Shown here: piece after piece, positions 1 through 64,000 of the stretch
How positions within the stretch are numbered: position 1 is the stretch's first letter
Layout: each line of letters starts with the position of its first letter
Assembly: GCA_965263355.1 (NCBI GenBank)
Contig: CBDHHL010000049.1
Span: 160,001-224,000, forward strand
Reading direction: 5' to 3'
DNA length: 64,000 nucleotides
Source: Leptolyngbyaceae cyanobacterium
GTDB taxonomy: Bacteria; Cyanobacteriota; Cyanobacteriia; Phormidesmidales; Phormidesmidaceae
Made by a program: the position numbers and the translations under genes
The notes under the pieces: generated by a model
What the model was told of the DNA's origin: nothing
Database searches by the model: none
Seen by the model: the letters and a program-made list of their open reading frames with translations, nothing else

Positions 1-1
1 A

Positions 2-3000
2 GTGCCGCCAGAGCGTTGGGATATTGATGCCTACTATGACCCAGACCCCAATGCGCCAGGAAAGATGACCACTCGCTATGGTGGGTTCATTGAGGCGATT
101 GACCAGTTTGACGCCGCCTTCTTTGGCATTGCCCCCCGTGAAGTCATTGAACTGGACCCGCAACAGCGGTTTTTGCTGGAGATCAGCTGGCAGGCCTTGG
201 AAGATGCCAATATTGCGCCAGAGACATTGGTGGGTAGCCAAACTGGGGTCTATGTTGGCATCAGCACTAATGACTATAGCCAGTTGATTGCCCGAGGCGG
301 GGAACAGGCCATTGGTCAATACATGGGCACTGGCAATGCTGCTTCAGCCGCCGCCGGTCGACTCAGCTATGTGCTGGGCTTACAAGGACCGAGTTTGGCC
401 ATTGATACCGCCTGCAGTTCGTCTTTGGTGGCTCTCCATCAGGCCTCCCATGGATTGCTCAAGGGGGACTGTGAGTTGGCTTTAGTGGGTGGAGTCAACG
501 CCATCTTGAGTCCAGAGAATACTATTTACTTTAGTAAAGGTCGTTTTATGGCCCCCGATGGTCGCTGCAAAACCTTTGATGCCACTGCCGATGGCTTTGT
601 GCGCTCAGAAGGTTGTGGTGTGGTGATACTCAAGCGCTTATCAGAGGCAGAACGGGACGGTAACCACATTTACGGCGTCATTCGCGGGTCGGCGGTCAAC
701 CAGGATGGGGCTTCCGGGGGCTTAACCGTGCCCAATGGTCCGGCCCAGCAGCGTGTCATTGAACAAGCCCTGACGATAGCCAAGATTGAGCCAGAGTCGG
801 TCTCCTATGTCGAAGCCCACGGTACTGGAACCAGTCTGGGTGACCCGATAGAAATTCAAGCGCTCCAGCAGGTCCTAGGGCAGGCTCACAGCTCAGAACA
901 GCCCCTTTGGGTAGGTTCTGTCAAAACCAACATTGGTCATCTTGAAGCGGCGGCTGGCATCGCCAGTATCATCAAGGTGGCCTTGAGTTTCGATCACGGT
1001 GTGATTCCGGGACAGTTGCATTTCCACACACCTTCGCCGCGTATTCCCTGGGAAAATATCAATATTCAGGTGGTTGCCACCGCTCAGGGATGGCCAAGCC
1101 GTCGCAGAATTGCTGGGGTCAGTGGTTTTGCTTTCCAGGGCACCAATGCCCATTTGGTCTTAGAAGGCTATGGGCCATCCCAAGTGGTTGATGCAACACC
1201 AACAGAACAGAAAAATGACAGTTCTGCTGAGCCATCTCTCATGCTGTTGCCGCTCAGTGGCAAGAGTGAGGCAGCGGTGCAAGCCTTAGCTGCGGTCTAT
1301 GCTAATTGGCTGGAAATCCACGATGATATCCCCCTGAAGGATGTGTGCTTTACCGCTGGGGTGGGTCGTAATCATTTTGGCTATCGGACGACGGTCGTCG
1401 CTCAAACCCAAGCTCAGTTCCGACAGGGATTGCAGCAGGTGGCAGCGGGTACTGTAGATTTACAACGCATTCAACAGCAGCCACAAATCGCGGTTCTGTT
1501 CACCGGCCAGGGGGCACAGTACATAGACATGGCCCGTGAGCTTTATGAGACTCAGCCATCCTTTGGACAAACCTTAGACCAGTGCAGTGAGATTCTCAAT
1601 GCTTATCTGGAGAGCCCTTTGCTCGATGTGCTTTATCCAGATGAGAGAACAGAACAAGCCGATGACTTACTGAATCAAACAGCTTACACCCAACCAGCGT
1701 TGTTTGCCATTGAGTATTCGCTCTACCAACTCTGGCAATCCTGGGGTATCACTCCGTCTGTCGTTATGGGTCATAGTATCGGCGAGATAGTCGCTGCCTG
1801 TGTCGCAGGTATCTTTAGTCTAGAAGATGGATTGAAGCTCAGCGCCATGCGGGGCAAACTGATGGGGCGGTTACCCTCCGGGGGAGCGATGCTCTCGGTG
1901 ATGGCCTCCGTTAATCAGGTGAGAACTCTCATTGCTGAAAGAGGCAACATCACCATTGCCGCTATCAATGGCCCTGAGAGTACGGCCATTTCTGGAGAAG
2001 CATCAGTTGTTCGAGTCGTTTCTCAACAATTAGAGGCCCAGGGGATTAAGACTAAGCAACTGCAGGTTTCCCATGCTTTCCATTCGCTCTTGATGGAACC
2101 GATACTGGCCGAGTTTGAGCAGGTGGCTAGACAGATACGCTATTCACGCCCCAAACTCAAACTCATTTCCAATGTCACCGGACAGGTGGTTACCGAGGAA
2201 ATCGCCACCCCTGAGTATTGGTGTGAGCATATTCTAGCTCCAGTCAACTTTGTTGCTGGCATGGAGCGTCTGCAACAGGAAGAGATAGATATCTTCCTCG
2301 AATGTGGTCCTCAACCGATTCTGTTGGGCATGGGTCGGCAATGCCTCCCCGAGGATGAGGATAAAGTATTGCTGCCGTCTCTCAGACCTGGTCAAAATGA
2401 TTGGCAACAGATGCTTTCCAGTTTGAGCCAGCTCTATGTCCGTGGTGTGAGCATTGATTGGATGGGCTTTAACCAAGACTCTCCTCAACATTGCAAAGTC
2501 TCCCTACCCACCTATCCTTTCCAACGTCAACGCTATTGGATTGATGTTCAAGCCTCGACGAATGCACTGACGGCTAAAACGGCCCATGATGAAACTTTGC
2601 ATCCCTTGCTTGGCCATAAAGTCTCTCTGGCCGGTTCTCAGGTTTACTTTGAATCCGTTGTGAGCTCTCATCAACCGACCTATCTAGCCGAGCATCGCGT
2701 CTTCAACCGGACATTGTTCCCCACCACAGCCTACCTGGAAATGGGGCTGGCTGCTGGCCATCAAGTGTTTCCAGAACAACCCTTCACCCTTGAGCAATTC
2801 GAAATCGAACGGGGTCTGATTCTGCCTGAATCCAGTCCTACCCAAGTGCAAACCCTGATTACGCGTGATGCCCCAGATAGCTATCGCTTCGAAATCTATA
2901 GCTTATCCCCTGCCTCAGATGCTGGTACAGAATCTCAATGGCAACGCCATAGCCACGGCCTGATTCGGTTAGCGTCTCAAGTCGTGTCAATTCCCACCGT

Positions 3001-6000
3001 CTCGCTGAGCCAGTATCAAACCGAGTGTTCACATCGCTGTGAGGTCGCCGCCCATTACCGTCGTTTCTGCCAGCAACAGATTGACTACGGCGATAGTTTC
3101 CAGGGTATTCAGCAGCTGTGGCAAGGCGATGGCAAAGCCCTGGCTCAACTACAACTGCCCATGGCCCTGGTGGGCGATAGTGCCGACTATGATATCCATC
3201 CAGCCCTTTTAGATGCAGCTCTGCAGGTTCTCTCTGCCCTCGATGCTGGAACCGAGACAACCACCACTTATCTGCCCGTTGCGATTGAGCGATTTGAGGT
3301 CTATCGCTGCCCTGGATTGAGCCTATGGGTACTCGGCCAATGGCAAACGACAGAACAATCTACTGGACTAAGTGCACAAGTCCAACTGCTGGATAAGACC
3401 GGTCAGCTGATTGCCCGCATCGATGGCCTGCATGTCAGGGCTGCTACTCCTGCCGCACTGCTAGGTCAACCCCGCAATTTGGACCCGCATCTCTACCAGG
3501 TTGACTGGCGGGTCCAATCTCGCTTCGGTCGCTTGACACCCCCAGACTTCTTGCTGTCGCCACCTGAACTCTCCACTACCTTAGCCCCTCAGGTGCAGAC
3601 CCTGTTGTTAGATAATCCCACCCTGCAACAGCATTATGCCACCCTGTTACCCTCGCTAGAACAGGTCAGTGTAGACTTCATCGTGAAGGCTTTCGGCCAA
3701 CTGGGCTGGGCCTATCAACCGGGTGAACAGTTGCAACTGGAGAAGATTGCTCAACGCCTGGGCATCGTACCCCAACATCATCGCTTGCTGGCTCGCTTGC
3801 TGGAGATTCTCTCAGATGTAAAAATCCTCACCCCTCAGCAAGACTCCTGGCAGGTGCTACAAGCGTTACCCGCGACTGAGGCCATCACCCCTCCAACTCC
3901 ATTAGTGGCAGCGTCCGCCGAATGGCTGCTGCTGGAGCGCTGTGGCAGCCAGCTAGCAGCGGTCTTACGAGGGGCTATCGACCCTGTACAGCTGGTGTTC
4001 CCATCGGGTGACTTGAGCAATGCCACTCGACTTTATCAAGACTCACCCGCCGCTCACAGCTTTAATCGCCTGGTGCAGCAGGTTGTTACAACGGCTGTAA
4101 CCCATGCTCCGGCTACTCGAGGCCTGCGTATCCTTGAAATTGGTGCCGGTACCGGTGGAACGACCAGTACCCTACTGCCTCACTTACCGACTGCACAAAC
4201 TCGCTATTGCTTCACCGACATTGGTGCGCTCTTCACCCAGAAAGCCCAGGAACGCTTTGGCCATGACTATCCCTTTGTCAGCTATCAAACTCTTGATATC
4301 GAACAAGACCCGGCTGAGCAGGGCTTTGCAGAGCAGCAACAGGATATTGTGATTGCAGCCAATGTGTTGCATGCCACCTGTGACCTGAAGCAAACCTTGA
4401 GCCATGTGCGACAGTTGCTGGCACCGGGAGGGATGCTGGTACTGCGGGAGGGAACGGCTCGTCAACGCTGGGTAGATTTGATTTTTGGTCTACTAGATGG
4501 CTGGTGGCGATTTAGCGATCGCAACCTACGCCCCGATTATCCCCTGCTCAATTGCACCCAGTGGCAACAGCTCTTAATGGAAACGGGGTTTGAGTCAGTC
4601 ACAGTCCTACCGGATGAGAGTGCTGGAGATGATCTGGGCCAAGCGGTAATTGTTGCCAAAACCAGTGCTCAAACAAGTACAGACTTATCCAAAACTGATA
4701 AATCTGTGATTAAGCCTGCTAAGGGTTGGTTACTCTTAGCCGATCAGCAAGGGATAGCACAACAGCTGGTGCAGCGATTGGCAGCCCAAGGAGAGGCTTG
4801 CACTGTGGTACAGCAGGTACTGCAAGATGTCGCAGGATACCAGCACCTGTTAACCCAGCTACAGACACCAGAAACGGAATTGCAAGGGGTGATTCATTGT
4901 TGGGGGCTAGATGTGCCTGATAGTCAGACAATGGATGCCCCAGACTTAGCAGCAGCCTCTCAGTTAGGCTGTGGTACCCTATTGCCCTTAGTACAGGTGC
5001 TGGTCCAGCAAAAAGCGATCGCAACACCCAGACTCTGGATTGTCACTCGTGGGGCTCAGCCAGTGGGTGCATCCCCTGAGAATTTATCGGGGGTGAGTCA
5101 GGCCTCAATGTGGGGCATGGGCAAAGTAATTGGCCTGGAGCATCCGGAACTCTCCTGCACCCATATTGACCTGGATGGGAATGCGACCATTGCAGCCCAA
5201 GCCGAGAGTCTCTGGGCTGAGATCTGGTCTCAAGACAAGGAAGACCAGGTGGCGCTGCGACAAGATCAACGCTTTGTTGCCAGACTGGCTAAAAATGAGC
5301 AGTTGACAATGGCTGACAACGAAGCTGCGATGCCCCGACCAGAGGGTACCTATCTGATTACTGGAGGCCTGGGTGGCTTGGGTCTATTGGTGGCCGATTG
5401 GTTTATTGACCATCAGGTTAAACATCTGGTTCTGACCAATCGACGCGAACCCAGCGAATCGGTCCAGGCCCAGCTCCAGAAATTGAGGGAGAAAGGGGCT
5501 CAGGTCACCGTTGCCCAGGCCGATGTCACCGATGCAGTCGTAATGGCTACCGTCATTGACAACATCCGAAAATCGGGTTTTCCGCTCAAGGGCATCATCC
5601 ATGCCGCTGGAGTGCTCGACGACGGCACCCTATTGCAACAAAGCTGGCCTAAGTTTGAGGCGGTGCTCGGCCCAAAGGTACAAGGAGCCTGGAATCTGCA
5701 TCAGCTGACCCAAACAGAGTCAATTGACTTCTTTATCTCGTTCTCTTCAGCTGCTGCATTACTCGGCTCTCCCGGTCAAGCCAATCATTCAGCCGCCAAT
5801 GCCTTTCTCGATGGTCTGGCGCACTACCGACGGTCCCTAGGCTTAGCCGGTCAGAGTTTTCAGCTAGGAGCCGTTACCCGCATAGGAGAAGCGGCTGAGC
5901 GGGGGGCTGATGTTAGGGCACAAAAACAGGGAATGGGGGTGATTGAGCCTCAACAGGTATTAACCATCCTGGAGCGATTGTTACGCCAACCTCAAGTCAC

Positions 6001-6574
6001 TCAGGTTGGTCTTGTCCCCATTGATTGGAAATTAGCGCAGCTACCTGTCCAGTGGCATCGTTGGCCCTACTTATCAGATTGGACAAAGTTGAGTCAAAGC
6101 AACGCCGTTGACCAGACATCAGCAGTCATCAAGCAACTGCAATCAACGCCTGTCCAAGAACAAAAGGTACTTTTAGTTGCTTTTATCCGTCAGCAAGTGG
6201 CCCAAGTACTGGGCCTGAAGGATGCTCAACAGTTAGACATCTATCAGTCTCTCTTTCATATCGGTCTGGACTCTTTGATGGCGGTGGAACTAAGAAGCCA
6301 ATTACAAAACCAATTGAACCTATCGTTAAGCTCAACCCTGTTGTTTAACTACCCCACCATTGATGCATTAACAAACTACATTCTGAGTGAAAAATTATCG
6401 ACTACATCACAAAGCTCAGAAAGTGATGCATTCAACAACAGCTCCAGGACAAATTTACAGGCTGAGGAAAGTCTAAAACAATCTCGTTCAGATGCGCTAG
6501 ACGGGCTTTCAGAGGATGAACTAGCGGATCTACTCAGCAAAAAGATTCATCAACGTAGAGGAAATAACAAATGA
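2..6574 (+). CDS. Type I modular PKS, 5'-partial: KS-AT-DH-cMT-KR-ACP
   Basis: KS motifs DTACSSS, HGTGT and NIGHLE. AT GHSIG and HAFH (malonyl-type). DH HRVFNRTLFP and HPALLD. SAM-binding [22 protein letters not shown] and AGVLDDG. ACP GLDSL. C-terminal docking helix (LSEDELADLL). The ORF starts inside the KS at the window edge. Confidence 0.97.
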   Translation: MPPERWDIDAYYDPDPNAPGKMTTRYGGFIEAIDQFDAAFFGIAPREVIELDPQQRFLLEISWQALEDANIAPETLVGSQTGVYVGISTNDYSQLIARGGEQAIGQYMGTGNAASAAAGRLSYVLGLQGPSLAIDTACSSSLVALHQASHGLLKGDCELALVGGVNAILSPENTIYFSKGRFMAPDGRCKTFDATADGFVRSEGCGVVILKRLSEAERDGNHIYGVIRGSAVNQDGASGGLTVPNGPAQQRVIEQALTIAKIEPESVSYVEAHGTGTSLGDPIEIQALQQVLGQAHSSEQPLWVGSVKTNIGHLEAAAGIASIIKVALSFDHGVIPGQLHFHTPSPRIPWENINIQVVATAQGWPSRRRIAGVSGFAFQGTNAHLVLEGYGPSQVVDATPTEQKNDSSAEPSLMLLPLSGKSEAAVQALAAVYANWLEIHDDIPLKDVCFTAGVGRNHFGYRTTVVAQTQAQFRQGLQQVAAGTVDLQRIQQQPQIAVLFTGQGAQYIDMARELYETQPSFGQTLDQCSEILNAYLESPLLDVLYPDERTEQADDLLNQTAYTQPALFAIEYSLYQLWQSWGITPSVVMGHSIGEIVAACVAGIFSLEDGLKLSAMRGKLMGRLPSGGAMLSVMASVNQVRTLIAERGNITIAAINGPESTAISGEASVVRVVSQQLEAQGIKTKQLQVSHAFHSLLMEPILAEFEQVARQIRYSRPKLKLISNVTGQVVTEEIATPEYWCEHILAPVNFVAGMERLQQEEIDIFLECGPQPILLGMGRQCLPEDEDKVLLPSLRPGQNDWQQMLSSLSQLYVRGVSIDWMGFNQDSPQHCKVSLPTYPFQRQRYWIDVQASTNALTAKTAHDETLHPLLGHKVSLAGSQVYFESVVSSHQPTYLAEHRVFNRTLFPTTAYLEMGLAAGHQVFPEQPFTLEQFEIERGLILPESSPTQVQTLITRDAPDSYRFEIYSLSPASDAGTESQWQRHSHGLIRLASQVVSIPTVSLSQYQTECSHRCEVAAHYRRFCQQQIDYGDSFQGIQQLWQGDGKALAQLQLPMALVGDSADYDIHPALLDAALQVLSALDAGTETTTTYLPVAIERFEVYRCPGLSLWVLGQWQTTEQSTGLSAQVQLLDKTGQLIARIDGLHVRAATPAALLGQPRNLDPHLYQVDWRVQSRFGRLTPPDFLLSPPELSTTLAPQVQTLLLDNPTLQQHYATLLPSLEQVSVDFIVKAFGQLGWAYQPGEQLQLEKIAQRLGIVPQHHRLLARLLEILSDVKILTPQQDSWQVLQALPATEAITPPTPLVAASAEWLLLERCGSQLAAVLRGAIDPVQLVFPSGDLSNATRLYQDSPAAHSFNRLVQQVVTTAVTHAPATRGLRILEIGAGTGGTTSTLLPHLPTAQTRYCFTDIGALFTQKAQERFGHDYPFVSYQTLDIEQDPAEQGFAEQQQDIVIAANVLHATCDLKQTLSHVRQLLAPGGMLVLREGTARQRWVDLIFGLLDGWWRFSDRNLRPDYPLLNCTQWQQLLMETGFESVTVLPDESAGDDLGQAVIVAKTSAQTSTDLSKTDKSVIKPAKGWLLLADQQGIAQQLVQRLAAQGEACTVVQQVLQDVAGYQHLLTQLQTPETELQGVIHCWGLDVPDSQTMDAPDLAAASQLGCGTLLPLVQVLVQQKAIATPRLWIVTRGAQPVGASPENLSGVSQASMWGMGKVIGLEHPELSCTHIDLDGNATIAAQAESLWAEIWSQDKEDQVALRQDQRFVARLAKNEQLTMADNEAAMPRPEGTYLITGGLGGLGLLVADWFIDHQVKHLVLTNRREPSESVQAQLQKLREKGAQVTVAQADVTDAVVMATVIDNIRKSGFPLKGIIHAAGVLDDGTLLQQSWPKFEAVLGPKVQGAWNLHQLTQTESIDFFISFSSAAALLGSPGQANHSAANAFLDGLAHYRRSLGLAGQSFQLGAVTRIGEAAERGADVRAQKQGMGVIEPQQVLTILERLLRQPQVTQVGLVPIDWKLAQLPVQWHRWPYLSDWTKLSQSNAVDQTSAVIKQLQSTPVQEQKVLLVAFIRQQVAQVLGLKDAQQLDIYQSLFHIGLDSLMAVELRSQLQNQLNLSLSSTLLFNYPTIDALTNYILSEKLSTTSQSSESDAFNNSSRTNLQAEESLKQSRSDALDGLSEDELADLLSKKIHQRRGNNK

Positions 6575-9500
6575 TGGATATTTCTACTAATCGCGATTAT
6601 CGTCCTCTCTTGAAAGAGGCTCTGCTAGAGATTGAAGCACTCCAGTCGGAACTAAAAGCTGTTCAGCACACCCAAACCGAACCTTTAGCCATTATCGGCA
6701 TGGGGTGTCGCTTCCCTGGTGGTGGTAATAATCCAGAAGCCTTCTGGCAACTGCTGAAAAACGGTTCTAATCTTTGTGTTGACATTCCGGCGTCGCGTTG
6801 GGAAATTGACGCGTTCTATGACCCTGACCCAGCAGCGCCCGGTAAGATTTACACTCGCATGGGCCATTTCCTCAACGTTCCCATTGACAGATTTGATCCT
6901 CAGTTCTTTGGGTTGTCTCCCCGCGAAGCCAGGAGCCTGGATCCCCAGCAACGATTGCTCCTGGAAGTGTGTTGGGAAAGTCTGGAACATGCAGGCCTGG
7001 ATGCCACCGGTCTCCTCGCTTCGAAAACGGGTGTCTTTGTCGGTTTGATGAATGTTGAATATCCGAGGCTGGCGTTTCCCTCCTACGAGGCCATTGATAT
7101 GCATTCGGCCTCGGGAAATGCACCCAGTACGGCGGCGGGTCGTATTGCTTACACCTTTGGTTTTCAAGGACCTACCCTGGCCATTGATACCGCTTGCTCA
7201 TCATCGCTTGTGGCTGTGCATATGGCCTGTCAGAGTCTGCGGTTGGGTGAATGCGATATGGCGTTGGCCTGTGGCACCAATTTGATGTTGGGTCCTGAAA
7301 TGTATATCGGCGAATGTCGCAGTCAGATGCTGTCGACGGACGGCTTGTGTAAGACCTTTGATATTGCCGCCGATGGTTTTGGTCGTGGAGAAGGGTGTGG
7401 GGTGGTTGTGCTCAAACGACTCTCTGATGCCCAGCGCGATCGCGATACTATCCTAGCTTTGATCCGGGGCTCAGCGGTGAATCAAGATGGGCGTAGTGGC
7501 GGGTTAACGGTACCCAATGGCTTGGCTCAAGAGCAGGTGATTGGCGCTGCGCTCAACAATGGCCAGGTTGAGCCCCATCAATTGCAGTATGTCGAAGCCC
7601 ATGGCACCGGAACGTCTCTAGGAGACCCGATTGAAATTACGGCCCTGGGCAATGTGTTTGGTCAGAGTCATTCCCAAGAGCAGCCTTTGATGGTGGGATC
7701 AGTCAAGACCAATATTGGTCATACCGAAGCGACGGCGGGGATTGCAGGCTTGATTAAGTTGGTGTTGCAGTTGCAGCACGATGAGATCGCACCGCACTTA
7801 AATTTGAGTACCTCCAATCCCTACATTGATTGGGAGAAAGCACCCGTCACAATTCCCACAACACTGACCCCATGGCCTCGGAGGCAGACACCGCGATTGG
7901 CGGGGGTGAGTTCCTTTGGGTTTAGTGGCACCAATGCCCATGTGATTGTTGAAGAGGCACCGATTGCTGTACCCACTCAGCCAGATGTAAGTCCAGAGTC
8001 ACCATGGCAGATATTAACCCTATCGGCCAAAGAACAAACAGCCCTGCAGCAGCTGGCTAAGCAGTATGAGAGCTATTTAGAGACAATGCCAGCCGATGAC
8101 CTGGCGGATGTGTGCTTTAGTACTCGGGTCGGTCGAGCCCATTTTGAGAAAAGATTGGCCTTAGTGGGTCAAGATAAAGGTGATTTTTTAGCTCAACTCA
8201 GAGGCTGGTCATCTGAAGAACAATCTAGTACAGGGACTGGGAAAAAAGGCAAAACCGCGGTTCTGTTCACAGGACAGGGGTCCCAGTATGTGGATATGGG
8301 GCGTCAATTATACGAGACTCAACCACTGTTCCGGCAGACCCTCGACCACTGTAACACCATTCTCCAAGCCTACCTAGATCTAGATATTCTCAATATCCTC
8401 TACCCAGATACCTCAGAAACAGGGCAGGCACAAGACCAGCCCCTACAGTCTGCTTCCCCCTCACCCCTCGACCAAACCACATACACCCAGCCAGCATTAT
8501 TTGTCATTGAGTATGCACTCTATAAACTCTGGCAATCTTGGGGGATCACACCGTCTGTGGTGATGGGCCATAGCATCGGTGTGATAGTGGCCGCCTGTGT
8601 TGCTGATGTCTTTAGCCTGGAAGATGGACTAAAGCTGAGTGCGATGCGGGGAAAACTGATGGGGCAGTTACCCTCTGGGGGAGCGATGCTCTCGGTAATG
8701 GCCTCCGTTGATCAGTTGGGAACTCTCATTGCCGAAAGAGGCAACGTCACCATAGCCGCGATCAACGGTCCTGAGAGTACGGTTATTTCTGGAGAACAAT
8801 CCGCTGTTCGAGCCGTTGGGCAACAATTAGCAGCTCAGGGGATTAAGACCAAGCAGCTGCAGGTTTCCCATGCCTTCCATTCACCTTTGATGAAACCGAT
8901 GCTGGCCGAGTTTGAACAGGTGGCCAAACAGATTAACTATGCTCCCCCCAAACTCAAACTAATCTCCAATGTCACCGGACAGATTGTTACCGAAGAAGTA
9001 ACCACCCCTGAGTATTGGTGTGATCATATTCTGGCCCCAGTCAACTTTGCCGCTGGCATGGACAGACTACAGCAAGAGGAGATAGACGTCTTCCTCGAAT
9101 GTGGGCCTCAACCGATTCTGTTGGGGATGGGCCGTCAATGTTTGCCTGAGGATGAAGAGAACGCCTGGCTACCCTCCCTAAGAGTTGGGCAAGATGATTG
9201 GAAACAGATGCTCTCTAGTCTGAGGCAGCTCTATATCCGCGGGGTAGCCATTGATTGGAGAGGCTTTGATAAGGACTATCCCCAACGCCGCAAAGTCTCC
9301 CTACCCACCTATCCCTTCCAACGTCAACGCTATTGGATTGATGTTCCTCCTCAACATCGAATGCTGCCTGCTCATGCACTTGTGGGCAGCAAATTAGAGC
9401 TGGCTTCTACCGGACAAACTGTTTACCACCAAATCATTAATCTGGCCCAACAACCTTGGATTGGTGACCACCGGGTGTATGACACCGTCGTCATTCCAGG

Positions 9501-12147
9501 CGTCAGCTACATCGCCATGACCCTGGCAACTGTTGAGCTGCCCGCCACGGTTGACGCTGTTAGTTTCCTCGAACCCCTATTCCTGGCAACGCCCAAGGGT
9601 GAACGTGAAACTGAATTGATAATAGGGCCTGTTGCAGGAGAGGACACTCGTCGGGTCGAGGTCTTTAGTCGTGATGTCGCTAACCAAGATGAGTGGCGAC
9701 ATCATGCCAATCTGACTGTACAGAATACTCCACAACCATTAGCCCCTCTGAGTATCAATATTGCTAGTCTAAAAGAACAACTAGACCCGATTGCTGCCGA
9801 TACCCTGAATGAATTCTATGAGGGTATTTCAGTTACTTATGGTCCCATGCTATCAGCGGTTCAACAGGCCTGGGTCGGTGATGGGGTTGCCCTGTCGGAA
9901 ATCGTCGTGCCCGAGGCACTGGTTTCCCAGTTGTCTGATGAACCCATTCATCCTGTCTTGCTTGATGCCTGCACCCGACTAGCCGCAGATCTATTCGACG
10001 TTGATGATGAACCTGGGGTGTTTTGGGCTCCCTGGCAAGTGGAAAGAGTGACTCTCATGCGTCCGGCTCCTCGACACTTCTATACCTATGTGCATCAACC
10101 CACACGCATTAATGAACAATTACAGACGCGTGCCCATAACATTCATCTGCTTGATGAGGCTGGTCAGACATTTGGATATATCGATGGCTTTACCATCAAG
10201 CGGGCCCCACGGGAGCGCTTCTTAAAGTATTTGCAAGCCGATACCTATCAATGGCTCTATCAACTGCAATGGAAAGGATCAGTGCTGCCGCCAACGACAA
10301 CGCTACCTGCTTCAGGAACCTGGTTATTGTTAGTTCCAACAAAAGCATGGGCCGAACTGCTTAGAGATATGCTTGCTCAACAGCAACAATCCTGTGTAGT
10401 AGTCTCCATCGGCGAAACATTCCAGCAGTTGGATGAATATCACTATCAAGTCTGTCCTACCCAAGAAAATACCTTTGAAAAACTTTTGCAACAGCTGCAA
10501 GAGAATAACATTACGCTAAAGGGCATCGTCCATCTATGGAGCCTGACTAGCGACCTTGAGAACTTAACTGCCAGCTTGAAGATAACCTGTGGCAGTACAC
10601 TACATCTGCTGCAAAGTTTACTATCTCGGTCACTATCCCCTGCGCTCTGGCTGGTTACCCAGGGCAGCCAACATTTGGGACGAGAGCAAGAGGCTCAAAT
10701 CGAGCAAACGCCGCTTTGGGGCCTCGGTCGCGTAATTGCGCTAGAACATCCTGAGGTGCACTGCCACTTGCTCGATTTGGATGCTGCCTCTCCAATGGCA
10801 GAAGCGGTGTCAATTGTGGTTCAGGAACTCTTGAATTCTGACACAGAAAATCTGATTGCTTATCATCAGACTCAACGCCATGTGGCTCGCCTCCACCCCT
10901 ATTCCACCAATGCAGACGCACTGCCTCCAAGTAATGAAGCTCTCGTCCAAGCAGATGCCAGCTACTTAATTGCCGGCGGCTTGGGTGCTCTAGGTCTGCA
11001 GGTTGCCCAATGGCTTGGGCAATTGGGGGCAACCTCGCTGGTGCTGATGGGAAGACGCCCGCCCTCAGAGAGTGCAGCCTCTATCATCAATGTGCTCAGG
11101 CAAGCTGGCGTGCATGTTTCGGTGGTGCAGGCAGATGTGGCGAATGCGGCAGATGTGGCCACGATTCTGAGTGAGATTGACACTCAGCTACCCCCCTTAA
11201 AAGGCATTATTCATGCCGCTGGGGTAATTGCCGATGGCCTGCTACAAAATCAGAGCTGGTCCCAATTTGAACTCGTTATGGCGGCCAAAGTGTTAGGTAG
11301 TTGGCATCTGCACCAGTTGACTCAGGATAAACCGTTAGACTTTTTCGTCTGCTTTTCGTCAGCGGCTTCTCTAATTGGTTCCTCGGGTCAAGGCAATTAT
11401 GCGGCAGCCAATGCCTTTATGGATGGCTTAGCCCATCATCGACGTAGCCAGGGTCTACCAGGATTGAGCATCAATTGGGGTCCCTGGGCAGGAGGTGGCA
11501 TGGCCGCTCAGCTGAGCCATCAACATCTAAGACGGTTTGAGCAGGCCGGATTCCAACCGCTTGATGTTGAGGTCGGTCTTTCAGTGTTACAGCAGTGTCT
11601 TCAGCTGGGGATGCCTCAAGTGGGTGTATTGCCGATCAATTGGTCAAAGTGGTCAGCCCAAGCCACCGCCGCGACGCCGCTGCTCAAAACAGTGCTGCCT
11701 GAGAGTGTCCAACCGTCTCAGGCAGGATGGTTGTTGCAACAGCTAGAAACGACTCCGATGGCACAGCGTCGGACAGTTTTGATGGCTCAGGTGCGGTTAC
11801 AGGTGGCTCAGGTGCTGGGGATTTCTGATTCAACTATCCTGGATGCCCATACAGGCTTATTTGACCTGGGAATAGATTCCCTGATGGTTACCGAACTAAG
11901 AAATCGATTACAGAGTTGTTTAGGGTGTCGATTGTCGGCGACAGATTTGTTTAATTACAACACCCTAGATGACTTAGTGAACTATTTGGTTCACGAGGTT
12001 TTTCAATGGGATGAGATTACCTTAGAGAACCCAATTCAGACAAAAGACGAGGTACTCAGGAATGGCATTACTGAAATTGAGATTATGGATCTCGATGAGC
12101 TAAATGCCTGTATTTCTGAGGAATTAGAAGAATTAGAAACTTTATAA
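6571..12147 (+). CDS. Type I modular PKS: KS-AT-DH-KR-ACP
   Basis: N-terminal docking helix (LLKEALLEIEALQSEL), DTACSSS, HGTGT, GHSIG, HAFH, DH HRVYDTVVIP/HPVLLD, KR GGLGALG and [17 protein letters not shown]. Overlaps the upstream stop (ATGA). Confidence 0.97.
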   Translation: MMDISTNRDYRPLLKEALLEIEALQSELKAVQHTQTEPLAIIGMGCRFPGGGNNPEAFWQLLKNGSNLCVDIPASRWEIDAFYDPDPAAPGKIYTRMGHFLNVPIDRFDPQFFGLSPREARSLDPQQRLLLEVCWESLEHAGLDATGLLASKTGVFVGLMNVEYPRLAFPSYEAIDMHSASGNAPSTAAGRIAYTFGFQGPTLAIDTACSSSLVAVHMACQSLRLGECDMALACGTNLMLGPEMYIGECRSQMLSTDGLCKTFDIAADGFGRGEGCGVVVLKRLSDAQRDRDTILALIRGSAVNQDGRSGGLTVPNGLAQEQVIGAALNNGQVEPHQLQYVEAHGTGTSLGDPIEITALGNVFGQSHSQEQPLMVGSVKTNIGHTEATAGIAGLIKLVLQLQHDEIAPHLNLSTSNPYIDWEKAPVTIPTTLTPWPRRQTPRLAGVSSFGFSGTNAHVIVEEAPIAVPTQPDVSPESPWQILTLSAKEQTALQQLAKQYESYLETMPADDLADVCFSTRVGRAHFEKRLALVGQDKGDFLAQLRGWSSEEQSSTGTGKKGKTAVLFTGQGSQYVDMGRQLYETQPLFRQTLDHCNTILQAYLDLDILNILYPDTSETGQAQDQPLQSASPSPLDQTTYTQPALFVIEYALYKLWQSWGITPSVVMGHSIGVIVAACVADVFSLEDGLKLSAMRGKLMGQLPSGGAMLSVMASVDQLGTLIAERGNVTIAAINGPESTVISGEQSAVRAVGQQLAAQGIKTKQLQVSHAFHSPLMKPMLAEFEQVAKQINYAPPKLKLISNVTGQIVTEEVTTPEYWCDHILAPVNFAAGMDRLQQEEIDVFLECGPQPILLGMGRQCLPEDEENAWLPSLRVGQDDWKQMLSSLRQLYIRGVAIDWRGFDKDYPQRRKVSLPTYPFQRQRYWIDVPPQHRMLPAHALVGSKLELASTGQTVYHQIINLAQQPWIGDHRVYDTVVIPGVSYIAMTLATVELPATVDAVSFLEPLFLATPKGERETELIIGPVAGEDTRRVEVFSRDVANQDEWRHHANLTVQNTPQPLAPLSINIASLKEQLDPIAADTLNEFYEGISVTYGPMLSAVQQAWVGDGVALSEIVVPEALVSQLSDEPIHPVLLDACTRLAADLFDVDDEPGVFWAPWQVERVTLMRPAPRHFYTYVHQPTRINEQLQTRAHNIHLLDEAGQTFGYIDGFTIKRAPRERFLKYLQADTYQWLYQLQWKGSVLPPTTTLPASGTWLLLVPTKAWAELLRDMLAQQQQSCVVVSIGETFQQLDEYHYQVCPTQENTFEKLLQQLQENNITLKGIVHLWSLTSDLENLTASLKITCGSTLHLLQSLLSRSLSPALWLVTQGSQHLGREQEAQIEQTPLWGLGRVIALEHPEVHCHLLDLDAASPMAEAVSIVVQELLNSDTENLIAYHQTQRHVARLHPYSTNADALPPSNEALVQADASYLIAGGLGALGLQVAQWLGQLGATSLVLMGRRPPSESAASIINVLRQAGVHVSVVQADVANAADVATILSEIDTQLPPLKGIIHAAGVIADGLLQNQSWSQFELVMAAKVLGSWHLHQLTQDKPLDFFVCFSSAASLIGSSGQGNYAAANAFMDGLAHHRRSQGLPGLSINWGPWAGGGMAAQLSHQHLRRFEQAGFQPLDVEVGLSVLQQCLQLGMPQVGVLPINWSKWSAQATAATPLLKTVLPESVQPSQAGWLLQQLETTPMAQRRTVLMAQVRLQVAQVLGISDSTILDAHTGLFDLGIDSLMVTELRNRLQSCLGCRLSATDLFNYNTLDDLVNYLVHEVFQWDEITLENPIQTKDEVLRNGITEIEIMDLDELNACISEELEELETL

Positions 12148-12159
12148 GCGAACAAATAA

Positions 12160-15100
12160 ATGAACAAGATTTCTGCTCAATCATCTGAACAACTTCAATC
12201 TGCTCAGAATGTCCTGTTGGCGTTGCGTAATGCTAAAAACAAACTTAAAGCTATTAAACAAGCTAAGACAGAACCGATTGCCATCATTGGCTTAGGGTGT
12301 CGTTTCCCAAAATCCAATAGTCCAGCTGATTTCTGGCGGTTACTGGAACAGGGCATGGATGCTGTGACTGAGGTGCCTGCAGAGCGTTGGGACATTGACC
12401 AATATTATGACCCCGACCCAGAGGTTCTGGGCAAAATGCATACCCGCCATGCCAGCTTCCTGTCCGACGTAGATCAATTTGATGCTGACTTTTTCAAAAT
12501 CTCTCCTCGCGAAGCCAAGAGTCTCGATCCTCAACATCGATTGTTGTTGGAAGTGTGTTGGGAAAGTCTCGAAGATGCAGGGGTGTCGCCACTGGCGTTG
12601 AAAGGTACTCAAACCAGTGTCTTTATTGGCATGATGACCCATGACTATGGACACCTTGCGGCCCAGACTGCAGATATCCATACAGGTTTTGGCAATGGGG
12701 CTCCCCTGGCCGCTGGTCGGATTGCCTATACCTTAGGTCTTAATGGACCTACATTGACGGTCGAAACAGCCTGTTCTTCTTCTCTAGTTGCTTGTCATTT
12801 GGCGTGTCAGAGTTTGCGTAACCAAGAGAGTAATCTGGCCTTGGTCGGTGGTATCAACCTGATGTTGACACCCGAGATGAGTATCCTTGAGGCTCAAGCT
12901 CAGATGAATTCACCCGATGGTCGGTGCAAAACCTTTGATGAGGGTGCTGATGGCTATGGGCGCGGTGAGGGCTGTGGCATTGTGGTGCTCAAGCGATTGA
13001 GCGATGCCCAAGCCGATGGTGACCGAATTTTAGGGTTGATTCGGGGGTCTGCCATTAATCATGATGGCCCCAGTAGTAGCTTGACAGTGCCTAATGGATT
13101 AGCGCAAAAAACATTGATCGAGCAAGCCTTAGCCAATGCCAATGTGCAGGCAGCTCAGGTGGACTATGTGGAATGTCATGGCACTGGAACAGCCTTGGGA
13201 GATCCCATTGAGGTCGATGCGTTAGTCAAGGCTTACGGTCAGCATCGCGCTTTGAATCATCCGATCATGCTTGGTTCTGTTAAGACGAACATTGGTCATA
13301 CCGAAGGGGCTGCCGGTATTGCGGGATTAATCAAGGTAATTTTGTCTTTACAACACGAGAAGATTCCACCGCATCTGCATCTGAAGCAGCCCAATCGACG
13401 CATTGCCTGGGATGACATACCTGTGGTTGTGCCGACGGCAATCCAACCCTGGCAACGGGGAGAGAAGACTAGACTGGCTGGGGTGAGTTCCTTTGGCCTC
13501 AGTGGCACCAATGCCCATGTGATTGTCGAAGAAGCGCCTTTATCCCGACCGATGCCAGCCCCCCTGGAGCGTCCCTGGCATGTGCTGACCCTATCCGCCA
13601 AAACAGAGGATGCGTTGCAAGCACTGGTTGAGCAGTATGAGCGATACTTCAACGCTCACCCAGAGTTAACACTTGCAGACATTGGCTATACGGTTAATAC
13701 CGGTCGAGCACACTTTCAAAATCGTTTAGCGATTGCGGGAACTTCTTTAGCTGAGGTGTCTGAGAAACTGAGACAACTTAGAGAAGCAAAACAGACACAG
13801 GGAACCAACCTGGGGCAATTTGATCACCGGCAGGCTGCACAGATAGCTGTTCTGTTTACGGGACAAGGTTCGCAGTATGTAGGCATGGCCCGAGAACTTT
13901 ATAAGACGCAACCGACCTTCAGACAGACGCTTGAGCAGTGCGATGAGATTCTTAATGCTTATCTCGATCTGCCCTTGCTCGATATTCTCTATCCAGATGA
14001 GAGAACAGAACAAGCCGATGCTCTATTGCATCAGACGGCCTATACCCAACCGGCTCTATTTGCCATTGAGTATGCACTCTATCAACTCTGGCAATCTTGG
14101 GGCATTGCACCTTCTGTGGTGATGGGGCATAGCATTGGTGAGATAGTAGCGGCTTGTGTTGCAGGTGTCTTCTCTCTCGAAGATGGCTTGAAGCTGAGTG
14201 CGATGCGGGGCCAGCTGATGCAACAAATACCCGCTGGTGGCGCAATGCTATCGGTGATGGCCTCCGTTGAGCAGGTTAGAACTATCATTGCTGATTCAGA
14301 AAGAAACAACGTTGAGATCGCGGCTATCAATGGCCCTGAGAGTACGGTTATTTCAGGTGAAGCATCTGCCGTTCAATCGATTGCTCAACACCTCGAAGCT
14401 CAGGGAATTAAAACCAAACAACTTCAAGTCTCCCATGCTTTCCATTCACCGTTGATGGCACCGATGCTGGCTGAGTTTGAGCAGGTGGCTCAGCAGATCA
14501 GCTATTCACTGCCTCAGCTCAAACTGATTTCCAATGTCACCGGACAGGTGGTGACTGAGCAAGTGGCGACGCCTGAGTATTGGTGTGAGCATATTCTGGC
14601 ACCAGTGAACTTTTCTGCTGGCATGGAGTGTCTGCAGCATGAAGAGATTAATATCTTGCTTGAATGTGGGCCTCAACCGATTCTGCTAGGAATGGGACGA
14701 CAGTGTCTACCAGCGGATGAGGAGAACGCTTGGTTACCGTCTCTTAGACCGGATCAGAGCAACTGGCAGCAGATGCTCTCCAGCTTAGGTCAGCTCTATA
14801 TCCGTGGGGTGAACATTGATTGGGAGGGCTTTGAGACGGACTATCCCCAACGCCGTAAAGTCTCCCTACCCACCTATCCCTTCCAGCGTCAACGTTACTG
14901 GGTGGAAACTCAACCCAATCCAACTCGAATGATGGCCGCCAGAGATCGCATCCATCCACTGCTGGGTCAACGATTACAATTAGCAGGCCGCTGCCAAGAC
15001 ATTTTCTTTGAAACCAGCCTGAGTGCGGCGAGTCCGGTCTACTTGTCAGACCATCGTGTCTTGGACCAGGTGGTTCTCCCAGGAGCCGCTTATGTAGAGA

Positions 15101-18100
15101 TGGTTCTGGCGGCTGGAGCCCAAATTTTTCAATCCCACTGCCTGGTATTAGAACAGGTCTTTATGGCTCACCCCCTGCTCCTATCAGCCACTCAATCTAC
15201 CACAGTACAGGTTGTCCTGAGTCCAACCGAAAAAGGCGTTTACACATTTGAGGTGGCCAGCTTGAAAACGGCTTCTGACGCTGACAGTTGGCAAGTCCAT
15301 GTCTCGGGGAAGCTACGCGCAGGAGGCACCCGACCGGACAAAGTGATGTTAGAGCAATGGCATGACCGAGGGGCACCGCTGCCATTGGAGCCATTTTACC
15401 GACAGTCTCAAGCGCAGGGGCTGGCGTTTGGCGAGTGCTTCCAATCTTTAACACAAGCCTGGACTGAGTCTGGCGAAGGGTATGCCCAGGTGAAATTGCC
15501 CCTAGCTATTGGGGACGCTGATAACTATCATCTGCATCCCATTCTGCTGGATGGCGGCTTTCAATTAACCGGGGCCATGCTGGCAGTCGGTAACCAAACC
15601 CAGTCAAACTCGCTGTATTTGCCCGTGGCCATTGAGCGTCTGGAGGTCTATGGCCAGGCGGGACCGCAACTATGGGTGCAAGCAAACGTACGTGATGCGG
15701 ATACTGGGAACAGTTTGAGCAGTGACTTTCGGTTGGTAGACCCAACGGGGAACGTTGTTGCTCAAGTGGAGGGTTTCACCCTTCGCCAGGCTACTCGTCA
15801 AGGACTGCAGCGAGCTTTGGAACCAGATTTGAGTGATTGGTTCTACACGCTAGACTGGCGGCTGCACCCCCTGGAGAGATCGCACCCACTACCATCTGGA
15901 GGTCGCTGGCTGGTATTCACCTCAGGCGGAGACTTGGGTGAGCAATTACTTCAACAGCTTCAGCAGCAAGGTCATACCTGCATCCAAGTTGCTGTGGGTT
16001 CCAGCTATCAACGCTTGAGCGACGCATACTACCAGGTGAATCCTCTAGAACCCGATGATTTTCGGCAACTGCTGCAAGCGTGTTGTCACGAGCAGCCGCA
16101 AGGGATTATCCACCTGTGGTCCCTGGAAAGTGCCGCAGTGGCAGAGTTGGATACGGATGGCTTGTACCAGTCACAGGTACTCAGCTGCGGCAGTGTGCTG
16201 CATCTGTTGCAGGGATTGTCGTCGGCTCAGGCCGTGCCCCTGTACTTGGTGACCCAAGGGGCACAATCAATCCGCTCTCATCCAACAGAGGTACAGGTGC
16301 AGCAAGCTCCCTTGTGGGGCTTGGGGCGAGTCATTGCGATGGAATATCCGGCGATTAAGTGTCAGCGCTTAGACTTAGACCCCAATGCTTCTGTAGAGAC
16401 GAATGTGGGTGCGATCGCAGCTGAACTGCATAGCAGCCATGACGAAGATCAAGTCGCCTATCGCCACAATCAGCGCTTTGTGGCCCGCCTGCTGCGACAG
16501 CGAGAAGCCGCTCAAAGAGCGGGGCAACGTGCCATCCCTCAAGGGCAACCCTATCAGTTAAAGCTGTCAGCCTATGGCTCCCCCGACCACCTCAGTCTGC
16601 AACCCATGACCCGTCGTGCTCCTGCCGCTGGGGAAGTGGAAGTGCAGATGCAAGCGGTCGGTTTGAACTTTCGCGATGTCCTGAACGCCCTCGGCGTGCT
16701 CAAGGATTACTATGCCGAGCACTTTGGGATTACCGACCCGCAGCAGTTAACCTTTGGATTTGAAGGAGTGGGGCGCATTGTGGCGCTGGGAGCAGAGGTT
16801 ACACATCTGCAGATCGGCGATGAGGTGATAGTGACGATGATACCGGATGGCTTCAGCAGCCATGTCACCACAAAAGCCGCCTGGGTGTTCAAAAAGCCAC
16901 CACAGCTTAGTGCCACTGCCGCTGCCACGCTTCCCTTGGTATTTTTAACTGCTCAGTACGGGTTGAGTCAGTTGGCCCAGCTGCAGCCAGGGGAGCGGGT
17001 GCTGATCCATGCAGCGGCAGGTGGCGTGGGCCAGGCCGCCGTACAAATTGCCCAACGGCTGGGGGCTGAGATTTACGCCACAGCCAGTCCAGGAAAATGG
17101 GCATTTCTTCGCTCCCAGGGCATTCAACACATCTTCAACTCACGCAGCCTGACGTTTGCCGACCAGATAAAGCAAGCGACTGGCGGCGTGGGAGTGGATG
17201 TCGTCCTCAACAGTTTGAATGGCGAACATATTCCCAAGAGCCTGGATGTTTTAGCTCCAGGCGGGCGATTTATTGAAATCGGCAAGGCTGGCATCTGGAG
17301 TACCGCACAAGTGCGCCAGCAGCGGCCTGATGTGGCCTATTTCCCCTTTGATCTAGGTGAAGTGGGTCAAGCCAATCCGCCGTTGATGCGAGCAATATTT
17401 GAGCAATTTCAGCAGGCGGTTACAGAAGGTGACCTAAAATCACTACGCCAGCAGGTATATCCGATTACCCAAGTGGTCGAGGCGTTCCGGTTGATGCAAC
17501 GGGGTCAGCACCTAGGTAAGGTGGTGGTGACGCTACCAGATGTTGAGGCCGCTGAAACCGGTGTCCAAAGTGAAGGCAGTTACCTGATCACGGGTGGATT
17601 GGGAGCCCTGGGGCTACAGTTGGCACAAGCATTAGCAGACCAGGGAGCCCGTTCCTTGGTGCTGATGGGACGTCGTTCGCCCTCCGCTCAAGCCCAAACT
17701 GTGATTACGGCACTGCAGACCCAGGGGATTAAGGTGAGTGTGGAGCTTGCGGATGTAGCCGATTTTCCAGCCGTCGCTCAGATGATGGCGAAAATTGAGG
17801 CCGAACTCCCTCCGTTACGGGGCGTGGTCCATGCCGCTGGAGTCCTGGAGGATGGTCTCCTACAGCAGATGAGCTGGCCCAGTTTTACCAAGGTGATGGC
17901 CCCCAAGGTGCTAGGTGCTTGGAATTTACATCAGCTGACACAGCAGCAGCCATTAGATTTCTTTGTCTGCTTCTCTTCAATCGCAGCCCTGATGGGAAAT
18001 GCCACTCAGGGAAACTATGCGGCCGCGAATACGTTTCTCGATGCCCTGGCTCATCATCGTCGAGTCAGGGGATTGCCCGGCTTAAGTATCAATTGGGGGC

Positions 18101-19398
18101 CTTGGGCAGCGGACGGCATGGCAGCCTGCTTAGGCACACAGTATCAAAGTCATCTGCAAGCCTTGGGCATTGCATCCATGACTCCCCAACAGGGCCTTAA
18201 ATCATTCACTCAGTTGTTGTCAGAACCCGACACGCAAGTTGGTGTATTCTCGATTAATTGGTCTAATTTTTTGAAACACCTACCCGGTAGAGTAAATCCT
18301 CCGTTTTTAGAAGAATTTGCTTCTAATGTAGTCGTTGAGACTAAAAATGATCGCCTCATTGAGCAATTGAGAACAGCTCCAGCAGATGAAAAAGAGAATA
18401 TCCTAACCCCTTATCTGCAAAATAAGATTGCGCGGGTTTTAGGGATGACAGCGTCCCTAATAGATGTTGAAGAACCACTTAATCAGATGGGACTTGATTC
18501 TCTGATGACGATCGAGGTACGTGCCCAAATTCAAAGAGAGTTGACCGTGGATTTGCCCATCGAAAAGCTCATAGAGGGGCCTAGTATTACTCAAGTCGCT
18601 ATATTACTGCTTGAGCAATTGGCGTTGACCGATGTTAGTGCATCAACCCAGCCAGATTTAACGGTTCACCCTGAAACTCACGAGGCTGCAGCGACTGAAC
18701 CTACCGAAGACCTTTTGACTGGAGAGCCTAAAGCGGTTCTACCAGGCCCTAGAAATTTAATTGCCCGTGTTATCCTCTGGATTTTTGGCTTTCTGACCCG
18801 ATTCATCTGGTCCATTGAAGTCGTTGGCCAGGAACACCTTTCACCCGAACCGCCTTTTATTCTTTGTGCTAACCATGAATCGCATTTTGATTCGCTATGG
18901 ATCACGTCGTACTTATCACCACAGCTGCGATATCAATTCTGTACTTTGGCGAAGCAAGAGCATTTTGAAAAACGAATACCGAGACTGTTGATGAGCCTTC
19001 TTGGTAGCATACCTGTGGACCGTCAAGGAGATTCGCTGCCAGCGCTCCGAACAGCAGCCCAAGGATTACTGGCGAAACGACCTTTATTTATTCACCCAGA
19101 AGGGACGCGTACGCGAACCGGTGAACTTTTACCCTTTCGAAGGGGAGCTGCCAAATTAGCCATTGCCACTAGTTCACCGATAATTCCCGTAAGGATCATT
19201 GGGGCGTACGCAATCTTTCCGCCTGATCAGAAATGGCCTAGCTTGTTTGACTGGAAAAACTGGCGACGGCGGCAGCTGAAGATTGTTTTTGGGGCACCAA
19301 TTGAACCATCAAAGCAAGAAAGGGGGTTGCAGGCAGAAATTCTTTTGACTGAACAACTCCGCCAGGCCATCATTGCACTTCACTGTTCTGAGTGTTAA
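12160..19398 (+). CDS. Terminal type I PKS module: KS-AT-DH-ER-KR-ACP plus C-terminal PlsC/AGPAT-like acyltransferase
   Basis: [52 protein letters not shown] and [16 protein letters not shown]. Followed by NHESHFD (NHx4D) and HPEGTR..G.L.PF..G, the lysophospholipid acyltransferase motifs. No TE GxSxG domain after the ACP. Confidence 0.95.
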
Positions 19399-19537
19399 TT
19401 TTGTGCGAGAAGTAGAGCCTTGAAGAATTGCTACCGTTTTGTATTAGACGACAATTATTTTGGGCTCTTCTGAGCTTTTAGTGAGCTGTTAAAGCTTGGT
19501 GCTAGCAAGACCTAAAGCAGAGCGTAGTGGATGTTTT

Positions 19538-20590
19538 ATGAATAGCGCATCTCCATTGGAACGTCTACCTATGGTTCATTTGAGTACAGAAAAAATTCCG
19601 CAAGAACATCAGCTCGAAGTTTGGCAACAGACAGCCTCTCCTCTATTTGATGTGATTCCCATGAAGGATATGCGGTCTTTTTCGTGTTCAGTCACCAGTT
19701 ACTTGGTAGGGCAGTTGACCTTTAATCACACAACATTTGATCGAACACAATTTATTCGTACATCGCGACATCTTTCAATTCATGGGTCTGATTGTATTAC
19801 TCTCCAGTATTACTGTTCTGGGCAAATTCAGGGAAATCTGGAGAGTGGCGTTCAGTTACAGATGGCGAGCGATCGCATCTCAATTCATGATTTTGCCCAT
19901 CCCTACACTGGCATTGGTGAAACAAGTAACCAGTTTGCCATTGTCATTCCGCGCCATTTAATTACGGTTCATGACCAAATTTATAAAAATTATCCTGTGT
20001 TTTCTTGGTCTGTCAATTCGTCGGTTGGTCGCATCCTGACCCATGCATGGCTGACGATTTGGAAAAATCTCCCCGATATGTCTCAGGCAGATGCCTCAGC
20101 AATCGCACAGGGATTTATTGGCCTACTCAATGGCCTATTATCTAGCAAGCTGGATATGGCAACTCGTGCCCAGGTAGAACTGTCCACAATAGATGCGATG
20201 AAAGCCCATTTACAGGCTAATCTCCATCTAATTAATCTGGGAGTAGAAAGTCTGTGTGAGATATTTCACTGCTCACGTTCCACCGTTTATCGGTTATTTA
20301 AAGCTGAGGGGGGAGTCCAAGCCTATGTGCGAGAACAACGCTTGAAGTACTGCTATCAAGAACTGCAACAATTACCACCCTCTTCACGTAAAACGATTAG
20401 TGAAATTGCCGGAAAGTGGGGGTTTGCTGATGCAGCATCCTTTAGCCGTCTCTTTCGAAAACATTACGGCATATCGCCATCAGAGGTGAATGCCTCCCTG
20501 TCTGAAGCCATCGCTCCAGTGATGAAAACACAGGCAAGTTATTGGTCTGAAAGCGATCGTCTAAAACAGTGGTTAGAGAATTATTCATAA
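19538..20590 (+). CDS. AraC-family transcriptional regulator (FeaR-like N-terminal ligand domain)
   Basis: C-terminal double HTH (SRSTVYRLF ... ISEIAGKWGFADAASFSRLFRKHYGISPSE). ATG at 19538 preferred over TTG at 19496. Confidence 0.92.
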   Translation: MNSASPLERLPMVHLSTEKIPQEHQLEVWQQTASPLFDVIPMKDMRSFSCSVTSYLVGQLTFNHTTFDRTQFIRTSRHLSIHGSDCITLQYYCSGQIQGNLESGVQLQMASDRISIHDFAHPYTGIGETSNQFAIVIPRHLITVHDQIYKNYPVFSWSVNSSVGRILTHAWLTIWKNLPDMSQADASAIAQGFIGLLNGLLSSKLDMATRAQVELSTIDAMKAHLQANLHLINLGVESLCEIFHCSRSTVYRLFKAEGGVQAYVREQRLKYCYQELQQLPPSSRKTISEIAGKWGFADAASFSRLFRKHYGISPSEVNASLSEAIAPVMKTQASYWSESDRLKQWLENYS

Positions 20591-20604
20591 TTTACCTGAC
20601 TGCC

Positions 20605-20670
20605 TGAGACAAATTAACAAGGAAATTGAGACGTCTTCCCAAGACGACGCAAAAACACCTCAAATATACT
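20605..20670 (+). promoter_or_regulatory. Putative AraC-activated promoter: tandem TGAGAC-N7-CAAG repeats plus -10 TATACT
   Basis: TGAGACaaattaaCAAG (20605-20621) and TGAGACgtcttccCAAG (20627-20643), 22-bp period, then TATACT at 20665-20670, upstream of the S8 gene. Confidence 0.55.
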
Positions 20671-20795
20671 GAAGCAGTAAATCTACGGTATTCCTTAGAT
20701 CACCACAGTAATTGATCTGCAAATCTGCGACAAATCAGATTAATTAGGCTGAAAAACAATCTCAAGCCAATACGTTTAGGGGCATCAAGACACTG

Positions 20796-22091
20796 ATGAA
20801 ACCTCATATTAAGCTGACCTTAAAACAGGATATTGTTCCCGATCAGATTCCGTATTGGGAGGATGTAGCCTCTGGAAAAGCTACTGCTCCAACTTCTATC
20901 TTGCCTGCGATTGATCAGGTGATTAAACAATATGGTTGTTCTGTAAGAGTTACGAGAGAATATCAGCCTGCTAGTAAAACCTGGGGCCAGGATGAGCGTA
21001 TCAGTGGGTTTAATCGAGTGTATCGCCTGATTTTGAGGCGAAAAACAGCTATTCCACCTGAGATGATACGCGCGATCGCAGCGCTGCCCATAGTCGCAGC
21101 GGTGACACCAAGTAAAGTAGCCACAGCTGTTCTGCCTTCGGTGATGGCACATTCTTTTTCCCTGGAGACCAATCAGCGATCGCGAGATGCGATCTATCTA
21201 CCAGAGGCCCATCACTACAGCCGGGGCAATTCGCAAATCACTGTGGCCGTGCTGGATACAGGGGTTGATCTCGATCATCCTGAGTTAACTGAAGCACTGT
21301 TGCCAGGCCATGACTTCGTCAACATTATTAATGGGGCCAGGAAGTTTGTTGGAGACTATTTAGGCTATGACGCCGACCCTGATGATGAGGTTGGGCATGG
21401 CACCCATGTAGCTGGCATTATTGCGGGTCAGGGATTAGCCATGCCGCTAGGGGTGGTGCCCCGCTGTAAGATTTTGCCCGTGAGAGTTTTGGGGGCGATG
21501 AAGAGAGGGTCTAAACGAGTCGGGGCAGGGTTGTTAGACAACATCAACGTCGGCATTAAATGGGCAATTGATCAGGGCGCGCATGTGATCAACATGAGCC
21601 TGGGCATTAAGCATACTGGGGGGGGACTACCGCATCAAGAGGTAGTGGAGTATGCCCGACGGAAGGGGGTTACGATCGTAGCCGCCTCTGGCAATGATGG
21701 GCAGGAAGAACGCTACTATCCCGGTGCCCTGCCCCATGTAATTACAGTGGGCGCGGTGGATGACATGGGCCAGATGGCAGCTTTTTCCACCTATGGACAG
21801 CAGGTGGATTTGGTCGCCCCCGGTACGGATATTTACAGTGCCTATCGCGGCCAGACCTATGGCTTTTCCACCGGCACATCCCATGCGACTCCCTTTGTGA
21901 CAGGGGCCGTGGCGTTATTAAAGTCCTATGCCTGGACCCATGGGGGAGTTTATTTGTTGGATCAGCAGGTTAAATATCTGCTGCAACAAACCACGGACAA
22001 AGTCGACCACCATTTCAAACACCGCAAAGCTGGGTTTGGTCAACTTAACCTTATTGATGCCTTGCGATTACTGGATTACAAACTGAGGTGA
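20796..22091 (+). CDS. S8 (subtilisin-like) serine protease with N-terminal prodomain, no signal peptide
   Basis: Catalytic motifs VAVLDTG (Asp), GHGTHVAG (His) and STGTSHATP (Ser), plus oxyanion AASGND. Confidence 0.95.
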   Translation: MKPHIKLTLKQDIVPDQIPYWEDVASGKATAPTSILPAIDQVIKQYGCSVRVTREYQPASKTWGQDERISGFNRVYRLILRRKTAIPPEMIRAIAALPIVAAVTPSKVATAVLPSVMAHSFSLETNQRSRDAIYLPEAHHYSRGNSQITVAVLDTGVDLDHPELTEALLPGHDFVNIINGARKFVGDYLGYDADPDDEVGHGTHVAGIIAGQGLAMPLGVVPRCKILPVRVLGAMKRGSKRVGAGLLDNINVGIKWAIDQGAHVINMSLGIKHTGGGLPHQEVVEYARRKGVTIVAASGNDGQEERYYPGALPHVITVGAVDDMGQMAAFSTYGQQVDLVAPGTDIYSAYRGQTYGFSTGTSHATPFVTGAVALLKSYAWTHGGVYLLDQQVKYLLQQTTDKVDHHFKHRKAGFGQLNLIDALRLLDYKLR

Positions 22092-22243
22092 GTCGTGGAT
22101 TTACAGTCGAGATGGATTCAAGCAGAAACAACTAGAGCTAAAGATTTCCTCAAAGGGTTTCTATTGAGGATAAGCATCCGGACTTCAAATCGGCACACCC
22201 GCTGATTGATATGACGAAGTAATATCACACATCGAGGTAAACC

Positions 22244-23740
22244 ATGATGATACAGAAGAGATGGAGTAAAGCAGGATCAAATAGTGATAAAGCACAACAA
22301 GAAGTTGTCCAAGCAATCGCCGTTGATAAATCTGGAAATCTCTATGCAGCAGGTTATCGCACTGCAGCAACTAACAGAAAATATGCCTGGATTGGCCACT
22401 ATGATGTTGATTCAGGAAAATTCACCGAACTCGATGACTTAAAAAGAGAGACTAACGATGCTCAGGTATCAGTCTCAGCCATTGCCCTGGGTAACAATAA
22501 CCGCCTTTACGTAGCAGGGACCACCAAGGTCGTGTTTGGTTCTACGAGTATAGACAAAGGAGCAATCTTTGAGACTGATAAGGGGGAGCCGCTAGATCCT
22601 AAATCTGATAATCTTCTCAGCAATAAGGGCGCTTTAAATCACGTTTGGGTTGCTGAATATGTAGTCACTCAGCAAAGTAATGGCCAATGGAAGGCTGCTC
22701 AAAAGTGGGTGGTTGTGCTTAATCATCATGGTGATCAAGACGTCCATAGTATTGTGACTGATGGTAGTAGCGTTTATTTAACCGGGTCAACCAACACTAA
22801 CTTCTCCACAAGTGTGCCCAGTCCATACCCAACACCCAGTAGCCCCACAACTGCATGGGTGGCAAAAGTTACAGGAGGACAACACACAACTAATTGGATT
22901 GATCAAGTTTATCCAATTGAATCCGATAAAACCAGCAAGAATAGCAGAGGTCTCAACGTTCTTATTAATGGGAGTGGCAACTTAGAGGTCATAGGAGTAA
23001 GAGATAATACCCCTCATCCCACTGCATACTCAATTTGGGTGGCCGAATATAATCTCAATAAATACAATTCTAGCACTAGGGAGGGAAAGTCACTAACATC
23101 ACCTTCTAACATGTCTCTCAGTAAGGCAGTTCACGAAGACGTTACTGATATCACAACAGATGGTCAGCATATTTATGTTGCAGGACACACTGTAGATAGT
23201 CCTGTAGGATTTAGTTCAGCATTTTCACCATTTAAAGTTGGCGGCAAATGGCACTTTGTGGCTGGATTTGATATTAGTACTGGTAGGGAACTTTGGCCTT
23301 TAGAGAATAATCTAATCCTTAAAAACAGTGGCGGAGCTATTCAGAAAACAGCGATCGCTGTCCATGGCCAAAATCTTTATGTGACAGGGGATAACGTTTC
23401 TGCCGCAGCTGCGTGGGTGGCGAATATCGATGCTTTTACAGGGGAGCATTATGGGATTACCGACATATCTTTGTTAAAGCAACCTAATCATGACCAAGAT
23501 GCCTATGCAATTGCTGCCAATGATTTTGGTATTTACATTGCGGGAAGTACAGCCCAAAAATCGAACGGCGTGGTGGCCAGACTGGTAACTCATCTCAATG
23601 TCATCCTGGAGTATATCCGCAAAGCTTCTCGTCCTAGTTCTGTTTCTAGCGGTGTGAGACCCCCATTAGAAACAGAACTAGGAATTCCGACTTCACCTGT
23701 GCGCACAATCCTCAAGCACATCGGTTATCCGATTGCTTAA
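22244..23740 (+). CDS. Beta-propeller (SBBP-like repeat) protein
   Basis: Repeated blades: AIAVDKSGNLYAAG, AIALGNNNRLYVAGTT, SIVTDGSSVYLTGST, DITTDGQHIYVAGHT, AIAVHGQNLYVTG, AIAANDFGIYIAGST. RBS GAGGT. Confidence 0.75.
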   Translation: MMIQKRWSKAGSNSDKAQQEVVQAIAVDKSGNLYAAGYRTAATNRKYAWIGHYDVDSGKFTELDDLKRETNDAQVSVSAIALGNNNRLYVAGTTKVVFGSTSIDKGAIFETDKGEPLDPKSDNLLSNKGALNHVWVAEYVVTQQSNGQWKAAQKWVVVLNHHGDQDVHSIVTDGSSVYLTGSTNTNFSTSVPSPYPTPSSPTTAWVAKVTGGQHTTNWIDQVYPIESDKTSKNSRGLNVLINGSGNLEVIGVRDNTPHPTAYSIWVAEYNLNKYNSSTREGKSLTSPSNMSLSKAVHEDVTDITTDGQHIYVAGHTVDSPVGFSSAFSPFKVGGKWHFVAGFDISTGRELWPLENNLILKNSGGAIQKTAIAVHGQNLYVTGDNVSAAAAWVANIDAFTGEHYGITDISLLKQPNHDQDAYAIAANDFGIYIAGSTAQKSNGVVARLVTHLNVILEYIRKASRPSSVSSGVRPPLETELGIPTSPVRTILKHIGYPIA

Positions 23741-23800
23741 TGAGACAAATTAATCCGACGATCTTCAAGGATAAATACTCTATTTAATGGAGAAACAATA

Positions 23801-25570
23801 ATGAATCAAACCAGTTCTGTTGATGCAATCTTACAGGTCAACGCACCTAACATTCCTCTTGATACTTATACTCAAAAGGCTCTAGAAGAATTAGCCGCTA
23901 TGCTGCGATCAGAAGCAAGTCAAGGAAAGGAGCAAATAAAGTCTCAAGGATTAACTAGTAGGGTCTCTCAGGTTACCGCACAGTTAAATGCGACATCTTT
24001 GAAGGGGGTAACCCAACTCCTTCTCTCAAACAAAACTATCTACTCGGCTATGCTTTGTAGGGCCCTCAAAGAGGGGGCGAATGACGAACAGGCTCTGCAA
24101 AACGCTGTTTTACGATACCTTGAAGATGTCAAAAAGGTGCTCTACGCTCGAATGATTGATCTTGTGCGTGCGGACAATCACATTGACATTAAGCAAGACA
24201 CAAACAAGTGGCAGATGCTCGGGGAGTTGGTTCTAGCACAGGGAATTCCCATTGAATCAGGGAAGGTGAAACCTGCTGTGTTAGGTATGTTTAACACGAT
24301 TCATGAGCGGGGACTGCTGGACTATTACCTGGATGAATATATCAAGCGGGGGGAAATCGAGCCAAGTAAGTTCACCCCTGCCATCAAGACCAAGATGCTG
24401 GATCATCTGGTCAAGCTCAATCTGAAGATAAATGACAACCTTAGCGTTGCCCAACAAACAGCCTATGATGAGTATTTTGCCTTAGCTTACAGTGAGGCGA
24501 TTGGCAGTGGTTCAGCAACCAACGATCCCATTGACCAGGTTTATACAACTGGCTTTAAGAATAGCTGGGATTTTACCGTTGATGATCTCACGAAGTACGA
24601 CAAGCAAAATGTTGAACCCGAGAACATTCTGGCTGCCGGAGCCCTGGATTATATTTACTGTGTGGGTGAGGCAATGCGGGTTTTCGATGCAACCGATGCT
24701 CTGGTTTTACGCTGGGCCAGCGGTCTGTTAGATATTCCCGATGGTTCTACAGCCTCGGCCCTTTATCGGTATTACAAACGCCGGGACGATCGCTCCTCAG
24801 CCGAAGAGCGGGCCATGCTCTACAAGCGTGTGCTAAACCGAGGCAACGGCCAGCTGCTGACGCGCATGGTCGCCAATACTGGCTTTACCGATTTGTGGAA
24901 TGAACTTATGCAGGCTGTCATGGCCTACATCCGCAAGTCAGAGCACAAAGTCTATTGGAACTCCTGGCAAGACAACGGTTTGTCCTTGACCCACATCTAC
25001 CGCGTCACCGAAGACTTGCAATATAATCTCACCCTGCATATGACTGGGATGGCCCATCTGCAAGTGACGGAAGACTATCACCATCTTAAAGAAGCCCTCG
25101 ATATTATCAGCAGTCATGATATCCGCAACTACTATGGCGGCAGCAATCGCCAGAGCGTGTGGAACACCATTGCTCGGATTGTGCAGGAAGAGTTCCACGC
25201 TGGTCTCAATACTGAAGTCATCAAAACCATGGCCACTGAAGGCAATAAGGTGTTCCAGTGGTTGGCCAACTTTAATGAAAACACCGTAACAGCCGCTCAG
25301 TTTCAAACCTTTGCCAAAGCTGCCGAAGCCTGGGCGATCGCTCAATCAAGCCTCAGTGGCGGGCGTGTCGCTTATCACCCCCACTACGAATTACCCGGTG
25401 CCTCTCTGCCTGTACCGGCTGGTTACCACTCCAATGGTTATGGCCACCGCCACGGCCATGGATATTTGGGTCATAACGCGCTGCCTGGGGCCGACTTTAA
25501 CGGCAGCCACGGGCTGTCACAGGCGGAGGCTGTTTACGCCGATGCCAGTGATGAGTTTGACCAATGGTAA
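23801..25570 (+). CDS. Hypothetical, largely alpha-helical protein with a His/Gly-rich tail
   Basis: 589-aa ORF with RBS GGAG. The tail GYGHRHGHGYLGH...AEAVYADASDEFDQW looks disordered. Confidence 0.85.
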   Translation: MNQTSSVDAILQVNAPNIPLDTYTQKALEELAAMLRSEASQGKEQIKSQGLTSRVSQVTAQLNATSLKGVTQLLLSNKTIYSAMLCRALKEGANDEQALQNAVLRYLEDVKKVLYARMIDLVRADNHIDIKQDTNKWQMLGELVLAQGIPIESGKVKPAVLGMFNTIHERGLLDYYLDEYIKRGEIEPSKFTPAIKTKMLDHLVKLNLKINDNLSVAQQTAYDEYFALAYSEAIGSGSATNDPIDQVYTTGFKNSWDFTVDDLTKYDKQNVEPENILAAGALDYIYCVGEAMRVFDATDALVLRWASGLLDIPDGSTASALYRYYKRRDDRSSAEERAMLYKRVLNRGNGQLLTRMVANTGFTDLWNELMQAVMAYIRKSEHKVYWNSWQDNGLSLTHIYRVTEDLQYNLTLHMTGMAHLQVTEDYHHLKEALDIISSHDIRNYYGGSNRQSVWNTIARIVQEEFHAGLNTEVIKTMATEGNKVFQWLANFNENTVTAAQFQTFAKAAEAWAIAQSSLSGGRVAYHPHYELPGASLPVPAGYHSNGYGHRHGHGYLGHNALPGADFNGSHGLSQAEAVYADASDEFDQW

Positions 25571-25639
25571 GTCCCATCCAAACATGTCTGGGCATCGCAT
25601 CCGTGGGCATTGCAACCACAGTACTGAATAGGAATTGAG

Positions 25640-26701
25640 ATGATGACCAACAATGGAAACTTAATGGAACAGGCTAAGCAATTAGCCCGTGAAGAATTTA
25701 GTCGCGATCAAACCTTCCAAAAGCTCGATCGTAGCCAACAGTTTGAACTGTATCGCGATCGCGTAAATGACATCCACAACCAGCTTGCCCAACAACAAAC
25801 TGTGTCGGATGCCATGTCAGCGGACCAACTCGTAAATAAGAAATTTCTCCAAAACCAACGGATTGATCAGGAAGGTGAGCAGGCCGGTAGAGTGCTGCGG
25901 GACGTAAATTTCCCCAAGTTTGTTAAAGATCTGCTCAAAGGGGTGTTTGACGCCAATTTGACAGTGATGAAGGAGCAGATGGAATCCTACGTGGATTTGG
26001 TCGAGAAAATCACCAAGCCAGCCAGCGAGTTTATTAAGACCATTGACGATGTTGCGGCCTACACCTTTATGGCGGAAAGCCAGCCCAATCGTTTCCAGTT
26101 GTTACCGCCAAAGGCTCCCTCAAACCTGCCGGGGGGAACTCCGCCGGGTGTGGGAAGTGTTCCTCAGCTATCCACCAGTAGCGGCACGCAATTGGCGGAT
26201 AAGGACGGTAATCCACTGAGTAAAGACGATATCCGTGGGGAGGTAATGCAGGCCAAACTACAGCTTGCCAATCAGCATCAGCAGTTGTTGGAAGAGATGT
26301 TGCTGATGGGGGTCACCCGTCTAGTCGTAGACCACGGTAAGGTGAAGGCCAGCGTTGATTTCCAAATTAAAGCCCATGAGGCTCTCAATGCAAGCGATAG
26401 TGCCTACGAAAACAAGCAACACTCCCAAACAAAAGGCTTTCATCTTGGTTACTCACCCTTTTTTCGGGGACCCTCTTTTGGTATTAGTCACTCCAAGACC
26501 AACACCCAAATCCAGATTTCAACTGCGGGTGCTACTGGTACCGGAACAACGGACGAAACGACCAAGGTCCATGGCGAAGTGGAAATCAACTTCAAGTCAG
26601 ATTACTTCAAGTTGGATAATTTCCGCGATATCTTAGCCCAGACTAAACCCAAAACGGACCAGAAAGACAAGACCCAACCGGTTGACCAATCGGAGTCTTA
26701 A
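25640..26701 (+). CDS. Hypothetical protein: helical N-half plus long Ser/Thr-rich beta-hairpin-like C-half (candidate pore/tube subunit)
   Basis: 353-aa ORF. C-half VKASVDFQIKA...GFHLGYSPFFRGPSFGIS...TKVHGEVEINFKSDYF. Function is inferred only. Confidence 0.75.
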   Translation: MMTNNGNLMEQAKQLAREEFSRDQTFQKLDRSQQFELYRDRVNDIHNQLAQQQTVSDAMSADQLVNKKFLQNQRIDQEGEQAGRVLRDVNFPKFVKDLLKGVFDANLTVMKEQMESYVDLVEKITKPASEFIKTIDDVAAYTFMAESQPNRFQLLPPKAPSNLPGGTPPGVGSVPQLSTSSGTQLADKDGNPLSKDDIRGEVMQAKLQLANQHQQLLEEMLLMGVTRLVVDHGKVKASVDFQIKAHEALNASDSAYENKQHSQTKGFHLGYSPFFRGPSFGISHSKTNTQIQISTAGATGTGTTDETTKVHGEVEINFKSDYFKLDNFRDILAQTKPKTDQKDKTQPVDQSES

Positions 26702-26737
26702 ACGACATTAAGCAACGGTTAGCGGAGAGTAACCCCG

Positions 26738-27073
26738 ATGGCGCTGGCGATTTTGCACTACGAAGACAGCAATAGTACCCACTGCCGGTTTCGTATCGAC
26801 ATTGGCACAACAAATCGGTTCTATACCTATGCCATTGGCGATCATCGCATGTTGCAACGCCATGGTCTGGTGGTGTTTGCCCAGCCAAAGGTGGTTTCAC
26901 CTCTGTTGTCACTAGCGGCATACCGCCTGGGGCGGGGCGTTTTGACAATTCCCCACCCGCAGTTTGATACCCGTCATTGTTATGTGCAACTGATCAGCTA
27001 TCGAACCGCAGATAAACAGGGGCCAGCCCTGTCCACCATCATTAGGGTCCCGTTGTTCTCCTCCAGTCGATAA
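26738..27073 (+). CDS. Small hypothetical protein (beta-rich)
   Basis: 111-aa ORF with upstream GGAG, co-oriented within the cluster. Confidence 0.65.
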   Translation: MALAILHYEDSNSTHCRFRIDIGTTNRFYTYAIGDHRMLQRHGLVVFAQPKVVSPLLSLAAYRLGRGVLTIPHPQFDTRHCYVQLISYRTADKQGPALSTIIRVPLFSSSR

Positions 27074-27087
27074 CATGCGGGTCTCGG

Positions 27088-27126
27088 TCTGTTATTCCAA
27101 TCTGTTATCTCAATCTGTTATCTCAA
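27088..27126 (+). repeat. 13-bp tandem repeat x3
   Basis: TCTGTTATTCCAA TCTGTTATCTCAA TCTGTTATCTCAA in the intergenic gap. Confidence 0.85.
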
Positions 27127-27172
27127 TGGCAACCGCGATCGCAATTGTCATGTCTTTCTCCCATCTGTAATT

Positions 27173-28882
27173 TTGTTTATCCGTGAAGCAATGACCATGG
27201 ATCACCAACCCACTTACACCATGTCTTTTGCCTACGACGAAATCCGCCCTGACACCTACAGTCTGGGCCAGGGATTCTTAGGCAAGTTATTCAAAGGGGC
27301 TACCAAAGTCATATCCGGGGTTGTCAAAGGCGTATCCCACGCCATCCCTGTGGTCAGCAAGCTTGCCGGGAAGCTATTACCGGCCCTTATGCCTGCGTTA
27401 GAACCCGTTTTGGGTAAAAAAGGGGCCTCCCTGGTGGGGCAACTGGCTGGCATTTTAGGCGGCAGCGGCGGCAAGATAACGGATGTTCTCAAAGACCCTG
27501 CCAAAGTAGCCCAAATCGCTAAGCTTCTAAAGACGACTGGCCTGACGCAAAAACTGGCTCATGCGAAGGGAGAACCAGTGGAGGCCATGGGGCATTCGTA
27601 CGGTTTTTCTCAAGGGTATGGGGCCATGGCCCCCACCTATGGGGAATACGGATACCCCGATGAAGAATACCAACACCCCGAGCGCATCCTAACCCAGCTG
27701 CTGGAACATTCGCTGCACCCAGAAACGTTGCAGGGACTGATGGTCGATACCCTACGTCCTGCCGTTATGCGAGGGATGGTGGTCCATGGCCTTATAGATA
27801 CCTTTAAGCTAATTCCAGGGTTTCCTGATGCGTTGGAGCGGATGGTAACAGAAGAGTCATGGTCCACAGGTCAACCACCCGCGATCGCAGGGCTGGCCTC
27901 CCACTCTCCCGAATACCCCTACCATCGGGTGGAAGCCGTCACCCTGCATTTTACGGATATTGAACCGCTGAGCGTAGGCGGGCGATCGCGGGTGCTTTAC
28001 TACATCGGGGATGACCTGGCGTTTCCCCTGGAACTAGAGACACCTCGCCCCATCCGCCACGGGACACTGCAGATTTTGGTCAAGTGTCCCGAGACGCTAA
28101 AGGTGATGGTGGAGCAAACGTTTCAGCTCCATCACCTCGTGTCAGGTGAGCTAGATACAGTACCTTACCTGAGCCGGTCCCAGCTGCGATCGCTCCAACC
28201 CAATGCCGAGTATCTGATCTGTGCCGTTTTGACCTGGACGGCGCGCTCCAGCCAGAGCGGGCACGAACGACGCTTAGGCACCAGCACCAGTGTGTTAGCG
28301 ACGCTGATGGGCAACTATATTTTTGACCAGCTAGACGGGGTTACTGAGACCTTTGCCCTCAACGATCCCCAGACGCATCGCCCCTACTGGCATAAAGTCT
28401 GGACGGGCGGGATGGCCACCGATGACCAAACCCTGGCCCTAGATTGCAAATACTATTACGTCCTGGAGGCTGAGCCATCTCAGCATGCCCGCATGGAAAC
28501 CCTTATCCGCATGGATGCCCACGGCGGCGATGCCTCCGGTAAATTAAAAACGGGGTTGGTATTGAGTCTCACCCAGCTCAATCAGCTAGCGGCCTGGATG
28601 TTCGAGCAGCCCCCCCTGGACACTGACGAAATCGTCGCCCTGGCCTGTTGTGAATTTTGCGATCGCTTTCACCAATTAGCCCGCACCCAGGTGACTTTTA
28701 CCGGCGACGCTGGCGATCGCGCCACCCTTTGGGTCTATCCCGAATTCGATCAGCAGCGAGTGGTGCTAAAGCAGGTTAGCGATCGTGATGCCAATGGCCG
28801 CGTACAACAACTTGTTGACCACATTATTCAGTTCCCCATACCAACAACCGCTCACTTTGTAGGCACCACTACCGCCGTCTAA
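27173..28882 (+). CDS. Hypothetical protein with N-terminal cationic amphipathic segment and beta-rich C-terminal domains
   Basis: 569-aa ORF (true start may be ATG 27191 or 27197), containing FLGKLFKGATKVISGVVKGVSHAIPVVSKLAGKLL. Confidence 0.8.
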   Translation: MFIREAMTMDHQPTYTMSFAYDEIRPDTYSLGQGFLGKLFKGATKVISGVVKGVSHAIPVVSKLAGKLLPALMPALEPVLGKKGASLVGQLAGILGGSGGKITDVLKDPAKVAQIAKLLKTTGLTQKLAHAKGEPVEAMGHSYGFSQGYGAMAPTYGEYGYPDEEYQHPERILTQLLEHSLHPETLQGLMVDTLRPAVMRGMVVHGLIDTFKLIPGFPDALERMVTEESWSTGQPPAIAGLASHSPEYPYHRVEAVTLHFTDIEPLSVGGRSRVLYYIGDDLAFPLELETPRPIRHGTLQILVKCPETLKVMVEQTFQLHHLVSGELDTVPYLSRSQLRSLQPNAEYLICAVLTWTARSSQSGHERRLGTSTSVLATLMGNYIFDQLDGVTETFALNDPQTHRPYWHKVWTGGMATDDQTLALDCKYYYVLEAEPSQHARMETLIRMDAHGGDASGKLKTGLVLSLTQLNQLAAWMFEQPPLDTDEIVALACCEFCDRFHQLARTQVTFTGDAGDRATLWVYPEFDQQRVVLKQVSDRDANGRVQQLVDHIIQFPIPTTAHFVGTTTAV

Positions 28883-28941
28883 GAGAGGCGCACAAAAATC
28901 TCTCCCCTTCTCCCCAACCGACTCATCCACGGAGCAAACCC

Positions 28942-29223
28942 ATGTCCTCTCCCTCTCCCCCACCCTTGCACTCCCCCTTCTCCCAGGTTGTAGAACAACT
29001 CACCGGCTGGGAAGCCCCCCTCGAAGATTCAACCTGGGGGCATCGTCTCACCGTGGACGCCTTAAAGGTGACTATGCCCATAGAACTGAGCATTGACGTC
29101 GACAATACCGGCGCGGTCACAGTCAACGGGTCGGCCCCCACCCAAACGGTCGAAACCACAATCATGCCAGTGTTTCATCGTGTGCGGATGCGTTTGACGG
29201 TGGACGAGGAAGCGACGCCATGA
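28942..29223 (+). CDS. Small hypothetical protein, Trypco-like pattern (short helix plus long beta strands)
   Basis: 93 aa, RBS GGAG, ATGA overlap with the next gene. LTVDALKVTMPIELSIDV...HRVRMRLTV resembles protease-co-occurring small domains; this resemblance is by eye. Confidence 0.65.
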   Translation: MSSPSPPPLHSPFSQVVEQLTGWEAPLEDSTWGHRLTVDALKVTMPIELSIDVDNTGAVTVNGSAPTQTVETTIMPVFHRVRMRLTVDEEATP

Positions 29224-29963
29224 ACACCACCAACCAGCCCTGGAACCTCAATTCCTTTATCGACGCGCTGATCTACGAACTCGATCGCGCCCACGATACT
29301 TTGTCAGTAAAAGGCACCAACCGCAAGCTCACCTATATGGTCAAAGACTTAGATCTGGACTTGCAGTTATTTCCCGAATTTGATGGAGATGCGGTTTACT
29401 TTACCACCGCTCAACCAGGTGACATCGGAGCCTCTAAAATCAGTGTGAAATTAGGGTCTATTCGCGACCATCAAATCCAGGAAATTGCCAAAAAACCTGT
29501 TAGCCATGCCGACATTGCCCTGGAAGAAACCCAACTACCGCTAGCCACGCGCAAAATCTTAAAGAAGCTAGGCATTCACTCCGCCGAAGACCTGCGCCAC
29601 ACCATCGAAGATCGCGGTATCGACCTAAACATTGCTACCGACGGCCAGGTCGATTACCAGCAGCTTACCGACATTCTCCACCAGGCCCACCGCCAGCACT
29701 ATCCACCGACCGTCGCCAGCGCCAAATTTGACCAGGTCGACGGCCAGCCCGTCCTCACCCTACAGGGCAAAAATCTCGCTGTCACCCAATCCACCAATGG
29801 CTTTCCCGCCGCCCTGCTCGATGGCCACCCCATCCCGATGTTGACTGCCAGGGAAGATGAGATTCAGTTTCAGCTTGACCCGCAACAACTGCACAATCGC
29901 CCCGGACAGTTAAAAGTAGCACTGGACCCGTATGCGGTGGTGGCGATGAAATTGGCGGTTTGA
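29220..29963 (+). CDS. Hypothetical protein: Trypco-like N-domain, HhH-like helix pair, Ig/TIG-like C-domain
   Basis: N-domain LNSFIDALIYELDRA...YMVKDLDLDLQL...ASKISVKL; middle RKILKKLGIHSAEDL; C-domain VLTLQGKNL...GQLKV. Translationally coupled to the upstream gene. Confidence 0.7.
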   Translation: MNTTNQPWNLNSFIDALIYELDRAHDTLSVKGTNRKLTYMVKDLDLDLQLFPEFDGDAVYFTTAQPGDIGASKISVKLGSIRDHQIQEIAKKPVSHADIALEETQLPLATRKILKKLGIHSAEDLRHTIEDRGIDLNIATDGQVDYQQLTDILHQAHRQHYPPTVASAKFDQVDGQPVLTLQGKNLAVTQSTNGFPAALLDGHPIPMLTAREDEIQFQLDPQQLHNRPGQLKVALDPYAVVAMKLAV

Positions 29964-29965
29964 TA

Positions 29966-30080
29966 GAAGTAACGAGTTGCGAGTAACAAGTTGCAAGTAA
30001 TAACAACTAAGCATCAGCGACTAAGAACCAACAACTAAATAAACGTTTTTCACTTTTTACTTTTCACTTTTCACTTTCCC
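29966..30080 (+). repeat. Degenerate cyanobacterial heptamer tandem repeats (STRR-like)
   Basis: AGTAACG AGTTGCG AGTAACA AGTTGCA AGTAATA, followed by TTTTCAC/TTTTTAC units. Confidence 0.7.
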
Positions 30081-30098
30081 CCTCCCTTTTTCTCTCCC

Positions 30099-31313
30099 AT
30101 GTCTAATGCGTCTTCCTATTACAATCGTCTCCGATCGCTCGAATCTGAGCTGTTGGATCGGGGTGGGGCGGTGTCAGCAGATAGGCCGGTTACACCGCAG
30201 CGGAGATTGCTGGATACGGGTGTTGAGACTTCCCACAGGAGCTGGATATCTCCCGGTTGGCGAAGAGAAGGAGCCCATCGAGAACAGTGGCCATCGCAGC
30301 CAAGTGACATATCTAGCGGTAATCGACTGCTAGGGTTGGCACACCATTTGGATCGGGGGCGTGTCAGCGCCTCAGCTACCCCTGAGAGAGTATCACCTTC
30401 GGTCTCCTCAGCTCGGCGTTCTGTCGCTGACAACGGCTTTGCAGCCTATGTCTTTGATCAGGGTGAGCACATCCAGGTGGGCTACAGACCAAAGGTGTCT
30501 CTCCCAGAAGATGAAGTGGAGGATTGGGCAGATGAAGCGCCCGACTGGACTGATCAGTGGGATAACCACTGGGACGGTGACTGGGAGGACGATGAGTCAG
30601 AATATTGGGAGCCTGACGAGGATCTGACAGAGGATGAACAGTCTGCTTGGGAGGAGGAAGAGGCTGAGTGGGAGGAGGACCGGCCCCAACCGTTGACCCA
30701 GCGACCACAGGCAGCGCCCGGTCACCCGTCGGCTCCTGGGCCTACTTCCAAAACACCGGTTCAGCGCAATGGGCAGCGCCCGGTCACCCGGACCGTCGTA
30801 GTCGATGACGTTCCGGCTAAGTCACCTAGCAAACCACCTGCCCAGCGCCCCGCCACGCAGACCGTCACGGTCAAACCGATTCCTGTAGATGACGGAGCGG
30901 CCCCGACAACAGAGGCCAGTCCGCCACCGCCAGCTGCCCGGAATGGCCATGCCGCCCGAGCACCCAAAGCCATCCCCCGGACCCGCCCGCCCAAGGCAAA
31001 GGGCACCACACCGCCACGCCCGTCGGCTCCGCGGCCCCCGACCCCAAAAGCGAACCCAGCCCCGTCTCCGGCCAGGGCGAATGGCAATAACCCGCACGCG
31101 GCCTTTGGCAAGCTTAGTCAATCGTTAAACCACGCCACTGCCTTCAACCTGGGCACTGTCCCCGTTGAAATCCCCTTCGATGACTTTGATCATCGCATTA
31201 CCCAAGAGACCACCGCCCAGGCCCAAGCCCTAGAGCACCGCTTTAAAGAATTCGATCGCGTACTCACCCGCAAGCCTAAAACCAAACCTTCCGAACGCGC
31301 CCCGCCATCCTAA
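30099..31313 (+). CDS. Intrinsically disordered protein with an acidic Trp/Asp/Glu tract and a Pro/basic tract
   Basis: 404 aa. EDWADEAPDWTDQWDNHWDGDWEDDESEYWE followed by a Pro/Arg/Lys-rich region. Shares short motifs with the next ORF. Confidence 0.8.
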   Translation: MSNASSYYNRLRSLESELLDRGGAVSADRPVTPQRRLLDTGVETSHRSWISPGWRREGAHREQWPSQPSDISSGNRLLGLAHHLDRGRVSASATPERVSPSVSSARRSVADNGFAAYVFDQGEHIQVGYRPKVSLPEDEVEDWADEAPDWTDQWDNHWDGDWEDDESEYWEPDEDLTEDEQSAWEEEEAEWEEDRPQPLTQRPQAAPGHPSAPGPTSKTPVQRNGQRPVTRTVVVDDVPAKSPSKPPAQRPATQTVTVKPIPVDDGAAPTTEASPPPPAARNGHAARAPKAIPRTRPPKAKGTTPPRPSAPRPPTPKANPAPSPARANGNNPHAAFGKLSQSLNHATAFNLGTVPVEIPFDDFDHRITQETTAQAQALEHRFKEFDRVLTRKPKTKPSERAPPS

Positions 31314-31370
31314 ATCTTACCTTTTACCTGTTACTCGTCACTTGTTCCTTTCTCTTCCCCCGAGGTACCC

Positions 31371-32699
31371 ATGACCCAAACTACCTTGCCCAACCGCCTA
31401 TTTGCCCTCGACCAACATCTCACTCACAAACGCATGCATGCCAATGCGCCGCCTGGTACGAGGGTAGCCTACCGATTTGATCAGGGGGCACCCATCCGGG
31501 CCATGGGGTATCCCGAATGGGATACCGACTCGGAGTACGCCGAGGCCAACGACTGGGACGACGAGGACTTCGAGAATGAAGCCTATGCCGAGGCCAGTGA
31601 TTGGGATGACGAGGACTTCGACGTCGATGGGGACTATGCCGAGGCGAGTGATTGGGACGATGACGACCTCGAGGACGAAGCAGAATACGCCGAAGCCAAT
31701 GCCTGGGACGACGAGGACTTCGAGAACGACTCGGAGTACGCCGAGGCCAGTGCCTGGGACGATGACGACTTCGACGTCGATGGGGACTATGCCGAGGCCA
31801 GTGCCTGGGACGACGAGGACCCCGACCACGACGCCTATGCTGAGGCGAGTGATTGGGACAATGGCGATTTTGAGGACGCCTCGGAGTATGCCGAGGCTAA
31901 TGACTATGTGGATGCCTACGATGTCGACGCGGACCACCTAGATGGCTTAGAAGCGGAGGCCGACGAAGACATCTATGCCGAGGCCAGTGAGTACTCCGAC
32001 GATGATGAAGCCGCCTATGCCGAGGACTTCGACGTTGAAGACCCCGGTGAGTGGGCGGAGGACTTTGACGCGGAGGACGACCCCGATGCCTGGGCGGCGG
32101 AGTTCGACCCAGCTGATGACTACGCCGATGCCGCTGGGGACCCTGCCACCTATGTCGACGCGATTGTAGAAGCCCCGGTGGCCTATGAAGCCGCATCGTT
32201 TGAGCTGGGGGACGCACCAGAGGATTGGGCTACTGAGGACCAAACCATTACGGTAGAGGCGGCGGCTGTAGATTCCACTCCAGCTGACGACGATACCGAG
32301 GTGGCCCCGACATCGGCCCTGGCAGCGGAAGTTGCGGCCTTGCGGCACGATGTGCAGGCCTTAAGTCACACTCCGCAAGTAGCCTCGCCTACGTACCCCG
32401 CGACGGCGTTTACTACCGAGTTGCAGGAACTGCGCGACCAGGTGCGGGCGATGCAGGCCAACAAGCCGCCAACAGCCAATCCGGCAGAGGCAGAGGCCAT
32501 GGCGGCGCAAGTGCAGGCGTTGAAGCGGGAGCTACAGTCGATGCGGGTACAGCGCTCGACGGAAGCGCTCAGCTCCGGTTACTGGACGGCACTGGAACAG
32601 GAGCCATTGTTTAAGGCTTTCGACGACCAAATGGCCGCGTCCGTGGCACCCCCCGCGACCCCAGAGGACATATCAAAATTATTAGCTGATTCTCCTTAA
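31371..32699 (+). CDS. Highly acidic repeat protein with C-terminal coiled-coil segments
   Basis: 442 aa, RBS GAGGT. Nine YAEA[S/N] units, then three short heptad helices (LAAEVAALRHDVQAL, LQELRDQVRAM, VQALKRELQSM). Confidence 0.85.
   Translation: MTQTTLPNRLFALDQHLTHKRMHANAPPGTRVAYRFDQGAPIRAMGYPEWDTDSEYAEANDWDDEDFENEAYAEASDWDDEDFDVDGDYAEASDWDDDDLEDEAEYAEANAWDDEDFENDSEYAEASAWDDDDFDVDGDYAEASAWDDEDPDHDAYAEASDWDNGDFEDASEYAEANDYVDAYDVDADHLDGLEAEADEDIYAEASEYSDDDEAAYAEDFDVEDPGEWAEDFDAEDDPDAWAAEFDPADDYADAAGDPATYVDAIVEAPVAYEAASFELGDAPEDWATEDQTITVEAAAVDSTPADDDTEVAPTSALAAEVAALRHDVQALSHTPQVASPTYPATAFTTELQELRDQVRAMQANKPPTANPAEAEAMAAQVQALKRELQSMRVQRSTEALSSGYWTALEQEPLFKAFDDQMAASVAPPATPEDISKLLADSP
31533..32030 (+). 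repeat. Coding tandem repeat, about 48-51-nt units (YAEA[S/N]xWDDxDF...)
   Basis: Repeated TAYGCCGAGGCCA(G/A)YG..TGGGACGAYGA units in the DNA, in frame with ORF 31371-32699. Confidence 0.9.
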
Positions 32700-32922
32700 G
32701 GGGCACCCCCGCAAATCCAGGATTTCAAGAAAGACGAAGTCCCATTGGTCGTGGCTATCCACACACCGTTACCGCCTGCTGAAGGGCGGCTCGCTTACCA
32801 GGCAACAAAGTGTAGTCAATAAGTCACACAACCACACCAGCCAAGGCCGCCGCTCCATGCCATGTCTTCCCTTGAGTGACTCAAGGTCCACATCGGAACA
32901 AGCCACCTTATTCAGAGGAACT

Positions 32923-34359
32923 ATGAATAAACTACGAATGATCGAGGCATTTCTCTACCCAGCTGCCACACATCCCAACCGCGAGGAGCCAACGGAACAC
33001 CGCCTGCAACTAACCAGTGCATTAGGCTACGACCAAGTTCTAGCTGCGCGCCGGGCGCGATCGCACGAAGTTATCACCGAAGCAAAGAAAGCAAACGTCA
33101 AAAAAGACAAAGACTCGCTTTCCCAATTTTTGGGAACGTACATCGATAAAATCTACCCGAACACTAAAGCCGATGACAAATGGTTAATCACTGAAGAGCT
33201 TCTGCAGCAGATAGCTGAGACCAACTCGCCATATAGAACCTACGCAAACTCGTTGCTCAACACGACTTACAGCGAGGAGAATCTCAAAAGGAAGAAGTAC
33301 TATATCCAGAACAACAAGGTAACCAAAGTCTCAGACCATTCCAGTAATCCACGCATCAAGTATTACCGCTACATGGGCAAGATCTACAAGGTCACTACGA
33401 AGAAGGCTAATGCAGAGTTTCCCAAGAATATAGGGAGTCGACTTAAAAATCTAATCACCATTCTCACCCCGAAAAACATAAAAAGGAATACGAAAATCAC
33501 TACGAAAATCACATGGATAGATGTCTCTCCCACCGGCTATGACAACGAGTACGACGCGTCAATTCTTCTTTCCTATTCTTATAATAAAAATGTGTCTGGC
33601 AGATTTCATTGTCACTTGCACAAACAATATAACCAATTAAATCCAAAGCCAGGAAACGGCTGGGTTGTTTTCACAGACGGCATCACAATCGAACTTAACA
33701 GAGAAGACTGGAAACCGTGGGCGCTGGCAGCATGGGGCGATGAGTTTCAAATCTCAAAATACGATAAATCTGCCAATGTTATTGACGCTATCGCCAAGAG
33801 AATCCAAAAAAGGCCCGGAAAACACAAGGTAGAGAAAGCACTCGGTCTCAATCAATACAAGATCTCGAACCTAGACTTCGATGGCATACCAATTTATCTA
33901 AAATACACAAAAACCGGAAAGGTAAAAACGTTAATGGTAGGCAACATGAGTATCTTCGACGTAAATATCAAAGGCACGTCCAAGAATACGATATCCAAAA
34001 TCCGTAGTGCCCTGGATAAGTTGGCCACCTACAAGAAATTCGGAAACGAGATTATTACCGCAACACTAAAAGAATTGGCTGATATGATAGATTCGAAGAC
34101 TAATAACGAAACGAAAGTTGAGTTACACCCCAAATACTCATCCACCATCAATATTATCGTCACTGAAAATAAGTCCGGTCGCTCCAATATTATTACCCGA
34201 CCGCTTTCTATAAGCCAACAAACGGGCAAACCCCTTCAGTTGTGGTATGGCAACGACTCCATCATCTTGACTGAAGACGCCTCAATAAAGCTCGAGAACA
34301 CTCTAAAGTTGATCGCAGGTTATGAAGATCTCGTCAACAGGCTCCAAAACCCTAAGTAG
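32923..34359 (+). CDS. Lys-rich basic hypothetical protein with a cluster-type N-terminal leader (candidate cargo/effector)
   Basis: ATG 32923 follows AGAGGAA. Leader MNKLRMIEAFL...TSALGY. The body is visibly more AT-rich and Lys/Ile/Asn-rich than the two upstream genes. Confidence 0.75.
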   Translation: MNKLRMIEAFLYPAATHPNREEPTEHRLQLTSALGYDQVLAARRARSHEVITEAKKANVKKDKDSLSQFLGTYIDKIYPNTKADDKWLITEELLQQIAETNSPYRTYANSLLNTTYSEENLKRKKYYIQNNKVTKVSDHSSNPRIKYYRYMGKIYKVTTKKANAEFPKNIGSRLKNLITILTPKNIKRNTKITTKITWIDVSPTGYDNEYDASILLSYSYNKNVSGRFHCHLHKQYNQLNPKPGNGWVVFTDGITIELNREDWKPWALAAWGDEFQISKYDKSANVIDAIAKRIQKRPGKHKVEKALGLNQYKISNLDFDGIPIYLKYTKTGKVKTLMVGNMSIFDVNIKGTSKNTISKIRSALDKLATYKKFGNEIITATLKELADMIDSKTNNETKVELHPKYSSTINIIVTENKSGRSNIITRPLSISQQTGKPLQLWYGNDSIILTEDASIKLENTLKLIAGYEDLVNRLQNPK

Positions 34360-34381
34360 CCATCATAGCGCAGCAGAGCCA

Positions 34382-34413
34382 GTAGGGTGCGTTACGGCAC
34401 AACCTAACGCACC
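34382..34413 (+). repeat. REP-like palindrome with GTAG foot (possible terminator/stabiliser at the end of the cluster)
   Basis: GTAG followed by a perfect 9-bp stem, GGTGCGTTA (34386-34394) pairing with TAACGCACC (34405-34413), with a 10-nt loop. Confidence 0.65.
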
Positions 34414-35464
34414 ATCACCGAGATACTACGTATACTGCTTCCATAAACCTCATCATAGCCTCAAGATCCAATAACGCTCCCACTCCACCCCTAACCTACC
34501 GCCACCAACGCCCAACATGTCTTTCAATCAAACATCATCTGCAAAAAACAAGTAATGATTAACAAGTAACAAGGGAGAGGTAGGAGTGGTGTTTAGGGAA
34601 ATACTTATTGCTTTTGCTTCAACGTCTTAATACTAGCCATCAGGATTTTGATAATACCGTTTGATTCATCAATCACCGGGAAAAACCATCGTCCCAAAAC
34701 AACCTCAGTGCAATTAATAACCTGCTCAAATAACAACACTCAAACACTTCCCTAAGCACAATTAAAAACTTCGCAATAAAATCTCGATAAGCTCTAACCA
34801 TCCGCACCGTAAACAGCTTTACTTGTTACTTTTCATTTGTTATTTATTACTTTCACCTTTCACCTCAAAACACCATGCCCCATCCCACCCTCCACTCCCT
34901 CAACGGCGAAAAAATCCACTTTCACAAAGCCATCCCAACAACCCCTGTCACCTTACAACCCAAAACACCAAAACCACACCACCCTCCCAAGCCTCCGACT
35001 GTTTCTCCCTGATGGTGAACTATCAAGTCATCGGTCAATATGTGTAAAACAACGGTGGACAGTTTCTGTACACGCCCCATCACCACAACAGCTTGGATGT
35101 GTGAGTCTGCTTACTAGGGCAGCCCAACTATCCTGAAACCCAGCTAGCCTATCAAGAAGCAATCGCTCAGCTGGGGTCAATAGCCCTGTGTCACTATCGT
35201 CTGGGCCACATGACGCAGGCCCTCCAATGGTTAGAGCGGGCATTGACGCTCGATTCTACCTTTGTCCCTGCCCGTAAATTGCACGCCAGGATAATGCGAT
35301 CGCAGCTACAACTACCCCGCCAACCCCAAATCATCCTCAACTAAATAAAAGAACCCTTAACCTTGTATCATTAACCCCACAAAACAATCTAAGGTTGCTT
35401 GACCTTCGCTTGAATAAAATAGCCACTTCCCTCAGTTTCATTGCAACTGACAGACGATATTATC

Positions 35465-35552
35465 AAACTGTTTTAGCCTTGTTTGCCTGACTATTTACCT
35501 GACAAAACCTGACACTTTCTGGATAGTTTCTGCCATCGGATTAGGTAATAAT
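35465..35552 (+). promoter_or_regulatory. Conserved upstream element, copy 1 (CCTGAC repeats, N7, GGRTAGTTTCTGCC)
   Basis: CCTGAC at 35486, 35498 and 35508, then GGATAGTTTCTGCC and a -10-like TAATAAT. Homologous to 40791-40888(-), 41071-41140 and 47038-47125. Confidence 0.7.
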
Positions 35553-35783
35553 AGAGCTAACACATTGGAGTCTTAGTCTTCAATTGAGCTTCTTTGGCTA
35601 TTTGCAGGTTTAGCGGTAGCGATCGCAAGTTCTATCATTGCATCTACCCCAAACAGTCTTCATCAGTTAGTGAACGTCAGGGCGACTTTAGGGAGCCCTT
35701 TAACGTTATATCTATATATTTTGGCGCAACAGCGAATAGAGACGCTCGTTTTGTTTTGAGAATTATAGCAAGGATTTTATTAG

Positions 35784-36344
35784 ATGTTTAAACTCTCTGC
35801 AGGTTTTGGGATTGCAGCTGCTAGCCTGCTCGCACTTTCGGCGGCTCCGGCGGCGGCAGCTCAGTTTACGGCCTCCTATGACTTTGGTGGACCGGCCACC
35901 GACGGTGATGTGTTTACGTTTGATTTTGAGGGAATGATCAATGGCGATAATGAAAATCTGATTGAAGGCGTATCCTCTCTATCGAATTTTCAGTTAGGAG
36001 GTGTTTCTGTTTTTGACCCCGGAGATCCGGGTATTTTTGGTGGACCTTTTTCGGTGGTTTTGGATGTTCTCTCTTTTGATGGCACTGCCAACTCTTTTAT
36101 AGCAACCAACCCTATTGCTACCGATGTGCTTGCATTCCAATCTGGTTTTGGTGCAGTTGTCCAATCTAATGCGGTTTTTGGACCCTCTGGTTTTTCTGTC
36201 TCTGAGAGTTTTGATGCCGCCCGATGGTCTGTGGTTAGCCCCCCTGCCACCGCCGTCCCCGCACCTGCCCCTCTCCCAGGAATCATCGGCATGGGCTTTG
36301 CTTTGTGGCGCAAACGCAAACTAGCACAGTCCGACAAATCGTAG
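35784..36344 (+). CDS. Secreted protein with PTPA/PEP-CTERM-type exosortase sorting signal
   Basis: N-terminal signal peptide (AAASLLALSAAPAAAA). C-terminal AVPAPAPLPGIIGMGFALWRKRK (Pro motif, TM segment, basic tail). Confidence 0.85.
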   Translation: MFKLSAGFGIAAASLLALSAAPAAAAQFTASYDFGGPATDGDVFTFDFEGMINGDNENLIEGVSSLSNFQLGGVSVFDPGDPGIFGGPFSVVLDVLSFDGTANSFIATNPIATDVLAFQSGFGAVVQSNAVFGPSGFSVSESFDAARWSVVSPPATAVPAPAPLPGIIGMGFALWRKRKLAQSDKS

Positions 36345-36540
36345 TCAAGGCATCGACGCGCCTCCGTTAGCTTAGCTCAAGACCTGACAGACCCTTGAGC
36401 CAAGCCAGCTACCCAGCAGGACTACCTGGTAAGTCTCCAGATTTTGACACTGTTTGGTATCCGCCATTCGGGAGCTGGTTTACCCCTCGGAGTGCGGTCT
36501 TTTACAACTAAAAGCTCATGACCAGTAACAGGTCTTCCAT

Positions 36541-37880
36541 TTACTTGGCATCTAAAACGCGCAAAACCAGCCAACTTGGGATAGCGCACAATCCGACCCG
36601 GCTGTCGTGCTGAAACCACCGCAGCATAGATGGGCCATGCACTAAACGCAATGCTGTAAATTATAATAGGGAGGCCAATCAGTAAGAAAAGTGGCCAGAA
36701 AACAAGGAGTATCGCCACTACTCCCAAGACCAAAAAGATAGACCCTAAAAACAAGATAACCAGCAACACGATTGCAGTAATGGCATAGTTCGTCGCCTCT
36801 ATGGCGTTGGCCTTAACTACTGGGTCTTTAGTTCGCAGCAGGATCACGACAGGCACCGCCATGCGCAAAAGCCCTAGAAAATTCGCCTCAATTGAATCAG
36901 TAAACAGAACAATTAAAAGCAGGCTAGCCAAGAGGGAAACACAGCCATGGCCAATGCGGGCCTGACAAAACTTGAGGGGTCAAATCTTTGGTGGCGGTTC
37001 GTTGCCGATAGCTTCGCCCAGTCCTCATCGAAGCAGTCCTGTTTTTAAGGGGAGCGGTCGAGGACGAGAATTTGCCAGGGCGAGGTTTTGGCTGTAGGGG
37101 TGGTCTTGATGAGCTGAGGGTATCGGGGCTATCCGTAGTCCCATTGCTGTCGATAACGGTAGGTGCATTTTTTTCTGGGGTCGGGTTGATCAGGTCCCTC
37201 GGTAGGGTCTTCATAAAGTCTCGGGCCCAAGCTCGGGTGCTTTCGCGATCTGTCTTCAACATTTCCTGACAGAGGGCGATCGCAGCCTCGTATTGCCCAT
37301 TGCCTCTATAGGCTTTAGCCAGGCTGTTTTTACCCCAGGCATAGTTGGGGTAGCTGTCATCGGCACCCCGGAAAAAGTCTTCCAGAGGTGCGATCGCGGC
37401 CCTATAATCTCGTTTCCGTAAATTCCTGATACCCTCTTCCAGAAACTGTTGCGCTGCTTCCGGGCTAAGGGGTTTTGTAGGGGCTAGGTGAGCCAGCGGA
37501 TGGGGGGGAGTGGCAGAGGAAGCATCGGTGAGAGCCGCAGGAGAAGTGTGTTTCGGCTGAGGTTGGGTAGCATTAGCCTGGGCTGGCAGCTGTTCAAGCA
37601 TCTTTGCGGCCCACTGACGAATCTTGGGATTTTCCACCTGGATGAGTTGCTGGCATAGGGCCTCGGCTTGGGAAGACTGTCCGGCTTTTAAGTGAGCCCG
37701 GACTAGCCACCCCTGAGTTTGAAACCGGTCTTGAGCATTGATTGTGGTCTCATCACAGACCTGTTTAAAAATCTGAATCGCACTAAGAGAGTCCCCCTTT
37801 TTCAGGGCTTGGATCCCCTGCTGTAAAGAGGCTGCCACCTCCTTTTTGTTTGTTTTGTTTTGTTTGTTTTCGTGGTTCAT
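36541..37880 (-). pseudogene. TPR-repeat plus DUF4870-like membrane protein, split by apparent frameshifts
   Basis: ORF 37880-36924 has two TPR-like units. Near 36960 another frame reads RIGHGCVSLLASLLLIVLF into the membrane ORF (...KDPVVKANAIEATNY...RYP). A second shift near 36580 gives a plausible end SWLVLRVLDAK* (stop 36541-36543). Confidence 0.6.
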
Positions 37881-38160
37881 TGTTAGTAACGTTAGAGCTA
37901 AACAAACTGCAAGATTAAACTCTCCGTAAAACGTTGCTCAATGAAATTTGAGCTTAATTTGGTGGGCATTGCCCACCCTACTACCAGACTGACGACAACG
38001 ATCACCGAGCCGGCATAAGTGGTTATCTATTTGAAAACGCACGCAAGTCCGGCGCAGTAAAATTTGCAATTCCATTGAATTGACCACCACTGAAAACCTG
38101 TTGAAACTTGAATTCCACAGGATCGCCATGCCATTGGCCTATGTCTGTACCTGTCCGAAC

Positions 38161-40161
38161 CTATGATTGGGCCCGAAATTCGAAAGGCAATCCTGCGGGC
38201 TCGATACCTGGCCCTTTTGTCAAGCCTTGCCAAACGATGCTGTTGCTGTCAATCTCGAAATTTGCATCGCTGGCAACTTGAGATCCAATTTCAACATCTC
38301 TTGAGATTGTTAATCTACCATCAAAATCTGTTCTCCCCGTAAACCCAAATTGAATTCCGTTATGCGGCCCTTCTACAAACTCACCAACGCCATTAAATTG
38401 TCCAGTAGGAAATATTTGTTGGATCGAAAATTTAACGGCATGACCATGCCAAACGCCTGAATAGTCTCCTGGTCGCAATACATTCCTCACCATCTCCAGG
38501 GGAAGGTCGTCCGTCGGGTCTACAATGTCGTTAAATGATGATTCGGAGGCAGTTTCAGAGCAAGAGAGCGATTCCAGAGTCTCTTCGATTTCGCTCGGGA
38601 GAGTCTTGGAGGAACATACAACCCGAAAACCGAGACTGAAGTTTATGCCACAATAGCCCGGAGCGTAACTATCACGACGCGCGGACCGGCAATCCTCCGG
38701 CTCTCTGCTCCAGTAGCCGCCGCGAAGGATACGTTGGCTTGCCTGGGCGTAATCCGTATCGCCTTGCTTACTTCCTTCTACCCAAGCACTGCCATCAGTG
38801 GGAGCGCCCTCATAGTTGTTGTGCCAAACATCTTCACACCATTCCAACACATTGCCGTGCATGTCATGGAGGCCAAAAGCATTGGCAGGGAAGATTCCAA
38901 CCTTTGTCGTCTTTCCTCGCGAAACCCCTGGTTCACCATTACCATAGGGGCAGCCACCGTCGTAATTAGCTTGCTCGGTGCTAATCGTCTCACCAAAATA
39001 GAACGGGGTTGACGTACAGTCTTGGGTCGCTCTACAGGCATATTCCCATTCCGCCTCACTGGGTAGACGATAGTGATCACCCGTATGTTTGGACAGCCGC
39101 TTACAGAACTCTACGGCTTCTAACCAACTCACTTGATCCACTGGTAGATCGTCTCCTATGAACTGAGAGGGGGTATTCTTTAAGGGAATATCCACAGGGT
39201 CCAGCAACGATACGACCCGCCATTGTCGTTGGGTGATGGGGTACTTACTCATGTACAAGGCAGAAACAGTCACTTTATGCTGGGGACCTTCAGTTGACCA
39301 CCTCTCTAGCTCAGTTTCAGGAGAGCCCATTAAGAACTCACCCTGGGGCACATAAACCATCTCCAGGGGAACGTCGCCCATCGGGTCTATGGTGTTGCTA
39401 TATGATGATTCGGAGGACGTTGCAGAGCGAGAGAACGATACAGATATCCCCGAGCCGATCTCTGCATTTTGCTCCTCCTGCCACAAATAGTAGGCTGCCT
39501 CAATATCAGGATCGACATACCAGTCGTCGTCAGCATATGCCAGCAATCCTTCTGCCTGCCGGAGGGGATAGCCATAGTCCCAATTGTCTGACCACACAGG
39601 CCACTTCTCCCCATCCTCAATGCCTCCACTTTCTTCTAAGAATTCATCTATTGACGGGATTTCAACGTGATCAGGATAATAAATGGCGATACACGTGTAG
39701 TGGCCCTCGTCCTTATGGAGACCCAGACGTATTCGAGAAGGATCGCTCTCGATCTCCCTTTCGCGATACTGATGCGAGATTTCCTCCCATGTCCTCGGCA
39801 GCGAATACCCATTTGGTTCGAGTTGGGTCTTGCTGTATTTCTGCATCATCTGGAGTGCAGTGTGAGCTTGTTTAAGCGTCAACCTTGCCCCACTTTGCAA
39901 CTGCCTAATTAACGAATGGCCAAACCGCGAATCGTTCCCATTGAAGCCAATACTGTCTTCCAAATTTTCACCATCACCGCTTCCTGCTAAAAATAGAATT
40001 GCATCTTCTAAGCGGCGATCGAAATTTTGCTCGATACGTGCAATAATCTCATCAATTCGCCCTGCAATTTCTACCTTAAGAGCAAGTAATTCATCAATAA
40101 CTCCTCTCCCTAATGAAGGGGCGATTTTGCCGGTTTGGCTTGGCTGATTTTCGTTGTTCAT
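38161..40161 (-). CDS. Multidomain protein with FGE-sulfatase (SUMF1, C-type lectin fold) domain
   Basis: LEMVYVPQGEFLMGSP, PITQRQW, YRLPSEAEWEYACRA, NAFGLHDMHGNVLEWCED, RGG.W...CRSA.R...GFRVVC. Unrelated N- and C-terminal extensions. Confidence 0.9.
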   Translation of the reverse strand: MNNENQPSQTGKIAPSLGRGVIDELLALKVEIAGRIDEIIARIEQNFDRRLEDAILFLAGSGDGENLEDSIGFNGNDSRFGHSLIRQLQSGARLTLKQAHTALQMMQKYSKTQLEPNGYSLPRTWEEISHQYREREIESDPSRIRLGLHKDEGHYTCIAIYYPDHVEIPSIDEFLEESGGIEDGEKWPVWSDNWDYGYPLRQAEGLLAYADDDWYVDPDIEAAYYLWQEEQNAEIGSGISVSFSRSATSSESSYSNTIDPMGDVPLEMVYVPQGEFLMGSPETELERWSTEGPQHKVTVSALYMSKYPITQRQWRVVSLLDPVDIPLKNTPSQFIGDDLPVDQVSWLEAVEFCKRLSKHTGDHYRLPSEAEWEYACRATQDCTSTPFYFGETISTEQANYDGGCPYGNGEPGVSRGKTTKVGIFPANAFGLHDMHGNVLEWCEDVWHNNYEGAPTDGSAWVEGSKQGDTDYAQASQRILRGGYWSREPEDCRSARRDSYAPGYCGINFSLGFRVVCSSKTLPSEIEETLESLSCSETASESSFNDIVDPTDDLPLEMVRNVLRPGDYSGVWHGHAVKFSIQQIFPTGQFNGVGEFVEGPHNGIQFGFTGRTDFDGRLTISRDVEIGSQVASDANFEIDSNSIVWQGLTKGPGIEPAGLPFEFRAQS

Positions 40162-40272
40162 TTTCTTTATGCTGCTGTTAATCAGTCACGTTCTAAGAGC
40201 TAATTTCAAAGTTAGGCGAAAGAAACGAGAGCATACCCAAGTATGTCTTCTCGAACTGTCAACACCCAAAAT

Positions 40273-40461
40273 CTACACAGACAACAGCATACTGCTGCCA
40301 AATGCTCCCGCTGTTTTGAAAAACTGACGCCGTTTCAGACCGTGCTTGCGCTTGCATTGTGAAAGTTCAGATAACTCATTGATGGGTATGCTGCGACGAT
40401 TAGCCAGGGTTGCGGTGCGTAAGGCTCGGGAAAATACACCAAATAATGGATTGCGTGCCAT
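40273..40461 (-). pseudogene. Truncated N-terminus of a probable flavin amine oxidase-type protein (twin-arginine-like motif)
   Basis: RBS GGAGGT. MARNPLFGVFSRAL...LKRRQFFKTAGAFG stops after 62 aa, before any Rossmann motif. Confidence 0.5.
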
Positions 40462-40599
40462 GGTTTAATGTTACCTCCTGTAAATTAGGTTCAAAAAGGA
40501 TTCAACACATTTCATGAGTTTTTTCACCGTGCCCGCATCTGAATCGAGTTTTGCGAGACAGCACTATAGTTTATTAACAGCAATCTCTGCATGAGAAAA

Positions 40600-40740
40600 T
40601 TAATGCAGAATGACTTCAGCGTTGGGGTTGGCACCCTTGAGCAGATGGTGTGGTTGGTCAATGCTGGGGTCAATGAACAAAACTGGGTGAGCGACTTCAC
40701 TGTGAGGGGCAGACATGGAGCTGGAAGCGCGGCTTAGCAT
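40600..40740 (-). pseudogene. Frameshifted fragment resembling the start of a DUF4347 domain
   Basis: The minus strand reads QFLFIDPSIDQPHHLLKGANPNAEVILH* out of frame with ATG 40740. This matches the [LV]xFID...LL.G..P..EV..L pattern. Confidence 0.45.
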
Positions 40741-40790
40741 CTTCTTATGCCTCTTGATATTTGTGATTGCAGATGTTTGCCTTTACCCCC

Positions 40791-40888
40791 ACTGTCATCA
40801 AAATCCACGGCAGAAACTACCCAGGAAGTGTTAGCTTCTGTCAGGTAAATTGTCAGGTTTTATCAGGTAAACAAGACTAAGACGGTTT
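40791..40888 (-). promoter_or_regulatory. Conserved upstream element, copy 2
   Basis: Reverse complement reads AAACCGTCTTAGTCTTGTTTACCTGATAAAACCTGACAATTTACCTGACAGAAGCTAACACTTCCTGGGTAGTTTCTGCC. Confidence 0.7.
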
Positions 40889-41070
40889 AATTGGAAGTTG
40901 CCCAAGCGAAAATAGCGTGAAAGCATTACCTCATATGAAGAGGATAACGGCAGGTAATCAGTCCTTCCTCAGGATAGTCATGAGAATTAAACTGGTGAGC
41001 CTGCGAAATTTTTGCCACAGCGCATTGGGGAGGAAAAACCGTAGAGATTAGCAGGCATAGTATCGATATA

Positions 41071-41140
41071 ACCTGACATTTATCTGATAAAACCTGAAAA
41101 TCTATGGCTATTTTCTGCCTAGACAGTTTGGGATAGTGAG
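41071..41140 (+). promoter_or_regulatory. Conserved upstream element, copy 3 (more degenerate), before the HTH-REC gene
   Basis: ACCTGACATTTATCTGATAAAACCTGAAAATCTATGGCTATTTTCTGCC...GGATAGTG. Confidence 0.6.
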
Positions 41141-41171
41141 GCCAACAAACATCCACACCAGCGGATTTGTT

Positions 41172-41966
41172 ATGAACAAGGCTGAACAACTACTGTCATT
41201 TGCAGATACCCTGCTCAAGACAAAAACGGGGAACCAACTCAGCTATCTTCAGCGGCTTATCCTAATCAAGGTTCTAGAAGGCGTCAAGGCCAGCTACGAG
41301 GACATTGCTGAAGCTCACAATTACTCGCCGCGCTACCTGCGCCAGGATATCGCGCCCAAACTCTGGAATGAATTTTCTCAAGTACTGGCCTGCAAAGTGT
41401 CGAAAAGTAACATTAGAGCTCTTCTGGAACGTGAGATGGAGGAGCAAGCAATTAGCCCTATGCCGTCCTTGCAAGAGGGAGCTTCCTCGGCGACGTCTGC
41501 CCTAGTGACAGAGTCCGAAAGAGGCGATATTCTTCTCGTCGATGATCAACTAGAGAATTTGACGCTGCTAACTCATCTTCTAGAGGAGGTGGGCCATACC
41601 GTCAGACAGGCCATTAATGGATCCGTCGCTTTGCAAGCAATAGCGTTTAGCCCACCCGATCTTATTTTGCTGGACATCAACATGCCTGATATGGATGGTT
41701 ATGCCGTATGCCAAAACCTGCGAGAAAATACTTTGACTCATGACATACCAGTTATTTTTATTAGCGCCCTGGACGAATCCTGGGACAAGATAAAAGCCTT
41801 TTCAGTTGGCGGCAATGACTATATCACCAAGCCCTTCAAAACGATTGAGGTATTAGCCCGAGTCCAGAATCACTTGAAGGTAAGGCGGCTACAGCAACTG
41901 TTGAGAGCCACAGAACATGAGTTACAGGCGGTCCGACAGGAAATAGCAGCCTTAAGGTCGGTGTGA
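41172..41966 (+). CDS. Response regulator: N-terminal cyanobacterial HTH domain plus receiver domain
   Basis: LSYLQRLIL...SYEDIAEAHNYSPRYLRQDIAPKLW, an HTH type usually seen on cyanobacterial NTPases. REC motifs ILLVDD, LILLDINMP and DYITKPF. ATG at 41172. Confidence 0.9.
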   Translation: MNKAEQLLSFADTLLKTKTGNQLSYLQRLILIKVLEGVKASYEDIAEAHNYSPRYLRQDIAPKLWNEFSQVLACKVSKSNIRALLEREMEEQAISPMPSLQEGASSATSALVTESERGDILLVDDQLENLTLLTHLLEEVGHTVRQAINGSVALQAIAFSPPDLILLDINMPDMDGYAVCQNLRENTLTHDIPVIFISALDESWDKIKAFSVGGNDYITKPFKTIEVLARVQNHLKVRRLQQLLRATEHELQAVRQEIAALRSV

Positions 41967-42043
41967 AAATAGAGTGGCTGTACAAGGCAGTGAACCACTT
42001 CTGCCATCCGCAATTCCTTTTGTGGGCCGGATATTGGTGCTGC

Positions 42044-43351
42044 TCATGAGCTCACCCAACAATTTCCCCCCTGACCCTGAGCTTGTTGCAGCCGTAGCTC
42101 ACACGGTTCAAGCAGCGCTTCCTCCAACTCCACATCAGATGTAGGGTGCACAGTCACCAGGCCTATACTGAGGGTTAGCGGTGAAGTTTGAGACGAGATC
42201 GCACATTTCTGCATCTGTTTCAAAATCATCTGTGCCAGAGTCTCTCCTGCTGACAAAGTCTGCTGCGGTAAAACAATCGCAAACGTAATCACGCTATATC
42301 GACAAACTAGCCCATCCCCCGCCGCTGCCTTAATTGCCTGAGCCACCTGATAGAGGCGATCATCCATCTTACGGGGTGTTGCCGCTGCCCCCTCAAACTG
42401 GAAATTATCAATCTGACAGAGCATTAACGTCAGAGGCGTTTGCGTTGCTAACCCTTGCTGCCAGCTTTCTAGTAAGAACTGATCAAACTGACGACGACTC
42501 GCCACCTGGGTCGCCTCATCAATCGCAGCCAGCTGCTGTAACCTCTGGAGCGCCTGCTGCAACTGTTCATTTTGCGCATCCAGTGCCTGCTGCAGTTGTC
42601 GCAACTTCAGCTGATTTTCAACCCGCGCCAGCACCTCCACTACCTTAAACGGCTTGTTAATGTAGTCGGTACCACCTACGGCAAACGCCTTGACCTTATC
42701 CCAGATTTCGTCCAACGCGCTGACAAAAATAATCGGAATATCTGTAGTCGCCGGATTAGCTTTAATGCGTTGGCAGACACCGTACCCATCCATCTCTGGC
42801 ATGTGGATATCCAGTAGCACCAGGGCTGGCTTCTCTTGCGCGATCGCATCCAACGCAAATGGGCCACTAATGGCCTGACGAACTCTATATCCATGCTCCT
42901 CCAGCAAATCTGACAAAACCCGTAAGTTTTGCGGCTCGTCATCTACCAATAGAATGCCGGCTGTCGTCGCAGCATTAACTGAGCTTGAGGGAGCGGCTGG
43001 GGTGGCTAGTCTGGAGTTCTGAAACGTGGCATCTTTAGCCGGCAGCGACGGCACAGACAATGCTCGGTTCATCGCCTGTTCTAACAAAAACCGAATATTT
43101 GCCTTGTTAACCTTATGCCCTAAAGCCTCTGACAAAAGCTGCCAAAGCTTAGGCGCAACATCTTGCCTGACATATTTACTTGAGTAACCAGAGGCTTTAG
43201 CTAACTGGTCATAGGTTTTGCGCTCACCCTGTAATGCCGTGAGCAAAATCTGGCGTTGTAAATCATTGCAGTAAGCACCAGCTGTCTCATAAATAAGGGT
43301 TTCAGCGAATTCTAAAATAGTGTCGGTGTTATCTATACCCATCGGATTCAT
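42044..43351 (-). CDS. HTH plus receiver plus degenerate GGDEF protein
   Basis: Paralogous HTH (TYDQLAKASGYSSKYVRQDVAPKLW) and REC (LLVDD, LLDIHMP, KPF). GGDEF-like fold with RYSVITF at the GG(D/E)EF position. Confidence 0.88.
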   Translation of the reverse strand: MNPMGIDNTDTILEFAETLIYETAGAYCNDLQRQILLTALQGERKTYDQLAKASGYSSKYVRQDVAPKLWQLLSEALGHKVNKANIRFLLEQAMNRALSVPSLPAKDATFQNSRLATPAAPSSSVNAATTAGILLVDDEPQNLRVLSDLLEEHGYRVRQAISGPFALDAIAQEKPALVLLDIHMPEMDGYGVCQRIKANPATTDIPIIFVSALDEIWDKVKAFAVGGTDYINKPFKVVEVLARVENQLKLRQLQQALDAQNEQLQQALQRLQQLAAIDEATQVASRRQFDQFLLESWQQGLATQTPLTLMLCQIDNFQFEGAAATPRKMDDRLYQVAQAIKAAAGDGLVCRYSVITFAIVLPQQTLSAGETLAQMILKQMQKCAISSQTSPLTLSIGLVTVHPTSDVELEEALLEPCELRLQQAQGQGGNCWVSS

Positions 43352-43503
43352 TTATGAACACCTGATGCATCCAACTTGCTTCCCTGTGACCAGGATGCCA
43401 GAACTTGCTATGCCAGGACTGACGCAGTTGAAGGCGAATTTTACTTAATACTATAAATAATCAGGCAACTGATACTGACAACAGGGCGAGAGCACTAATT
43501 CTG

Positions 43504-44283
43504 CTAAGGTGCTGTAGTTTCCACTATGTCGGCGATTTGGGTCAAATACTGACCATGCATACCACCTTCTAACTCAGCTAACTGATGCAGTAAAGACCTT
43601 GCTAAATCATCAGTGTCCGGATTTTCTGCAGCAATCAGAGCTTCGCGTAAAGCGTCATACCAATAACCAGCATCCGCATAAATTTCCGCTCTTTCCACTG
43701 CTGTTTGAGCTGTCGCAAGGGATGAAGTCAGTAAAACAGAGGGTTCTTGGATATCTAACTCAGAGACAAATAATTGGCTATAGGTAGGAGCGTCTGGCGT
43801 GCAGGCAATGTTCACCTCCCACAGGTAACGTTGCCCCAAATCCAGCTGAAATTCTTCCTCTGGTAACGTAAAACTGACTATTCCTGAAGCACTTTCTTCG
43901 TATTGAATTTGCTGCAGTAATTCAGGAAGTTGATTTTCATTAATCGTATAAAGAGAGAGTTTAGTGCGATAATCGCCTGTGGTTGGAACAAACCAGATGA
44001 GCGTTGGAGTAGCAGTGGTGGTTTGCCCTACATGCTGAGTTGGGGCCAACACAGTTAGCGGCACCTCATAGTTTTCGCCACAACTGTCACGGGTTCCACT
44101 GGATAAAATAGGGCCACTCGGAGGATCACCAGTAGGGGGTTGATATTGTTGAGCCCATGCAGCAAGGGGATTCATTGCAAAGGACGTGACGAGTAGACCA
44201 GCTGCTAGTTGACAACAGTTTTTAGGAGTAAATAGTCGTCTAGCAGAGTGTCCGGGAGATAGGCATACGGTTACATTGCGCAA
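43504..44283 (-). CDS. DUF928-family protein
   Basis: Signal-like N-terminus, then YQPP..DPP....SGTR..C, LTVLAP..HVGQT....PTL.WFVP and YADAGYWYDAL. Start codon uncertain. Confidence 0.85.
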   Translation of the reverse strand: MRNVTVCLSPGHSARRLFTPKNCCQLAAGLLVTSFAMNPLAAWAQQYQPPTGDPPSGPILSSGTRDSCGENYEVPLTVLAPTQHVGQTTTATPTLIWFVPTTGDYRTKLSLYTINENQLPELLQQIQYEESASGIVSFTLPEEEFQLDLGQRYLWEVNIACTPDAPTYSQLFVSELDIQEPSVLLTSSLATAQTAVERAEIYADAGYWYDALREALIAAENPDTDDLARSLLHQLAELEGGMHGQYLTQIADIVETTAP

Positions 44284-44533
44284 AGTTAAACTCCTAACAG
44301 GTTATGATTGTTAGTCATTATCGGGTGGTCTGATAACGACTGAGAGGAGGGTTAATATTCCTCTTCGTATTTGGTATTTCAGGTGCTTCTATATAAGTTT
44401 CAGATTAGTTGGGGAACATTCCGGCATCTGTTTTACATTCTTTAAGGTGCTTGTGGAAACCTAGCTATGCTCTACAACGCTCAATCTTTGCTCAGGTACA
44501 GTTATAGCTACCAGTAGCTAGAGGATGTTTTGA

Positions 44534-46993
44534 TTGCACTTAACGATCTGGAGCAGAATTTGTAGACAGGTAGCAGTTCTAAACCATATCCGATTTGGAA
44601 ATTGGAGTTTTCCCTTAGGCAAAAATCAGGGATCTGGAGGTGGCCAAGGGATACCTATTGGTCTGCTACCGGGCTTACTGTTTCTGGTACTGATTATAGG
44701 AGGACGACTAGCTGGTACATTTCAATTGCTAGAGTGGCGGGTTTTCGATGCCTTTTTACGATCGCACCCCCCCGAAGCCAGAGACGAGCGGATCCTAATC
44801 ATAGGCATCGATGAGCAATCGATTCGAGCAGCAGGGACCTATCCGATTCCCGATCAACAGTTGGCTAGTCTGCTGCACAGTTTGCAAAGCCATCAGCCGC
44901 ACGTGATCGGCCTTGATTTATTTAGAGATTTGCCAGTTGAGCCGGGCTACTCAGAATTGGCTGCAGCTATGCAGGAAATGGACAATTTGATTGGGATTGA
45001 AAGGGTTTTGCCCCCAAAGGTGGCACCACCGCCAGACCTCCCCTCAGACCAGGTCGGGTTTGTTGATCTCCTCCCCGATGGAGATGGCCGTCAGCGGCGA
45101 GTGCTTTTAGGCACTCAAACGGATCAGGGGTTCCGATTTTCCATCGGGCTATTGCTAGCAAAAACGTATTTAGCAGCAGAAGGCATCCCACTGGCCAATG
45201 GAATTCGCGATCTCGCCACGATGCGATTTGGGGAAGCCGAGTTACCACGAGTCCAGGCGAATTTTGGTGGCTACGTCGGAACCAATGCGGGCGGGGGTGA
45301 TATGCAAATGCTACTGAACTTTCGTAAGGGAGCTAATGCCTTTCGGGTCATTTCATTTCAAGATGCGCTAGCTGGCAGCTTTAACCCTGAGTGGGTGCGA
45401 GATCGCATTGTGCTAATAGGGAGTACTGCCCCCAGCATCCAGGATCACTTTAATGTAGCCACCACCTCCACCATCAACCGAGAAGGCAATTTCGTCTATG
45501 GTGTGGAGATTCAGGCCCATGCAGTGAGCCAGATAGTCAATGCAGCCCTCCATCAACGCCCCCTGATTAAAAGTTGGCCTGATTGGGTGGAGTACCTGTG
45601 GATTCTAGGCTGGGGACTGCTAGGTATCGGTTTTGCCAGATATTTGCGATCGCCGCTCCAAAGCTTGTTTTGGGTATCCATCAGCATTGTTGGGTTAACG
45701 AGTATCAGCTATTTAGCTCTGCTAGTTGGGTGGTGGCTTCCCCTCGTCCCTACAGTTGCCGGGCTACTTTTGAATAGTGCGGGGCTGGCAGCTTTTTATC
45801 AATATGATCGCGTCATTCAAACCAAAATAAAGGCTCAGCAGCAAATGGTCGCTCTCCTGGAGCGGGCAAAATCGGAACTAGAGAGCACGGTGGCTGAGCG
45901 CACCGCCGAACTTCAACAGTCCAATGCCAAACTCCAACAGTCTAATGTTGAGCTAGGACAAGCCAGAGAGGCAGCCGAGACGGCCAGTCGAGCTAAGAGT
46001 CGTTTTTTAGCTCACATGAGCCACGAGTTACGCACGCCACTCAACGCTATCCTGGGGTTCGGCCAGCTGATGGCCCAGGACCAGACTCTCTCTGAGAGCA
46101 ACCAAACCCGCGTGCGTTTGATCAATCGCACCGGAGAGCATTTCTTGGGCCTGATCAACGATATTTTGACCCTGACTAAACTGGAATCTGACAAACAAAC
46201 CCTGCAGGAAACACCCTTTGAGCTGAAGGCATTGATTGACCCGACTGAAGCCCTATTTCGAGTACGTATGGAACAAAAAGGGCTGACGTTTTTAATTGAG
46301 GTTTCACCAACGATGCCCCAGAGGTTTATTGGCGATGCCCCTAAGCTGCGACAGATACTGATTAACTTGCTTAGCAATGCCCTCAAATTTACCCATACTG
46401 GAACCATTATCCTGCGTGTGGGAGCGTCCCAACAGCCACAGGAACTCTATTTACGGTTTGAAGTAGAAGATACCGGGGAAGGGATTGGGGCGTCTGAACT
46501 GCACAAACTTTTTGAGCCCTTTGTGCAAACAGAAAGTGGTGAAAACACGAAAATGGGAACCGGGTTAGGCCTGGCCATTAGTAAACAACTTGTACAGCTG
46601 ATGGGAGGAGACATCCAGGTTTCTAGTCAAGTGGGTAAAGGAAGCGTCTTTACCTTTACAGCCAAAGTTCAAGTAGGCTCTGCCGATTTAGACGCACAAG
46701 CAGCGTCTAAAGTCCCTCAATCATCATCCGTAAATGTGATGGCAACAACTCCCTTGAGTGCTGAGGCGATCGTAACCGAACTCACCACCATGCCTTCAGA
46801 TTGGCTGCATGACTTACATCAAGCAGCGTTTAAGTTAGATGGTCGGCAGGTGATGGCGTTACTGGAAAATATGCCGTCGTCCCAGGAAATGGTGACGCAA
46901 CATTTGATCACCCTGGCCGAGGGGTATCAGTATCGCAAAATTGCAGAATTAATTAAGCCGAGTTTGCCAGGTGATAGCAAACTTGCGGAGTAA
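44534..46993 (+). CDS. CHASE2-domain sensor histidine kinase
   Basis: CHASE2 motifs (RILIIGIDE, VIGLDLFRD, GVEIQAHAVSQI) and three TM segments. H-box FLAHMSHELRTPLNAI, N-box NLLSNALKFT, G-boxes DTGEGI and GTGLGLAIS. Start codon uncertain. Confidence 0.93.
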   Translation: MHLTIWSRICRQVAVLNHIRFGNWSFPLGKNQGSGGGQGIPIGLLPGLLFLVLIIGGRLAGTFQLLEWRVFDAFLRSHPPEARDERILIIGIDEQSIRAAGTYPIPDQQLASLLHSLQSHQPHVIGLDLFRDLPVEPGYSELAAAMQEMDNLIGIERVLPPKVAPPPDLPSDQVGFVDLLPDGDGRQRRVLLGTQTDQGFRFSIGLLLAKTYLAAEGIPLANGIRDLATMRFGEAELPRVQANFGGYVGTNAGGGDMQMLLNFRKGANAFRVISFQDALAGSFNPEWVRDRIVLIGSTAPSIQDHFNVATTSTINREGNFVYGVEIQAHAVSQIVNAALHQRPLIKSWPDWVEYLWILGWGLLGIGFARYLRSPLQSLFWVSISIVGLTSISYLALLVGWWLPLVPTVAGLLLNSAGLAAFYQYDRVIQTKIKAQQQMVALLERAKSELESTVAERTAELQQSNAKLQQSNVELGQAREAAETASRAKSRFLAHMSHELRTPLNAILGFGQLMAQDQTLSESNQTRVRLINRTGEHFLGLINDILTLTKLESDKQTLQETPFELKALIDPTEALFRVRMEQKGLTFLIEVSPTMPQRFIGDAPKLRQILINLLSNALKFTHTGTIILRVGASQQPQELYLRFEVEDTGEGIGASELHKLFEPFVQTESGENTKMGTGLGLAISKQLVQLMGGDIQVSSQVGKGSVFTFTAKVQVGSADLDAQAASKVPQSSSVNVMATTPLSAEAIVTELTTMPSDWLHDLHQAAFKLDGRQVMALLENMPSSQEMVTQHLITLAEGYQYRKIAELIKPSLPGDSKLAE

Positions 46994-47037
46994 CTCTATG
47001 CATCTGTTGGTGTTGTTAGCGTAAATTTCACCGCAGC

Positions 47038-47125
47038 GTGACAAAACCTGACAAAACCTGACATTACACCCGACAAAACCTGACAATTGCTGGGTAGTTT
47101 ATGCCAGCGGTTTTGGTGATAGTAG
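47038..47125 (+). promoter_or_regulatory. Conserved upstream element, copy 4
   Basis: GTGACAAAACCTGACAAAACCTGACATTACACCCGACAAAACCTGACAATTGCTGGGTAGTTTATGCC...GATAGTAG. Confidence 0.72.
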
Positions 47126-47369
47126 GGCTGACACAAATTTTCCTTGGCCCTTAATTCAGCTGTTCCCATCGCTTGCCCATATGTCTGTAGCGATCTCAAC
47201 TTGCGCCCACCCCAACAAATCTTCATCGGATAGTGAAGGTCGGAACGACTTTAGAGAGCCCTTTAACGTTATATCCGTATCTTTACGATACAAGTAATCT
47301 TGTCGGTGCCATTGAAAAAAGCTACCCTGACCTGACTTAATTTCGCCCCCTCAAAGCAGACCCACGATC

Positions 47370-50300
47370 ATGACTAACCCACATCCGATTCGGAAACAGG
47401 CGTTTTTGCTGAGGCAGAAGCCAAGGAGTTGGATAGAGATAAGCGATAGATGCCAAGCCTTGTTGCTCAGCAGATGGGCGGTCACATCCGTCCTGGCCTG
47501 GCCATTGGGCCTTTTCCTGAGCGGTGTTCTTTTTCCCACACAGCCTGGGGTAGCCCAACTCATCCCCGATGGTTCGACAGGGACCCAAATCCAGTCGGGG
47601 GCATTGGTCGAAGGACTGCCCTCCGATCTGATTGAAGGGGGCACAATACGCGACAGCAACCTGTTCCATAGTTTTCAGGAATTCAATATTGAGAGCGATC
47701 GCGGCGTTTACTTCAACCCCCAGAATGGCATCCTCACGATTCTGACACGGGTGACGGGGGGCAATGTCTCCAATATTGACGGCACATTGGGCGTGTTGGG
47801 GAGCGCTGATTTGTTCCTCCTTAACCCGACCGGCATTCTCTTTGGTCCCGATGCCCAACTGGACATAAGCGGCTCGTTTGTGGGCAGTACGGCGGAGAGT
47901 ATTTTCTTTGAGAATTACGAGTTTAGTGCGGCGGATACCGATACGCCGCCGCTGTTGACGTTGAGCGTGCCTCTAGGATTACGAATGGGGGTAAATCCAG
48001 GTTCCCTTAACGTTGATCAGGCAACCTTGTCGGTTGATCAAGCCCTGACCTTGGCAGCGGGCATTTTGGATGTCAGTGGTGACCTGCAGGCCGGAGGAGA
48101 CATCACACTCCGGGGGCAGGAGCGCCGTCTGGGAGAAGGCGCATTTACAACGGGAGGATATTTTTTAACCCAAGACTTGAATGGAACCAACGTTGATTTC
48201 TTGATTCCCCATGAGAATGTGATTCGGGCGGATGGGGACGTGCAGATCAGTGACGACTACACGGGCCCTTCGCTGTATGTGCTGGCGGGGGGACAGGTCA
48301 CAGTCGGTGACGGCACAGGTAGCGTCGAGATTACTGACGCGGGGGATGTGCCGAGCAGCGTGACGGCCACGATTGCTGATGGGGTTGGGGGCACTCAAGC
48401 AGTCACAGTCAGCGCCATAGATGAACCCACGCTGGATATTCGGGCGGGAGTGGACTGGAGCCAGCTGCCTGGTGGGGCACCGGGGAATGAAAACTTGAGC
48501 GTTGCCCAGGTGGTGTTTGGCAATGGGACAGGGATCAGTGGTGTAACAAGCGCCGACATCCAGATTGGTGAAATCACAAACGCCGGGGGCAGGGTGGCTT
48601 TGAGCAACCTCTTCTCACCGAATGAAACCTTAGCGGGCGCGATTCAAGTTGATTTCATTGATACCAGTACCTTTATTGATGCAAGCAGCAATCCCCAAAC
48701 CGGACTCGTGATCGGAACGGATGGCGGTGATATTCTGATATTGGGGCGCGGGGATGTTGTCACCGCAGAGCTGACATCAGAATCGAACACAATTTTGGCA
48801 GATGAGGATGGGAATGACAGCGACAGGGATGTCATCGGCGGCAATGGCGGAGAGATTGCGATTACAACCCTCTCTGGAGACATCACTGCATCCTCTCTAG
48901 TCGCCATATCGTCAACAATCAATGATTCGGGTAGGTCAACGGCAGGAGACAGTGGCGATATTACGCTTTCATCCATCACTGGAGATATTACGGTTACCGA
49001 TACGCTAAACTCATCATCTTACTTACAGACTGCTGCAGGGGATGTAACAGGTGGGACCGGAGGAGATGTTACGTTCGCGACTGGTACTGGCGATATCACC
49101 ATAGCATTTTTAGCAACAGCAGCGATCGCCAACACAGGGGTTGGAGACGCTGTCGGGGGGCAATCAGGAAATCTTTCCCTCAGAACAACGTCCGGCGATA
49201 TCACCATGAGTTCGCCGAACGTCGATACTGAACCTCGGGTATCTGCATCTGCGGTCACACAGTCTATTGAGGGGGATGTAACAGGGGGAACTGGAGGAGA
49301 TATTGAGATCTCGTCCAGTACTGGGGATATCACCACCACATTTTTAGAGTCAGTAGCATTCACTCAAACAGAAGCTGGAGACGCTGTCGGAGGGCAAGGA
49401 GGAAATCTTTCCTTCAGTACAATGACTGGCGATATCACAATGAATGCGACGTTTACTCATAATCTTTTGGCCTCATATTCGAACACAATAACTAATTTGG
49501 GAAATGTCCAGGGAGGTGATGGTGGCAGGATCTCGGTCACAACTGTCAGCGGTAATTTTAGAACTGTGGAAGTTTCTCCATTTAGTGAGCCGTTAGTGTT
49601 AAGGGCTTCTTCTTTTGCAATCCTAGGGGATGATGGTACGACCGAGGAGATAATCGGCGGCAATGGTGGCGATATCCTAGTCTCCACTGTCTCTGGTGAT
49701 GTCGACACCGCATTTTTGGCTTCATACTCGTTCTCATATGCCTCTTCGGAACTATTTAGTGGCAATATCACTGGGGGCAATGCTGGCGATATTGCCATCT
49801 CCACTGTTTCTGGTGATGTTACGGCTGAGAGTATTGACGCCATTTCTCTGTCGGGTCCATCCAACGGCGATGTCAGGGGAGGCGATGGCGGCAAGATCAC
49901 TGTCTCAACAGCCACTGGCGATATCGCACTCCGTCAAAGTGACCTAGATTCATTTGCCTTTGCGCCCACTGGCCTAGCGGGGAATGGGGGCGACATTAGG
50001 ATTACAACCGAGCAAGGCAACTTAATAGGAATAGGAGCAGACATAGGAATAAGAGACAATTTTCCATCCCTGAGAACATTTGCCGTTTCCCAGAGCAGTT
50101 CTGGCAGCGGTAGCGGTGGCAACGTTACCTTGGCCGCTCAAAATCAGATTACCAACTTAAATATTTTCACACCTGCCTCTGAGGCAGAGGCTGGAGCGGT
50201 TGAAATTAATGGATCTGGCGATCTTGTCTTGGACAATGTCAACACTGTTACCAGTGGAGTTATCGAGCTTGATGTCCCATTCGAAGACGTCGTTAGCTTT

Positions 50301-53300
50301 GAGGAAGGCAGTATTGGCCAATCGGGAGATGTCACCATTACTGGAGCCAACGACCTCACCTTTATGAATAGCCGTATTGAAAGTACAACCCAAGGGGCTA
50401 ACCCGGCAGGGGATGTCCAGATTAGCAGCCCAGGGTTGATTACTTTTCAGGGCAACAGTCAAATTTCCAGTAATACCAACAGTCGGGGAAATGCTGGTGC
50501 AATTCAGCTAGAGTCGGACACAGGGATTGTGCTCACTGGCTCCGAGGTTTCACTGGCAGCCATCAGCAATGGCGACGGCAGTGCGGGAAATATTGCCCTC
50601 AATGCCCCGAACATTGCGGTGGAACAGGGGGCCGAAATTTCTACTATTACCACTGCAGACGGCAGTGCTGGAGACATTCGGCTCGAAACCGAGACCCTAA
50701 CAATTACCAACGGCAGCGAAATTTTGGCGTCGTCATCGGGCTCTGGTGATGGCGGAGAGATTGTCGTCGAGGCTTCTACAGCAGTGAACTTGGGGGAAGG
50801 GGTGCAGGATTTTGCCCCGATTATTTCTGTGGAAACCAGTGGGGCAGGAAGAGCCGGAGATATCACCATCAATACGCCCATCTTCACCCTCTCAGAAACG
50901 GCGCGAATTACCGCCACAGCCACTGAAACAGCTACCAATACAGAGGCTGGAGGGAGCATTACCCTCAATGCCTCGGAGATGGATTTAGCCGGTGTGGTGG
51001 GTATCTTTGCCGAAACCGAGGGGCTTGCCCCAGCGGGTATTTTGACCCTTCAACCGTTTGATGCCAACTTTGATCAGGGTACGCCTCAATTTGACCCCGA
51101 ATTGAACGTCACCCTAGCGCCAGGGGCGGAAATTTCAGCGTCTACCTCTGGTATAGGCCAAGGCGGTGGTTTGCAAATTTTTGCGCCGGAAGCCATTACA
51201 ATTGTTGGCCCAGGCCGTCTTGCCGTTGAAACCCGAGGGGCTGGGGATGGTGGCGATATTGAGATTCGCACGCAGCAGCTAACCCTGACCGACGGGGTTG
51301 AAATCTCGGCCTCATCCGTCCCGCAGGCTGTTCCTATCATTGAAACGACGACAGTAGAAACTGTGGAGCTGGTGGATGCGTCCCCTGATATCCTGGAGGC
51401 AGGCGATGCAGGGCAAACCCTGGACACAGTCCAAGTTGTGAGTGACCAGCCAGGGACTCCCCTAGAGAGCATTTCAGGCTCGCTATCGGAGGATGGAGAT
51501 GTTGACCTATACCAAATTTATCTCTCTGGGGATGGCACATTCTCAGCCAGTACCGTTGATTTGACACGGCTAGACACCCAGCTATTTTTATTTAGCGCCC
51601 CTGACGGCTTAGGCATCTATAGGAATGATGACGATGCCAATTGTGGTGGATGCTTTCAGTCCACATTGCCAGCACAAAACCTCTTAACGCCTACGGAGGC
51701 CGGCATTTATTATCTCGCCGTGAGTGAATTTGCCAATAACCCTCTAGCCGAGTCCGGAGAGGAGATTTTTCCTAATAGTTTTGATGATATTGAGGTCGAC
51801 GCCATCAAAGCCCCGACAGGACCAGGGGGAGCATTGCCCCTGGAAGACTGGACAGGTGGCGTTTTTGACACCGGTGACTATGTCATCAGTCTGACTGGTG
51901 TGGAGTCTGGCCCCATTGAAATTACGACTATCACTGAGATAGAGGAGATTATAGGGTTTCTTGAGCCAGACCTTGAGCTAGGCGATGCGGGCGATATCAA
52001 TATCTTTGCAGACAGCGTTGACCTCACAAACGGGGCAACGCTGCAAACCAACACCGCAGGCATGGGAGATGCTGGAACCATCGCCCTGACCATTGAGAAC
52101 ACCTTAAATTTAGAACGGGGAGAAATTGCCGCCAATACCAGCGCCACCGCTAGTGGTCGGGGGGGGGATATTGAAATCGACACTGGGATGGCGCAACTGA
52201 GTGACAGTCGTCTGACCGTGAATAGCCAGGGTCAGGGCATCGGAGGAGACATCCTAGTGGTAGCAGACTCGCTCTTTCTAAAGCAAGGCTCAGTAATCGA
52301 TGCGGCAACCGCCAGTAGTGACGGAGGCAACATTGATCTCAATCTGGAGGAGGTCCTGCTGTTGTCGGGCCAGAGTGAGATTACGGCCACAGCCGGTCTG
52401 GCGGAGGGAGCAGGCAATGGCGGTGATATTAATATCCAATCGGAGTTTGTCATTGCTGCCCTGGATGGCCCTAACCGCATTGTTGCCAATGCCTTTGAGG
52501 GCAACGGGGGTAACATTACTATTGCGACCACCTCCCTGTTTGGCGAAGAATTTTTGGAAATTTCAGCCTCTTCGCGCTTTGGCTTACAGGGTACAGTCAC
52601 CCTTGATTCTCCTGACATTGACCCGGCTCGGTCTCTGACTGAGCTGCCAACAACTCTGGTGGATGCCAGCAACCTGATTGCCGATGCCTGTCTCGTGGAT
52701 GGTAGCCATGGGCGATCTCAATTTGTCGCCACCGGACGCGGGGGCTTGCCTACCCAGCCCACCAGCTACCCTACCGGGACATTCCTCTTGCCAGATTTAG
52801 GGCCATTGACAACAACCCCACCCAATGCCCCGACAACAATGTTGCAAGAGGCCCAGTCCTGGAGCGTCGCCGCCAACGGTGACATTGTGTTGGCCGCCAA
52901 TCCAGTCAATCCCCTCGATAGGGTGTTATGGGACGCCCGTCAGGCGTATCAGCAAGCAGACTATGCCACCGCCGTTACCCTTTGGCGTGAGGCCGTCGAG
53001 ACGTTGGCACCTAGCAATGACCCCTTAGCCTATGCGTCGACCCTGAGCAATTTGGCCCTGGCCCATCATCATTTGGGGGAATGGGAACAGGCACAGAGCC
53101 AGATCGCCACTATCCAACATGTGCTCACCCCCGAACTGGCCACTACAACTCCCTGGCTCGTAGCTCAGACACTCAATACCCAGGCCAGTTTGCAATTCGC
53201 CCAAGGTCATGCTCAAGCTGCTCTGGATACCTGGCAGCAAGCAGTGGAAGCCTATGCCTTGGCGGGGAATGCCGGAGGCGAACTTCGGGTCAGGCTGAAT

Positions 53301-55352
53301 CAGACCCAGGCCTTGCAATCGCTGGGGTTCTATCCCCGTGCTGAGGCTCAGCTAGAAGCGATCGCGACCGCATTAGCCGATCAATCCCCGTCTTCGGTTC
53401 AGGCACTGACCCTGTTGCACTGGGGAACTGCGTTGCGGGCGCGAGGGGAGACGGAGCGCTCTCAACAGACCCTGGCATCAGCGTTGGCGGTAACCCAAAC
53501 CTTAAACGAGCCCACCCTGACCAGTGCCATTTTGCTGAATCTTGGCCATACCGCTCAAGCTCAGGCCCACACGGAGCAAGCCCTGAGCTATTACCAAAAT
53601 GCAGCGGCGACCGCTCCCACTGCCCTCGCCCAGTTTCAAGCCCAGGTCAGCCAGTTGGATATCCTAGCCACTCAAGACGCTGCCGCCGCCAAGACTCTTG
53701 GAGCCGACCTAGCTCACACCCTACAGACCAATCCCTTGCCAACCAGTCGGGAGGGAATTTATGCCCAGCTGCATTTAGCGGCAACGCTTCTGCAAACTGA
53801 CGCCACACTGGCCTCGCCCGATCAAATCATGAACCTTCTGCTGACAGCTGACCAACAGGCCCAACGACTGAACGATACCCCTGCCCAAACCTACATCCTC
53901 GGCTATCAGGCCCAGGTCTACCGTCAGACGCAGCAGTGGGCCGAGGCGCAGGCTCTCACTGAAGAGGCCTTACACCAGGCACAGATCCTCGAAGCCCCTG
54001 CGATGATTTATCAATGGGCGGAGCAACTGGGACAGTTACGTCGGCAGCAGGGCGATCGCGCTGGAGCCATTGCTGCTTATACTGAAGCCGTGAACGCCCT
54101 GGACACCCTACGGGGCGATTTAATCGCTAGTAGCGAAGATGCTCAATTCACCTTCCGCGACACGGTTGAACCCGTCTATCGTGAGCTGGTGAAATTGTTG
54201 CTGCAAGATGAGGCTGGACAACCGGTGGACCCAGCCAATCTCACCCAGGCCAGACGCCTGATTGAAGACTTGCAATTGGCTGAATTACAGGATTATTTCC
54301 AAGATGTCTGTGTGCAGGCGACGCCTATCGTCGCAGACGAGGTCGACCCGACCGCTGCTGTCATTTACCCCATTCTGTTGGACGATCGCCTGGATGTGAT
54401 TGTCAGTGTGGCAGGTCAGCCCGTGCACCATCACAGCACCCCAATCTCAGCCGATCAGGTGGAACAAACGGCATACGAGCTGTTAGACACGCTCACCACC
54501 GCGTTAGGTTCTGGGCAAGCCAGCACAACCCAACAGTTACAGCAGGTCTACGACTGGATTCTTGCCCCAGTAGAGGCCGCATTAGAACAACAACCGATCG
54601 AAACCCTCGTCTTTGTCGCGGATGGTGTTTTGCGGACGTTACCGCTCACGGCCCTCCATGATGGTGAACAGTATTTAGTCGAGCAGTATAACGTGGTGCT
54701 CTCTCCCGGTCTCAATCTGTTAAACCCTCAACCGCTGCAACGGCAGGACTTACGCATGTTAGCCGGGGGCATCAGCGAATCTCGTCCAGGCTTTCCCCCA
54801 TTACCGTTTGTCACCGATGAACTGCAGCAAATCACCACTCAAATTCCTGACCACCAGTTGTTAGTGAATCAAGACCTGACGCAAGCGAATCTTGCTGAGA
54901 GCTTAGCCACTGCCCCAGCCAGCGTTGTTCACCTGGCGACCCATGGCACGTTCGGAACCAGTGCCGAGGACACCTTTATTCTCACCTGGGATGGCAAACT
55001 CAATATCAAGGAACTGAGCAGCCTCCTGCAAAGCCGCAATCGCAGCAGCAATATCCCCATCGAGCTATTGGTATTCAGCGCCTGCAGAACCGCAGAGGGA
55101 GATAGTCGAGCCGTGTTGGGCATTGCTGGTATGGCCATTCGTTCAGGGGTGCGTAGTGCGCTAGCCGGATTATGGCCCTTAGACGACCGGGCCACAGCTG
55201 TGTTTATGGATCATTTTTACAAGGCTCTAGCTCAACCTGAGGTCACGAAGGCCGATGCGTTTCGTCAAGCCCAACTGGCACTGATGCAGGATTCTCGGTT
55301 TAGTACCCCCTATTACTGGAGCCCGTTTGTGATGGTTGGTAATTGGTTGTAA
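47370..55352 (+). CDS. Filamentous-haemagglutinin/TpsA-like exoprotein fused to TPR and CHAT (caspase-like) domains
   Basis: TPS domain (NLFHSFQEFNI, RVTGGNVSNIDG, LFLLNPTGILFG), GxGGxIxI beta-helix repeats, an inserted PPC/DVUA0089-like domain and TPRs. CHAT motifs VHLATHG, FSACRTA and PYYWSPF. Confidence 0.9.
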   Translation: MTNPHPIRKQAFLLRQKPRSWIEISDRCQALLLSRWAVTSVLAWPLGLFLSGVLFPTQPGVAQLIPDGSTGTQIQSGALVEGLPSDLIEGGTIRDSNLFHSFQEFNIESDRGVYFNPQNGILTILTRVTGGNVSNIDGTLGVLGSADLFLLNPTGILFGPDAQLDISGSFVGSTAESIFFENYEFSAADTDTPPLLTLSVPLGLRMGVNPGSLNVDQATLSVDQALTLAAGILDVSGDLQAGGDITLRGQERRLGEGAFTTGGYFLTQDLNGTNVDFLIPHENVIRADGDVQISDDYTGPSLYVLAGGQVTVGDGTGSVEITDAGDVPSSVTATIADGVGGTQAVTVSAIDEPTLDIRAGVDWSQLPGGAPGNENLSVAQVVFGNGTGISGVTSADIQIGEITNAGGRVALSNLFSPNETLAGAIQVDFIDTSTFIDASSNPQTGLVIGTDGGDILILGRGDVVTAELTSESNTILADEDGNDSDRDVIGGNGGEIAITTLSGDITASSLVAISSTINDSGRSTAGDSGDITLSSITGDITVTDTLNSSSYLQTAAGDVTGGTGGDVTFATGTGDITIAFLATAAIANTGVGDAVGGQSGNLSLRTTSGDITMSSPNVDTEPRVSASAVTQSIEGDVTGGTGGDIEISSSTGDITTTFLESVAFTQTEAGDAVGGQGGNLSFSTMTGDITMNATFTHNLLASYSNTITNLGNVQGGDGGRISVTTVSGNFRTVEVSPFSEPLVLRASSFAILGDDGTTEEIIGGNGGDILVSTVSGDVDTAFLASYSFSYASSELFSGNITGGNAGDIAISTVSGDVTAESIDAISLSGPSNGDVRGGDGGKITVSTATGDIALRQSDLDSFAFAPTGLAGNGGDIRITTEQGNLIGIGADIGIRDNFPSLRTFAVSQSSSGSGSGGNVTLAAQNQITNLNIFTPASEAEAGAVEINGSGDLVLDNVNTVTSGVIELDVPFEDVVSFEEGSIGQSGDVTITGANDLTFMNSRIESTTQGANPAGDVQISSPGLITFQGNSQISSNTNSRGNAGAIQLESDTGIVLTGSEVSLAAISNGDGSAGNIALNAPNIAVEQGAEISTITTADGSAGDIRLETETLTITNGSEILASSSGSGDGGEIVVEASTAVNLGEGVQDFAPIISVETSGAGRAGDITINTPIFTLSETARITATATETATNTEAGGSITLNASEMDLAGVVGIFAETEGLAPAGILTLQPFDANFDQGTPQFDPELNVTLAPGAEISASTSGIGQGGGLQIFAPEAITIVGPGRLAVETRGAGDGGDIEIRTQQLTLTDGVEISASSVPQAVPIIETTTVETVELVDASPDILEAGDAGQTLDTVQVVSDQPGTPLESISGSLSEDGDVDLYQIYLSGDGTFSASTVDLTRLDTQLFLFSAPDGLGIYRNDDDANCGGCFQSTLPAQNLLTPTEAGIYYLAVSEFANNPLAESGEEIFPNSFDDIEVDAIKAPTGPGGALPLEDWTGGVFDTGDYVISLTGVESGPIEITTITEIEEIIGFLEPDLELGDAGDINIFADSVDLTNGATLQTNTAGMGDAGTIALTIENTLNLERGEIAANTSATASGRGGDIEIDTGMAQLSDSRLTVNSQGQGIGGDILVVADSLFLKQGSVIDAATASSDGGNIDLNLEEVLLLSGQSEITATAGLAEGAGNGGDINIQSEFVIAALDGPNRIVANAFEGNGGNITIATTSLFGEEFLEISASSRFGLQGTVTLDSPDIDPARSLTELPTTLVDASNLIADACLVDGSHGRSQFVATGRGGLPTQPTSYPTGTFLLPDLGPLTTTPPNAPTTMLQEAQSWSVAANGDIVLAANPVNPLDRVLWDARQAYQQADYATAVTLWREAVETLAPSNDPLAYASTLSNLALAHHHLGEWEQAQSQIATIQHVLTPELATTTPWLVAQTLNTQASLQFAQGHAQAALDTWQQAVEAYALAGNAGGELRVRLNQTQALQSLGFYPRAEAQLEAIATALADQSPSSVQALTLLHWGTALRARGETERSQQTLASALAVTQTLNEPTLTSAILLNLGHTAQAQAHTEQALSYYQNAAATAPTALAQFQAQVSQLDILATQDAAAAKTLGADLAHTLQTNPLPTSREGIYAQLHLAATLLQTDATLASPDQIMNLLLTADQQAQRLNDTPAQTYILGYQAQVYRQTQQWAEAQALTEEALHQAQILEAPAMIYQWAEQLGQLRRQQGDRAGAIAAYTEAVNALDTLRGDLIASSEDAQFTFRDTVEPVYRELVKLLLQDEAGQPVDPANLTQARRLIEDLQLAELQDYFQDVCVQATPIVADEVDPTAAVIYPILLDDRLDVIVSVAGQPVHHHSTPISADQVEQTAYELLDTLTTALGSGQASTTQQLQQVYDWILAPVEAALEQQPIETLVFVADGVLRTLPLTALHDGEQYLVEQYNVVLSPGLNLLNPQPLQRQDLRMLAGGISESRPGFPPLPFVTDELQQITTQIPDHQLLVNQDLTQANLAESLATAPASVVHLATHGTFGTSAEDTFILTWDGKLNIKELSSLLQSRNRSSNIPIELLVFSACRTAEGDSRAVLGIAGMAIRSGVRSALAGLWPLDDRATAVFMDHFYKALAQPEVTKADAFRQAQLALMQDSRFSTPYYWSPFVMVGNWL

Positions 55353-55892
55353 GACTACTGACCTGACCGCCATCATAATTGCTTTGGACTAATACCAAAC
55401 TGTTGCCGCTTGGCAAGGAATTGCAATTTTTCCTGTTCTGTCTGAACCACTCCCTTCCCCCCACTAGTCCATGAAGCCAGGGCTGTTTATTGTCCGAAAA
55501 GGAAAGCCTTTCAATTTTTCTCTGGTGAACATGAAACAAACCTGCCCACTAGTCCATGAAGCGATCCATTTTGCCTTCGAGTTCTATAACTTTTAGCAAT
55601 ACTATGTACTGGTCAACCCGAATAATCTCGTTGTCAAAACGGTGTTACAAACCATGCTCGAAGGTGGGAATTACTTTTTCTTTGCGATCTATGAACGGTT
55701 TGGGAATGTGACCACATTCAGGGCTGATCTTGGCTACAACGTACTGCTTAATCTCAGTACAAACTGGGATCTCATTCAACAATCAACTACAACAGAGCCG
55801 CAATACGATCTGTTGCTTGAGCAGTTTGCCGAGGATTCCTCTTATCTATTTGGAAAACTGCTGACTTGTGTCTGTCGAGATGATATCTCTTA

Positions 55893-56656
55893 GAGGAGTC
55901 CAATGAAAAAAGTATCCAATAGTTACCTGATACTATGTTGTTGCGGTGACGGGAATTTCAACGAACCATTTTTCTAATCCTGGCAGTTGACGGTGGCTTT
56001 GGCATCCATACTCAATCGTTTCGTTTGTTTGGAGTCGATGCCGACATCTTTGGTCTCGATGTTGGTAAAGATGTCGTCGGTTTCGGGAATTTTTTTTGAG
56101 GTTTTGCTTTGACAACCTTGCGCAAGCGATACCCCATCCGGTTTAGGACATCGGCCATCGTGCTGGGTGAGGGCAACTGGTCATCGTTAAAGCCTTGAGC
56201 GCTCAGATGGCGAATCGCCGCCGCCGCCGTCAGACGGGTATATCCGAGGGAGGTGCGAAAGGTTGGATCCTGTTGAGTATACGCCTCAGCCAACTTTCGC
56301 AGGGCGCTGGCCGCTTCCGGTTGACGATCCTCCCAGCATTTTGCCCCACCGGAAAAGGACTGGGCACCCACGCAGATGATGCCGGTACGGTGTTCAGCTA
56401 ACCCTAACGCCACGGTTGCGCGCCCCCAGCCAAACACGCTTTCTGTCTGACGTGGATTGCCTTGACAGTATTTAAGTGACATAGCGGCTTGAAACGCTCG
56501 ACGCTTCGCTCCAGATAGCTGTGAGGACGCCAAGCGAAGATCAGCGATTTGGGAGGGGGATAACGGGGCATTAGCTGGAGGGGATTCTTTCATACAAGCT
56601 TGATTCCACTCTTTTCACCAGAGGATAGCATGGTAATTTAGTTCTCAGAAATCACC
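55893..56656 (-). mobile_element. Internally deleted ISAzo13-family insertion sequence
   Basis: ORF 56593-56012 (...QQDPTFRTSLGYTRLTA...LNRMGYRLRKVVKAKPQKK) shifts at an A-run into IPETDDIF...RLSMDAKATV, then jumps to a C-terminal-like LPGLEKWFVEI*. Imperfect inverted ends at about 55893 and 56656. Confidence 0.75.
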
Positions 56657-57355
56657 TAACCCCTTTGTAGGATAAGCCTACGGTTTGCTTACACAGCCAT
56701 CAAGTTTTCTTGGTTTGTGTCTGCGATCACGGTGAAGTGAACCGATTGGGTATTAACTAAAGGATTCTGAGATTGTTTGATGCTGTGGCCCGGTGAGTTG
56801 TGGCGTTGGGCGATCAAGCTAGGGATGCTTTAAAACACAACAGCACCCAGAACGATCTAGCTGAGGAACTCTTCTACATTGGACAAGACTTTCTAGAGTT
56901 GTTCTGAGCAGATCAAGCCCTACTAGGAACAATACTCTCTAGTGCAAGCGAGAAGAAATATCAGCGACCTGTTTGGATGCTATGTGTAGTCTGTCAAACG
57001 ATGATATAAAGATATCTATCATTGACCTCCTTTGTTGTGGTTATAAGCTTTTCAGCTCATGCCCTTAGCATATTTCTTAAGTGGAGAAATGTCTCTTCTC
57101 TGACATAAAGGTTAATGTTGTTAGCTTTTGTAACTGGTCAGTGAGGATGGTCTCTAGACTGTTGTAGTTGATGACACGGCAAGAAGATAAGATTGAAATG
57201 CGTATGTTGTTAGTGGCTATCGTGATTTGCAGACTGTTTTTCAAAATAGCTGAGAGTGCTTGTTTGTGTGTAGTGTAGTGCGGATAATCGGTATTATACT
57301 GATTGTTCTGTCAAAGTAAGTGCTCAAAGTAGTTCTGTAGATTGTCAGCAAAAGA

Positions 57356-58315
57356 ATGAAAAAGCTCGGCTTTTATATAGTATTGGCTTGCTTAAGCATC
57401 GGTATTGCCCTATTGCCAGCTTATGCTGACCTTACAGTCGATACACAGCAGATTACGCTTGCTACCATTCGGAACCAGGCCCTGAGTAAGTCTCTCCGAT
57501 TTACAACCGATGAGGACATTAGTAATTTAGTCATTACGCCATCTGATTTGGAGTTGGCAGATGGCAGAGCCCGAATACCGGCTAGTGAGGTTAAAGTATC
57601 TAAAATCAACACTCCGTTGCGTGCAAATCAGGCGATTAATCTGGAGCTTGGAATAGCTAGAGAATTTCTGAGTACAAGTGGTGAATTTACAGGCTCCTTA
57701 TTGGTTCAATCCGATGACTCTAGTCAGCTGCTGCCCATTACTGTGAAAGTAAAGTCAAGGGCATGGCGAGCCTGGTTAGTGCTGTTAGCGGGGGTTGGCT
57801 TGGGTACTGGCTTGTCGGTATATCGGTCGATAGGTTTACCGAAAGATGAATTGTTGGTGCGAGTTGCTCAGCTTCGGTCTGAAGTGAGATCGGTTTCAGC
57901 GCCCGAAGTTCAATACTTTAAGGCTCAGACTGAGCGGGCATTGATTAGGCTTGAGACTGCGCTCAGTAATCAAGATTGGGCTCAGGCCGAAGCTAGTTTG
58001 TCAGAAGCGCAGACCATTTGGGACCGTTGGCTCGGTGGTCAGGCTGATTGGATAAAGCAAATAGGTTATCTAGAAGATCTGTCTCAGGAAAAAATAGACG
58101 TTACTCATCAATATGGCCAGTCAGTAAAGCATCAGCTCGATAAGATTAGGCGTCAGATAGCGACCTATGCAACGCCCCAAGTCTTGGCTGATAAACTCTT
58201 TAGTGTACGTGGGCAAGTAGAGCGCTATAACCAGGGAGATGCGTTTGCCCTGGTTATAGCTGGAGTATCATGGGCTCACTTACTCCAGGTTAGCGGCGAT
58301 GGCACGTTGGTTTAA
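57356..58315 (+). CDS. Hypothetical secreted/membrane-anchored protein, probably 3'-truncated
   Basis: Signal peptide, Ig-like region, TM helix (AWLVLLAGVGLGTGLSVY) and a helical region. The last ~25 codons look unrelated and overlap the next gene. Confidence 0.65.
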   Translation: MKKLGFYIVLACLSIGIALLPAYADLTVDTQQITLATIRNQALSKSLRFTTDEDISNLVITPSDLELADGRARIPASEVKVSKINTPLRANQAINLELGIAREFLSTSGEFTGSLLVQSDDSSQLLPITVKVKSRAWRAWLVLLAGVGLGTGLSVYRSIGLPKDELLVRVAQLRSEVRSVSAPEVQYFKAQTERALIRLETALSNQDWAQAEASLSEAQTIWDRWLGGQADWIKQIGYLEDLSQEKIDVTHQYGQSVKHQLDKIRRQIATYATPQVLADKLFSVRGQVERYNQGDAFALVIAGVSWAHLLQVSGDGTLV

Positions 58316-59840
58316 TACAGCAGGTCCTTGCAAGGTCGATCAGCATTATATGCTGCCGTCCTCAGATCGATTGCCTGCGTTAGGGCGGCTGATTGCTCAG
58401 CAAGGCTACTTCGTTATCCATGCGCCGCGTCAAACGGGTAAAACAACGGCCATGCTTACCCTGGCGGAGCAATTGACCCAGCAGGGACGATATGCCGCAC
58501 TGATGGTTTCGGTGGAGGTGGGAGCGGCCTTTTCTCAATCGCCTGAAAAAGCTGAGGCTGCTATTTTACGAGCCTGGACCGATGCTGCCAGTTTCTGGCT
58601 ACCGGAAGACTTACATCCCCCTGACTGGAGTGGGTGTCATTCTATTGGTCAAGCGTTGCGGCTATGGTCAGAGCAGTGTCCTCGACCGATTGTGTTATTT
58701 ATTGATGAGATTGATGCACTGCAGGATGATGCGCTGATATCGGTATTGCGTCAGCTGCGGGATGGCTATCCTCGACGTCCGAAGGGGTTTCCTCATGCGT
58801 TGGCGCTGGTGGGCCTGCGGGATGTGCGAGATTATAAAGTCTCGACGACAATTGCTCAGCGGTTAGGGACGGCGAGCCCGTTTAATATCAAGGTAGAGTC
58901 TCTGACGCTGAGAAACTTTACTGAGGCGGAAGTGGCCACTCTCTATGGGCAGCATACGGCGGAGACGGGACAGGTGTTTGCTGCCGATGCAATTCAGTGG
59001 GTCTATGGGTTAACCCAGGGGCAGCCATGGTTGGTGAATGCCCTGGCTCGACAAATGGTGGAGGAGCTGACCCCGGACCCGCAGACTGAGCTAACGGTAG
59101 ACCATGTAGACCAGGCAAAAGAGATTTTGATTCGGCGGCAGGATACGCACCTGGATAGTTTGGCGGAGAGATTACGGGAGCCACGGGTGCGGGCGATTAT
59201 TGAGCCGATGTTGGCGGGGCAGGAGTTGGGGCCTGTTTCTAATGAGGATATTCAGTTTGTTTTGGATTTGGGGCTGTGTGTGATGAGTCCCCAGGGTGGG
59301 CTGATCATTGCGAATCCGATTTATCGGGAGGTGTTGCCACGGGTGTTGGCGGTGCCGCCGATGGCATCGATGCCGCAAATTGCGCCCACGTGGTTAACGG
59401 CTGAGGGCACTCTGGATATAGATACGCTGCTGGATGCGTTTTTGGTGTTTTGGCGACAGCATGGAGAACCGTTGTTGCGTAGTGCGGCTTACCATGAGAT
59501 TGCACCATATTTGGTGTTGATGGCGTTTTTGCATCGGGTGGTGAATGGTGGCGGCACTCTGGAGCGAGAATATGCGCTGGGTACGGGGCGGATGGATTTG
59601 TGTTTGTCTTATGGTGAGGTGCGGTTGGGGATTGAGCTGAAGGTGTGGCGAGATGGACGACCGGATCCGGCGTTGGCAGGGGTGGATCAGTTGGTTGGGT
59701 ATCTGCGGCGTTTGGGGGTAAGGCAGGGATGGCTGGTGGTGTTTGATCGTCGTCAGGGGCTGCCGCCGATTGAGGAGCGGGTGACGGTGGAGGATGTTCA
59801 AGAGGCAGAAGGGTTCGCGGTGACGTTAGTGCGAGCGTAG
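58299..59840 (+). CDS. P-loop (AAA-like) ATPase with C-terminal PD-(D/E)XK-like domain
   Basis: FNTAGPC, Walker A HAPRQTGKTT, Walker B LFIDEID, C-terminal REY..G.GRMDL...IELK. Confidence 0.88.
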   Translation: MARWFNTAGPCKVDQHYMLPSSDRLPALGRLIAQQGYFVIHAPRQTGKTTAMLTLAEQLTQQGRYAALMVSVEVGAAFSQSPEKAEAAILRAWTDAASFWLPEDLHPPDWSGCHSIGQALRLWSEQCPRPIVLFIDEIDALQDDALISVLRQLRDGYPRRPKGFPHALALVGLRDVRDYKVSTTIAQRLGTASPFNIKVESLTLRNFTEAEVATLYGQHTAETGQVFAADAIQWVYGLTQGQPWLVNALARQMVEELTPDPQTELTVDHVDQAKEILIRRQDTHLDSLAERLREPRVRAIIEPMLAGQELGPVSNEDIQFVLDLGLCVMSPQGGLIIANPIYREVLPRVLAVPPMASMPQIAPTWLTAEGTLDIDTLLDAFLVFWRQHGEPLLRSAAYHEIAPYLVLMAFLHRVVNGGGTLEREYALGTGRMDLCLSYGEVRLGIELKVWRDGRPDPALAGVDQLVGYLRRLGVRQGWLVVFDRRQGLPPIEERVTVEDVQEAEGFAVTLVRA

Positions 59841-59863
59841 ACGATGGGGCATCGTACTTTAGT

Positions 59864-60217
59864 TCAAAGCGGAATATGAATGATTTGGTCTTGAAATTCG
59901 CTGTCATCTGCCAACTCTGAAATCAAAATCAGATCGTCCAAAATAGCTTTAATGGTTGCTTTTGGGCGGAATGCCAGAATACCTGGGATATGTTTTCCTT
60001 CAGCCAGGTGATCGGCTAAGTGTACAGGCATGGAGGCCCGGTTATTGGTGACAAGAATAAAGCCATGCTGTTCGCACCAGTCTAGAATCATGGGGTCCTG
60101 AGTGCCTCGTTCAGGTGCTGCTGGATCACCTATCATCCAGACGGTGAGTGATGGAGCTAGGCGAGATAGTTGAACTCGATAGAGTGTGGGTAAGTTCTCG
60201 TCAAGCAGAAACTTCAT
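59864..60217 (-). CDS. DUF5615 PIN-like toxin (VapC45-like)
   Basis: MKFLLDENL...GTQDPMILDW...ILVTNN...H.PGI. Confidence 0.85.
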   Translation of the reverse strand: MKFLLDENLPTLYRVQLSRLAPSLTVWMIGDPAAPERGTQDPMILDWCEQHGFILVTNNRASMPVHLADHLAEGKHIPGILAFRPKATIKAILDDLILISELADDSEFQDQIIHIPL

Positions 60218-60560
60218 GGCCAGCAGACTGTTCGATAGAGACCGTAGATTGACGTTCTGCTTTTAACTGCATCAGTTGTTTTACGAATGGGCTTGGATTT
60301 TGGTCCTGGGCTTGTTCAGCTTGGAGGCAGTATTCTAGCCAAGTTTTGAGGTATTGACTGATGTCGTCATGGCGATGCCAGTAGTATAGAACGGTGGCGT
60401 AAACTTGCTCCAGGGTCAAGCTGGTATAGGTTTTGGCGATTTCTTCGGGGGTGCGGCAGCGGTAAATGTATTCGTAGAGTATTGTTTCGATGCCGATACG
60501 GGTGCCTCTGAGCCGAATGTCGTTGTCGGCCAGGAAGTCGAAATAGGCTTCTAACTGCAT
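60201..60560 (-). CDS. DUF433 antitoxin (VapB45-like)
   Basis: IRLRGTRIGIETIL...TPEEIA..Y.SLTLEQVYATVLYY. Overlaps the PIN gene. Confidence 0.88.
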   Translation of the reverse strand: MQLEAYFDFLADNDIRLRGTRIGIETILYEYIYRCRTPEEIAKTYTSLTLEQVYATVLYYWHRHDDISQYLKTWLEYCLQAEQAQDQNPSPFVKQLMQLKAERQSTVSIEQSAGHEVSA

Positions 60561-60825
60561 GTGTCTGAACTCCAGCGGGTTAAGGCTCTTTTATTATAGA
60601 ACTGAGATGCAGTAGGTGCGATCGCATAAAGGAGTCGGCAATCAGATCCCATAGAGGAGTCGGTAATAAGGTTACACCCACCCTGTTCTCCCTTGTCCAT
60701 CCACCCATGCACTCATTCCCCCTAACGCTTCTGACATTCAGGAAACAGGCAGTATAGCGAAAACTTTTGCTGAAGTTGAATAAGTTCGGGGTATCAACTC
60801 TAGCCGGGAAATTTAGGCTGGGGCT

Positions 60826-60860
60826 GAAGTCGGAAATCAGAAGTCGGAAGTCGGAAGTAG
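60826..60860 (+). repeat. Heptamer tandem repeat x5 (GAAGTCG)
   Basis: GAAGTCG GAAATCA GAAGTCG GAAGTCG GAAGTAG. Confidence 0.8.
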
Positions 60861-60967
60861 ACCGGATTACAGGCTTTAATGACTGAACTGTAAATCCAGC
60901 AAAATGTCCCGCGTTAAATTGGTACCCTAAGTTCGGGCTGCTCAGCGCCATAGACTGGCAGCAACCT

Positions 60968-63900
60968 TTGATTGAGGCTTCCTTGTCTATGCGTCATTGT
61001 TCTATGAGTGGTTTTAAGTGTCTTGGCTGGTTTGGTTTAATGGCAGCGGCTGTGCTATTGCCTGTGGAGACGGCTATGGCATTGCCTGCTGAGACATTGA
61101 CTAATCAGGCAATGTCGTTAACAAAAAAACAAAATGATCAGATTTCCAAAAGCTTTACAAAAATGCCGTTCGAGATAGCAGAAGCAAATGCTGAAACAGA
61201 AATTAAGAAAGAGCAGGCTAGACAACTTTTTCAAACAGGTGACGCTTATTTCGCTCAAGACAGATATCAAGAAGCATTACAGCTATATGAGCAGGCTTTA
61301 GTAATTTATCGTGAAATTGAAGATCAGGTAGGTGAAGGGCAAACCCTTAACAATATTGGTAGTGTCAATGCTAGTTTAAGCCAATATGAGCAAGCTTTAG
61401 AATATTATGAACAAGCTTTGATAATTGTTCGTACGATTGAGTACCGTGTTGGGGAGTGGCCTATTCTCAATAATATTGGTGATGCATATAATAGTCTAGG
61501 GCAGTATCAGCAAGCACTCGACTATTATGAGCGTGCCCTTGAAATTGTTTATGATTTTAATGATCGCTCAGGTGAAGCTACTCTTTTAAATAATGTTGGA
61601 CAGGTTTATCATAATCTAGGTCAATACTTACCGGCATTAGACAACTATAAACAAGCCTTGACACTTCTTCGGGAAGTTAAGGAGCGTGAAAGTCAAGGTA
61701 TTGTTCTAAATAATATTGGCCTTACAAACTATAGCCTAGGAAAGTATTGGGACGCACTAGAGAATTATCAACAAGCGCTGTCTATTTTCCGTGAATTTGG
61801 TGAGCGTGCGGGAGAAAGCTTTCTTCTCAAGAATACAGGTCTGGTTCATAACGATCTAGGTCAATATTCACAGGCGTTGGATAGTTATAATCAAGCTTTA
61901 GTAATTGCTCGTGAAATTGGAACTCGAGCAGTTGAAAGCGCTGCTCTACAAAATATTGGCAGTACGTATCATAACTTAGGTCAATATTCACAAGCACTAA
62001 ACAATTATGAGCAAGCTTTGGTAATTGCTCGTGAACTTAGAACTCGTGCAGGTGAAAGTGCTATTCTCAATGCTATTGGTAGCAACTACTATTTTCTGGA
62101 AAAATATTCACAAGCATTAGAGAGTTTTAGCCAAGCTTTAGCGATTCGCCGTGAGATTGATGACCGTGCAGGTGAAGGAATTACTCTTAATAATATCGGT
62201 GTCATATATTTTAGTTTGGATGATTATTCGCAGTCACTCAGATACTATGAACAAGCATTAACAATTAGTCGTCAGATTCGGAACCGATTAGGTGAAAGCC
62301 AATCTCTTAACAATATTGGTCAGGTTTATAGCCAGTTAGAGCAATATTCAGAATCATTAAACTATCATGAACAAGCTTTATTAATTGATCGTGAACTTGG
62401 AAACCTTGAAAGTCAAGGAACAGTTCTAAATAACATTGGCCGATTGCTAGAGGAAATGGGCTCCTCAGAATTAGCGATCCTCTTTCTTAAACAGTCAATT
62501 AATATCCGCGAAGAAATTCGCGAAAAGAATTTAGCTCTTTCCTCGGATCAACAACAATCTTACACTGAAACTGTTGCTCATACCTATCGCCAACTAGCCG
62601 ATCTTCTCCTCCAACAAGACCGCGTCCTTGAAGCCCAACGCGTCCTCGATCTCCTAAAAGTCCAGGAACTCGACGAATACCTAAATACCGTCCGAGGTAA
62701 TACCCGCACTGCCAGTGGCATCGACTACTACCAACCCGAGCAAGAAATCCTCAATCGCTATAACGAACTCCAAGCCTCCGCCATCGAAATTGGTCAACGA
62801 CTCGCCGCCCTCAACAAAAAAGATACCGAAACCGGTCTCACCAATAGCGAAACCTCTGAGCGTAATGAACTCTACCAGCTACAAAAACAACTCCGCAAAC
62901 AATTTAACGAATTTGCCGATACCCCTGAAATCAAAGGCTACATCGACCAAGCTCACCCGCGTAGACAGCACCCTCCCCATCACCGAAATCACCGGCCTCA
63001 CCGACAAACTCGACCAGCTCAACGCCGTCCTCATCTATCCCCTCGTCCTCGACGACCGCATCGAACTAATCATTACCACCCCAGACTCCGCCCCCCTCCG
63101 CCGCACCGTCGAAAATGTCAGCCGCCAACAGCTTAATGACGCCATTACCCGCTTCCGCCAGGACCTCAGCACCCCAGCCAACAATGCCAAAGCCTCCGCC
63201 TATCAACTCTACCGCTGGCTGATCGAACTCCTCGAAGCTGACCTCGCCGATGCCGGTCTAACAACAATTCTCTACGCCCCAGACGGTCCCCTCCGCTATG
63301 TGCCCCTGGCCGCCCTTTACGATTCCGCTAATCCAGACGATGGTCAATGGCTGGCACAACGCTTCCAGGTTAATAATATTACCGCCACCTCCCTACAGGA
63401 ACTGGATACCCAACCCCCCGAAAATCCCCGCATCCTGGCCGGAGCCTTTGCCGATGAAAGCGTTATCCATACGGTCAATATTGGCGATAAAACCGTCGAC
63501 TTCACCGGACTTCCCTTTGCAGGCATCGAAGTCACTACCATGGCCGATACTCTCTCTAATATTCGCACCTACCTGGACGGCGATTTTAGTCTGGCTTCGC
63601 TAGAACCCCAGCTCAACAACTTTAATATTCTCCACTTTGCTACCCATGCCTCCCTGGTCCCCAAAGACGCTGGCGAGTCCTTTATTCTCTTTGGCAATGG
63701 CGATCAGCCCACCATTCGCGATATTGCCGACTGGCAACTGGACGATGTAGACCTGGTAGTACTCAGCGCCTGTGAGACTGGACTGGGGGGCTTTGATAAC
63801 AATGGTGAACAAATTTTAGGCCTGGGCTATCAGTTTCAAACGGTGGGGGCACGGGCGGTGATTGCCTCGCTGTGGCAGGTGGATGACGGTGGTACCCAGG

Positions 63901-64000
63901 CCTTGATGAATGCCTTTTATCTGGCCTTGCGCAATGGGTTCTCAAGGACAGAAGCACTGCAACGGGCACAGCAGGCATTGATTGAGGATGATTTATCACT
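60968..64000 (+). CDS. TPR-CHAT protein, frameshifted near 62960 and 3'-partial
   Basis: About 11 forty-residue TPR units (LNNIG..Y..LGQY..AL..Y.QAL). From about 62961 the +1 frame continues AVLIYPLVLDDRIEL...APDGPLRYVPLAAL...LHFATHA...LSACETG...ASLWQVDD to the window end. Confidence 0.88.

Follow-up and report, generated by a model that had tools for sequence, protein, structure and literature searches.

The stretch of DNA analysed here (64 kb in full, hereafter the window) opens in the middle of a polyketide synthase (PKS) cluster, where three consecutive ORFs on the + strand encode one cis-AT module each. The features of the cluster end, with its downstream neighbour, are as follows.

2..6574, + strand: P0003, KS-AT-DH-cMT-KR-ACP (Pfam), the upstream module, truncated by the window edge
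6571..12147, + strand: P0002, KS-AT-DH-KR-ACP (Pfam), the middle cis-AT module, with a 4-nt overlap with the P0003 stop
12160..19398, + strand: P0001, KS-AT-DH-ER-KR-ACP-PlsC (Pfam), the terminal PKS protein, 2412 aa in one uninterrupted frame
18412..18600, + strand: last ACP (PF00550), aa 2085-2147, motif GLDSLM, with Ser2114 at nt 18499
18625..18741, + strand: acidic ACP-PlsC linker of ~39 aa, the least constrained part (dN/dS 0.50)
18742..19395, + strand: PlsC/AGPAT-type acyltransferase domain, ~aa 2195-2412 (Pfam, PDB sequence match, predicted model)
18757..18810, + strand: predicted amphipathic helix, aa 2200-2217 (hydrophobic moment 0.51, mean hydrophobicity 0.61)
18871..18891, + strand: NHx4D catalytic motif, NHESHFD from aa 2238 (His2239, Asp2244), intact
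19096..19110, + strand: PEGTR motif, aa 2313-2317 (Arg2317), intact
19496..20590, + strand: AraC-family regulator (Pfam), the next gene downstream of P0001

P0001 forms the final module of a line with three or more cis-AT modules; its stop codon lies directly after the PlsC domain. The KS Cys/His/His, AT GHS and HAFH and ACP Ser residues are intact in all three window modules, and in P0001 the motifs of KS, AT (HAFH), DH, ER and KR are all intact; these are the successive KS-AT-(reductive)-ACP modules with preserved catalytic motifs that define a cis-AT modular type I PKS. All window ATs are of the HAFH (malonyl) type. Provided that every domain acts, the chain would carry R-CH=C(CH3)-CH=CH-CH2-CH2-CO- at its carboxyl end. 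This prediction is uncertain because the first KR, that of P0003 (aa 1915-1933), has His at the usual catalytic Tyr position (GQANHS), though a DH is present; the replacement occurs in 3 of the 54 such KR motifs compared. At 90% clustering P0002 falls together with proteins from Leptolyngbya sp. SIO3F4, a strain assigned to Leptothoe according to PMC8225149, and the window thus probably comes from a filamentous cyanobacterium of marine origin. A promoter and terminator scan 3' of P0001 gave counts close to the shuffled means.

The terminal PlsC domain

The first-pass annotation of this DNA had described a domain of ~215 aa after the last ACP, with NHx4D and PEGTR motifs, and this was borne out: the domain spans aa 2195-2412, and PF01553 matches aa 2219-2346 of P0001 (E 3.5e-24; 85.5 bits against a cut-off of 23). 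The AK motif (Lys2265) is likewise intact. The sole PDB sequence match of the domain is Thermotoga maritima PlsC (5KYM, E 2.1e-11), which is also the top fold match (TM 0.67, E 3.8e-10; ~20% identity in the structural alignment) of an AlphaFold model of the domain (pLDDT 84, pTM 0.84), followed by squash GPAT, PatA, human GPAT1 and LpxM. Counted along the sequence alignment, His2239, Asp2244, Lys2265 and Arg2317 pair with His84, Asp89, Lys105 and Arg159 of 5KYM. We take His84 and Asp89 to be the catalytic dyad of that enzyme, and Lys105 and Arg159 presumably bind the phosphate of lysophosphatidic acid (LPA), so that the equivalents of both putative phosphate-binding residues are present in P0001. 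The score, the NHx4D dyad with PEGxR and the predicted acyltransferase fold all place the domain in the PF01553 superfamily; it was not classed as an AGPAT proper because it scores below the cut-off of TIGR00530 (79.9 versus 102.95 bits). In the ESM Atlas the best match (0.90) lies with ACP-PlsC clusters with 145 shared features, which serves as a lead only.

Among 13 PKS-fused copies compared, the motif His, Asp, Glu, Gly and Arg are present in 13/13 and the Lys in 12/13. Compared with its ortholog in genome G001, the PlsC domain has a dN/dS of 0.097 at a dS of 0.96, and the same comparison gave 0.070 for the ER, 0.088 for the KR and 0.50 for the linker. By this measure the domain is under purifying selection, and overall it looks alive. 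Its first helix (aa 2200-2217) is predicted to be amphipathic as well as hydrophobic, which fits an enzyme of the membrane surface, and in the predicted model it is likely a membrane anchor. These properties bear on the idea that the domain is a hydrolase that replaces a thioesterase (TE) and yields a free acid, or else a dead remnant. Such a role is in line with the report that ElbD, a protein of Myxococcus xanthus with the layout FAR-ACS-ACP-AGPAT, showed no detectable acyltransferase activity when assayed in isolation in vitro (PMC9131029). It is nevertheless very improbable here, given that the catalytic and putative phosphate-binding residues are all kept, that dN/dS is so low, and that the conserved amphipathic helix would be superfluous for plain hydrolysis.

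A chance join or an assembly chimera was considered and rejected. Three other records carry a contiguous ACP-PlsC, making an artefact of assembly unlikely: P0004, with 92% identity to P0001 over 1521 aa; P0150, an ortholog fragment from Leptolyngbya sp. SIO3F4; and locus L001, which holds the 3' part of the ortholog of the window gene, with 83% identity in the PlsC domain. The ending is thus a genuine feature that is conserved and selected for.

The further claim that no TE, reductase or condensation (C) domain follows holds within the window: a Pfam scan that covered 27 of its 68 ORFs gave none of the three families. A six-frame tblastn of the whole stretch detected no TE, carnitine acyltransferase, C, FAAL or ACS, except for one weak C match that coincides with the ACP. 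Control loci were matched by the queries for TE, C, FAAL and ACS, while the carnitine acyltransferase query had no control locus. The usual PKS terminus (TE, reductase or condensation domain) was thus not found in the window, and the start of the cluster lies outside it. Likewise, no CdsA, PssA, Psd, desaturase or cyclopropane synthase was found in the 64 kb by six-frame tblastn with queries that matched their control loci.

Recurrence and phylogeny of ACP-PlsC endings

With the ACP-PlsC region as query, 6 of 61 proteins of similar length contain PKS domains together with PF01553, namely P0004 (92% identical), P0005-P0007 (45%), P0008 (37%) and P0009; P0007 is from Candidatus Entotheonella factor, and in P0009 a condensation domain precedes PlsC. 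The longer relatives of the PlsC domain alone are mostly of the ligase-ACP-PlsC type, with an AMP-binding domain in 72/80, and 4/80 are KS-AT-ACP-PlsC proteins, those of Symploca among them. A profile search with the domain gave 314 representatives at E 1e-30 or better. The best 150 of these comprise 95 proteins with a ligase domain (4 of which also have a condensation domain), 51 short or partial proteins, P0150 being one, and 4 with a KS. One of these is P0177, a three-module PKS of 4519 aa that has no AT domains (trans-AT type) and ends in ACP-PlsC. The ending is also found on NRPS-type C-A-T-PlsC proteins (L040:6905-10660, L051:6884-10672, P0219, P0239, P0251), which carry the same PlsC subfamily and belong to uncultured Ruminococcus and its relatives among the clostridia of gut or rumen. 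Besides the close orthologs in cyanobacteria, the ending is thus shared by Entotheonella, by a trans-AT PKS and by proteins of the NRPS type.

In a tree of 28 rows, the PKS-fused copies are interspersed with fatty acid ligase-ACP-PlsC fusions: the window domain clusters with P0074, a FAAL-ACP-PlsC protein (93/98), and P0078 falls together with a different ligase fusion (100/99). A single origin of the PKS-PlsC fusions was rejected when 12 PKS-fused copies were held together (AU p=0.000114, in a test of 28 rows that was designed after quicker trees had been seen and from which P0009 was omitted as a very long branch). Because the PKS-fused copies fail this one-clade test, the PlsC domain has likely been exchanged repeatedly between ligase fusions and PKS ends, with either direction possible.

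The subfamily is rare in cyanobacteria. It was found in 1/401 sampled cyanobacterial genomes (the genome at the centre of that sample), in 1/17 of another sample and in 0/172 of a third, a set that contained no known positive, and a housekeeping PlsC was rejected on these counts. Genomes G001, G002 (Symploca) and G003 (Entotheonella) hold 7, 5 and 7 PF01553 matches, respectively, so the fused copy is additional to the housekeeping ones. A plasmid search with the domain gave no match at E 1e-25, and a phage search gave 4 unannotated faecal records with 32-34% identity.

These data also bear on the suggestion that the PlsC domain, although active, rides along on ordinary acyl-ACP or acyl-CoA, the polyketide being released by an enzyme encoded elsewhere or upstream. 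The part of the cluster beyond the window could indeed encode another release enzyme, and in the nearest relatives PlsC sits behind a fatty acid ligase rather than a PKS, as the AMP-binding counts given above indicate. We consider this improbable, however, since PlsC is fused right behind the last ACP in several separate lineages (as the rejection of one origin implies), the three-module trans-AT protein P0177 has the same ending, no TE was found in the 64 kb, and the host genomes have several other PF01553 genes.

Gene neighbourhoods of relatives and sibling clusters

The neighbourhoods of 159 loci were compared, in 3 of which (L002, L006, L083) a KS and PlsC share the same ORF. CdsA, which consumes phosphatidic acid to form CDP-diacylglycerol, adjoins the domain in 7/159 loci, all of them among the 14 closest (L001-L008, L081-L086), while PssA lies beside it in 4 loci and Psd in 3; the queries were taken from L002, so diverged CdsA in far loci may have been missed, and several loci are short. 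The order in L002 (Symploca) is cyclopropane synthase, KS-AT-ACP-PlsC, CdsA, an unknown gene, PssA, Psd and an MFS protein. The Psd adjoining KS-AT-ACP-PlsC is the only Psd match in the Symploca genome (G002), and no Psd match was obtained in the G001 genome. To our knowledge, cyanobacteria normally lack phosphatidylethanolamine. A phosphatidylethanolamine-type island (PlsC fusion, CdsA, PssA, Psd, MFS) is complete in L002, L004 and L083 and partial in L003. L083 also has a desaturase and a FAAL, and in Entotheonella the gene order is oxidase, DUF1365, desaturase, cyclopropane synthase, FAAL and KS-AT-DH-ER-KR-ACP-PlsC. In L084 the PlsC fusion adjoins a DUF3419 gene, which we take to encode the betaine-lipid enzyme BtaA.

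This context carries over to the window only in part, because the KS-AT-ACP-PlsC proteins found beside the phospholipid genes are decayed: the AT serine motif is lost in P0072, P0073 and P0075, and the KS histidine in P0078. Judging from these motifs, such proteins may not extend chains and may only pass on a fatty acid. None of CdsA, PssA, Psd, cyclopropane synthase and desaturase is encoded in L001, the locus of the closest ortholog; downstream lie MFS, HlyD and AcrB-type exporters and another FAAL-PKS.

Other loci of the set show different associations. ACS-ACP-PlsC genes occur in PUFA-synthase-like clusters in L005 (Calothrix sp. PCC 7103), L007, L008, L010, L092, L094 and L111. In L005 the gene faces a PEP mutase, a TPP decarboxylase, an aminotransferase and a CDP-alcohol transferase, a gene set that suggests a phosphonolipid, and in L111 a KR-DH protein bears its own PF01553 domain. 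A phosphatidylserine decarboxylase-like gene is located in a PKS-NRPS cluster of Entotheonella (L167:8582-13534, G003), near polysaccharide-export-like genes.

Sibling clusters start with FAAL-ACP, which suggests a long fatty-acyl starter for the window cluster by analogy. On contig C98 of G001, modules match P0003 (KS-AT 80%), P0002 (67%) and P0001 (KS-AT 81%), and then the contig ends; G756 has similar modules, but these continue into a PKS-NRPS. The PlsC-bearing gene of G001 is split over two contigs with an exact 85-base overlap. With the P0001 KS, the KS of this gene shares no more than 59% identity, so the gene and C98 are not assignable to one cluster. Three runs against the G001 sibling cluster at 80% likeness yielded short pieces only and no FAAL link. 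A second acyl-transfer type of PKS ending is seen in the cyanobacterial genome G756, where a cis-AT KS-AT-DH-KR-ACP protein (L175:5673-12827, - strand) ends in a full choline/carnitine acyltransferase domain (PF00755, E 3e-137); this module is preceded by a FAAL-ACP gene and one further ORF.

Proposed release onto a lysoglycerolipid

We consider it probable that the PlsC domain releases the chain from the ACP onto LPA or a similar lysoglycerolipid, giving a polyketide-acylated glycerolipid. Modules upstream of the window, likely FAAL-primed as in the sibling clusters, would build a long acyl chain, to which the three malonyl modules would add -CH=C(CH3)-, -CH=CH- and -CH2-CH2- if every domain acts. 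By way of its amphipathic helix, the C-terminus of P0001 would attach to the membrane, where the free hydroxyl of the lysolipid, activated by the His-Asp dyad, would attack the ACP thioester. Further processing of the phosphatidic acid so formed would be left to the ordinary lipid enzymes of the host, as the cluster brings no lipid genes within the window. A glycerophospholipid acceptor is favoured because the closest relatives adjoin CdsA, PssA, Psd and, in one case, DUF3419. The suggestion of the first-pass annotation, that the polyketide is offloaded onto a glycerol(phosphate) or lysolipid, thereby gains support from the gene neighbours of relatives, from which we infer the acceptor of the window's own cluster by analogy. 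Weighing against a lysolipid acceptor are the absence of lipid genes from the window and L001, the TIGR00530 score, the use of the PlsC fold for other acceptors (GPAT, PatA, LpxM) and the in vitro result for ElbD.

Several of these points would also suit release onto an acceptor that is not a lysoglycerophospholipid. The chain might be esterified to glycerol 3-phosphate, a sugar lipid, lipid A or a small polyol, and the product might be exported. The fold matches to GPAT, PatA and LpxM, the lack of CdsA, PssA and Psd in the window and L001, the exporters adjoining the L001 gene and the missed AGPAT cut-off all point that way. Such an acceptor is unlikely, though, as the best match in both sequence and fold is the LPA acyltransferase 5KYM, the equivalents of its Lys105 and Arg159 are kept, and close relatives adjoin genes that consume phosphatidic acid.

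Among known systems, the precedent named by the first-pass annotation, the AGPAT of myxobacterial PUFA synthases, is confirmed by the literature: Pfa3 of Aetherobacter and Minicystis has a C-terminal AGPAT that is described as unique to those PUFA synthases (PMC4882568, PMC6163206). Transfer by this domain is hedged in the papers as 'presumably' (so in PMC6731297) or 'seems to', and it is stated in a figure legend of PMC10540379. Like P0001, Pfa3 carries a C-terminal PlsC/AGPAT domain on a PKS-type megasynthase without a TE, and according to these sources its proposed acceptor is 1-acylglycerol-3-phosphate. It differs in being part of an iterative PUFA synthase whose ACPs are on a separate subunit, Pfa2, whereas PlsC of P0001 comes after an ACP on the same protein, at the end of a cis-AT line that has several modules and includes a C-methyltransferase. 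The Pfa3 layout was not seen among the 61 matches to the ACP-PlsC region or the best 150 of the 314 profile matches. The window PKS also lacks the tandem ACPs, KS-CLF, FabA-like DH and separate ER of the Pfa type; it has one ACP per module, a PKS-type DH, an in-cis ER and no FabA match, and scores 477.5 with TIGR02813 against a cut-off of 1010.1.

In ElbD and the ligase-ACP-AGPAT proteins an AGPAT-like domain directly follows the ACP, a likeness that for ElbD is drawn from its description, and FAALs are found in the context of an LPLAT/AGPAT-like domain according to PMC12820801. Ligase-ACP-PlsC proteins are the nearest relatives of the window domain (95 of the best 150 matches). In these fusions, however, a ligase loads the ACP with an existing fatty acid, while the ACP of P0001 is loaded by polyketide extension, and no FAR or ACS is present in P0001 or the window. 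T. maritima PlsC, the best sequence and fold match, in which the NHx4D, AK and PEGTR residues align, differs in being a stand-alone housekeeping enzyme that uses free acyl-ACP or acyl-CoA. Aas is distinct too, since P0001 lacks a ligase domain and its PlsC domain alone reaches 36-69 bits, where the cut-offs for the whole protein are 886-1349. Other PKS products are known to be released by acyl transfer, as with LovD, mycobacterial PapA5 and a fungal PKS that ends in a carnitine acyltransferase domain. There, too, an external acceptor takes the chain from the ACP by transesterification, but these enzymes have other folds and acceptors and none is a glycerolipid acyltransferase. Judged by its domain content, the end of P0001 belongs to the PF01553 superfamily and to the cis-AT modular PKSs, and falls outside the Pfa, Aas and ElbD families.

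Taken by analogy, the domain most likely works like the Pfa3 AGPAT, but on a modular line and by repeated recruitment. An AGPAT-type ending is already known from Pfa3, and what appears to be new is its occurrence on a modular PKS. We found no report of a modular PKS with a PlsC/AGPAT ending in the literature searched, which was mostly outside subscription journals, and a term search of a 2025 FAAL review (PMC11837247) gave no mention of PlsC, glycerol or phospholipid. More tentatively, the ACP-coupled PlsC subfamily may be a mobile release cassette, taken up several times by cis-AT PKSs, trans-AT PKSs and NRPS-type proteins to load their products into membrane glycerolipids. Marine cyanobacteria, sponge symbionts and gut or rumen clostridia would then make overlooked polyketide-acyl (possibly aminoacyl-derived) phospholipids, which screens based on compound extraction would miss.

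Release chemistry decides the product of a PKS, and clusters without a thioesterase are often labelled incomplete. If PlsC is the release enzyme, it would represent an additional termination mode for modular PKSs, with the product expected in the lipid fraction, which natural-product screens seldom cover. In the literature cited here, the step by which a megasynthase ACP hands its chain straight to a lysolipid is described as presumed, and the ACP-PlsC didomain (~350 aa) would be simpler than Pfa3 or ElbD for its study. ACP-PlsC could also serve as a part that routes engineered polyketides into membranes.

Elsewhere in the window, positions 20796-32699 (+ strand) encode a subtilase, a beta-propeller protein and seven ORFs (111-589 aa) without a Pfam match, six of which also have no NCBIfam match; one ORF (31371-32699) has acidic tandem repeats of ~20 aa each. 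This region looks like an uncharacterised operon. Further downstream are a PTPA-CTERM sorting-domain protein (35784-36344, + strand) and, at 43504-55352, an adjoining set of a DUF928 protein, a CHASE2 histidine kinase and a two-partner-secretion/TPR/CHAT protein of 2660 aa.

Follow-up and report, generated by a model that had tools for sequence, protein, structure and literature searches.

Do the co-oriented genes that follow an AraC-family regulator in this cyanobacterial window (the whole 64,000-nucleotide stretch of DNA analysed here) form a system, and if so, what might that system do? The first-pass annotation had proposed an AraC-linked, eleven-gene unit headed by an S8 subtilase and carrying a swappable cargo. 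Its genes are real, lying as plus-strand open reading frames at the positions in Table 1, with gaps of -4 to 205 nt between the cluster genes. The analysis upheld the heart of that interpretation, a conserved S8-headed unit with swappable cargo, but gave no support to the Trypco assignment, the AraC link as a feature of the system or the count of eleven.

Relatives of the 353-aa protein are encoded in 188 stretches among 185,579 species genomes. We fetched 80 of these loci, to which all core and neighbour counts given out of 80 refer; they cover at least eight phyla, counted by hand from record titles as Cyanobacteria (28), Pseudomonadota (20), Bacteroidota (11), Gemmatimonadota (9), Acidobacteriota (3), Planctomycetota (3), Desulfobacterota (3), Myxococcota (2) and unclassified (1). 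The complete six-gene core occurs in 53 of the 56 loci having both flanks, and every locus with the full core (53/53) has the same strand and order: S8 protease, 589-aa, 353-aa, ~700-aa, ~100-aa and ~250-aa protein. Conserved order with an S8 gene had been set as the test of the earlier proposal, and 64 of the 65 loci that extend 4.8 kb or more upstream contain the S8 gene. Such linkage far exceeds what chance would give. Pairwise-distance matrices of the six core proteins also correlate (r 0.44-0.89, 58 loci), and plasmids carry some copies. The six-gene core with its leader-tagged effectors is a widespread bacterial system, so far unnamed, of which the window holds one copy; RefSeq labels the core orthologues hypothetical, and our literature searches found no published description.

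Table 1. Features of the cassette and its neighbours in the window
Feature	Position	Strand	Basis or remark
AraC-family regulator, ATG at 19538	19496..20590	+	Pfam HTH_18 1.3e-16, HTH_AraC
Core 1, S8 subtilase, predicted cytoplasmic	20796..22091	+	PF00082 181 bits
Variable-slot SBBP beta-propeller	22244..23740	+	SBBP 1.6e-6
Core 2, 589-aa protein	23801..25570	+	homologues in 78/80 loci; family alignment
Core 3, 353-aa protein	25640..26701	+	1037 homologues at E<=0.001
Core 4a, 111 aa, N-terminal FN3/Ig-like domain	26738..27073	+	start MALA invariant
In-frame TAA and ~100-nt spacer splitting core gene 4	27071..27190	+	read directly from sequence
Core 4b, 569-aa ORF, rest of core protein 4	27173..28882	+	likely start ATG 27191 or 27197
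Core 5, 93-aa protein	28942..29223	+	homologues in 63/80 loci; family alignment
Core 6, 247-aa protein	29220..29963	+	homologues in 66/80 loci; family alignment
Leader-bearing protein 1, 404 aa	30099..31313	+	NRLRSLESEL at residue 9
Leader-bearing protein 2, 442 aa	31371..32699	+	NRLFALDQHL at residue 8
Leader-bearing orphan, 500 aa	32857..34359	+	NKLRMIEAFL right behind Met23
Inverted repeat, 9-bp stem, GGTGCGTTA..TAACGCACC	34386..34413	+	read directly, after last gene

The S8 protease is, to judge from its residues, intact, as the first-pass annotation had it: D154, H201, N300 and S362 are invariant in 26 of 26 orthologues, behind a conserved N-terminal domain of ~130 aa that is specific to the cassette. 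The five other core proteins gave no match in Pfam, NCBIfam, PADLOC or solved structures; by these comparisons they are without detectable relation to known families, and the cluster fits no described system. The 589-aa protein (no relative in Pfam, NCBIfam, PADLOC or PDB, and no usable match in an atlas search for named clusters), putatively helical, has a variable N-terminal part, a conserved C-terminal region of ~350 aa and an acidic tail whose last residues, DEFDQW, correspond to the family consensus DDFDDW. The 353-aa protein has a helical N-terminal half followed by a long Gly/Ser/Thr-rich hairpin and a near-invariant motif, DYFKLDNF, after which the C-terminal tail varies. Its AlphaFold2 model has a mean pLDDT of 59.5, with the hairpin (233-248/303-318) at low confidence, and the 120 matches listed of its 1037 homologues include no Pfam domain and no name other than hypothetical.

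The reading frames first taken as separate 111-aa and 569-aa proteins are in-frame halves of one ~700-aa gene, fused in 67 relatives. Across the family, a hydrophobic linker rich in Gly, Ala and Pro joins an FN3-like head to a beta-sandwich body. In the 569-aa half, a Gly-rich amphipathic linker precedes a conserved hydrophobic segment (family consensus APALLAALPALMPLL) and a C-terminal beta-sandwich region of ~320 aa. The only fold confidently predicted was that of generic Ig/FN3-type beta-sandwiches.

Core proteins 5 and 6, whose genes overlap by 4 nt, had both been called Trypco-like, an assignment that is not supported. Core 6 combines a conserved N-terminal domain with a TIG-like C-terminal domain and, on our reading of the alignment, may contain a helix-hairpin-helix-like segment; among 26 members all matches were weak (TIG 6/26, Phasin 9/26, Trypco2 1/26). 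For the 93-aa family (consensus PIEL..VDE.G.V.LG.SPPTQ..ETS.MPVFHRLRL), Pfam Pepco matched 1 of 26 members at E 0.082, and members of neither family reached the thresholds of the Pepco or Trypco2 models. Profile alignment (hhalign) of the 93-aa family with Pepco gave a probability of 9.6% and P 0.0034, no stronger than the match between Pepco and Trypco2 (P 0.0037), which leaves Pepco membership unsupported.

Several neighbours are, by comparison of the loci, not conserved parts of the cassette. An AraC-like match occurs in 1 of 80 loci, so the AraC gene is a local neighbour with at most a possible regulatory role and not the system feature it had been taken for. Upstream of 14 other loci stands another conserved gene family, of which the two scanned members are sigma-54 activators. 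The propeller, which has a Symploca homologue (SBBP 3e-24), was found by tblastn in 2 of 80 loci. It occupies a variable slot filled in other cyanobacteria by PG_binding_1 (in Nostocales loci), Laminin_G_3 or unknown proteins. In place of eleven genes, the system has six core genes and leader-tagged effectors. The 500-aa AT-rich gene, counted earlier as a member of the cluster, has no homologue at all: its sole database match is itself, called as 478 aa.

What follows the core differs between genomes and shares a signature. Directly after it lie one to three proteins with a common amphipathic N-terminal leader, (M)x0-9-N-R-L-x-x-L-E-x-x-L, usually with a basic stretch behind it. The rest of the protein is either disordered and rich in motifs or made up of interchangeable toxin domains. 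Searched in the first 90 residues, the strict pattern occurs in 26 of 57 first, 26 of 51 second and 7 of 26 third ORFs after core gene 6, against 6 among the 444 remaining ORFs in these loci and a single one among 359 core proteins, an enrichment that is partly post hoc because the pattern was written after seeing the sequences. The leaders have no Sec-type hydrophobic core, and the window proteins contain no transmembrane-grade stretch (maximum Kyte-Doolittle 19-mer 1.64), in line with the earlier observation that no Sec signal is obvious.

All three window proteins downstream of the core carry the leader, and none has a recognisable toxin domain. The first two, originally described as disordered acidic paralogues, fall in a conserved leader-bearing family that lies after the 247-aa gene in 60 loci. 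Protein 1 is disordered, with short motifs FDQGEHI and HAAF..ATAFNLG..FDDFD; protein 2 (very acidic, pI 4.1, rich in repeats) has tblastn matches in 6 of 80 loci. The orphan probably starts at ATG 32923, since the leader directly follows Met23. It is basic (pI 9.6), matches no Pfam family and has a GC content of 0.43, against 0.49-0.61 in the nine cluster genes that separate it from the propeller, and is a candidate strain-specific cargo or effector.

In other genomes, proteins downstream of the core carry a variety of effector domains. Among 80 ORFs scanned we found Peptidase_C70 (AvrRpt2-like peptidase) in 23, PG_binding_1 in 8, OmpA in 6, Amidase_2 in 3, and Phage_lysozyme, Extensin-like_C and Peptidase_C92 in 2 each, with single occurrences of Glucosaminidase, GH19, PAD (arginine deiminase), Anthrax_toxA, EndoU, Ntox11, Patatin, calpain and CAP. 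The strict leader precedes 13 of the 23 C70 proteins as well as PAD, CAP and DUF4347 proteins. By eye, a degenerate form can be made out in eight further C70 proteins, in the two lysozymes and ahead of the EndoU, Ntox11 and patatin domains; the leader is missing from three Amidase_2 proteins and from the Anthrax_toxA, calpain and Exo_endo_phos2 proteins. N-terminal regions align and C-terminal regions diverge: L059 and L068 are alignable over residues 1-484 only, and L058 and L059 have a C-terminal module in common, to which L058 adds an EndoU domain. As these alignments indicate, effector domains are swapped as modules behind a shared leader and N-terminal region, bearing out the swappable cargo of the first-pass annotation. 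Polymorphic toxins likewise join a constant N-terminal trafficking part to variable C-terminal toxins (PMC3482391).

Because the named effector domains mostly bind or cleave peptidoglycan, PG_binding_1 proteins fill the variable slot of Nostocales loci and regulators lie upstream, the cassette could instead serve non-conflict remodelling of the cell envelope (filament breakage, developmental autolysis or cell-wall turnover) by peptidoglycan enzymes under transcriptional control. We consider this very unlikely: nuclease, phospholipase, arginine deiminase, adenylate-cyclase-like and Ntox11 domains are unfit for housekeeping, occurrence is patchy (188 stretches in all genomes searched), and the plasmid copies and the window's orphan AT-rich cargo gene point to a mobile conflict element.

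We favour, at about even confidence, a previously undescribed conflict system in which leader-tagged polymorphic effectors are processed and exported, packaged or released in a protease-dependent way, possibly a new way for bacteria to deploy toxins. The core would recognise the leader, and the S8 protease would process core proteins, effectors or both; possible sites are the basic stretch that follows the leader and the recurring acidic-aromatic motifs. Other cells would be the targets of the effectors, which lack a Sec signal and would be exported, packaged or released; the lectin-like protein in the variable slot (propeller, ConA-like or PG-binding) may direct them. In the window copy, the three leader-tagged proteins, orphan included, would make up the payload. 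That S8 cleaves cluster proteins, or that a particle or pore forms, as the first-pass annotation proposed, is an inference. Our analysis found no cleavage site, assembly or export route for the cassette, which has no ATPase, membrane protein or known secretion component in mostly diderm hosts.

The main rival, possible but clearly less probable, is self-destruction gated by the protease, as abortive infection or programmed lysis. When triggered, S8 would activate one or more core proteins as a membrane pore, through either the 353-aa hairpin protein or the core 4 hydrophobic linker, and unlock latent effectors; muralytic ones would reach the producer's periplasm and cause lysis, with nucleases and lipases completing the killing or being released like colicins. 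The PADLOC 'subtilase' model matches S8 at 2e-35, the 353-aa protein runs from hairpin to invariant motif to variable tail, many effectors bind or cut peptidoglycan without signal peptides, and filamentous or social bacteria are frequent among the hosts. By eye, no immunity gene is obvious behind C70 effectors (for example L038, L040 and L011), which also fits. Yet no sensor domain (STAND, CBASS-like etc.) was found in the cassette, and Pepco membership of the 93-aa protein is unsupported. A cassette of this size, in which as many as three or four proteins bear a dedicated leader and the toxin domains are polymorphic (Ntox11, EndoU, PAD and CAP among them), is more typical of outward-directed weapons, and the differing upstream transcription factors (AraC here, sigma-54 activators elsewhere) suggest induced expression over standing surveillance.

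Two observations weigh against the favoured reading. The lack of an obvious immunity gene is unusual for interbacterial toxins. Several effectors (C70 with PG_binding_1 and OmpA, amidase, lysozyme) act on peptidoglycan, for which self-lysis is an equally good fit.

A cytoplasmic particle or compartment, the toxin particle of the first-pass annotation, would read the same short terminal motif on diverse cargo, next to a dedicated protease, as a cargo-loading peptide. Core proteins would form shell or scaffold, and the disordered leader proteins, which adjoin structural genes with no ATPase or membrane part, would be scaffolds that the protease trims in the manner of a maturing capsid; lectin-like slot proteins could decorate the particle, and release would come only on lysis. 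This is unlikely, for the analysis detected neither families nor folds of HK97, jelly-roll, BMC or encapsulin type, the confident model being the generic sandwich, and the 353-aa protein has no tblastn match in 50,697 phage records.

Among the closest known systems is S8-PTS of Gram-positive bacteria (Li, Tan & Zhang 2022, PMC9424270; S. aureus S8-Ntox35, PMC13556192), in which an S8 gene is linked to polymorphic toxins with a constant N-terminal part and variable C-terminal domains. There, S8 peptidases release the toxins (PMC9424270); processing by the protease is proposed in general and shown for BetaH. S8-PTS has three components, and its toxins bear a Sec signal peptide and a BetaH domain and are paired with immunity proteins. 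The cassette differs in its five further core proteins, lack of signal peptides, other leader, mostly diderm hosts and absence of evident immunity genes. Protease-effector defence modules (Pepco, EACC1, MBL and alpha/beta-hydrolase; Evans et al. 2025, 10.1101/2025.11.14.688446) share some of this layout. In these modules, as in bacterial gasdermin-protease operons, a protease gene adjoins latent effectors, with small beta-rich proteins or hairpin proteins that have cleavable tails; they are common among multicellular bacteria, cyanobacteria included. Those modules have two genes, fused or linked to a sensor, whereas the cassette has a six-gene core, no recognisable sensor and leader-tagged, polymorphic effectors.

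Secretion systems offer partial likenesses. The best S8 match is the type VII mycosin model TIGR03921 (207 bits), under the curated cut-off of 279; S8 has no membrane anchor, and no FtsK/EccC ATPase, WXG100 or type VII membrane component was found among the window proteins scanned. Sec signals are missing from type VII substrates too, among which are polymorphic LXG toxins. Payloads of eCIS/PVC and T6SS carry a disordered N-terminal signal and are encoded at the end of the structural operon, and their toxin domains are diverse, C70 and peptidoglycan hydrolases included. Here, however, no window protein matched sheath, tube, baseplate, spike or AAA ATPase families in Pfam or NCBIfam, and there is neither a phage relative nor a confident fold beyond the Ig/FN3 sandwich. 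Streptomyces umbrella particles, secreted assemblies in which a polymorphic toxin is joined by a subunit of a protease family and by lectin-type subunits for targeting, resemble the cassette in concept only, with no sequence relation seen; ALF repeats and coiled-coil stalks characterise the Umb proteins, whose secretion follows known routes.

Two further features of the window copy concern its end and core gene 4. The hairpin at which the cluster was said to end is present as an inverted repeat, but it has no T-run and is absent from the terminator-scan list. The spacer that splits core gene 4, so that the window copy could be impaired, falls within the variable linker of the family alignment and contains a GCGATCGC palindrome and two tandem copies of tctgttatctcaa. 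Contigs of two runs (two samples of one study, possibly the source itself) cover this spacer and show no difference.

The conserved part of the gene cluster in the window is a cassette of six genes, one of which encodes an intact cytoplasmic subtilase (core genes 1-6: S8, 589-aa, 353-aa, ~700-aa, 93-aa and 247-aa; the fourth is called core 4 below). ORF listing and translation recovered, in place, the co-oriented cluster that the first-pass annotation had claimed, as twelve ORFs on one strand with intergenic spacing of -4 to 205 nt, and the hairpin reported at its end is an inverted repeat with a 9-bp stem. Scans with Pfam, NCBIfam and PADLOC named only 3 of the 12 ORFs (AraC, S8 and SBBP, the last a weak match behind the beta-propeller assignment); the other 9 matched no family in these collections. 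No cluster protein has a transmembrane-grade hydrophobic stretch.

Coordinates of features in the window and in related loci (L handles), and in a searched cassette-bearing genome (G002)
Feature	Sequence	Position	Strand	Details
Reducing polyketide synthase, 2412 aa	window	12160-19398	+	single module, KS-AT-DH-ER-KR-ACP; directly upstream of AraC gene
Co-oriented cluster	window	19496-34359	+	
TAA within core 4	window	27071-27073	+	
Inverted repeat	window	ends 34413		
Sorting-domain protein, 186 aa	window	35784-36344	+	signal-like N-terminus; PTPA-CTERM (NF033465, 30.6 bits vs cut-off 29)
DUF4870 protein	window	36422-36931	-	
TPR protein	window	36924-37880	-	
Extra gene before 93-aa gene	L003	13117-14409		
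Extra gene before 93-aa gene	L077	13384-14721		
Distant 589-aa homologue	L018	8147-9955		CARD_2 at residues 462-520, E 0.006
Distant 589-aa homologue	L060	5590-7905		CARD_2 at residues 636-692, E 0.11
Anthrax_toxA protein, 491 aa	L048	19082-20554		N-terminal adenylate-cyclase-type domain; end of cyanobacterial cassette; no leader
Two adjacent 432-aa ORFs	G002:C11 (Adonisia turfae)	4414014-4415721		far from either cassette; leader E 0.02 and 0.5
Plasmid-borne cassette	L107, NZ_CP063787.1	137197-147368		Tolypothrix sp. PCC 7712

Database searching at E<=0.001 gave 1037 homologues for the 353-aa protein; among the 120 listed, every name shown was 'hypothetical protein' and none carried a Pfam domain. 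Searching one genome per species across 185,579 species gave 188 stretches encoding a relative, of which we took the best 80 with 10-kb flanks. By hand count from titles, these 80 loci comprise Cyanobacteria (28), Pseudomonadota (20), Bacteroidota (11), Gemmatimonadota (9), Acidobacteriota, Planctomycetota and Desulfobacterota (3 each), Myxococcota (2) and one unclassified bacterium. The proposal to look for an S8 gene and a conserved gene order beside homologues was borne out: S8 is present in 64 of the 65 loci having at least 4.8 kb upstream, and all six core genes occur in 53 of the 56 loci with both flanks, in identical order and strand in 53 of 53. The core is incomplete in the remaining three (L027, L049 and L074), and many of the tblastn misses among the 80 loci arise from contig ends. 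Given how well the six genes are conserved, we rejected the idea that the cluster arose by chance or that its ORFs are spurious. Pairwise-distance matrices of the six core proteins correlate across 58 loci (r 0.44-0.89), a pattern that is compatible with inheritance as a unit and that shared phylogeny alone would also give.

Window proteins with a tblastn match in the 80 related loci
Protein	Loci with match
353-aa	80/80
589-aa	78/80
111-aa	74/80
S8	69/80
569-aa	67/80
247-aa	66/80
93-aa	63/80
404-aa	24/80
442-aa	6/80
propeller	2/80
AraC	1/80
500-aa	0/80

Conservation does not extend to the AraC gene, which had been counted with the system. In 14 other loci, a different conserved gene family is found on the upstream side; both members scanned are sigma-54 activators. 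The position between the S8 and 589-aa genes, occupied by the propeller in the window, is likewise a variable slot: other cyanobacteria have PG_binding_1, ConA-like Laminin_G_3 or unknown proteins there, and in most other phyla it is empty. The polyketide synthase upstream of the window's cluster ends C-terminally in a PlsC-type acyltransferase domain, and in the related locus L045 a 345-aa ORF of the same acyltransferase family follows the cassette. Past the hairpin come the PTPA-CTERM gene and, downstream of it, the DUF4870 and TPR genes.

One gene call of the first-pass annotation had to be revised. The 111-aa and 569-aa proteins, listed as separate genes, correspond in relatives to a single ORF (median 698 aa, starting MALA in 64 of 67); in the window the two are in the same frame, parted by a TAA and ~100 nt that include a GCGATCGC palindrome as well as a short tandem repeat. 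In the alignment this break falls in a variable linker of the core 4 family, just 5' of the conserved motif at the head of the second part, so core 4 is split at a domain border. The split sequence is identical in contigs of two public runs, which represent two samples of one study and are possibly the window's own source. Between core 4 and the 93-aa gene, 12 loci, mostly cyanobacterial (L003, L077 and 10 further ones), carry an extra gene with a median of 446 aa; it is absent from the window, and the four members scanned have no Pfam family.

The protease itself is well defined. It matches PF00082 at 181.1 bits (cut-off 21.8) over residues 146-415, and, in agreement with the claim that it is intact, D154, H201, S362 and the oxyanion residue N300 are invariant in 26 of 26 cassette orthologues. 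Its N-terminal ~130 residues are conserved and cassette-specific. PADLOC matched it with the 'subtilase' (2e-35) and IetS models only. The best NCBIfam model, T7SS mycosin TIGR03921, scored 207.4 bits, under its curated cut-off of 278.75, and no EccC/FtsK-type ATPase or WXG100 Pfam family was found among the 16 window proteins scanned (E<=0.01); a mycosin identity is not supported.

The five non-protease core proteins have no detectable kinship with known machines. None has a model in Pfam (2025), NCBIfam (2026) or PADLOC, and RefSeq labels them hypothetical. When the five family alignments were scanned with Pfam member by member (E<=5), no family recurred consistently; among the best matches were weak Phasin (9 of 26) and weak TIG (6 of 26) in the 247-aa family and Phage_TAC_15 in 2 of 25 members of the core 4 family. 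PDB profile searches with the 353-aa, 589-aa, 247-aa and 93-aa alignments (A1, A2, A4 and A5) and with alignment A7 returned nothing meaningful, and hhalign comparison of the core families with each other showed no relation (all P >=0.038). In the 589-aa family, the N-terminal part is variable and a separate ORF in 15 loci, the C-terminal ~350 residues are conserved and the acidic tail ends DDFDDW; the protein atlas held no usable match for it. Two of 26 members, both distant homologues, matched CARD_2 (death-fold) below threshold in the same homologous helical stretch, a lead that hints at a possible link to death-domain-type adaptors. The 353-aa family combines a conserved helical half, a Gly/Ser/Thr-rich hairpin region, a variable Pro/Ala/Gln tail and a near-invariant C-terminal motif, DYFKLDNF. 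Its AF2 model had a mean pLDDT of 59.5 and a low-confidence hairpin, and the fold search was uninformative; the fold of core 4 gave generic Ig/FN3 matches only. The end of the 93-aa gene shares 4 nt with the start of the 247-aa gene.

Several named families were tried and set aside. The protein atlas placed the 353-aa protein in an unnamed cluster of its own with a 0.79 lead to DUF2589 (PF11655), which matched none of 20 members by Pfam (E<=5) and gave P 0.35 by hhalign, whose sensitivity was limited by the small, three-sequence alignment. The 'Trypco-like' label of the first-pass annotation is not supported: Trypco2 (PF19631, cut-off 24.2 bits) matched a single member out of 26 in the 247-aa family (E 0.14) and none in the 93-aa family, and hhalign against a four-sequence Trypco2 alignment gave P 0.017-0.062. 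Membership of the 93-aa family in Pepco (PF24393, cut-off 27 bits) is not supported either: 0 of 26 members reached the cut-off and one matched at E 0.082. Here hhalign gave a probability of 9.6% (P 0.0034); Pepco and Trypco2 compared with one another give P 0.0037, and the core-family values are no better. The Pepco, Trypco2 and DUF2589 alignments used for hhalign were built from fetched genomes.

As the first-pass annotation had reported of T6SS, eCIS and phage tails, Pfam and NCBIfam scans revealed no sheath, tube, baseplate, spike or AAA ATPase family. By tblastn, the 353-aa protein matched 0 of 50,697 phage records, and a phage structural module is therefore rejected. A cytoplasmic toxin particle, an idea of the first-pass annotation, is a less probable reading. 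It has no structural support; the core families showed no Pfam match to an HK97-fold or jelly-roll shell protein, with predicted folds covering two of the five novel proteins, one of them poorly.

Proteins encoded right after the cassette have a common N-terminal leader, NRLxxLExxL. All-against-all clustering of the loci's ORFs grouped the window's 404-aa protein with relatives in a family of 87 ORFs from 60 loci, of which each locus has one or two directly 3' of the 247-aa gene. Their lengths span 242-1280 aa; most of their sequence is disordered, with short motifs in common, namely NRLxxLE at the N-terminus, FDxxxPI, VESFE and HxxFxxMxYAxxFDLGxxxLxxxFDEFD. Using a strict pattern within the first 90 residues, composed after viewing the sequences, we found the leader in 26 of 57 first ORFs after the core, 26 of 51 second, 7 of 26 third, 1 of 9 fourth and 0 of 2 fifth ones, in 6 of 444 other ORFs of the same loci and in 1 of 359 core proteins. 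Many non-matching proteins bear a degenerate leader by eye, and leader boundaries were likewise partly judged by eye. The leaders are amphipathic and charged, lack a hydrophobic core and are usually followed by a Lys/Arg-rich stretch. All three window proteins downstream of the core (404-aa, 442-aa and 500-aa) have one; in the 500-aa ORF it follows Met23, where the database gene call (478 aa) starts. A search of 5.8 billion clusters revealed no homologue of the 478-aa protein, whose gene is AT-rich (GC 0.43 vs 0.49-0.61 for the nine cluster genes between the propeller and the 500-aa gene). In five cassette-bearing genomes, a leader profile matched strongly only inside cassettes and weakly elsewhere (E 0.02-0.5). 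By their sequence, the two adjacent Adonisia turfae ORFs are possible orphan leader-tagged proteins.

Behind the leader, toxin domains are exchanged in modular fashion. We scanned 80 of 126 downstream ORFs with Pfam (second and later ones, plus first ones of >550 aa) and found at least 15 effector families, with N-terminal regions that align and C-terminal modules that differ, which upholds the earlier suggestion of a swappable cargo. Peptidase_C70 (AvrRpt2-like) was the most frequent of them (23 of 80), alongside PG_binding_1 (8), OmpA (6), Amidase_2 (3), Phage_lysozyme, Extensin-like_C and Peptidase_C92 (2 each) and single cases of Glucosaminidase, GH19, PAD, Anthrax_toxA, EndoU, Ntox11, Patatin, calpain, CAP, Exo_endo_phos2 and DUF4347; six obvious housekeeping neighbours and many family-less proteins, mostly cyanobacterial, make up part of the set. 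The strict leader is present in 13 of the 23 C70 proteins and in the PAD, CAP and DUF4347 proteins. By eye, a degenerate leader can be made out in 8 further C70 proteins, in the two lysozymes and in the proteins with EndoU, Ntox11 and patatin domains. It is missing from all three Amidase_2 proteins and from those with Anthrax_toxA, calpain, Exo_endo_phos2 and Laminin_G domains; in three proteins leader status is undecidable because the ORF call over-extends the N-terminus. Domain shuffling is visible in pairwise alignments, in which the L059 protein aligns to those of L068, L072 and L077 over its first ~484 residues only. The L058 and L059 proteins have the N-terminal region and C-terminal module in common, and L058 adds an EndoU domain.

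This arsenal bears on the main rival explanation, which is that the cassette, by analogy with the Pepco, EACC1 and gasdermin logic outlined in 10.1101/2025.11.14.688446, could be a protease-gated self-lysis or abortive-infection module. In its favour, many of the effectors are peptidoglycan-directed and lack signal peptides. So does the finding, by eye and in a few loci, that C70 effectors have no immunity gene behind them: housekeeping or opposite-strand genes come next in L038, L040 and L011. However, the cassette lacks a sensor, the arsenal is polymorphic and includes eukaryote-type enzymes, the variable slot is lectin-like and the transcriptional regulators are varied. No cluster protein matched a Pfam or PADLOC gasdermin model.

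Polymorphic toxin systems, as outlined in PMC3482391, join a constant N-terminal trafficking part to variable C-terminal toxin domains, and the cassette resembles them in placing a constant leader and N-terminal region before varied toxin domains; by that precedent the constant element would therefore be a trafficking or recognition signal. Dedicated peptidases adjoining polymorphic toxins process those toxins, according to PMC9424270. The S8-PTS toxins it describes have a Sec signal peptide and a BetaH domain, whereas the cassette leaders are of the charged, amphipathic kind. In our leading reading, held at about even odds, the core would export, package or release the leader-tagged proteins after S8 processing. 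A bolder version, offered tentatively and with our own judgement leaning against it, is that the core is a new export or toxin-delivery machine, in effect an undescribed secretion system: found in at least eight phyla, built of five families without known relatives and devoid of an ATPase, it would recognize the 10-residue NRLxxLExxL, depend on subtilase maturation and turn polymorphic effectors (peptidoglycan hydrolases, nucleases, lipases and eukaryote-type enzymes) on competitors or grazers. Complex prediction of the leader with the 247-aa protein, the 93-aa protein or the FN3-like domain scored 0.00, which is no evidence either way.

Given the lack of family models, the 'hypothetical' labels in RefSeq and the lack of a description in full-text literature searches, we rate the cassette as apparently outside described kinds of system; better fold searches might link it to something known. 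These searches yielded related concepts only (S8-PTS in Gram-positives, protease-effector defence modules and Trypco/Pepco), and the supplements of 10.1101/2025.11.14.688446 may list related modules. Should the reading prove correct, Cyanobacteria, Gemmatimonadota, Bacteroidota, Proteobacteria, Planctomycetes, Acidobacteria, Myxococcota and Desulfobacterota would harbour a multi-protein system not yet described, equipped with a targeting signal of its own and an arsenal both rich and swappable. Such a system would add a new route of toxin deployment or else a new, unusually elaborate protease-gated death module. Five sizeable protein families, of which the 353-aa family alone has >1000 members, gain a context, and the leader motif offers a simple handle for finding unknown effectors in genomes, such as the window's orphan 478-aa protein.

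Culturable hosts carry the cassette (Tolypothrix PCC 7601/7712, Calothrix PCC 7716, Hahella, Sphingomonas naasensis, Skermanella stibiiresistens and Fulvivirga imtechensis), so the question is open to direct test. Adonisia turfae has a second, incomplete copy (L027, on the scaffold of L021) in one genome, with S8, 589-aa, 353-aa and FN3-like parts and no match for the rest of core 4, the 93-aa or the 247-aa protein. Among plasmids, tblastn with the 353-aa protein matched four. The Tolypothrix sp. PCC 7712 cassette lies on a 193-kb mobilizable plasmid, where RefSeq names an 'S8 family serine peptidase', a 'peptidoglycan-binding domain-containing protein' and six 'hypothetical protein' entries, and plasmids of Tolypothrix PCC 7601 and Microchaete diplosiphon carry matches that are almost identical. 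In the PCC 7712 copy, an IS701 transposase sits directly 3' of the 247-aa-type gene, at the position expected for leader-tagged effectors.

Follow-up and report, generated by a model that had tools for sequence, protein, structure and literature searches.

Short terminal peptides load cargo into encapsulins and into microcompartments, where they are amphipathic; the capsid targeting sequence of phage T4 is removed by the prohead protease, and binary toxins have protease-activated beta-barrel translocons. In PVC/eCIS, a short N-terminal signal peptide is described as sending unrelated effectors into a released particle, with loading dependent on a phage-tail tube, a sheath and the AAA+ ATPase Pvc15 (PMC9054023). 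The T4 targeting sequence is described as one conserved leader on diverse passengers, accompanied by a scaffolding core (PMC3012670). In S8-PTS, an S8 peptidase adjoins polymorphic toxins and was proposed to release the toxin domain; the reported layout is signal peptide, BetaH and toxin with an immunity gene, in Gram-positives (PMC9424270). The Streptomyces umbrella toxin (Umb) is reported as a particle of several proteins that combines polymorphic toxins with variable targeting parts of the lectin/beta-propeller kind; it relies on export by TAT and has ALF repeats as well as a trypsin-like domain that is inactive (PMC11062931). Pepco/Trypco and EACC1 are described as protease-activated pores (PMC12642450, PMC7159879), and protease-activated beta-barrel pores are reported to occur in cyanobacteria and actinomycetes (PMC12642450).

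The window, i.e., the whole 64,000-nucleotide stretch of DNA analysed, contains a conserved unannotated operon comprising an S8 protease, a variable lectin/propeller slot, five core genes and, behind them, tagged genes. The operon was found in cyanobacteria, Proteobacteria, Gemmatimonadota, Bacteroidota and other phyla, and our literature search returned no description of this system. We slightly favor the reading that the NRL helix on its downstream products is a tag by which cargo docks to a polymorphic-toxin particle matured by a protease. Judged from sequence, the tag likely docks scaffold-like and enzyme proteins onto a machine of the five core genes; the S8 protease is predicted to mature this machine, which would deliver the enzymes as toxins.

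Comparison with Known Systems

With PVC/eCIS, the locus shares a short N-terminal peptide on unrelated effectors, which here would direct them into a particle, and it differs in having a subtilase as a core gene. Genes for a phage-tail tube, sheath, baseplate or VgrG were not found: 10 core and tagged proteins had no PHROGs match, the core proteins matched no phage-tail-type Pfam or NCBIfam families, and no such gene is annotated in loci L001 and L002. No core gene encodes an AAA+ loading ATPase, and the AAA matches among 37 scanned upstream ORFs were sigma-54 activators only. The conserved leader on diverse passengers, the disordered scaffold and the maturation protease recall the T4 head. 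HK97 capsid, portal and terminase were not found, core gene 5 had no relatives in viral contigs, and, in contrast to the T4 head, the operon is chromosomal or plasmid-borne and stands under a transcription activator. The S8 peptidase is shared with S8-PTS, from which the locus differs by five extra core genes, by its mostly Gram-negative phyla, by the lack of immunity-gene room (counted between successive tagged genes) and by the absence of signal peptides on the tagged proteins, 1/130 of which has a hydrophobic N-terminal stretch according to a hydropathy screen only.

The variable lectin/propeller slot, the putative particle and the predicted polymorphic toxins are reminiscent of Umb. Neither the ALF-repeat UmbC nor the trypsin-like UmbA matched the cluster proteins of the window or the core alignments, TAT export was likewise not detected and, unlike in Umb, the protease has an intact triad. 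The core gene 2 product, predicted to combine helices with a hairpin and to have a conserved cut site, resembles Pepco/Trypco, EACC1 and the binary-toxin translocons, whereas the operon differs from these in its many separate cargo genes and in being devoid of sensor domains. Profile searches detected no homology to them (hhalign probability ≤2% against a 16-sequence Trypco1 profile; Trypco2 was covered through Pfam scans of members). With encapsulins and microcompartments, the locus shares a short terminal peptide common to scaffold and cargo; no shell family matched in the operon, where two of the five core proteins were folded and neither was matched.

The NRL Tag

The tag is a ten-residue N-terminal sequence with the consensus N-R-L-x-x-L-E-x-x-L on proteins encoded after the core genes. 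More than 100 otherwise unrelated enzyme- or toxin-like proteins carry it, nearly all adjoining this protease-led cluster. The earlier note had reported such a motif on three adjacent ORFs of the window, with correct coordinates and sequences throughout. Scored with a 16-column profile built from 62 distinct relatives, the window left out, the claim stood for NRLRSLESEL (30123..30152, residue 9 of a 404-aa ORF; 20.3 bits) and NRLFALDQHL (31392..31421, residue 8 of a 442-aa ORF; 23.4 bits), while the third motif, at 32926, was weak (2–3 bits against 20–25). These and all further features lie on the forward strand. The note had overlooked a second tag in the first protein, NRLLGLAHHL (30321..30350; 16.4 bits). 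The positions 31392, 30123 and 30321 are, in this order, the top three of 75,434 six-frame window positions.

The pattern proposed in the note matched 26/106 slot-1/2 proteins, 0/442 core ORFs and 0/826 other ORFs. Leave-one-locus-out scoring at a threshold of at least 12 bits recovered 28/57 slot-1 and 36/49 slot-2 ORFs, no core ORF (0/442) and 5/826 other ORFs, all five cluster-adjacent. About half of the slot-1 ORFs are without a tag, some of them being mis-slotted. Independent metagenome loci yielded 21/57 and 19/27 versus 2/297. When 60 cyanobacterial genomes were scanned, 9 of the 12 tag matches (E ≤ 0.1) lay no more than 10 kb from core gene 5; the three others, all weak, came from the 56 genomes without that gene. 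The divergent Burkholderia-type cluster (L002) had no ORF above 6 bits, and a genome with a distant core gene 5 (G012) gave no tag match. The profile and the genome scans bore out the conservation of the motif in orthologues, far above background and confined to the cluster, and the predicted variable toxin or enzyme bodies were found behind it on many proteins.

The helix has a heptad-like L-x-x-L-x-x-x-L spacing and an amphipathic moment of 0.3–0.4, and 32/130 tagged proteins contain two or three copies. The spacing, the moment and the several copies per scaffold would also suit self-association, i.e., a short coiled-coil joining scaffold and cargo; a variant of this explanation takes the helix as a signal for an exporter encoded elsewhere. 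We consider either quite improbable: N, R and E hardly vary and keep fixed positions, which speaks for a specific pocket, and no tagged genes remote from the cluster were found in the 64 distinct genomes scanned, weak matches aside.

Operon and Core Genes

An AraC-family regulator (19496..20590; HTH_18, E = 1e-16) precedes the operon and, by its position, is likely its activator. In related loci, 37 upstream ORFs (hand-picked from 61) were scanned, and 23 of them encode regulators, including 11 sigma-54 activators, 7 BTAD and 2 LuxR proteins, as well as LysR, GntR and LytTR. The S8 subtilase with a pro-domain (20796..22091; Peptidase_S8, E = 4e-53) is the predicted maturation protease. Its catalytic D154, H201 and S362 are invariant in 45 homologues, a hydrophobic N-terminus (and hence a hydrophobic signal peptide) occurs in 0/45, and the protease belongs to the cluster in 71/83 loci. 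The variable slot is occupied by a beta-propeller (SBBP; 22244..23740), likely a target-binding module; SBBP, LamG, PG-binding or OAA-lectin domains fill this slot in 10/30 scanned relatives (30 of 43). At 22089 and 24302, public contigs contain alternative joins of the sequence.

None of the five core proteins could be assigned to a family. Core gene 1 (23801..25570; 589 aa, all-alpha) had a BLAST match in 81/83 loci; its structure model (pLDDT 84.5) gave no structural match at E ≤ 0.001 or Z ≥ 8. Core gene 2 (25640..26701; 353 aa, 1,037 homologues) encodes a helical N-part, a junction motif (SDAMS, 25805–25819) and a long Ser/Thr/Gly-rich beta-hairpin (26336–26593), which spans 83–90 aa in the family with 34% S+T+G; the hairpin tip was modeled with pLDDT <50. 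Its model gave no fold match, with aerolysin/MACPF-type folds among those considered; the best hits were a podophage tail protein in Foldseek (E = 0.23) and, for the N-terminal helices, a VIA hit with Z 6.6 and an rmsd of 2.0 over 62 residues. An atlas feature score of 0.79 linked it to a cluster with 19% DUF2589 (PF11655), which 0/117 members matched at E ≤ 0.05. Shape and composition make this protein a candidate pore or needle subunit. Since the two folded core proteins (589 and 353 aa, of five) match no known capsid, tube, pore or translocon, the term pore refers to shape and composition alone.

Core gene 3 is split in the window into an N-terminal domain (26738..27073), which relatives have fused to the following ORF, and a remainder (27173..28882) with amphipathic Gly/Leu/Lys-rich helices between junction motifs, followed by conserved domains. 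The halves share the frame with an in-frame stop between them, at which the contigs of two samples agree. The split falls at a predicted cut site, where the copy of another locus (L072) also starts. Core gene 4 (28942..29223; 93 aa) was matched in 68/83 loci and core gene 5 (29220..29963; 247 aa), the last ahead of the tagged genes, in 69/83; the latter has a weak C-terminal IPT/TIG domain (TIG in 9/64 members at E ≤ 0.05).

Junction Motif and Predicted Processing

The note had pointed to a later segment ending in GY behind each motif (HIQVGY, PIRAMGY and LTSALGY) and to a downstream site that may remove the leader. Treating them as one motif was rejected: the first two are parts of a common F-D-x-G-E-P-I-x-L-x-Y module, recognized by comparison with relatives and as a DNA repeat (D6, 74% over 35 nt), namely AYVFDQGEHIQVGY (30444..30485) and AYRFDQGAPIRAMGY (31467..31511), whereas LTSALGY contains a junction-type T-S-A-L-G site. 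The module ends in GY in 1/62 relatives and in x-Y in 34/62, and GY as the removal site is not supported. On sequence grounds, the likelier leader cut site is a motif of the A-x-A/S-L/M/F-S type, which the protease also has where its pro-domain ends.

The corresponding expression, small-x-small-[LMF]-small, was composed after the S8 pro-domain junctions had been viewed. In the window, the predicted pro-domain/catalytic-domain junction AHSFS (21165..21179) served as the model; in 36/45 S8 homologues, the motif falls within the last 12 residues ahead of the catalytic domain. It was enriched 2.48-fold over shuffles in tagged proteins versus 1.11-fold in unrelated ORFs; the strict expression showed no overall enrichment in S8 or 589-aa proteins (1.06–1.17). 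The motif follows the N-domain of core gene 3 in 43/69 proteins versus 18.4 shuffled (maximum 27), and small-[LMF]-small stands ahead of the junction in 111/117 members of the core gene 2 family. It is visible just ahead of the C70 domain, the strict expression matching 8/18 C70 borders only.

A junction motif lies within 70 residues of the tag in 60/130 cases versus 22.4 shuffled (maximum 33). This co-occurrence, together with the protease in 71/83 clusters, would fit a tag that is the docking site of the S8 protease itself, an exosite that, as the leader does in a RiPP, would label zymogens to be activated. We find this unlikely: the junction-bearing core proteins (353-aa, 660-aa and S8 pro-domain) are untagged (0/442), so the predicted cuts do not require a tag, and the repeated scaffold tags suggest multivalent binding.

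Scaffold-Like Proteins and Cargo Bodies

Tagged protein 1 (30099..31313; 404 aa) is low-complexity and scaffold-like, with two tags, the FD module and a conserved C-terminal module of the H..FD..M.YA.SFDLG..RFDEFD type; this C-terminal module had matches in 25/83 loci. Tagged protein 2 (31371..32699; 442 aa) consists of the tag, the FD module, acidic 17-residue YAEAS-DW repeats (31532–32005) and a coiled-coil-like C-part. It was matched in 7/83 loci, the window included. Its relatives extend into enzyme domains (PAD in L003 and L008) or a long unannotated extension (L005), end short (L006, L009) or are cut by the locus end (L007). BLAST found no similarity between the two proteins (best E = 11), which have short motifs alone in common.

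The bodies behind the tag include an AvrRpt2-like protease, arginine deiminase, lysozymes, EndoU, patatin and CAP. Pfam matches were obtained for 32/58 and 18/39 hand-picked, mostly downstream-slot proteins, and strongly tagged bodies comprised Peptidase_C70, C92, PAD, EndoU, patatin, CAP, phage lysozymes and GH25. One locus (L193) has four consecutive tagged genes and a fifth nearby. The split into scaffold and cargo suggested earlier agrees with disordered, motif-rich proteins in the first slot or slots and enzymes in the later ones. Cell-wall hydrolases, frequent among the tagged bodies, act outside the cytoplasm. Gaps between successive tagged genes are below 200 nt in 44/49 cases, which leaves no room for immunity genes. 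Missing space of this kind is unusual for an antibacterial polymorphic system.

Some of these features could also belong to intracellular suicide, defence or programmed lysis, in which the protease would activate the pore-forming core and the tagged effectors in the producer, as in Pepco/EACC1, and the tag would be an EAD-like adaptor. Protease-activated beta-barrel pores are reported from cyanobacteria and actinomycetes (PMC12642450), the protease and the tagged proteins are without signal peptides, immunity genes have no space, and lysozymes and amidases would be able to lyse the producing cell. The variable slot, with its lectin, propeller or PG-binding domains, points outward, though; a transcription activator precedes the cluster, the 37 scanned upstream ORFs contained no STAND or other sensor, and there was no profile match to Trypco1. 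We judge this alternative to have a small probability.

The Third Protein

Both strong window tags sit on proteins without an enzyme body, and the sole candidate cargo, a lysine-rich orphan of 478 aa (32923..34359), bears a weak one, NKLRMIEAFL (32926..32955; 3.3 bits, or 1.9 with a smoothed profile). With ATG 32923 as the start of the ORF, the motif begins at residue 2. AGAGGA lies just 5' of this ATG and the public gene call gives an identical product; the start is therefore not downstream of the motif, as the earlier note had allowed for. A single contig covers 32591–34850 without differences. No homologue was found among 7,999 scored candidates or 1.84 billion representatives.

We think it fairly probable that NKLRMIEAFL is a degenerate tag on an orphan cargo. 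Its M-N stands at the commonest offsets with E and both outer leucines in register, and the score ranks 15th of 75,434 six-frame positions and third of 47 window ORFs, barely above the fourth. TSALG, a candidate processing site closing the leader (33013..33027), follows 20 residues downstream in a layout seen in three other loci (VGALG in L065, ASQLG in L056, YSMG/YSLA in L193); the GC content falls after the leader, from 0.56 over the first 46 codons to 0.42. Tandem cargo arrays elsewhere show evident degenerate tags of 2–9 bits. A substantial but smaller share of our confidence goes to a chance resemblance, with the orphan gene an unrelated insertion behind the operon. The score is low, and three residues are rare or absent among 130 tags (K at position 2 in 2/130; M5 and F9 in 0/130). 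With the smoothed profile, 59/1,621 background ORFs reach the same score, about 22 of them looking by eye like missed true tags; background ORFs of that score amount to about 2%. The linker has 8% K+R versus a median of 24%, and 12/19 slot-3 ORFs of relatives score even lower and look unrelated.

Proposed Mechanism and Significance

For the cargo-docking reading, we propose that a dedicated activator would turn the operon on, and the core proteins would form a cytoplasmic assembly with the disordered tagged scaffolds inside, to which cargo would bind by the amphipathic helix together with the basic linker that follows. The subtilase would then remove its own pro-domain and cleave the scaffold repeats, the leaders of the cargo and, in the 353-aa and 660-aa core proteins, the N-parts. 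The complex would exit without Sec, probably through lysis; the lectin, propeller or peptidoglycan-binding module would grip the target cell, whose membrane may then be breached by the beta-hairpin protein and the amphipathic helices set free. That this amounts to an unrecognized class of delivery machine, unrelated to phage tails and the numbered secretion systems, has in our estimate just under an even chance: a lysis-released, subtilase-matured particle of many phyla that would unite an exchangeable aiming module of the lectin type, a pore made of beta-hairpins, a ten-residue loading tag and a polymorphic arsenal against bacteria and eukaryotes.

The operon is present in cultured strains, and the existence of the tag makes the system directly testable. 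Under the rival readings, it would be a still undescribed protease-controlled conflict system. The conserved six-gene core, one subunit of which has over 1,000 homologous clusters, is without family or fold assignment. The tag predicts which orphan proteins are cargo and thereby offers a route to new enzyme families. Together, the core, the targeting tag, the predicted processing code and the swappable effectors would constitute a new interbacterial or anti-predator weapon.

Conservation and specificity of the N-terminal tag

Proteins encoded after core gene 5 begin with N-R-L-x-x-L-E-x-x-L, hereafter the tag. The earlier note had reported such peptides at 30123, 31392 and 32926, and all three were confirmed in the sequence. 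The motif is above background: in a scan of the first 60 residues of each ORF outside the window, the strict pattern of the note matched 26 of 106 ORFs in slots 1 and 2 (the first two positions after core gene 5), 0/442 core ORFs, 0/826 other ORFs and none in 200 shuffles. A tag profile was built from 62 distinct seeds, with the window excluded. Over 75,434 positions, its top scores fell at 31392 (23.4 bits), 30123 (20.3 bits) and 30321 (16.4 bits), the last being a further copy that the note had not noticed.

In left-out loci, at least 12 bits were reached by 28/57, 36/49 and 7/19 ORFs in slots 1, 2 and 3, respectively; slot assignment was mechanical, and the counts include some wrong ORFs. 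For 80 metagenome loci outside the training set, 21/57, 19/27, 2/15 and 2/9 ORFs reached the threshold, compared with 2/297 other ORFs. Across five cluster-bearing whole genomes, 11 of the 13 tag matches lay inside clusters, and two of the five genomes had no match. One block of Adonisia turfae (L193) carried five tagged genes. Among 60 relatives, 9/12 matches had core gene 5 within 10 kb. The divergent Burkholderia-type cluster contained no tag. A weak match in genome G006 (C1:4224825) was rejected, as it lies in a polysaccharide locus and is not a tag by the profile.

In 122 of 130 distinct tagged proteins, the tag begins at most 12 residues from a Met. Two or three copies occur in 32 of them, and the 25 residues behind the tag contain 23% Lys and Arg on average.

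Organization and spread of the operon

The three ORFs are consecutive on the plus strand and close a run of co-oriented genes: an AraC regulator, an S8 subtilase, a β-propeller, and proteins of 589, 353, 111 + 569, 93 and 247 aa (core genes 1–5). None of these core proteins matched a Pfam, NCBIfam or PHROGs family at the cut-off. The nearest named relatives of the window are filamentous cyanobacteria. Three very large ORFs lie immediately upstream of the operon (2–19398); judged from its translation, the third (12160–19398) looks like a type I polyketide synthase with an acyltransferase-like domain at its end. A PTPA-CTERM sorting-domain protein, a cyanobacterial marker, is found at 35784–36344.

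The search with the 353-aa protein yielded 1,037 homologues at E ≤ 0.001 (2,769 candidates), and with its alignment 204 stretches of species genomes were confirmed. We fetched 80 of these, from cyanobacteria, Proteobacteria, Gemmatimonadota, Bacteroidota, Acidobacteriota, Myxococcota, Planctomycetota and Actinomycetota, and compared them together with two plasmid loci and the window (83 loci). The order S8, variable slot, 589, 353, 660, 93, 247 recurred. Matches were found for S8 in 71 loci, 589 in 81, 353 in 83, 660 in 71, 93 in 68 and 247 in 69, many of the missing genes being due to contig ends. A regulator preceded the operon in 23/37 scanned cases, and promoter and terminator scans stayed at chance level. 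The distribution is patchy, since, of 60 related cyanobacterial genomes, 4 contain core gene 5, and none of its 30 pattern matches in viral contigs was confirmed as a relative. Strains in culture that have the operon include Baaleninema simplex PCC 7105, Leptolyngbya sp. PCC 7375 and Calothrix sp. NIES-4105.

Elsewhere, core gene 3 encodes a single protein of about 660–800 aa. In the window, it is divided into the 111-aa and 569-aa ORFs by an in-frame stop, which is spanned by contigs from two samples of one study. The split (27071–27196) comprises this stop and about 33 extra codons with a short direct repeat, at a predicted processing border.

Several loci showed individual rearrangements. 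Transposase-like or other insertions split the operon between core genes in L003, L024 and L059; L003 carries, upstream of its 589-aa homologue, three paralogues of the propeller, and core gene 4 is present twice in L059. On a Burkholderia pyrrocinia plasmid (L002, 2814–18554), a divergent operon with reshuffled gene order contains four 353-aa paralogues and a 1,254-aa amidase-annotated gene, with a sigma-54 activator and a DUF3467 gene upstream and no NRL tags. Adonisia turfae (L037 and L193/L194) has a second cluster whose two blocks are separated by about 1.7 Mb of the scaffold. The break falls within core gene 3, at runs of N, and may be an artefact of assembly.

Proteins behind the tag

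The tagged proteins are of two kinds. The low-complexity, motif-rich kind, to which the 404-aa and 442-aa proteins of the window belong, consists of the tag, an F-D-x-G-E-P-I-x-L-x-Y module, acidic repeats and a conserved C-terminal module. The other kind carries a short basic linker followed by an enzyme. Pfam matches were obtained for 32 of 58 proteins hand-picked out of 125 downstream ORFs: 22 Peptidase_C70, 3 PAD, and C92, amidase, lysozyme, glucosaminidase, M15, EndoU, patatin, CAP and OmpA bodies. A further 39 proteins gave 18 matches and added GH25, GH108, tail lysozyme, M35, VanY, tyrosinase and LCAT; among these 18, one is an eCIS-core gene that lacks the tag and lies on the other strand, and weak tags head some of the bodies. 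The 442-aa protein has relatives that stop short, as it does in the window, or run into PAD or unannotated extensions. The tagged genes are tightly packed, with gaps below 200 nt in 44/49 successive pairs.

The 442-aa protein has about nine acidic 17-residue repeats of the YAEAS-DW-DDEDF type (31532–32005); its relatives have YEASAF-DY repeats, each resembling the junction motif described below. In Adonisia turfae, an eCIS-core (PF13699) gene lies on the opposite strand amid tagged genes. In a subtype (L044, L051, L055, L061, L062), slot 1 holds a protein of about 800 aa that lacks the tag, with an amidase domain in L044; in L044, L051 and L055, it is followed by a tagged C70-like protein.

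The third protein of the window

The third ORF probably starts at ATG 32923, with AGAGGA just upstream, and the public gene call gives the same 478 aa. Its motif at 32926 scored 3.3 bits, placing it 15th in the window. Of 781 background ORFs, 5 attain this value near a Met, and two of these look like true tags. With a smoothed profile, the motif scored 1.9 bits, equalled by 59/1,621 background ORFs, about 22 of which resemble missed tags; the ORF ranked third among 47 window ORFs, narrowly ahead of the fourth. The body had no homologue in 1.84 billion representatives and no match in Pfam, NCBIfam or PHROGs.

The leader has an M-N start and TSALG at residues 31–35, comparable to the leader ends of cargo in other loci (VGALG in L065, ASQLG in L056, YSMG in L193), and the GC content drops from 0.56 to 0.42 behind it. 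Degenerate tags were also seen in tandem arrays of other loci. Together with the slot, these features suggest that the protein is probably true cargo.

In all three runs, loose ends at 33080 and 33109 suggested an alternative body, which was rejected: a 30-nt A-rich stretch lies between the ends, and they were taken as chance. Contig depth was lower over the genes for the propeller and the third protein, and this was given no evidential weight.

A predicted processing motif

The earlier note had also pointed to later segments ending in GY and to a downstream site that may remove the leader; GY was conserved in only one of 62 relatives and was rejected as the cut site. The observation of the note holds in part: two tags are strong, the third is doubtful, and a further copy had gone unnoticed.

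A different motif, small-x-small-[LMF]-small (the junction motif), precedes the catalytic domain in 36 of 45 S8 homologues, from whose junctions, once inspected, the expression was composed. Subtilisins prefer a large hydrophobic P1 and a small P2 residue, and the motif fits this preference, with [LMF] flanked by small residues. Relative to shuffled sequences, a stricter form was enriched 2.48-fold in tagged proteins, 2.56-fold in the 247-aa, 1.58-fold in the 660-aa and 1.39-fold in the 353-aa family, versus 1.11 in unrelated ORFs and 0.87 in variable-slot proteins; the S8 and 589-aa families gave 1.15–1.17. This stricter form occurred within 70 residues after the tag in 60/130 proteins (22.4 in shuffles) and behind the N-domain of core gene 3 in 43/69 (18.4 in shuffles). 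The natural split of core gene 3 in the window sits at such a border, where the L072 copy also begins. At C70 borders, the expression matched 8/18, and similar R-A-F/Y-x words were visible in most. These data fit a predicted processing site.

Core proteins and the variable slot

The model of the 353-aa protein (pLDDT 70, pTM 0.43) consists of N-terminal helices, a junction motif at 56–60 and a long hairpin (233–318) with an unresolved tip. In 117 homologues, the hairpin spans 83–90 residues, 34% of which are Ser, Thr or Gly. The 589-aa model is all-α (pLDDT 84.5). No significant fold match was found for the 353-aa model in the PDB or for the 589-aa model in the PDB and BFVD; podophage-tail and FlhA-domain rows were set aside as weak (Z 5–6). 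Profile searches with four core alignments against PDB sequences and Pfam returned noise only, including Focal_AT and SseC rows, and the core profiles had no detectable relation to one another or to Trypco1. The 660-aa protein, with no usable Atlas match, contains amphipathic helices, similar to membrane-lytic peptides, between junction motifs.

The slot after S8 encodes propellers, LamG, PG-binding or OAA-lectin domains in 10/30 scanned cases. In public contigs, different sequence is joined just after the S8 gene (22089) and also near codon 167 of the 589-aa gene (24302); the cassette of propeller and 589-aa N-part thus appears exchangeable among co-occurring strains or copies. Variable-slot proteins in L005 (7207–8142), L006 (7067–8104) and L009 (7202–8140) have their own twice-repeated N-terminal peptide of the WNALSQLF type, perhaps a second docking motif.

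Hydrophobic N-termini were absent from the S8, 353-aa and 247-aa families, and were present in 3/65, 5/69 and 9/56 members of the other three core families and in 1/130 tagged proteins.

Proposed mechanism and relation to known systems

The most economical reading, toward which we lean slightly, is a delivery particle matured by a protease. Scaffolds and cargo would dock through the tag, and S8 would trim the scaffolds, the leaders and the pro-parts of the core proteins. The complex would be released without Sec and attach to a target via the variable module, after which the target envelope would be breached. We consider two other readings unlikely, namely a leader that docks the protease and a defence or lysis system directed inward; self-association of the tags, or an exporter encoded outside the operon, is less likely still.

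PVC signal peptides (PMC9054023), the T4 capsid targeting sequence (PMC3012670), umbrella particles (PMC11062931) and S8-PTS (PMC9424270) work in a similar way, but the operon departs from each in a defining feature. The subtilisin-linked systems in passages of PMC3482391, PMC7159879 and PMC12642450 differ from it in architecture. No description of the operon or the tag was found in openly accessible article texts, a search of main texts only; operon tables in the supplements of PMC3482391 and PMC7159879 could list it. Within these searches, the operon had no family, fold or literature match.

The docking proposal of the earlier note is supported in part and extended to what, judged from comparative genomics, is a widespread, undescribed system. 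Its tag opens scaffold-like and enzyme proteins alike, in an operon that is spread across many phyla and, as far as main texts go, was not previously described.
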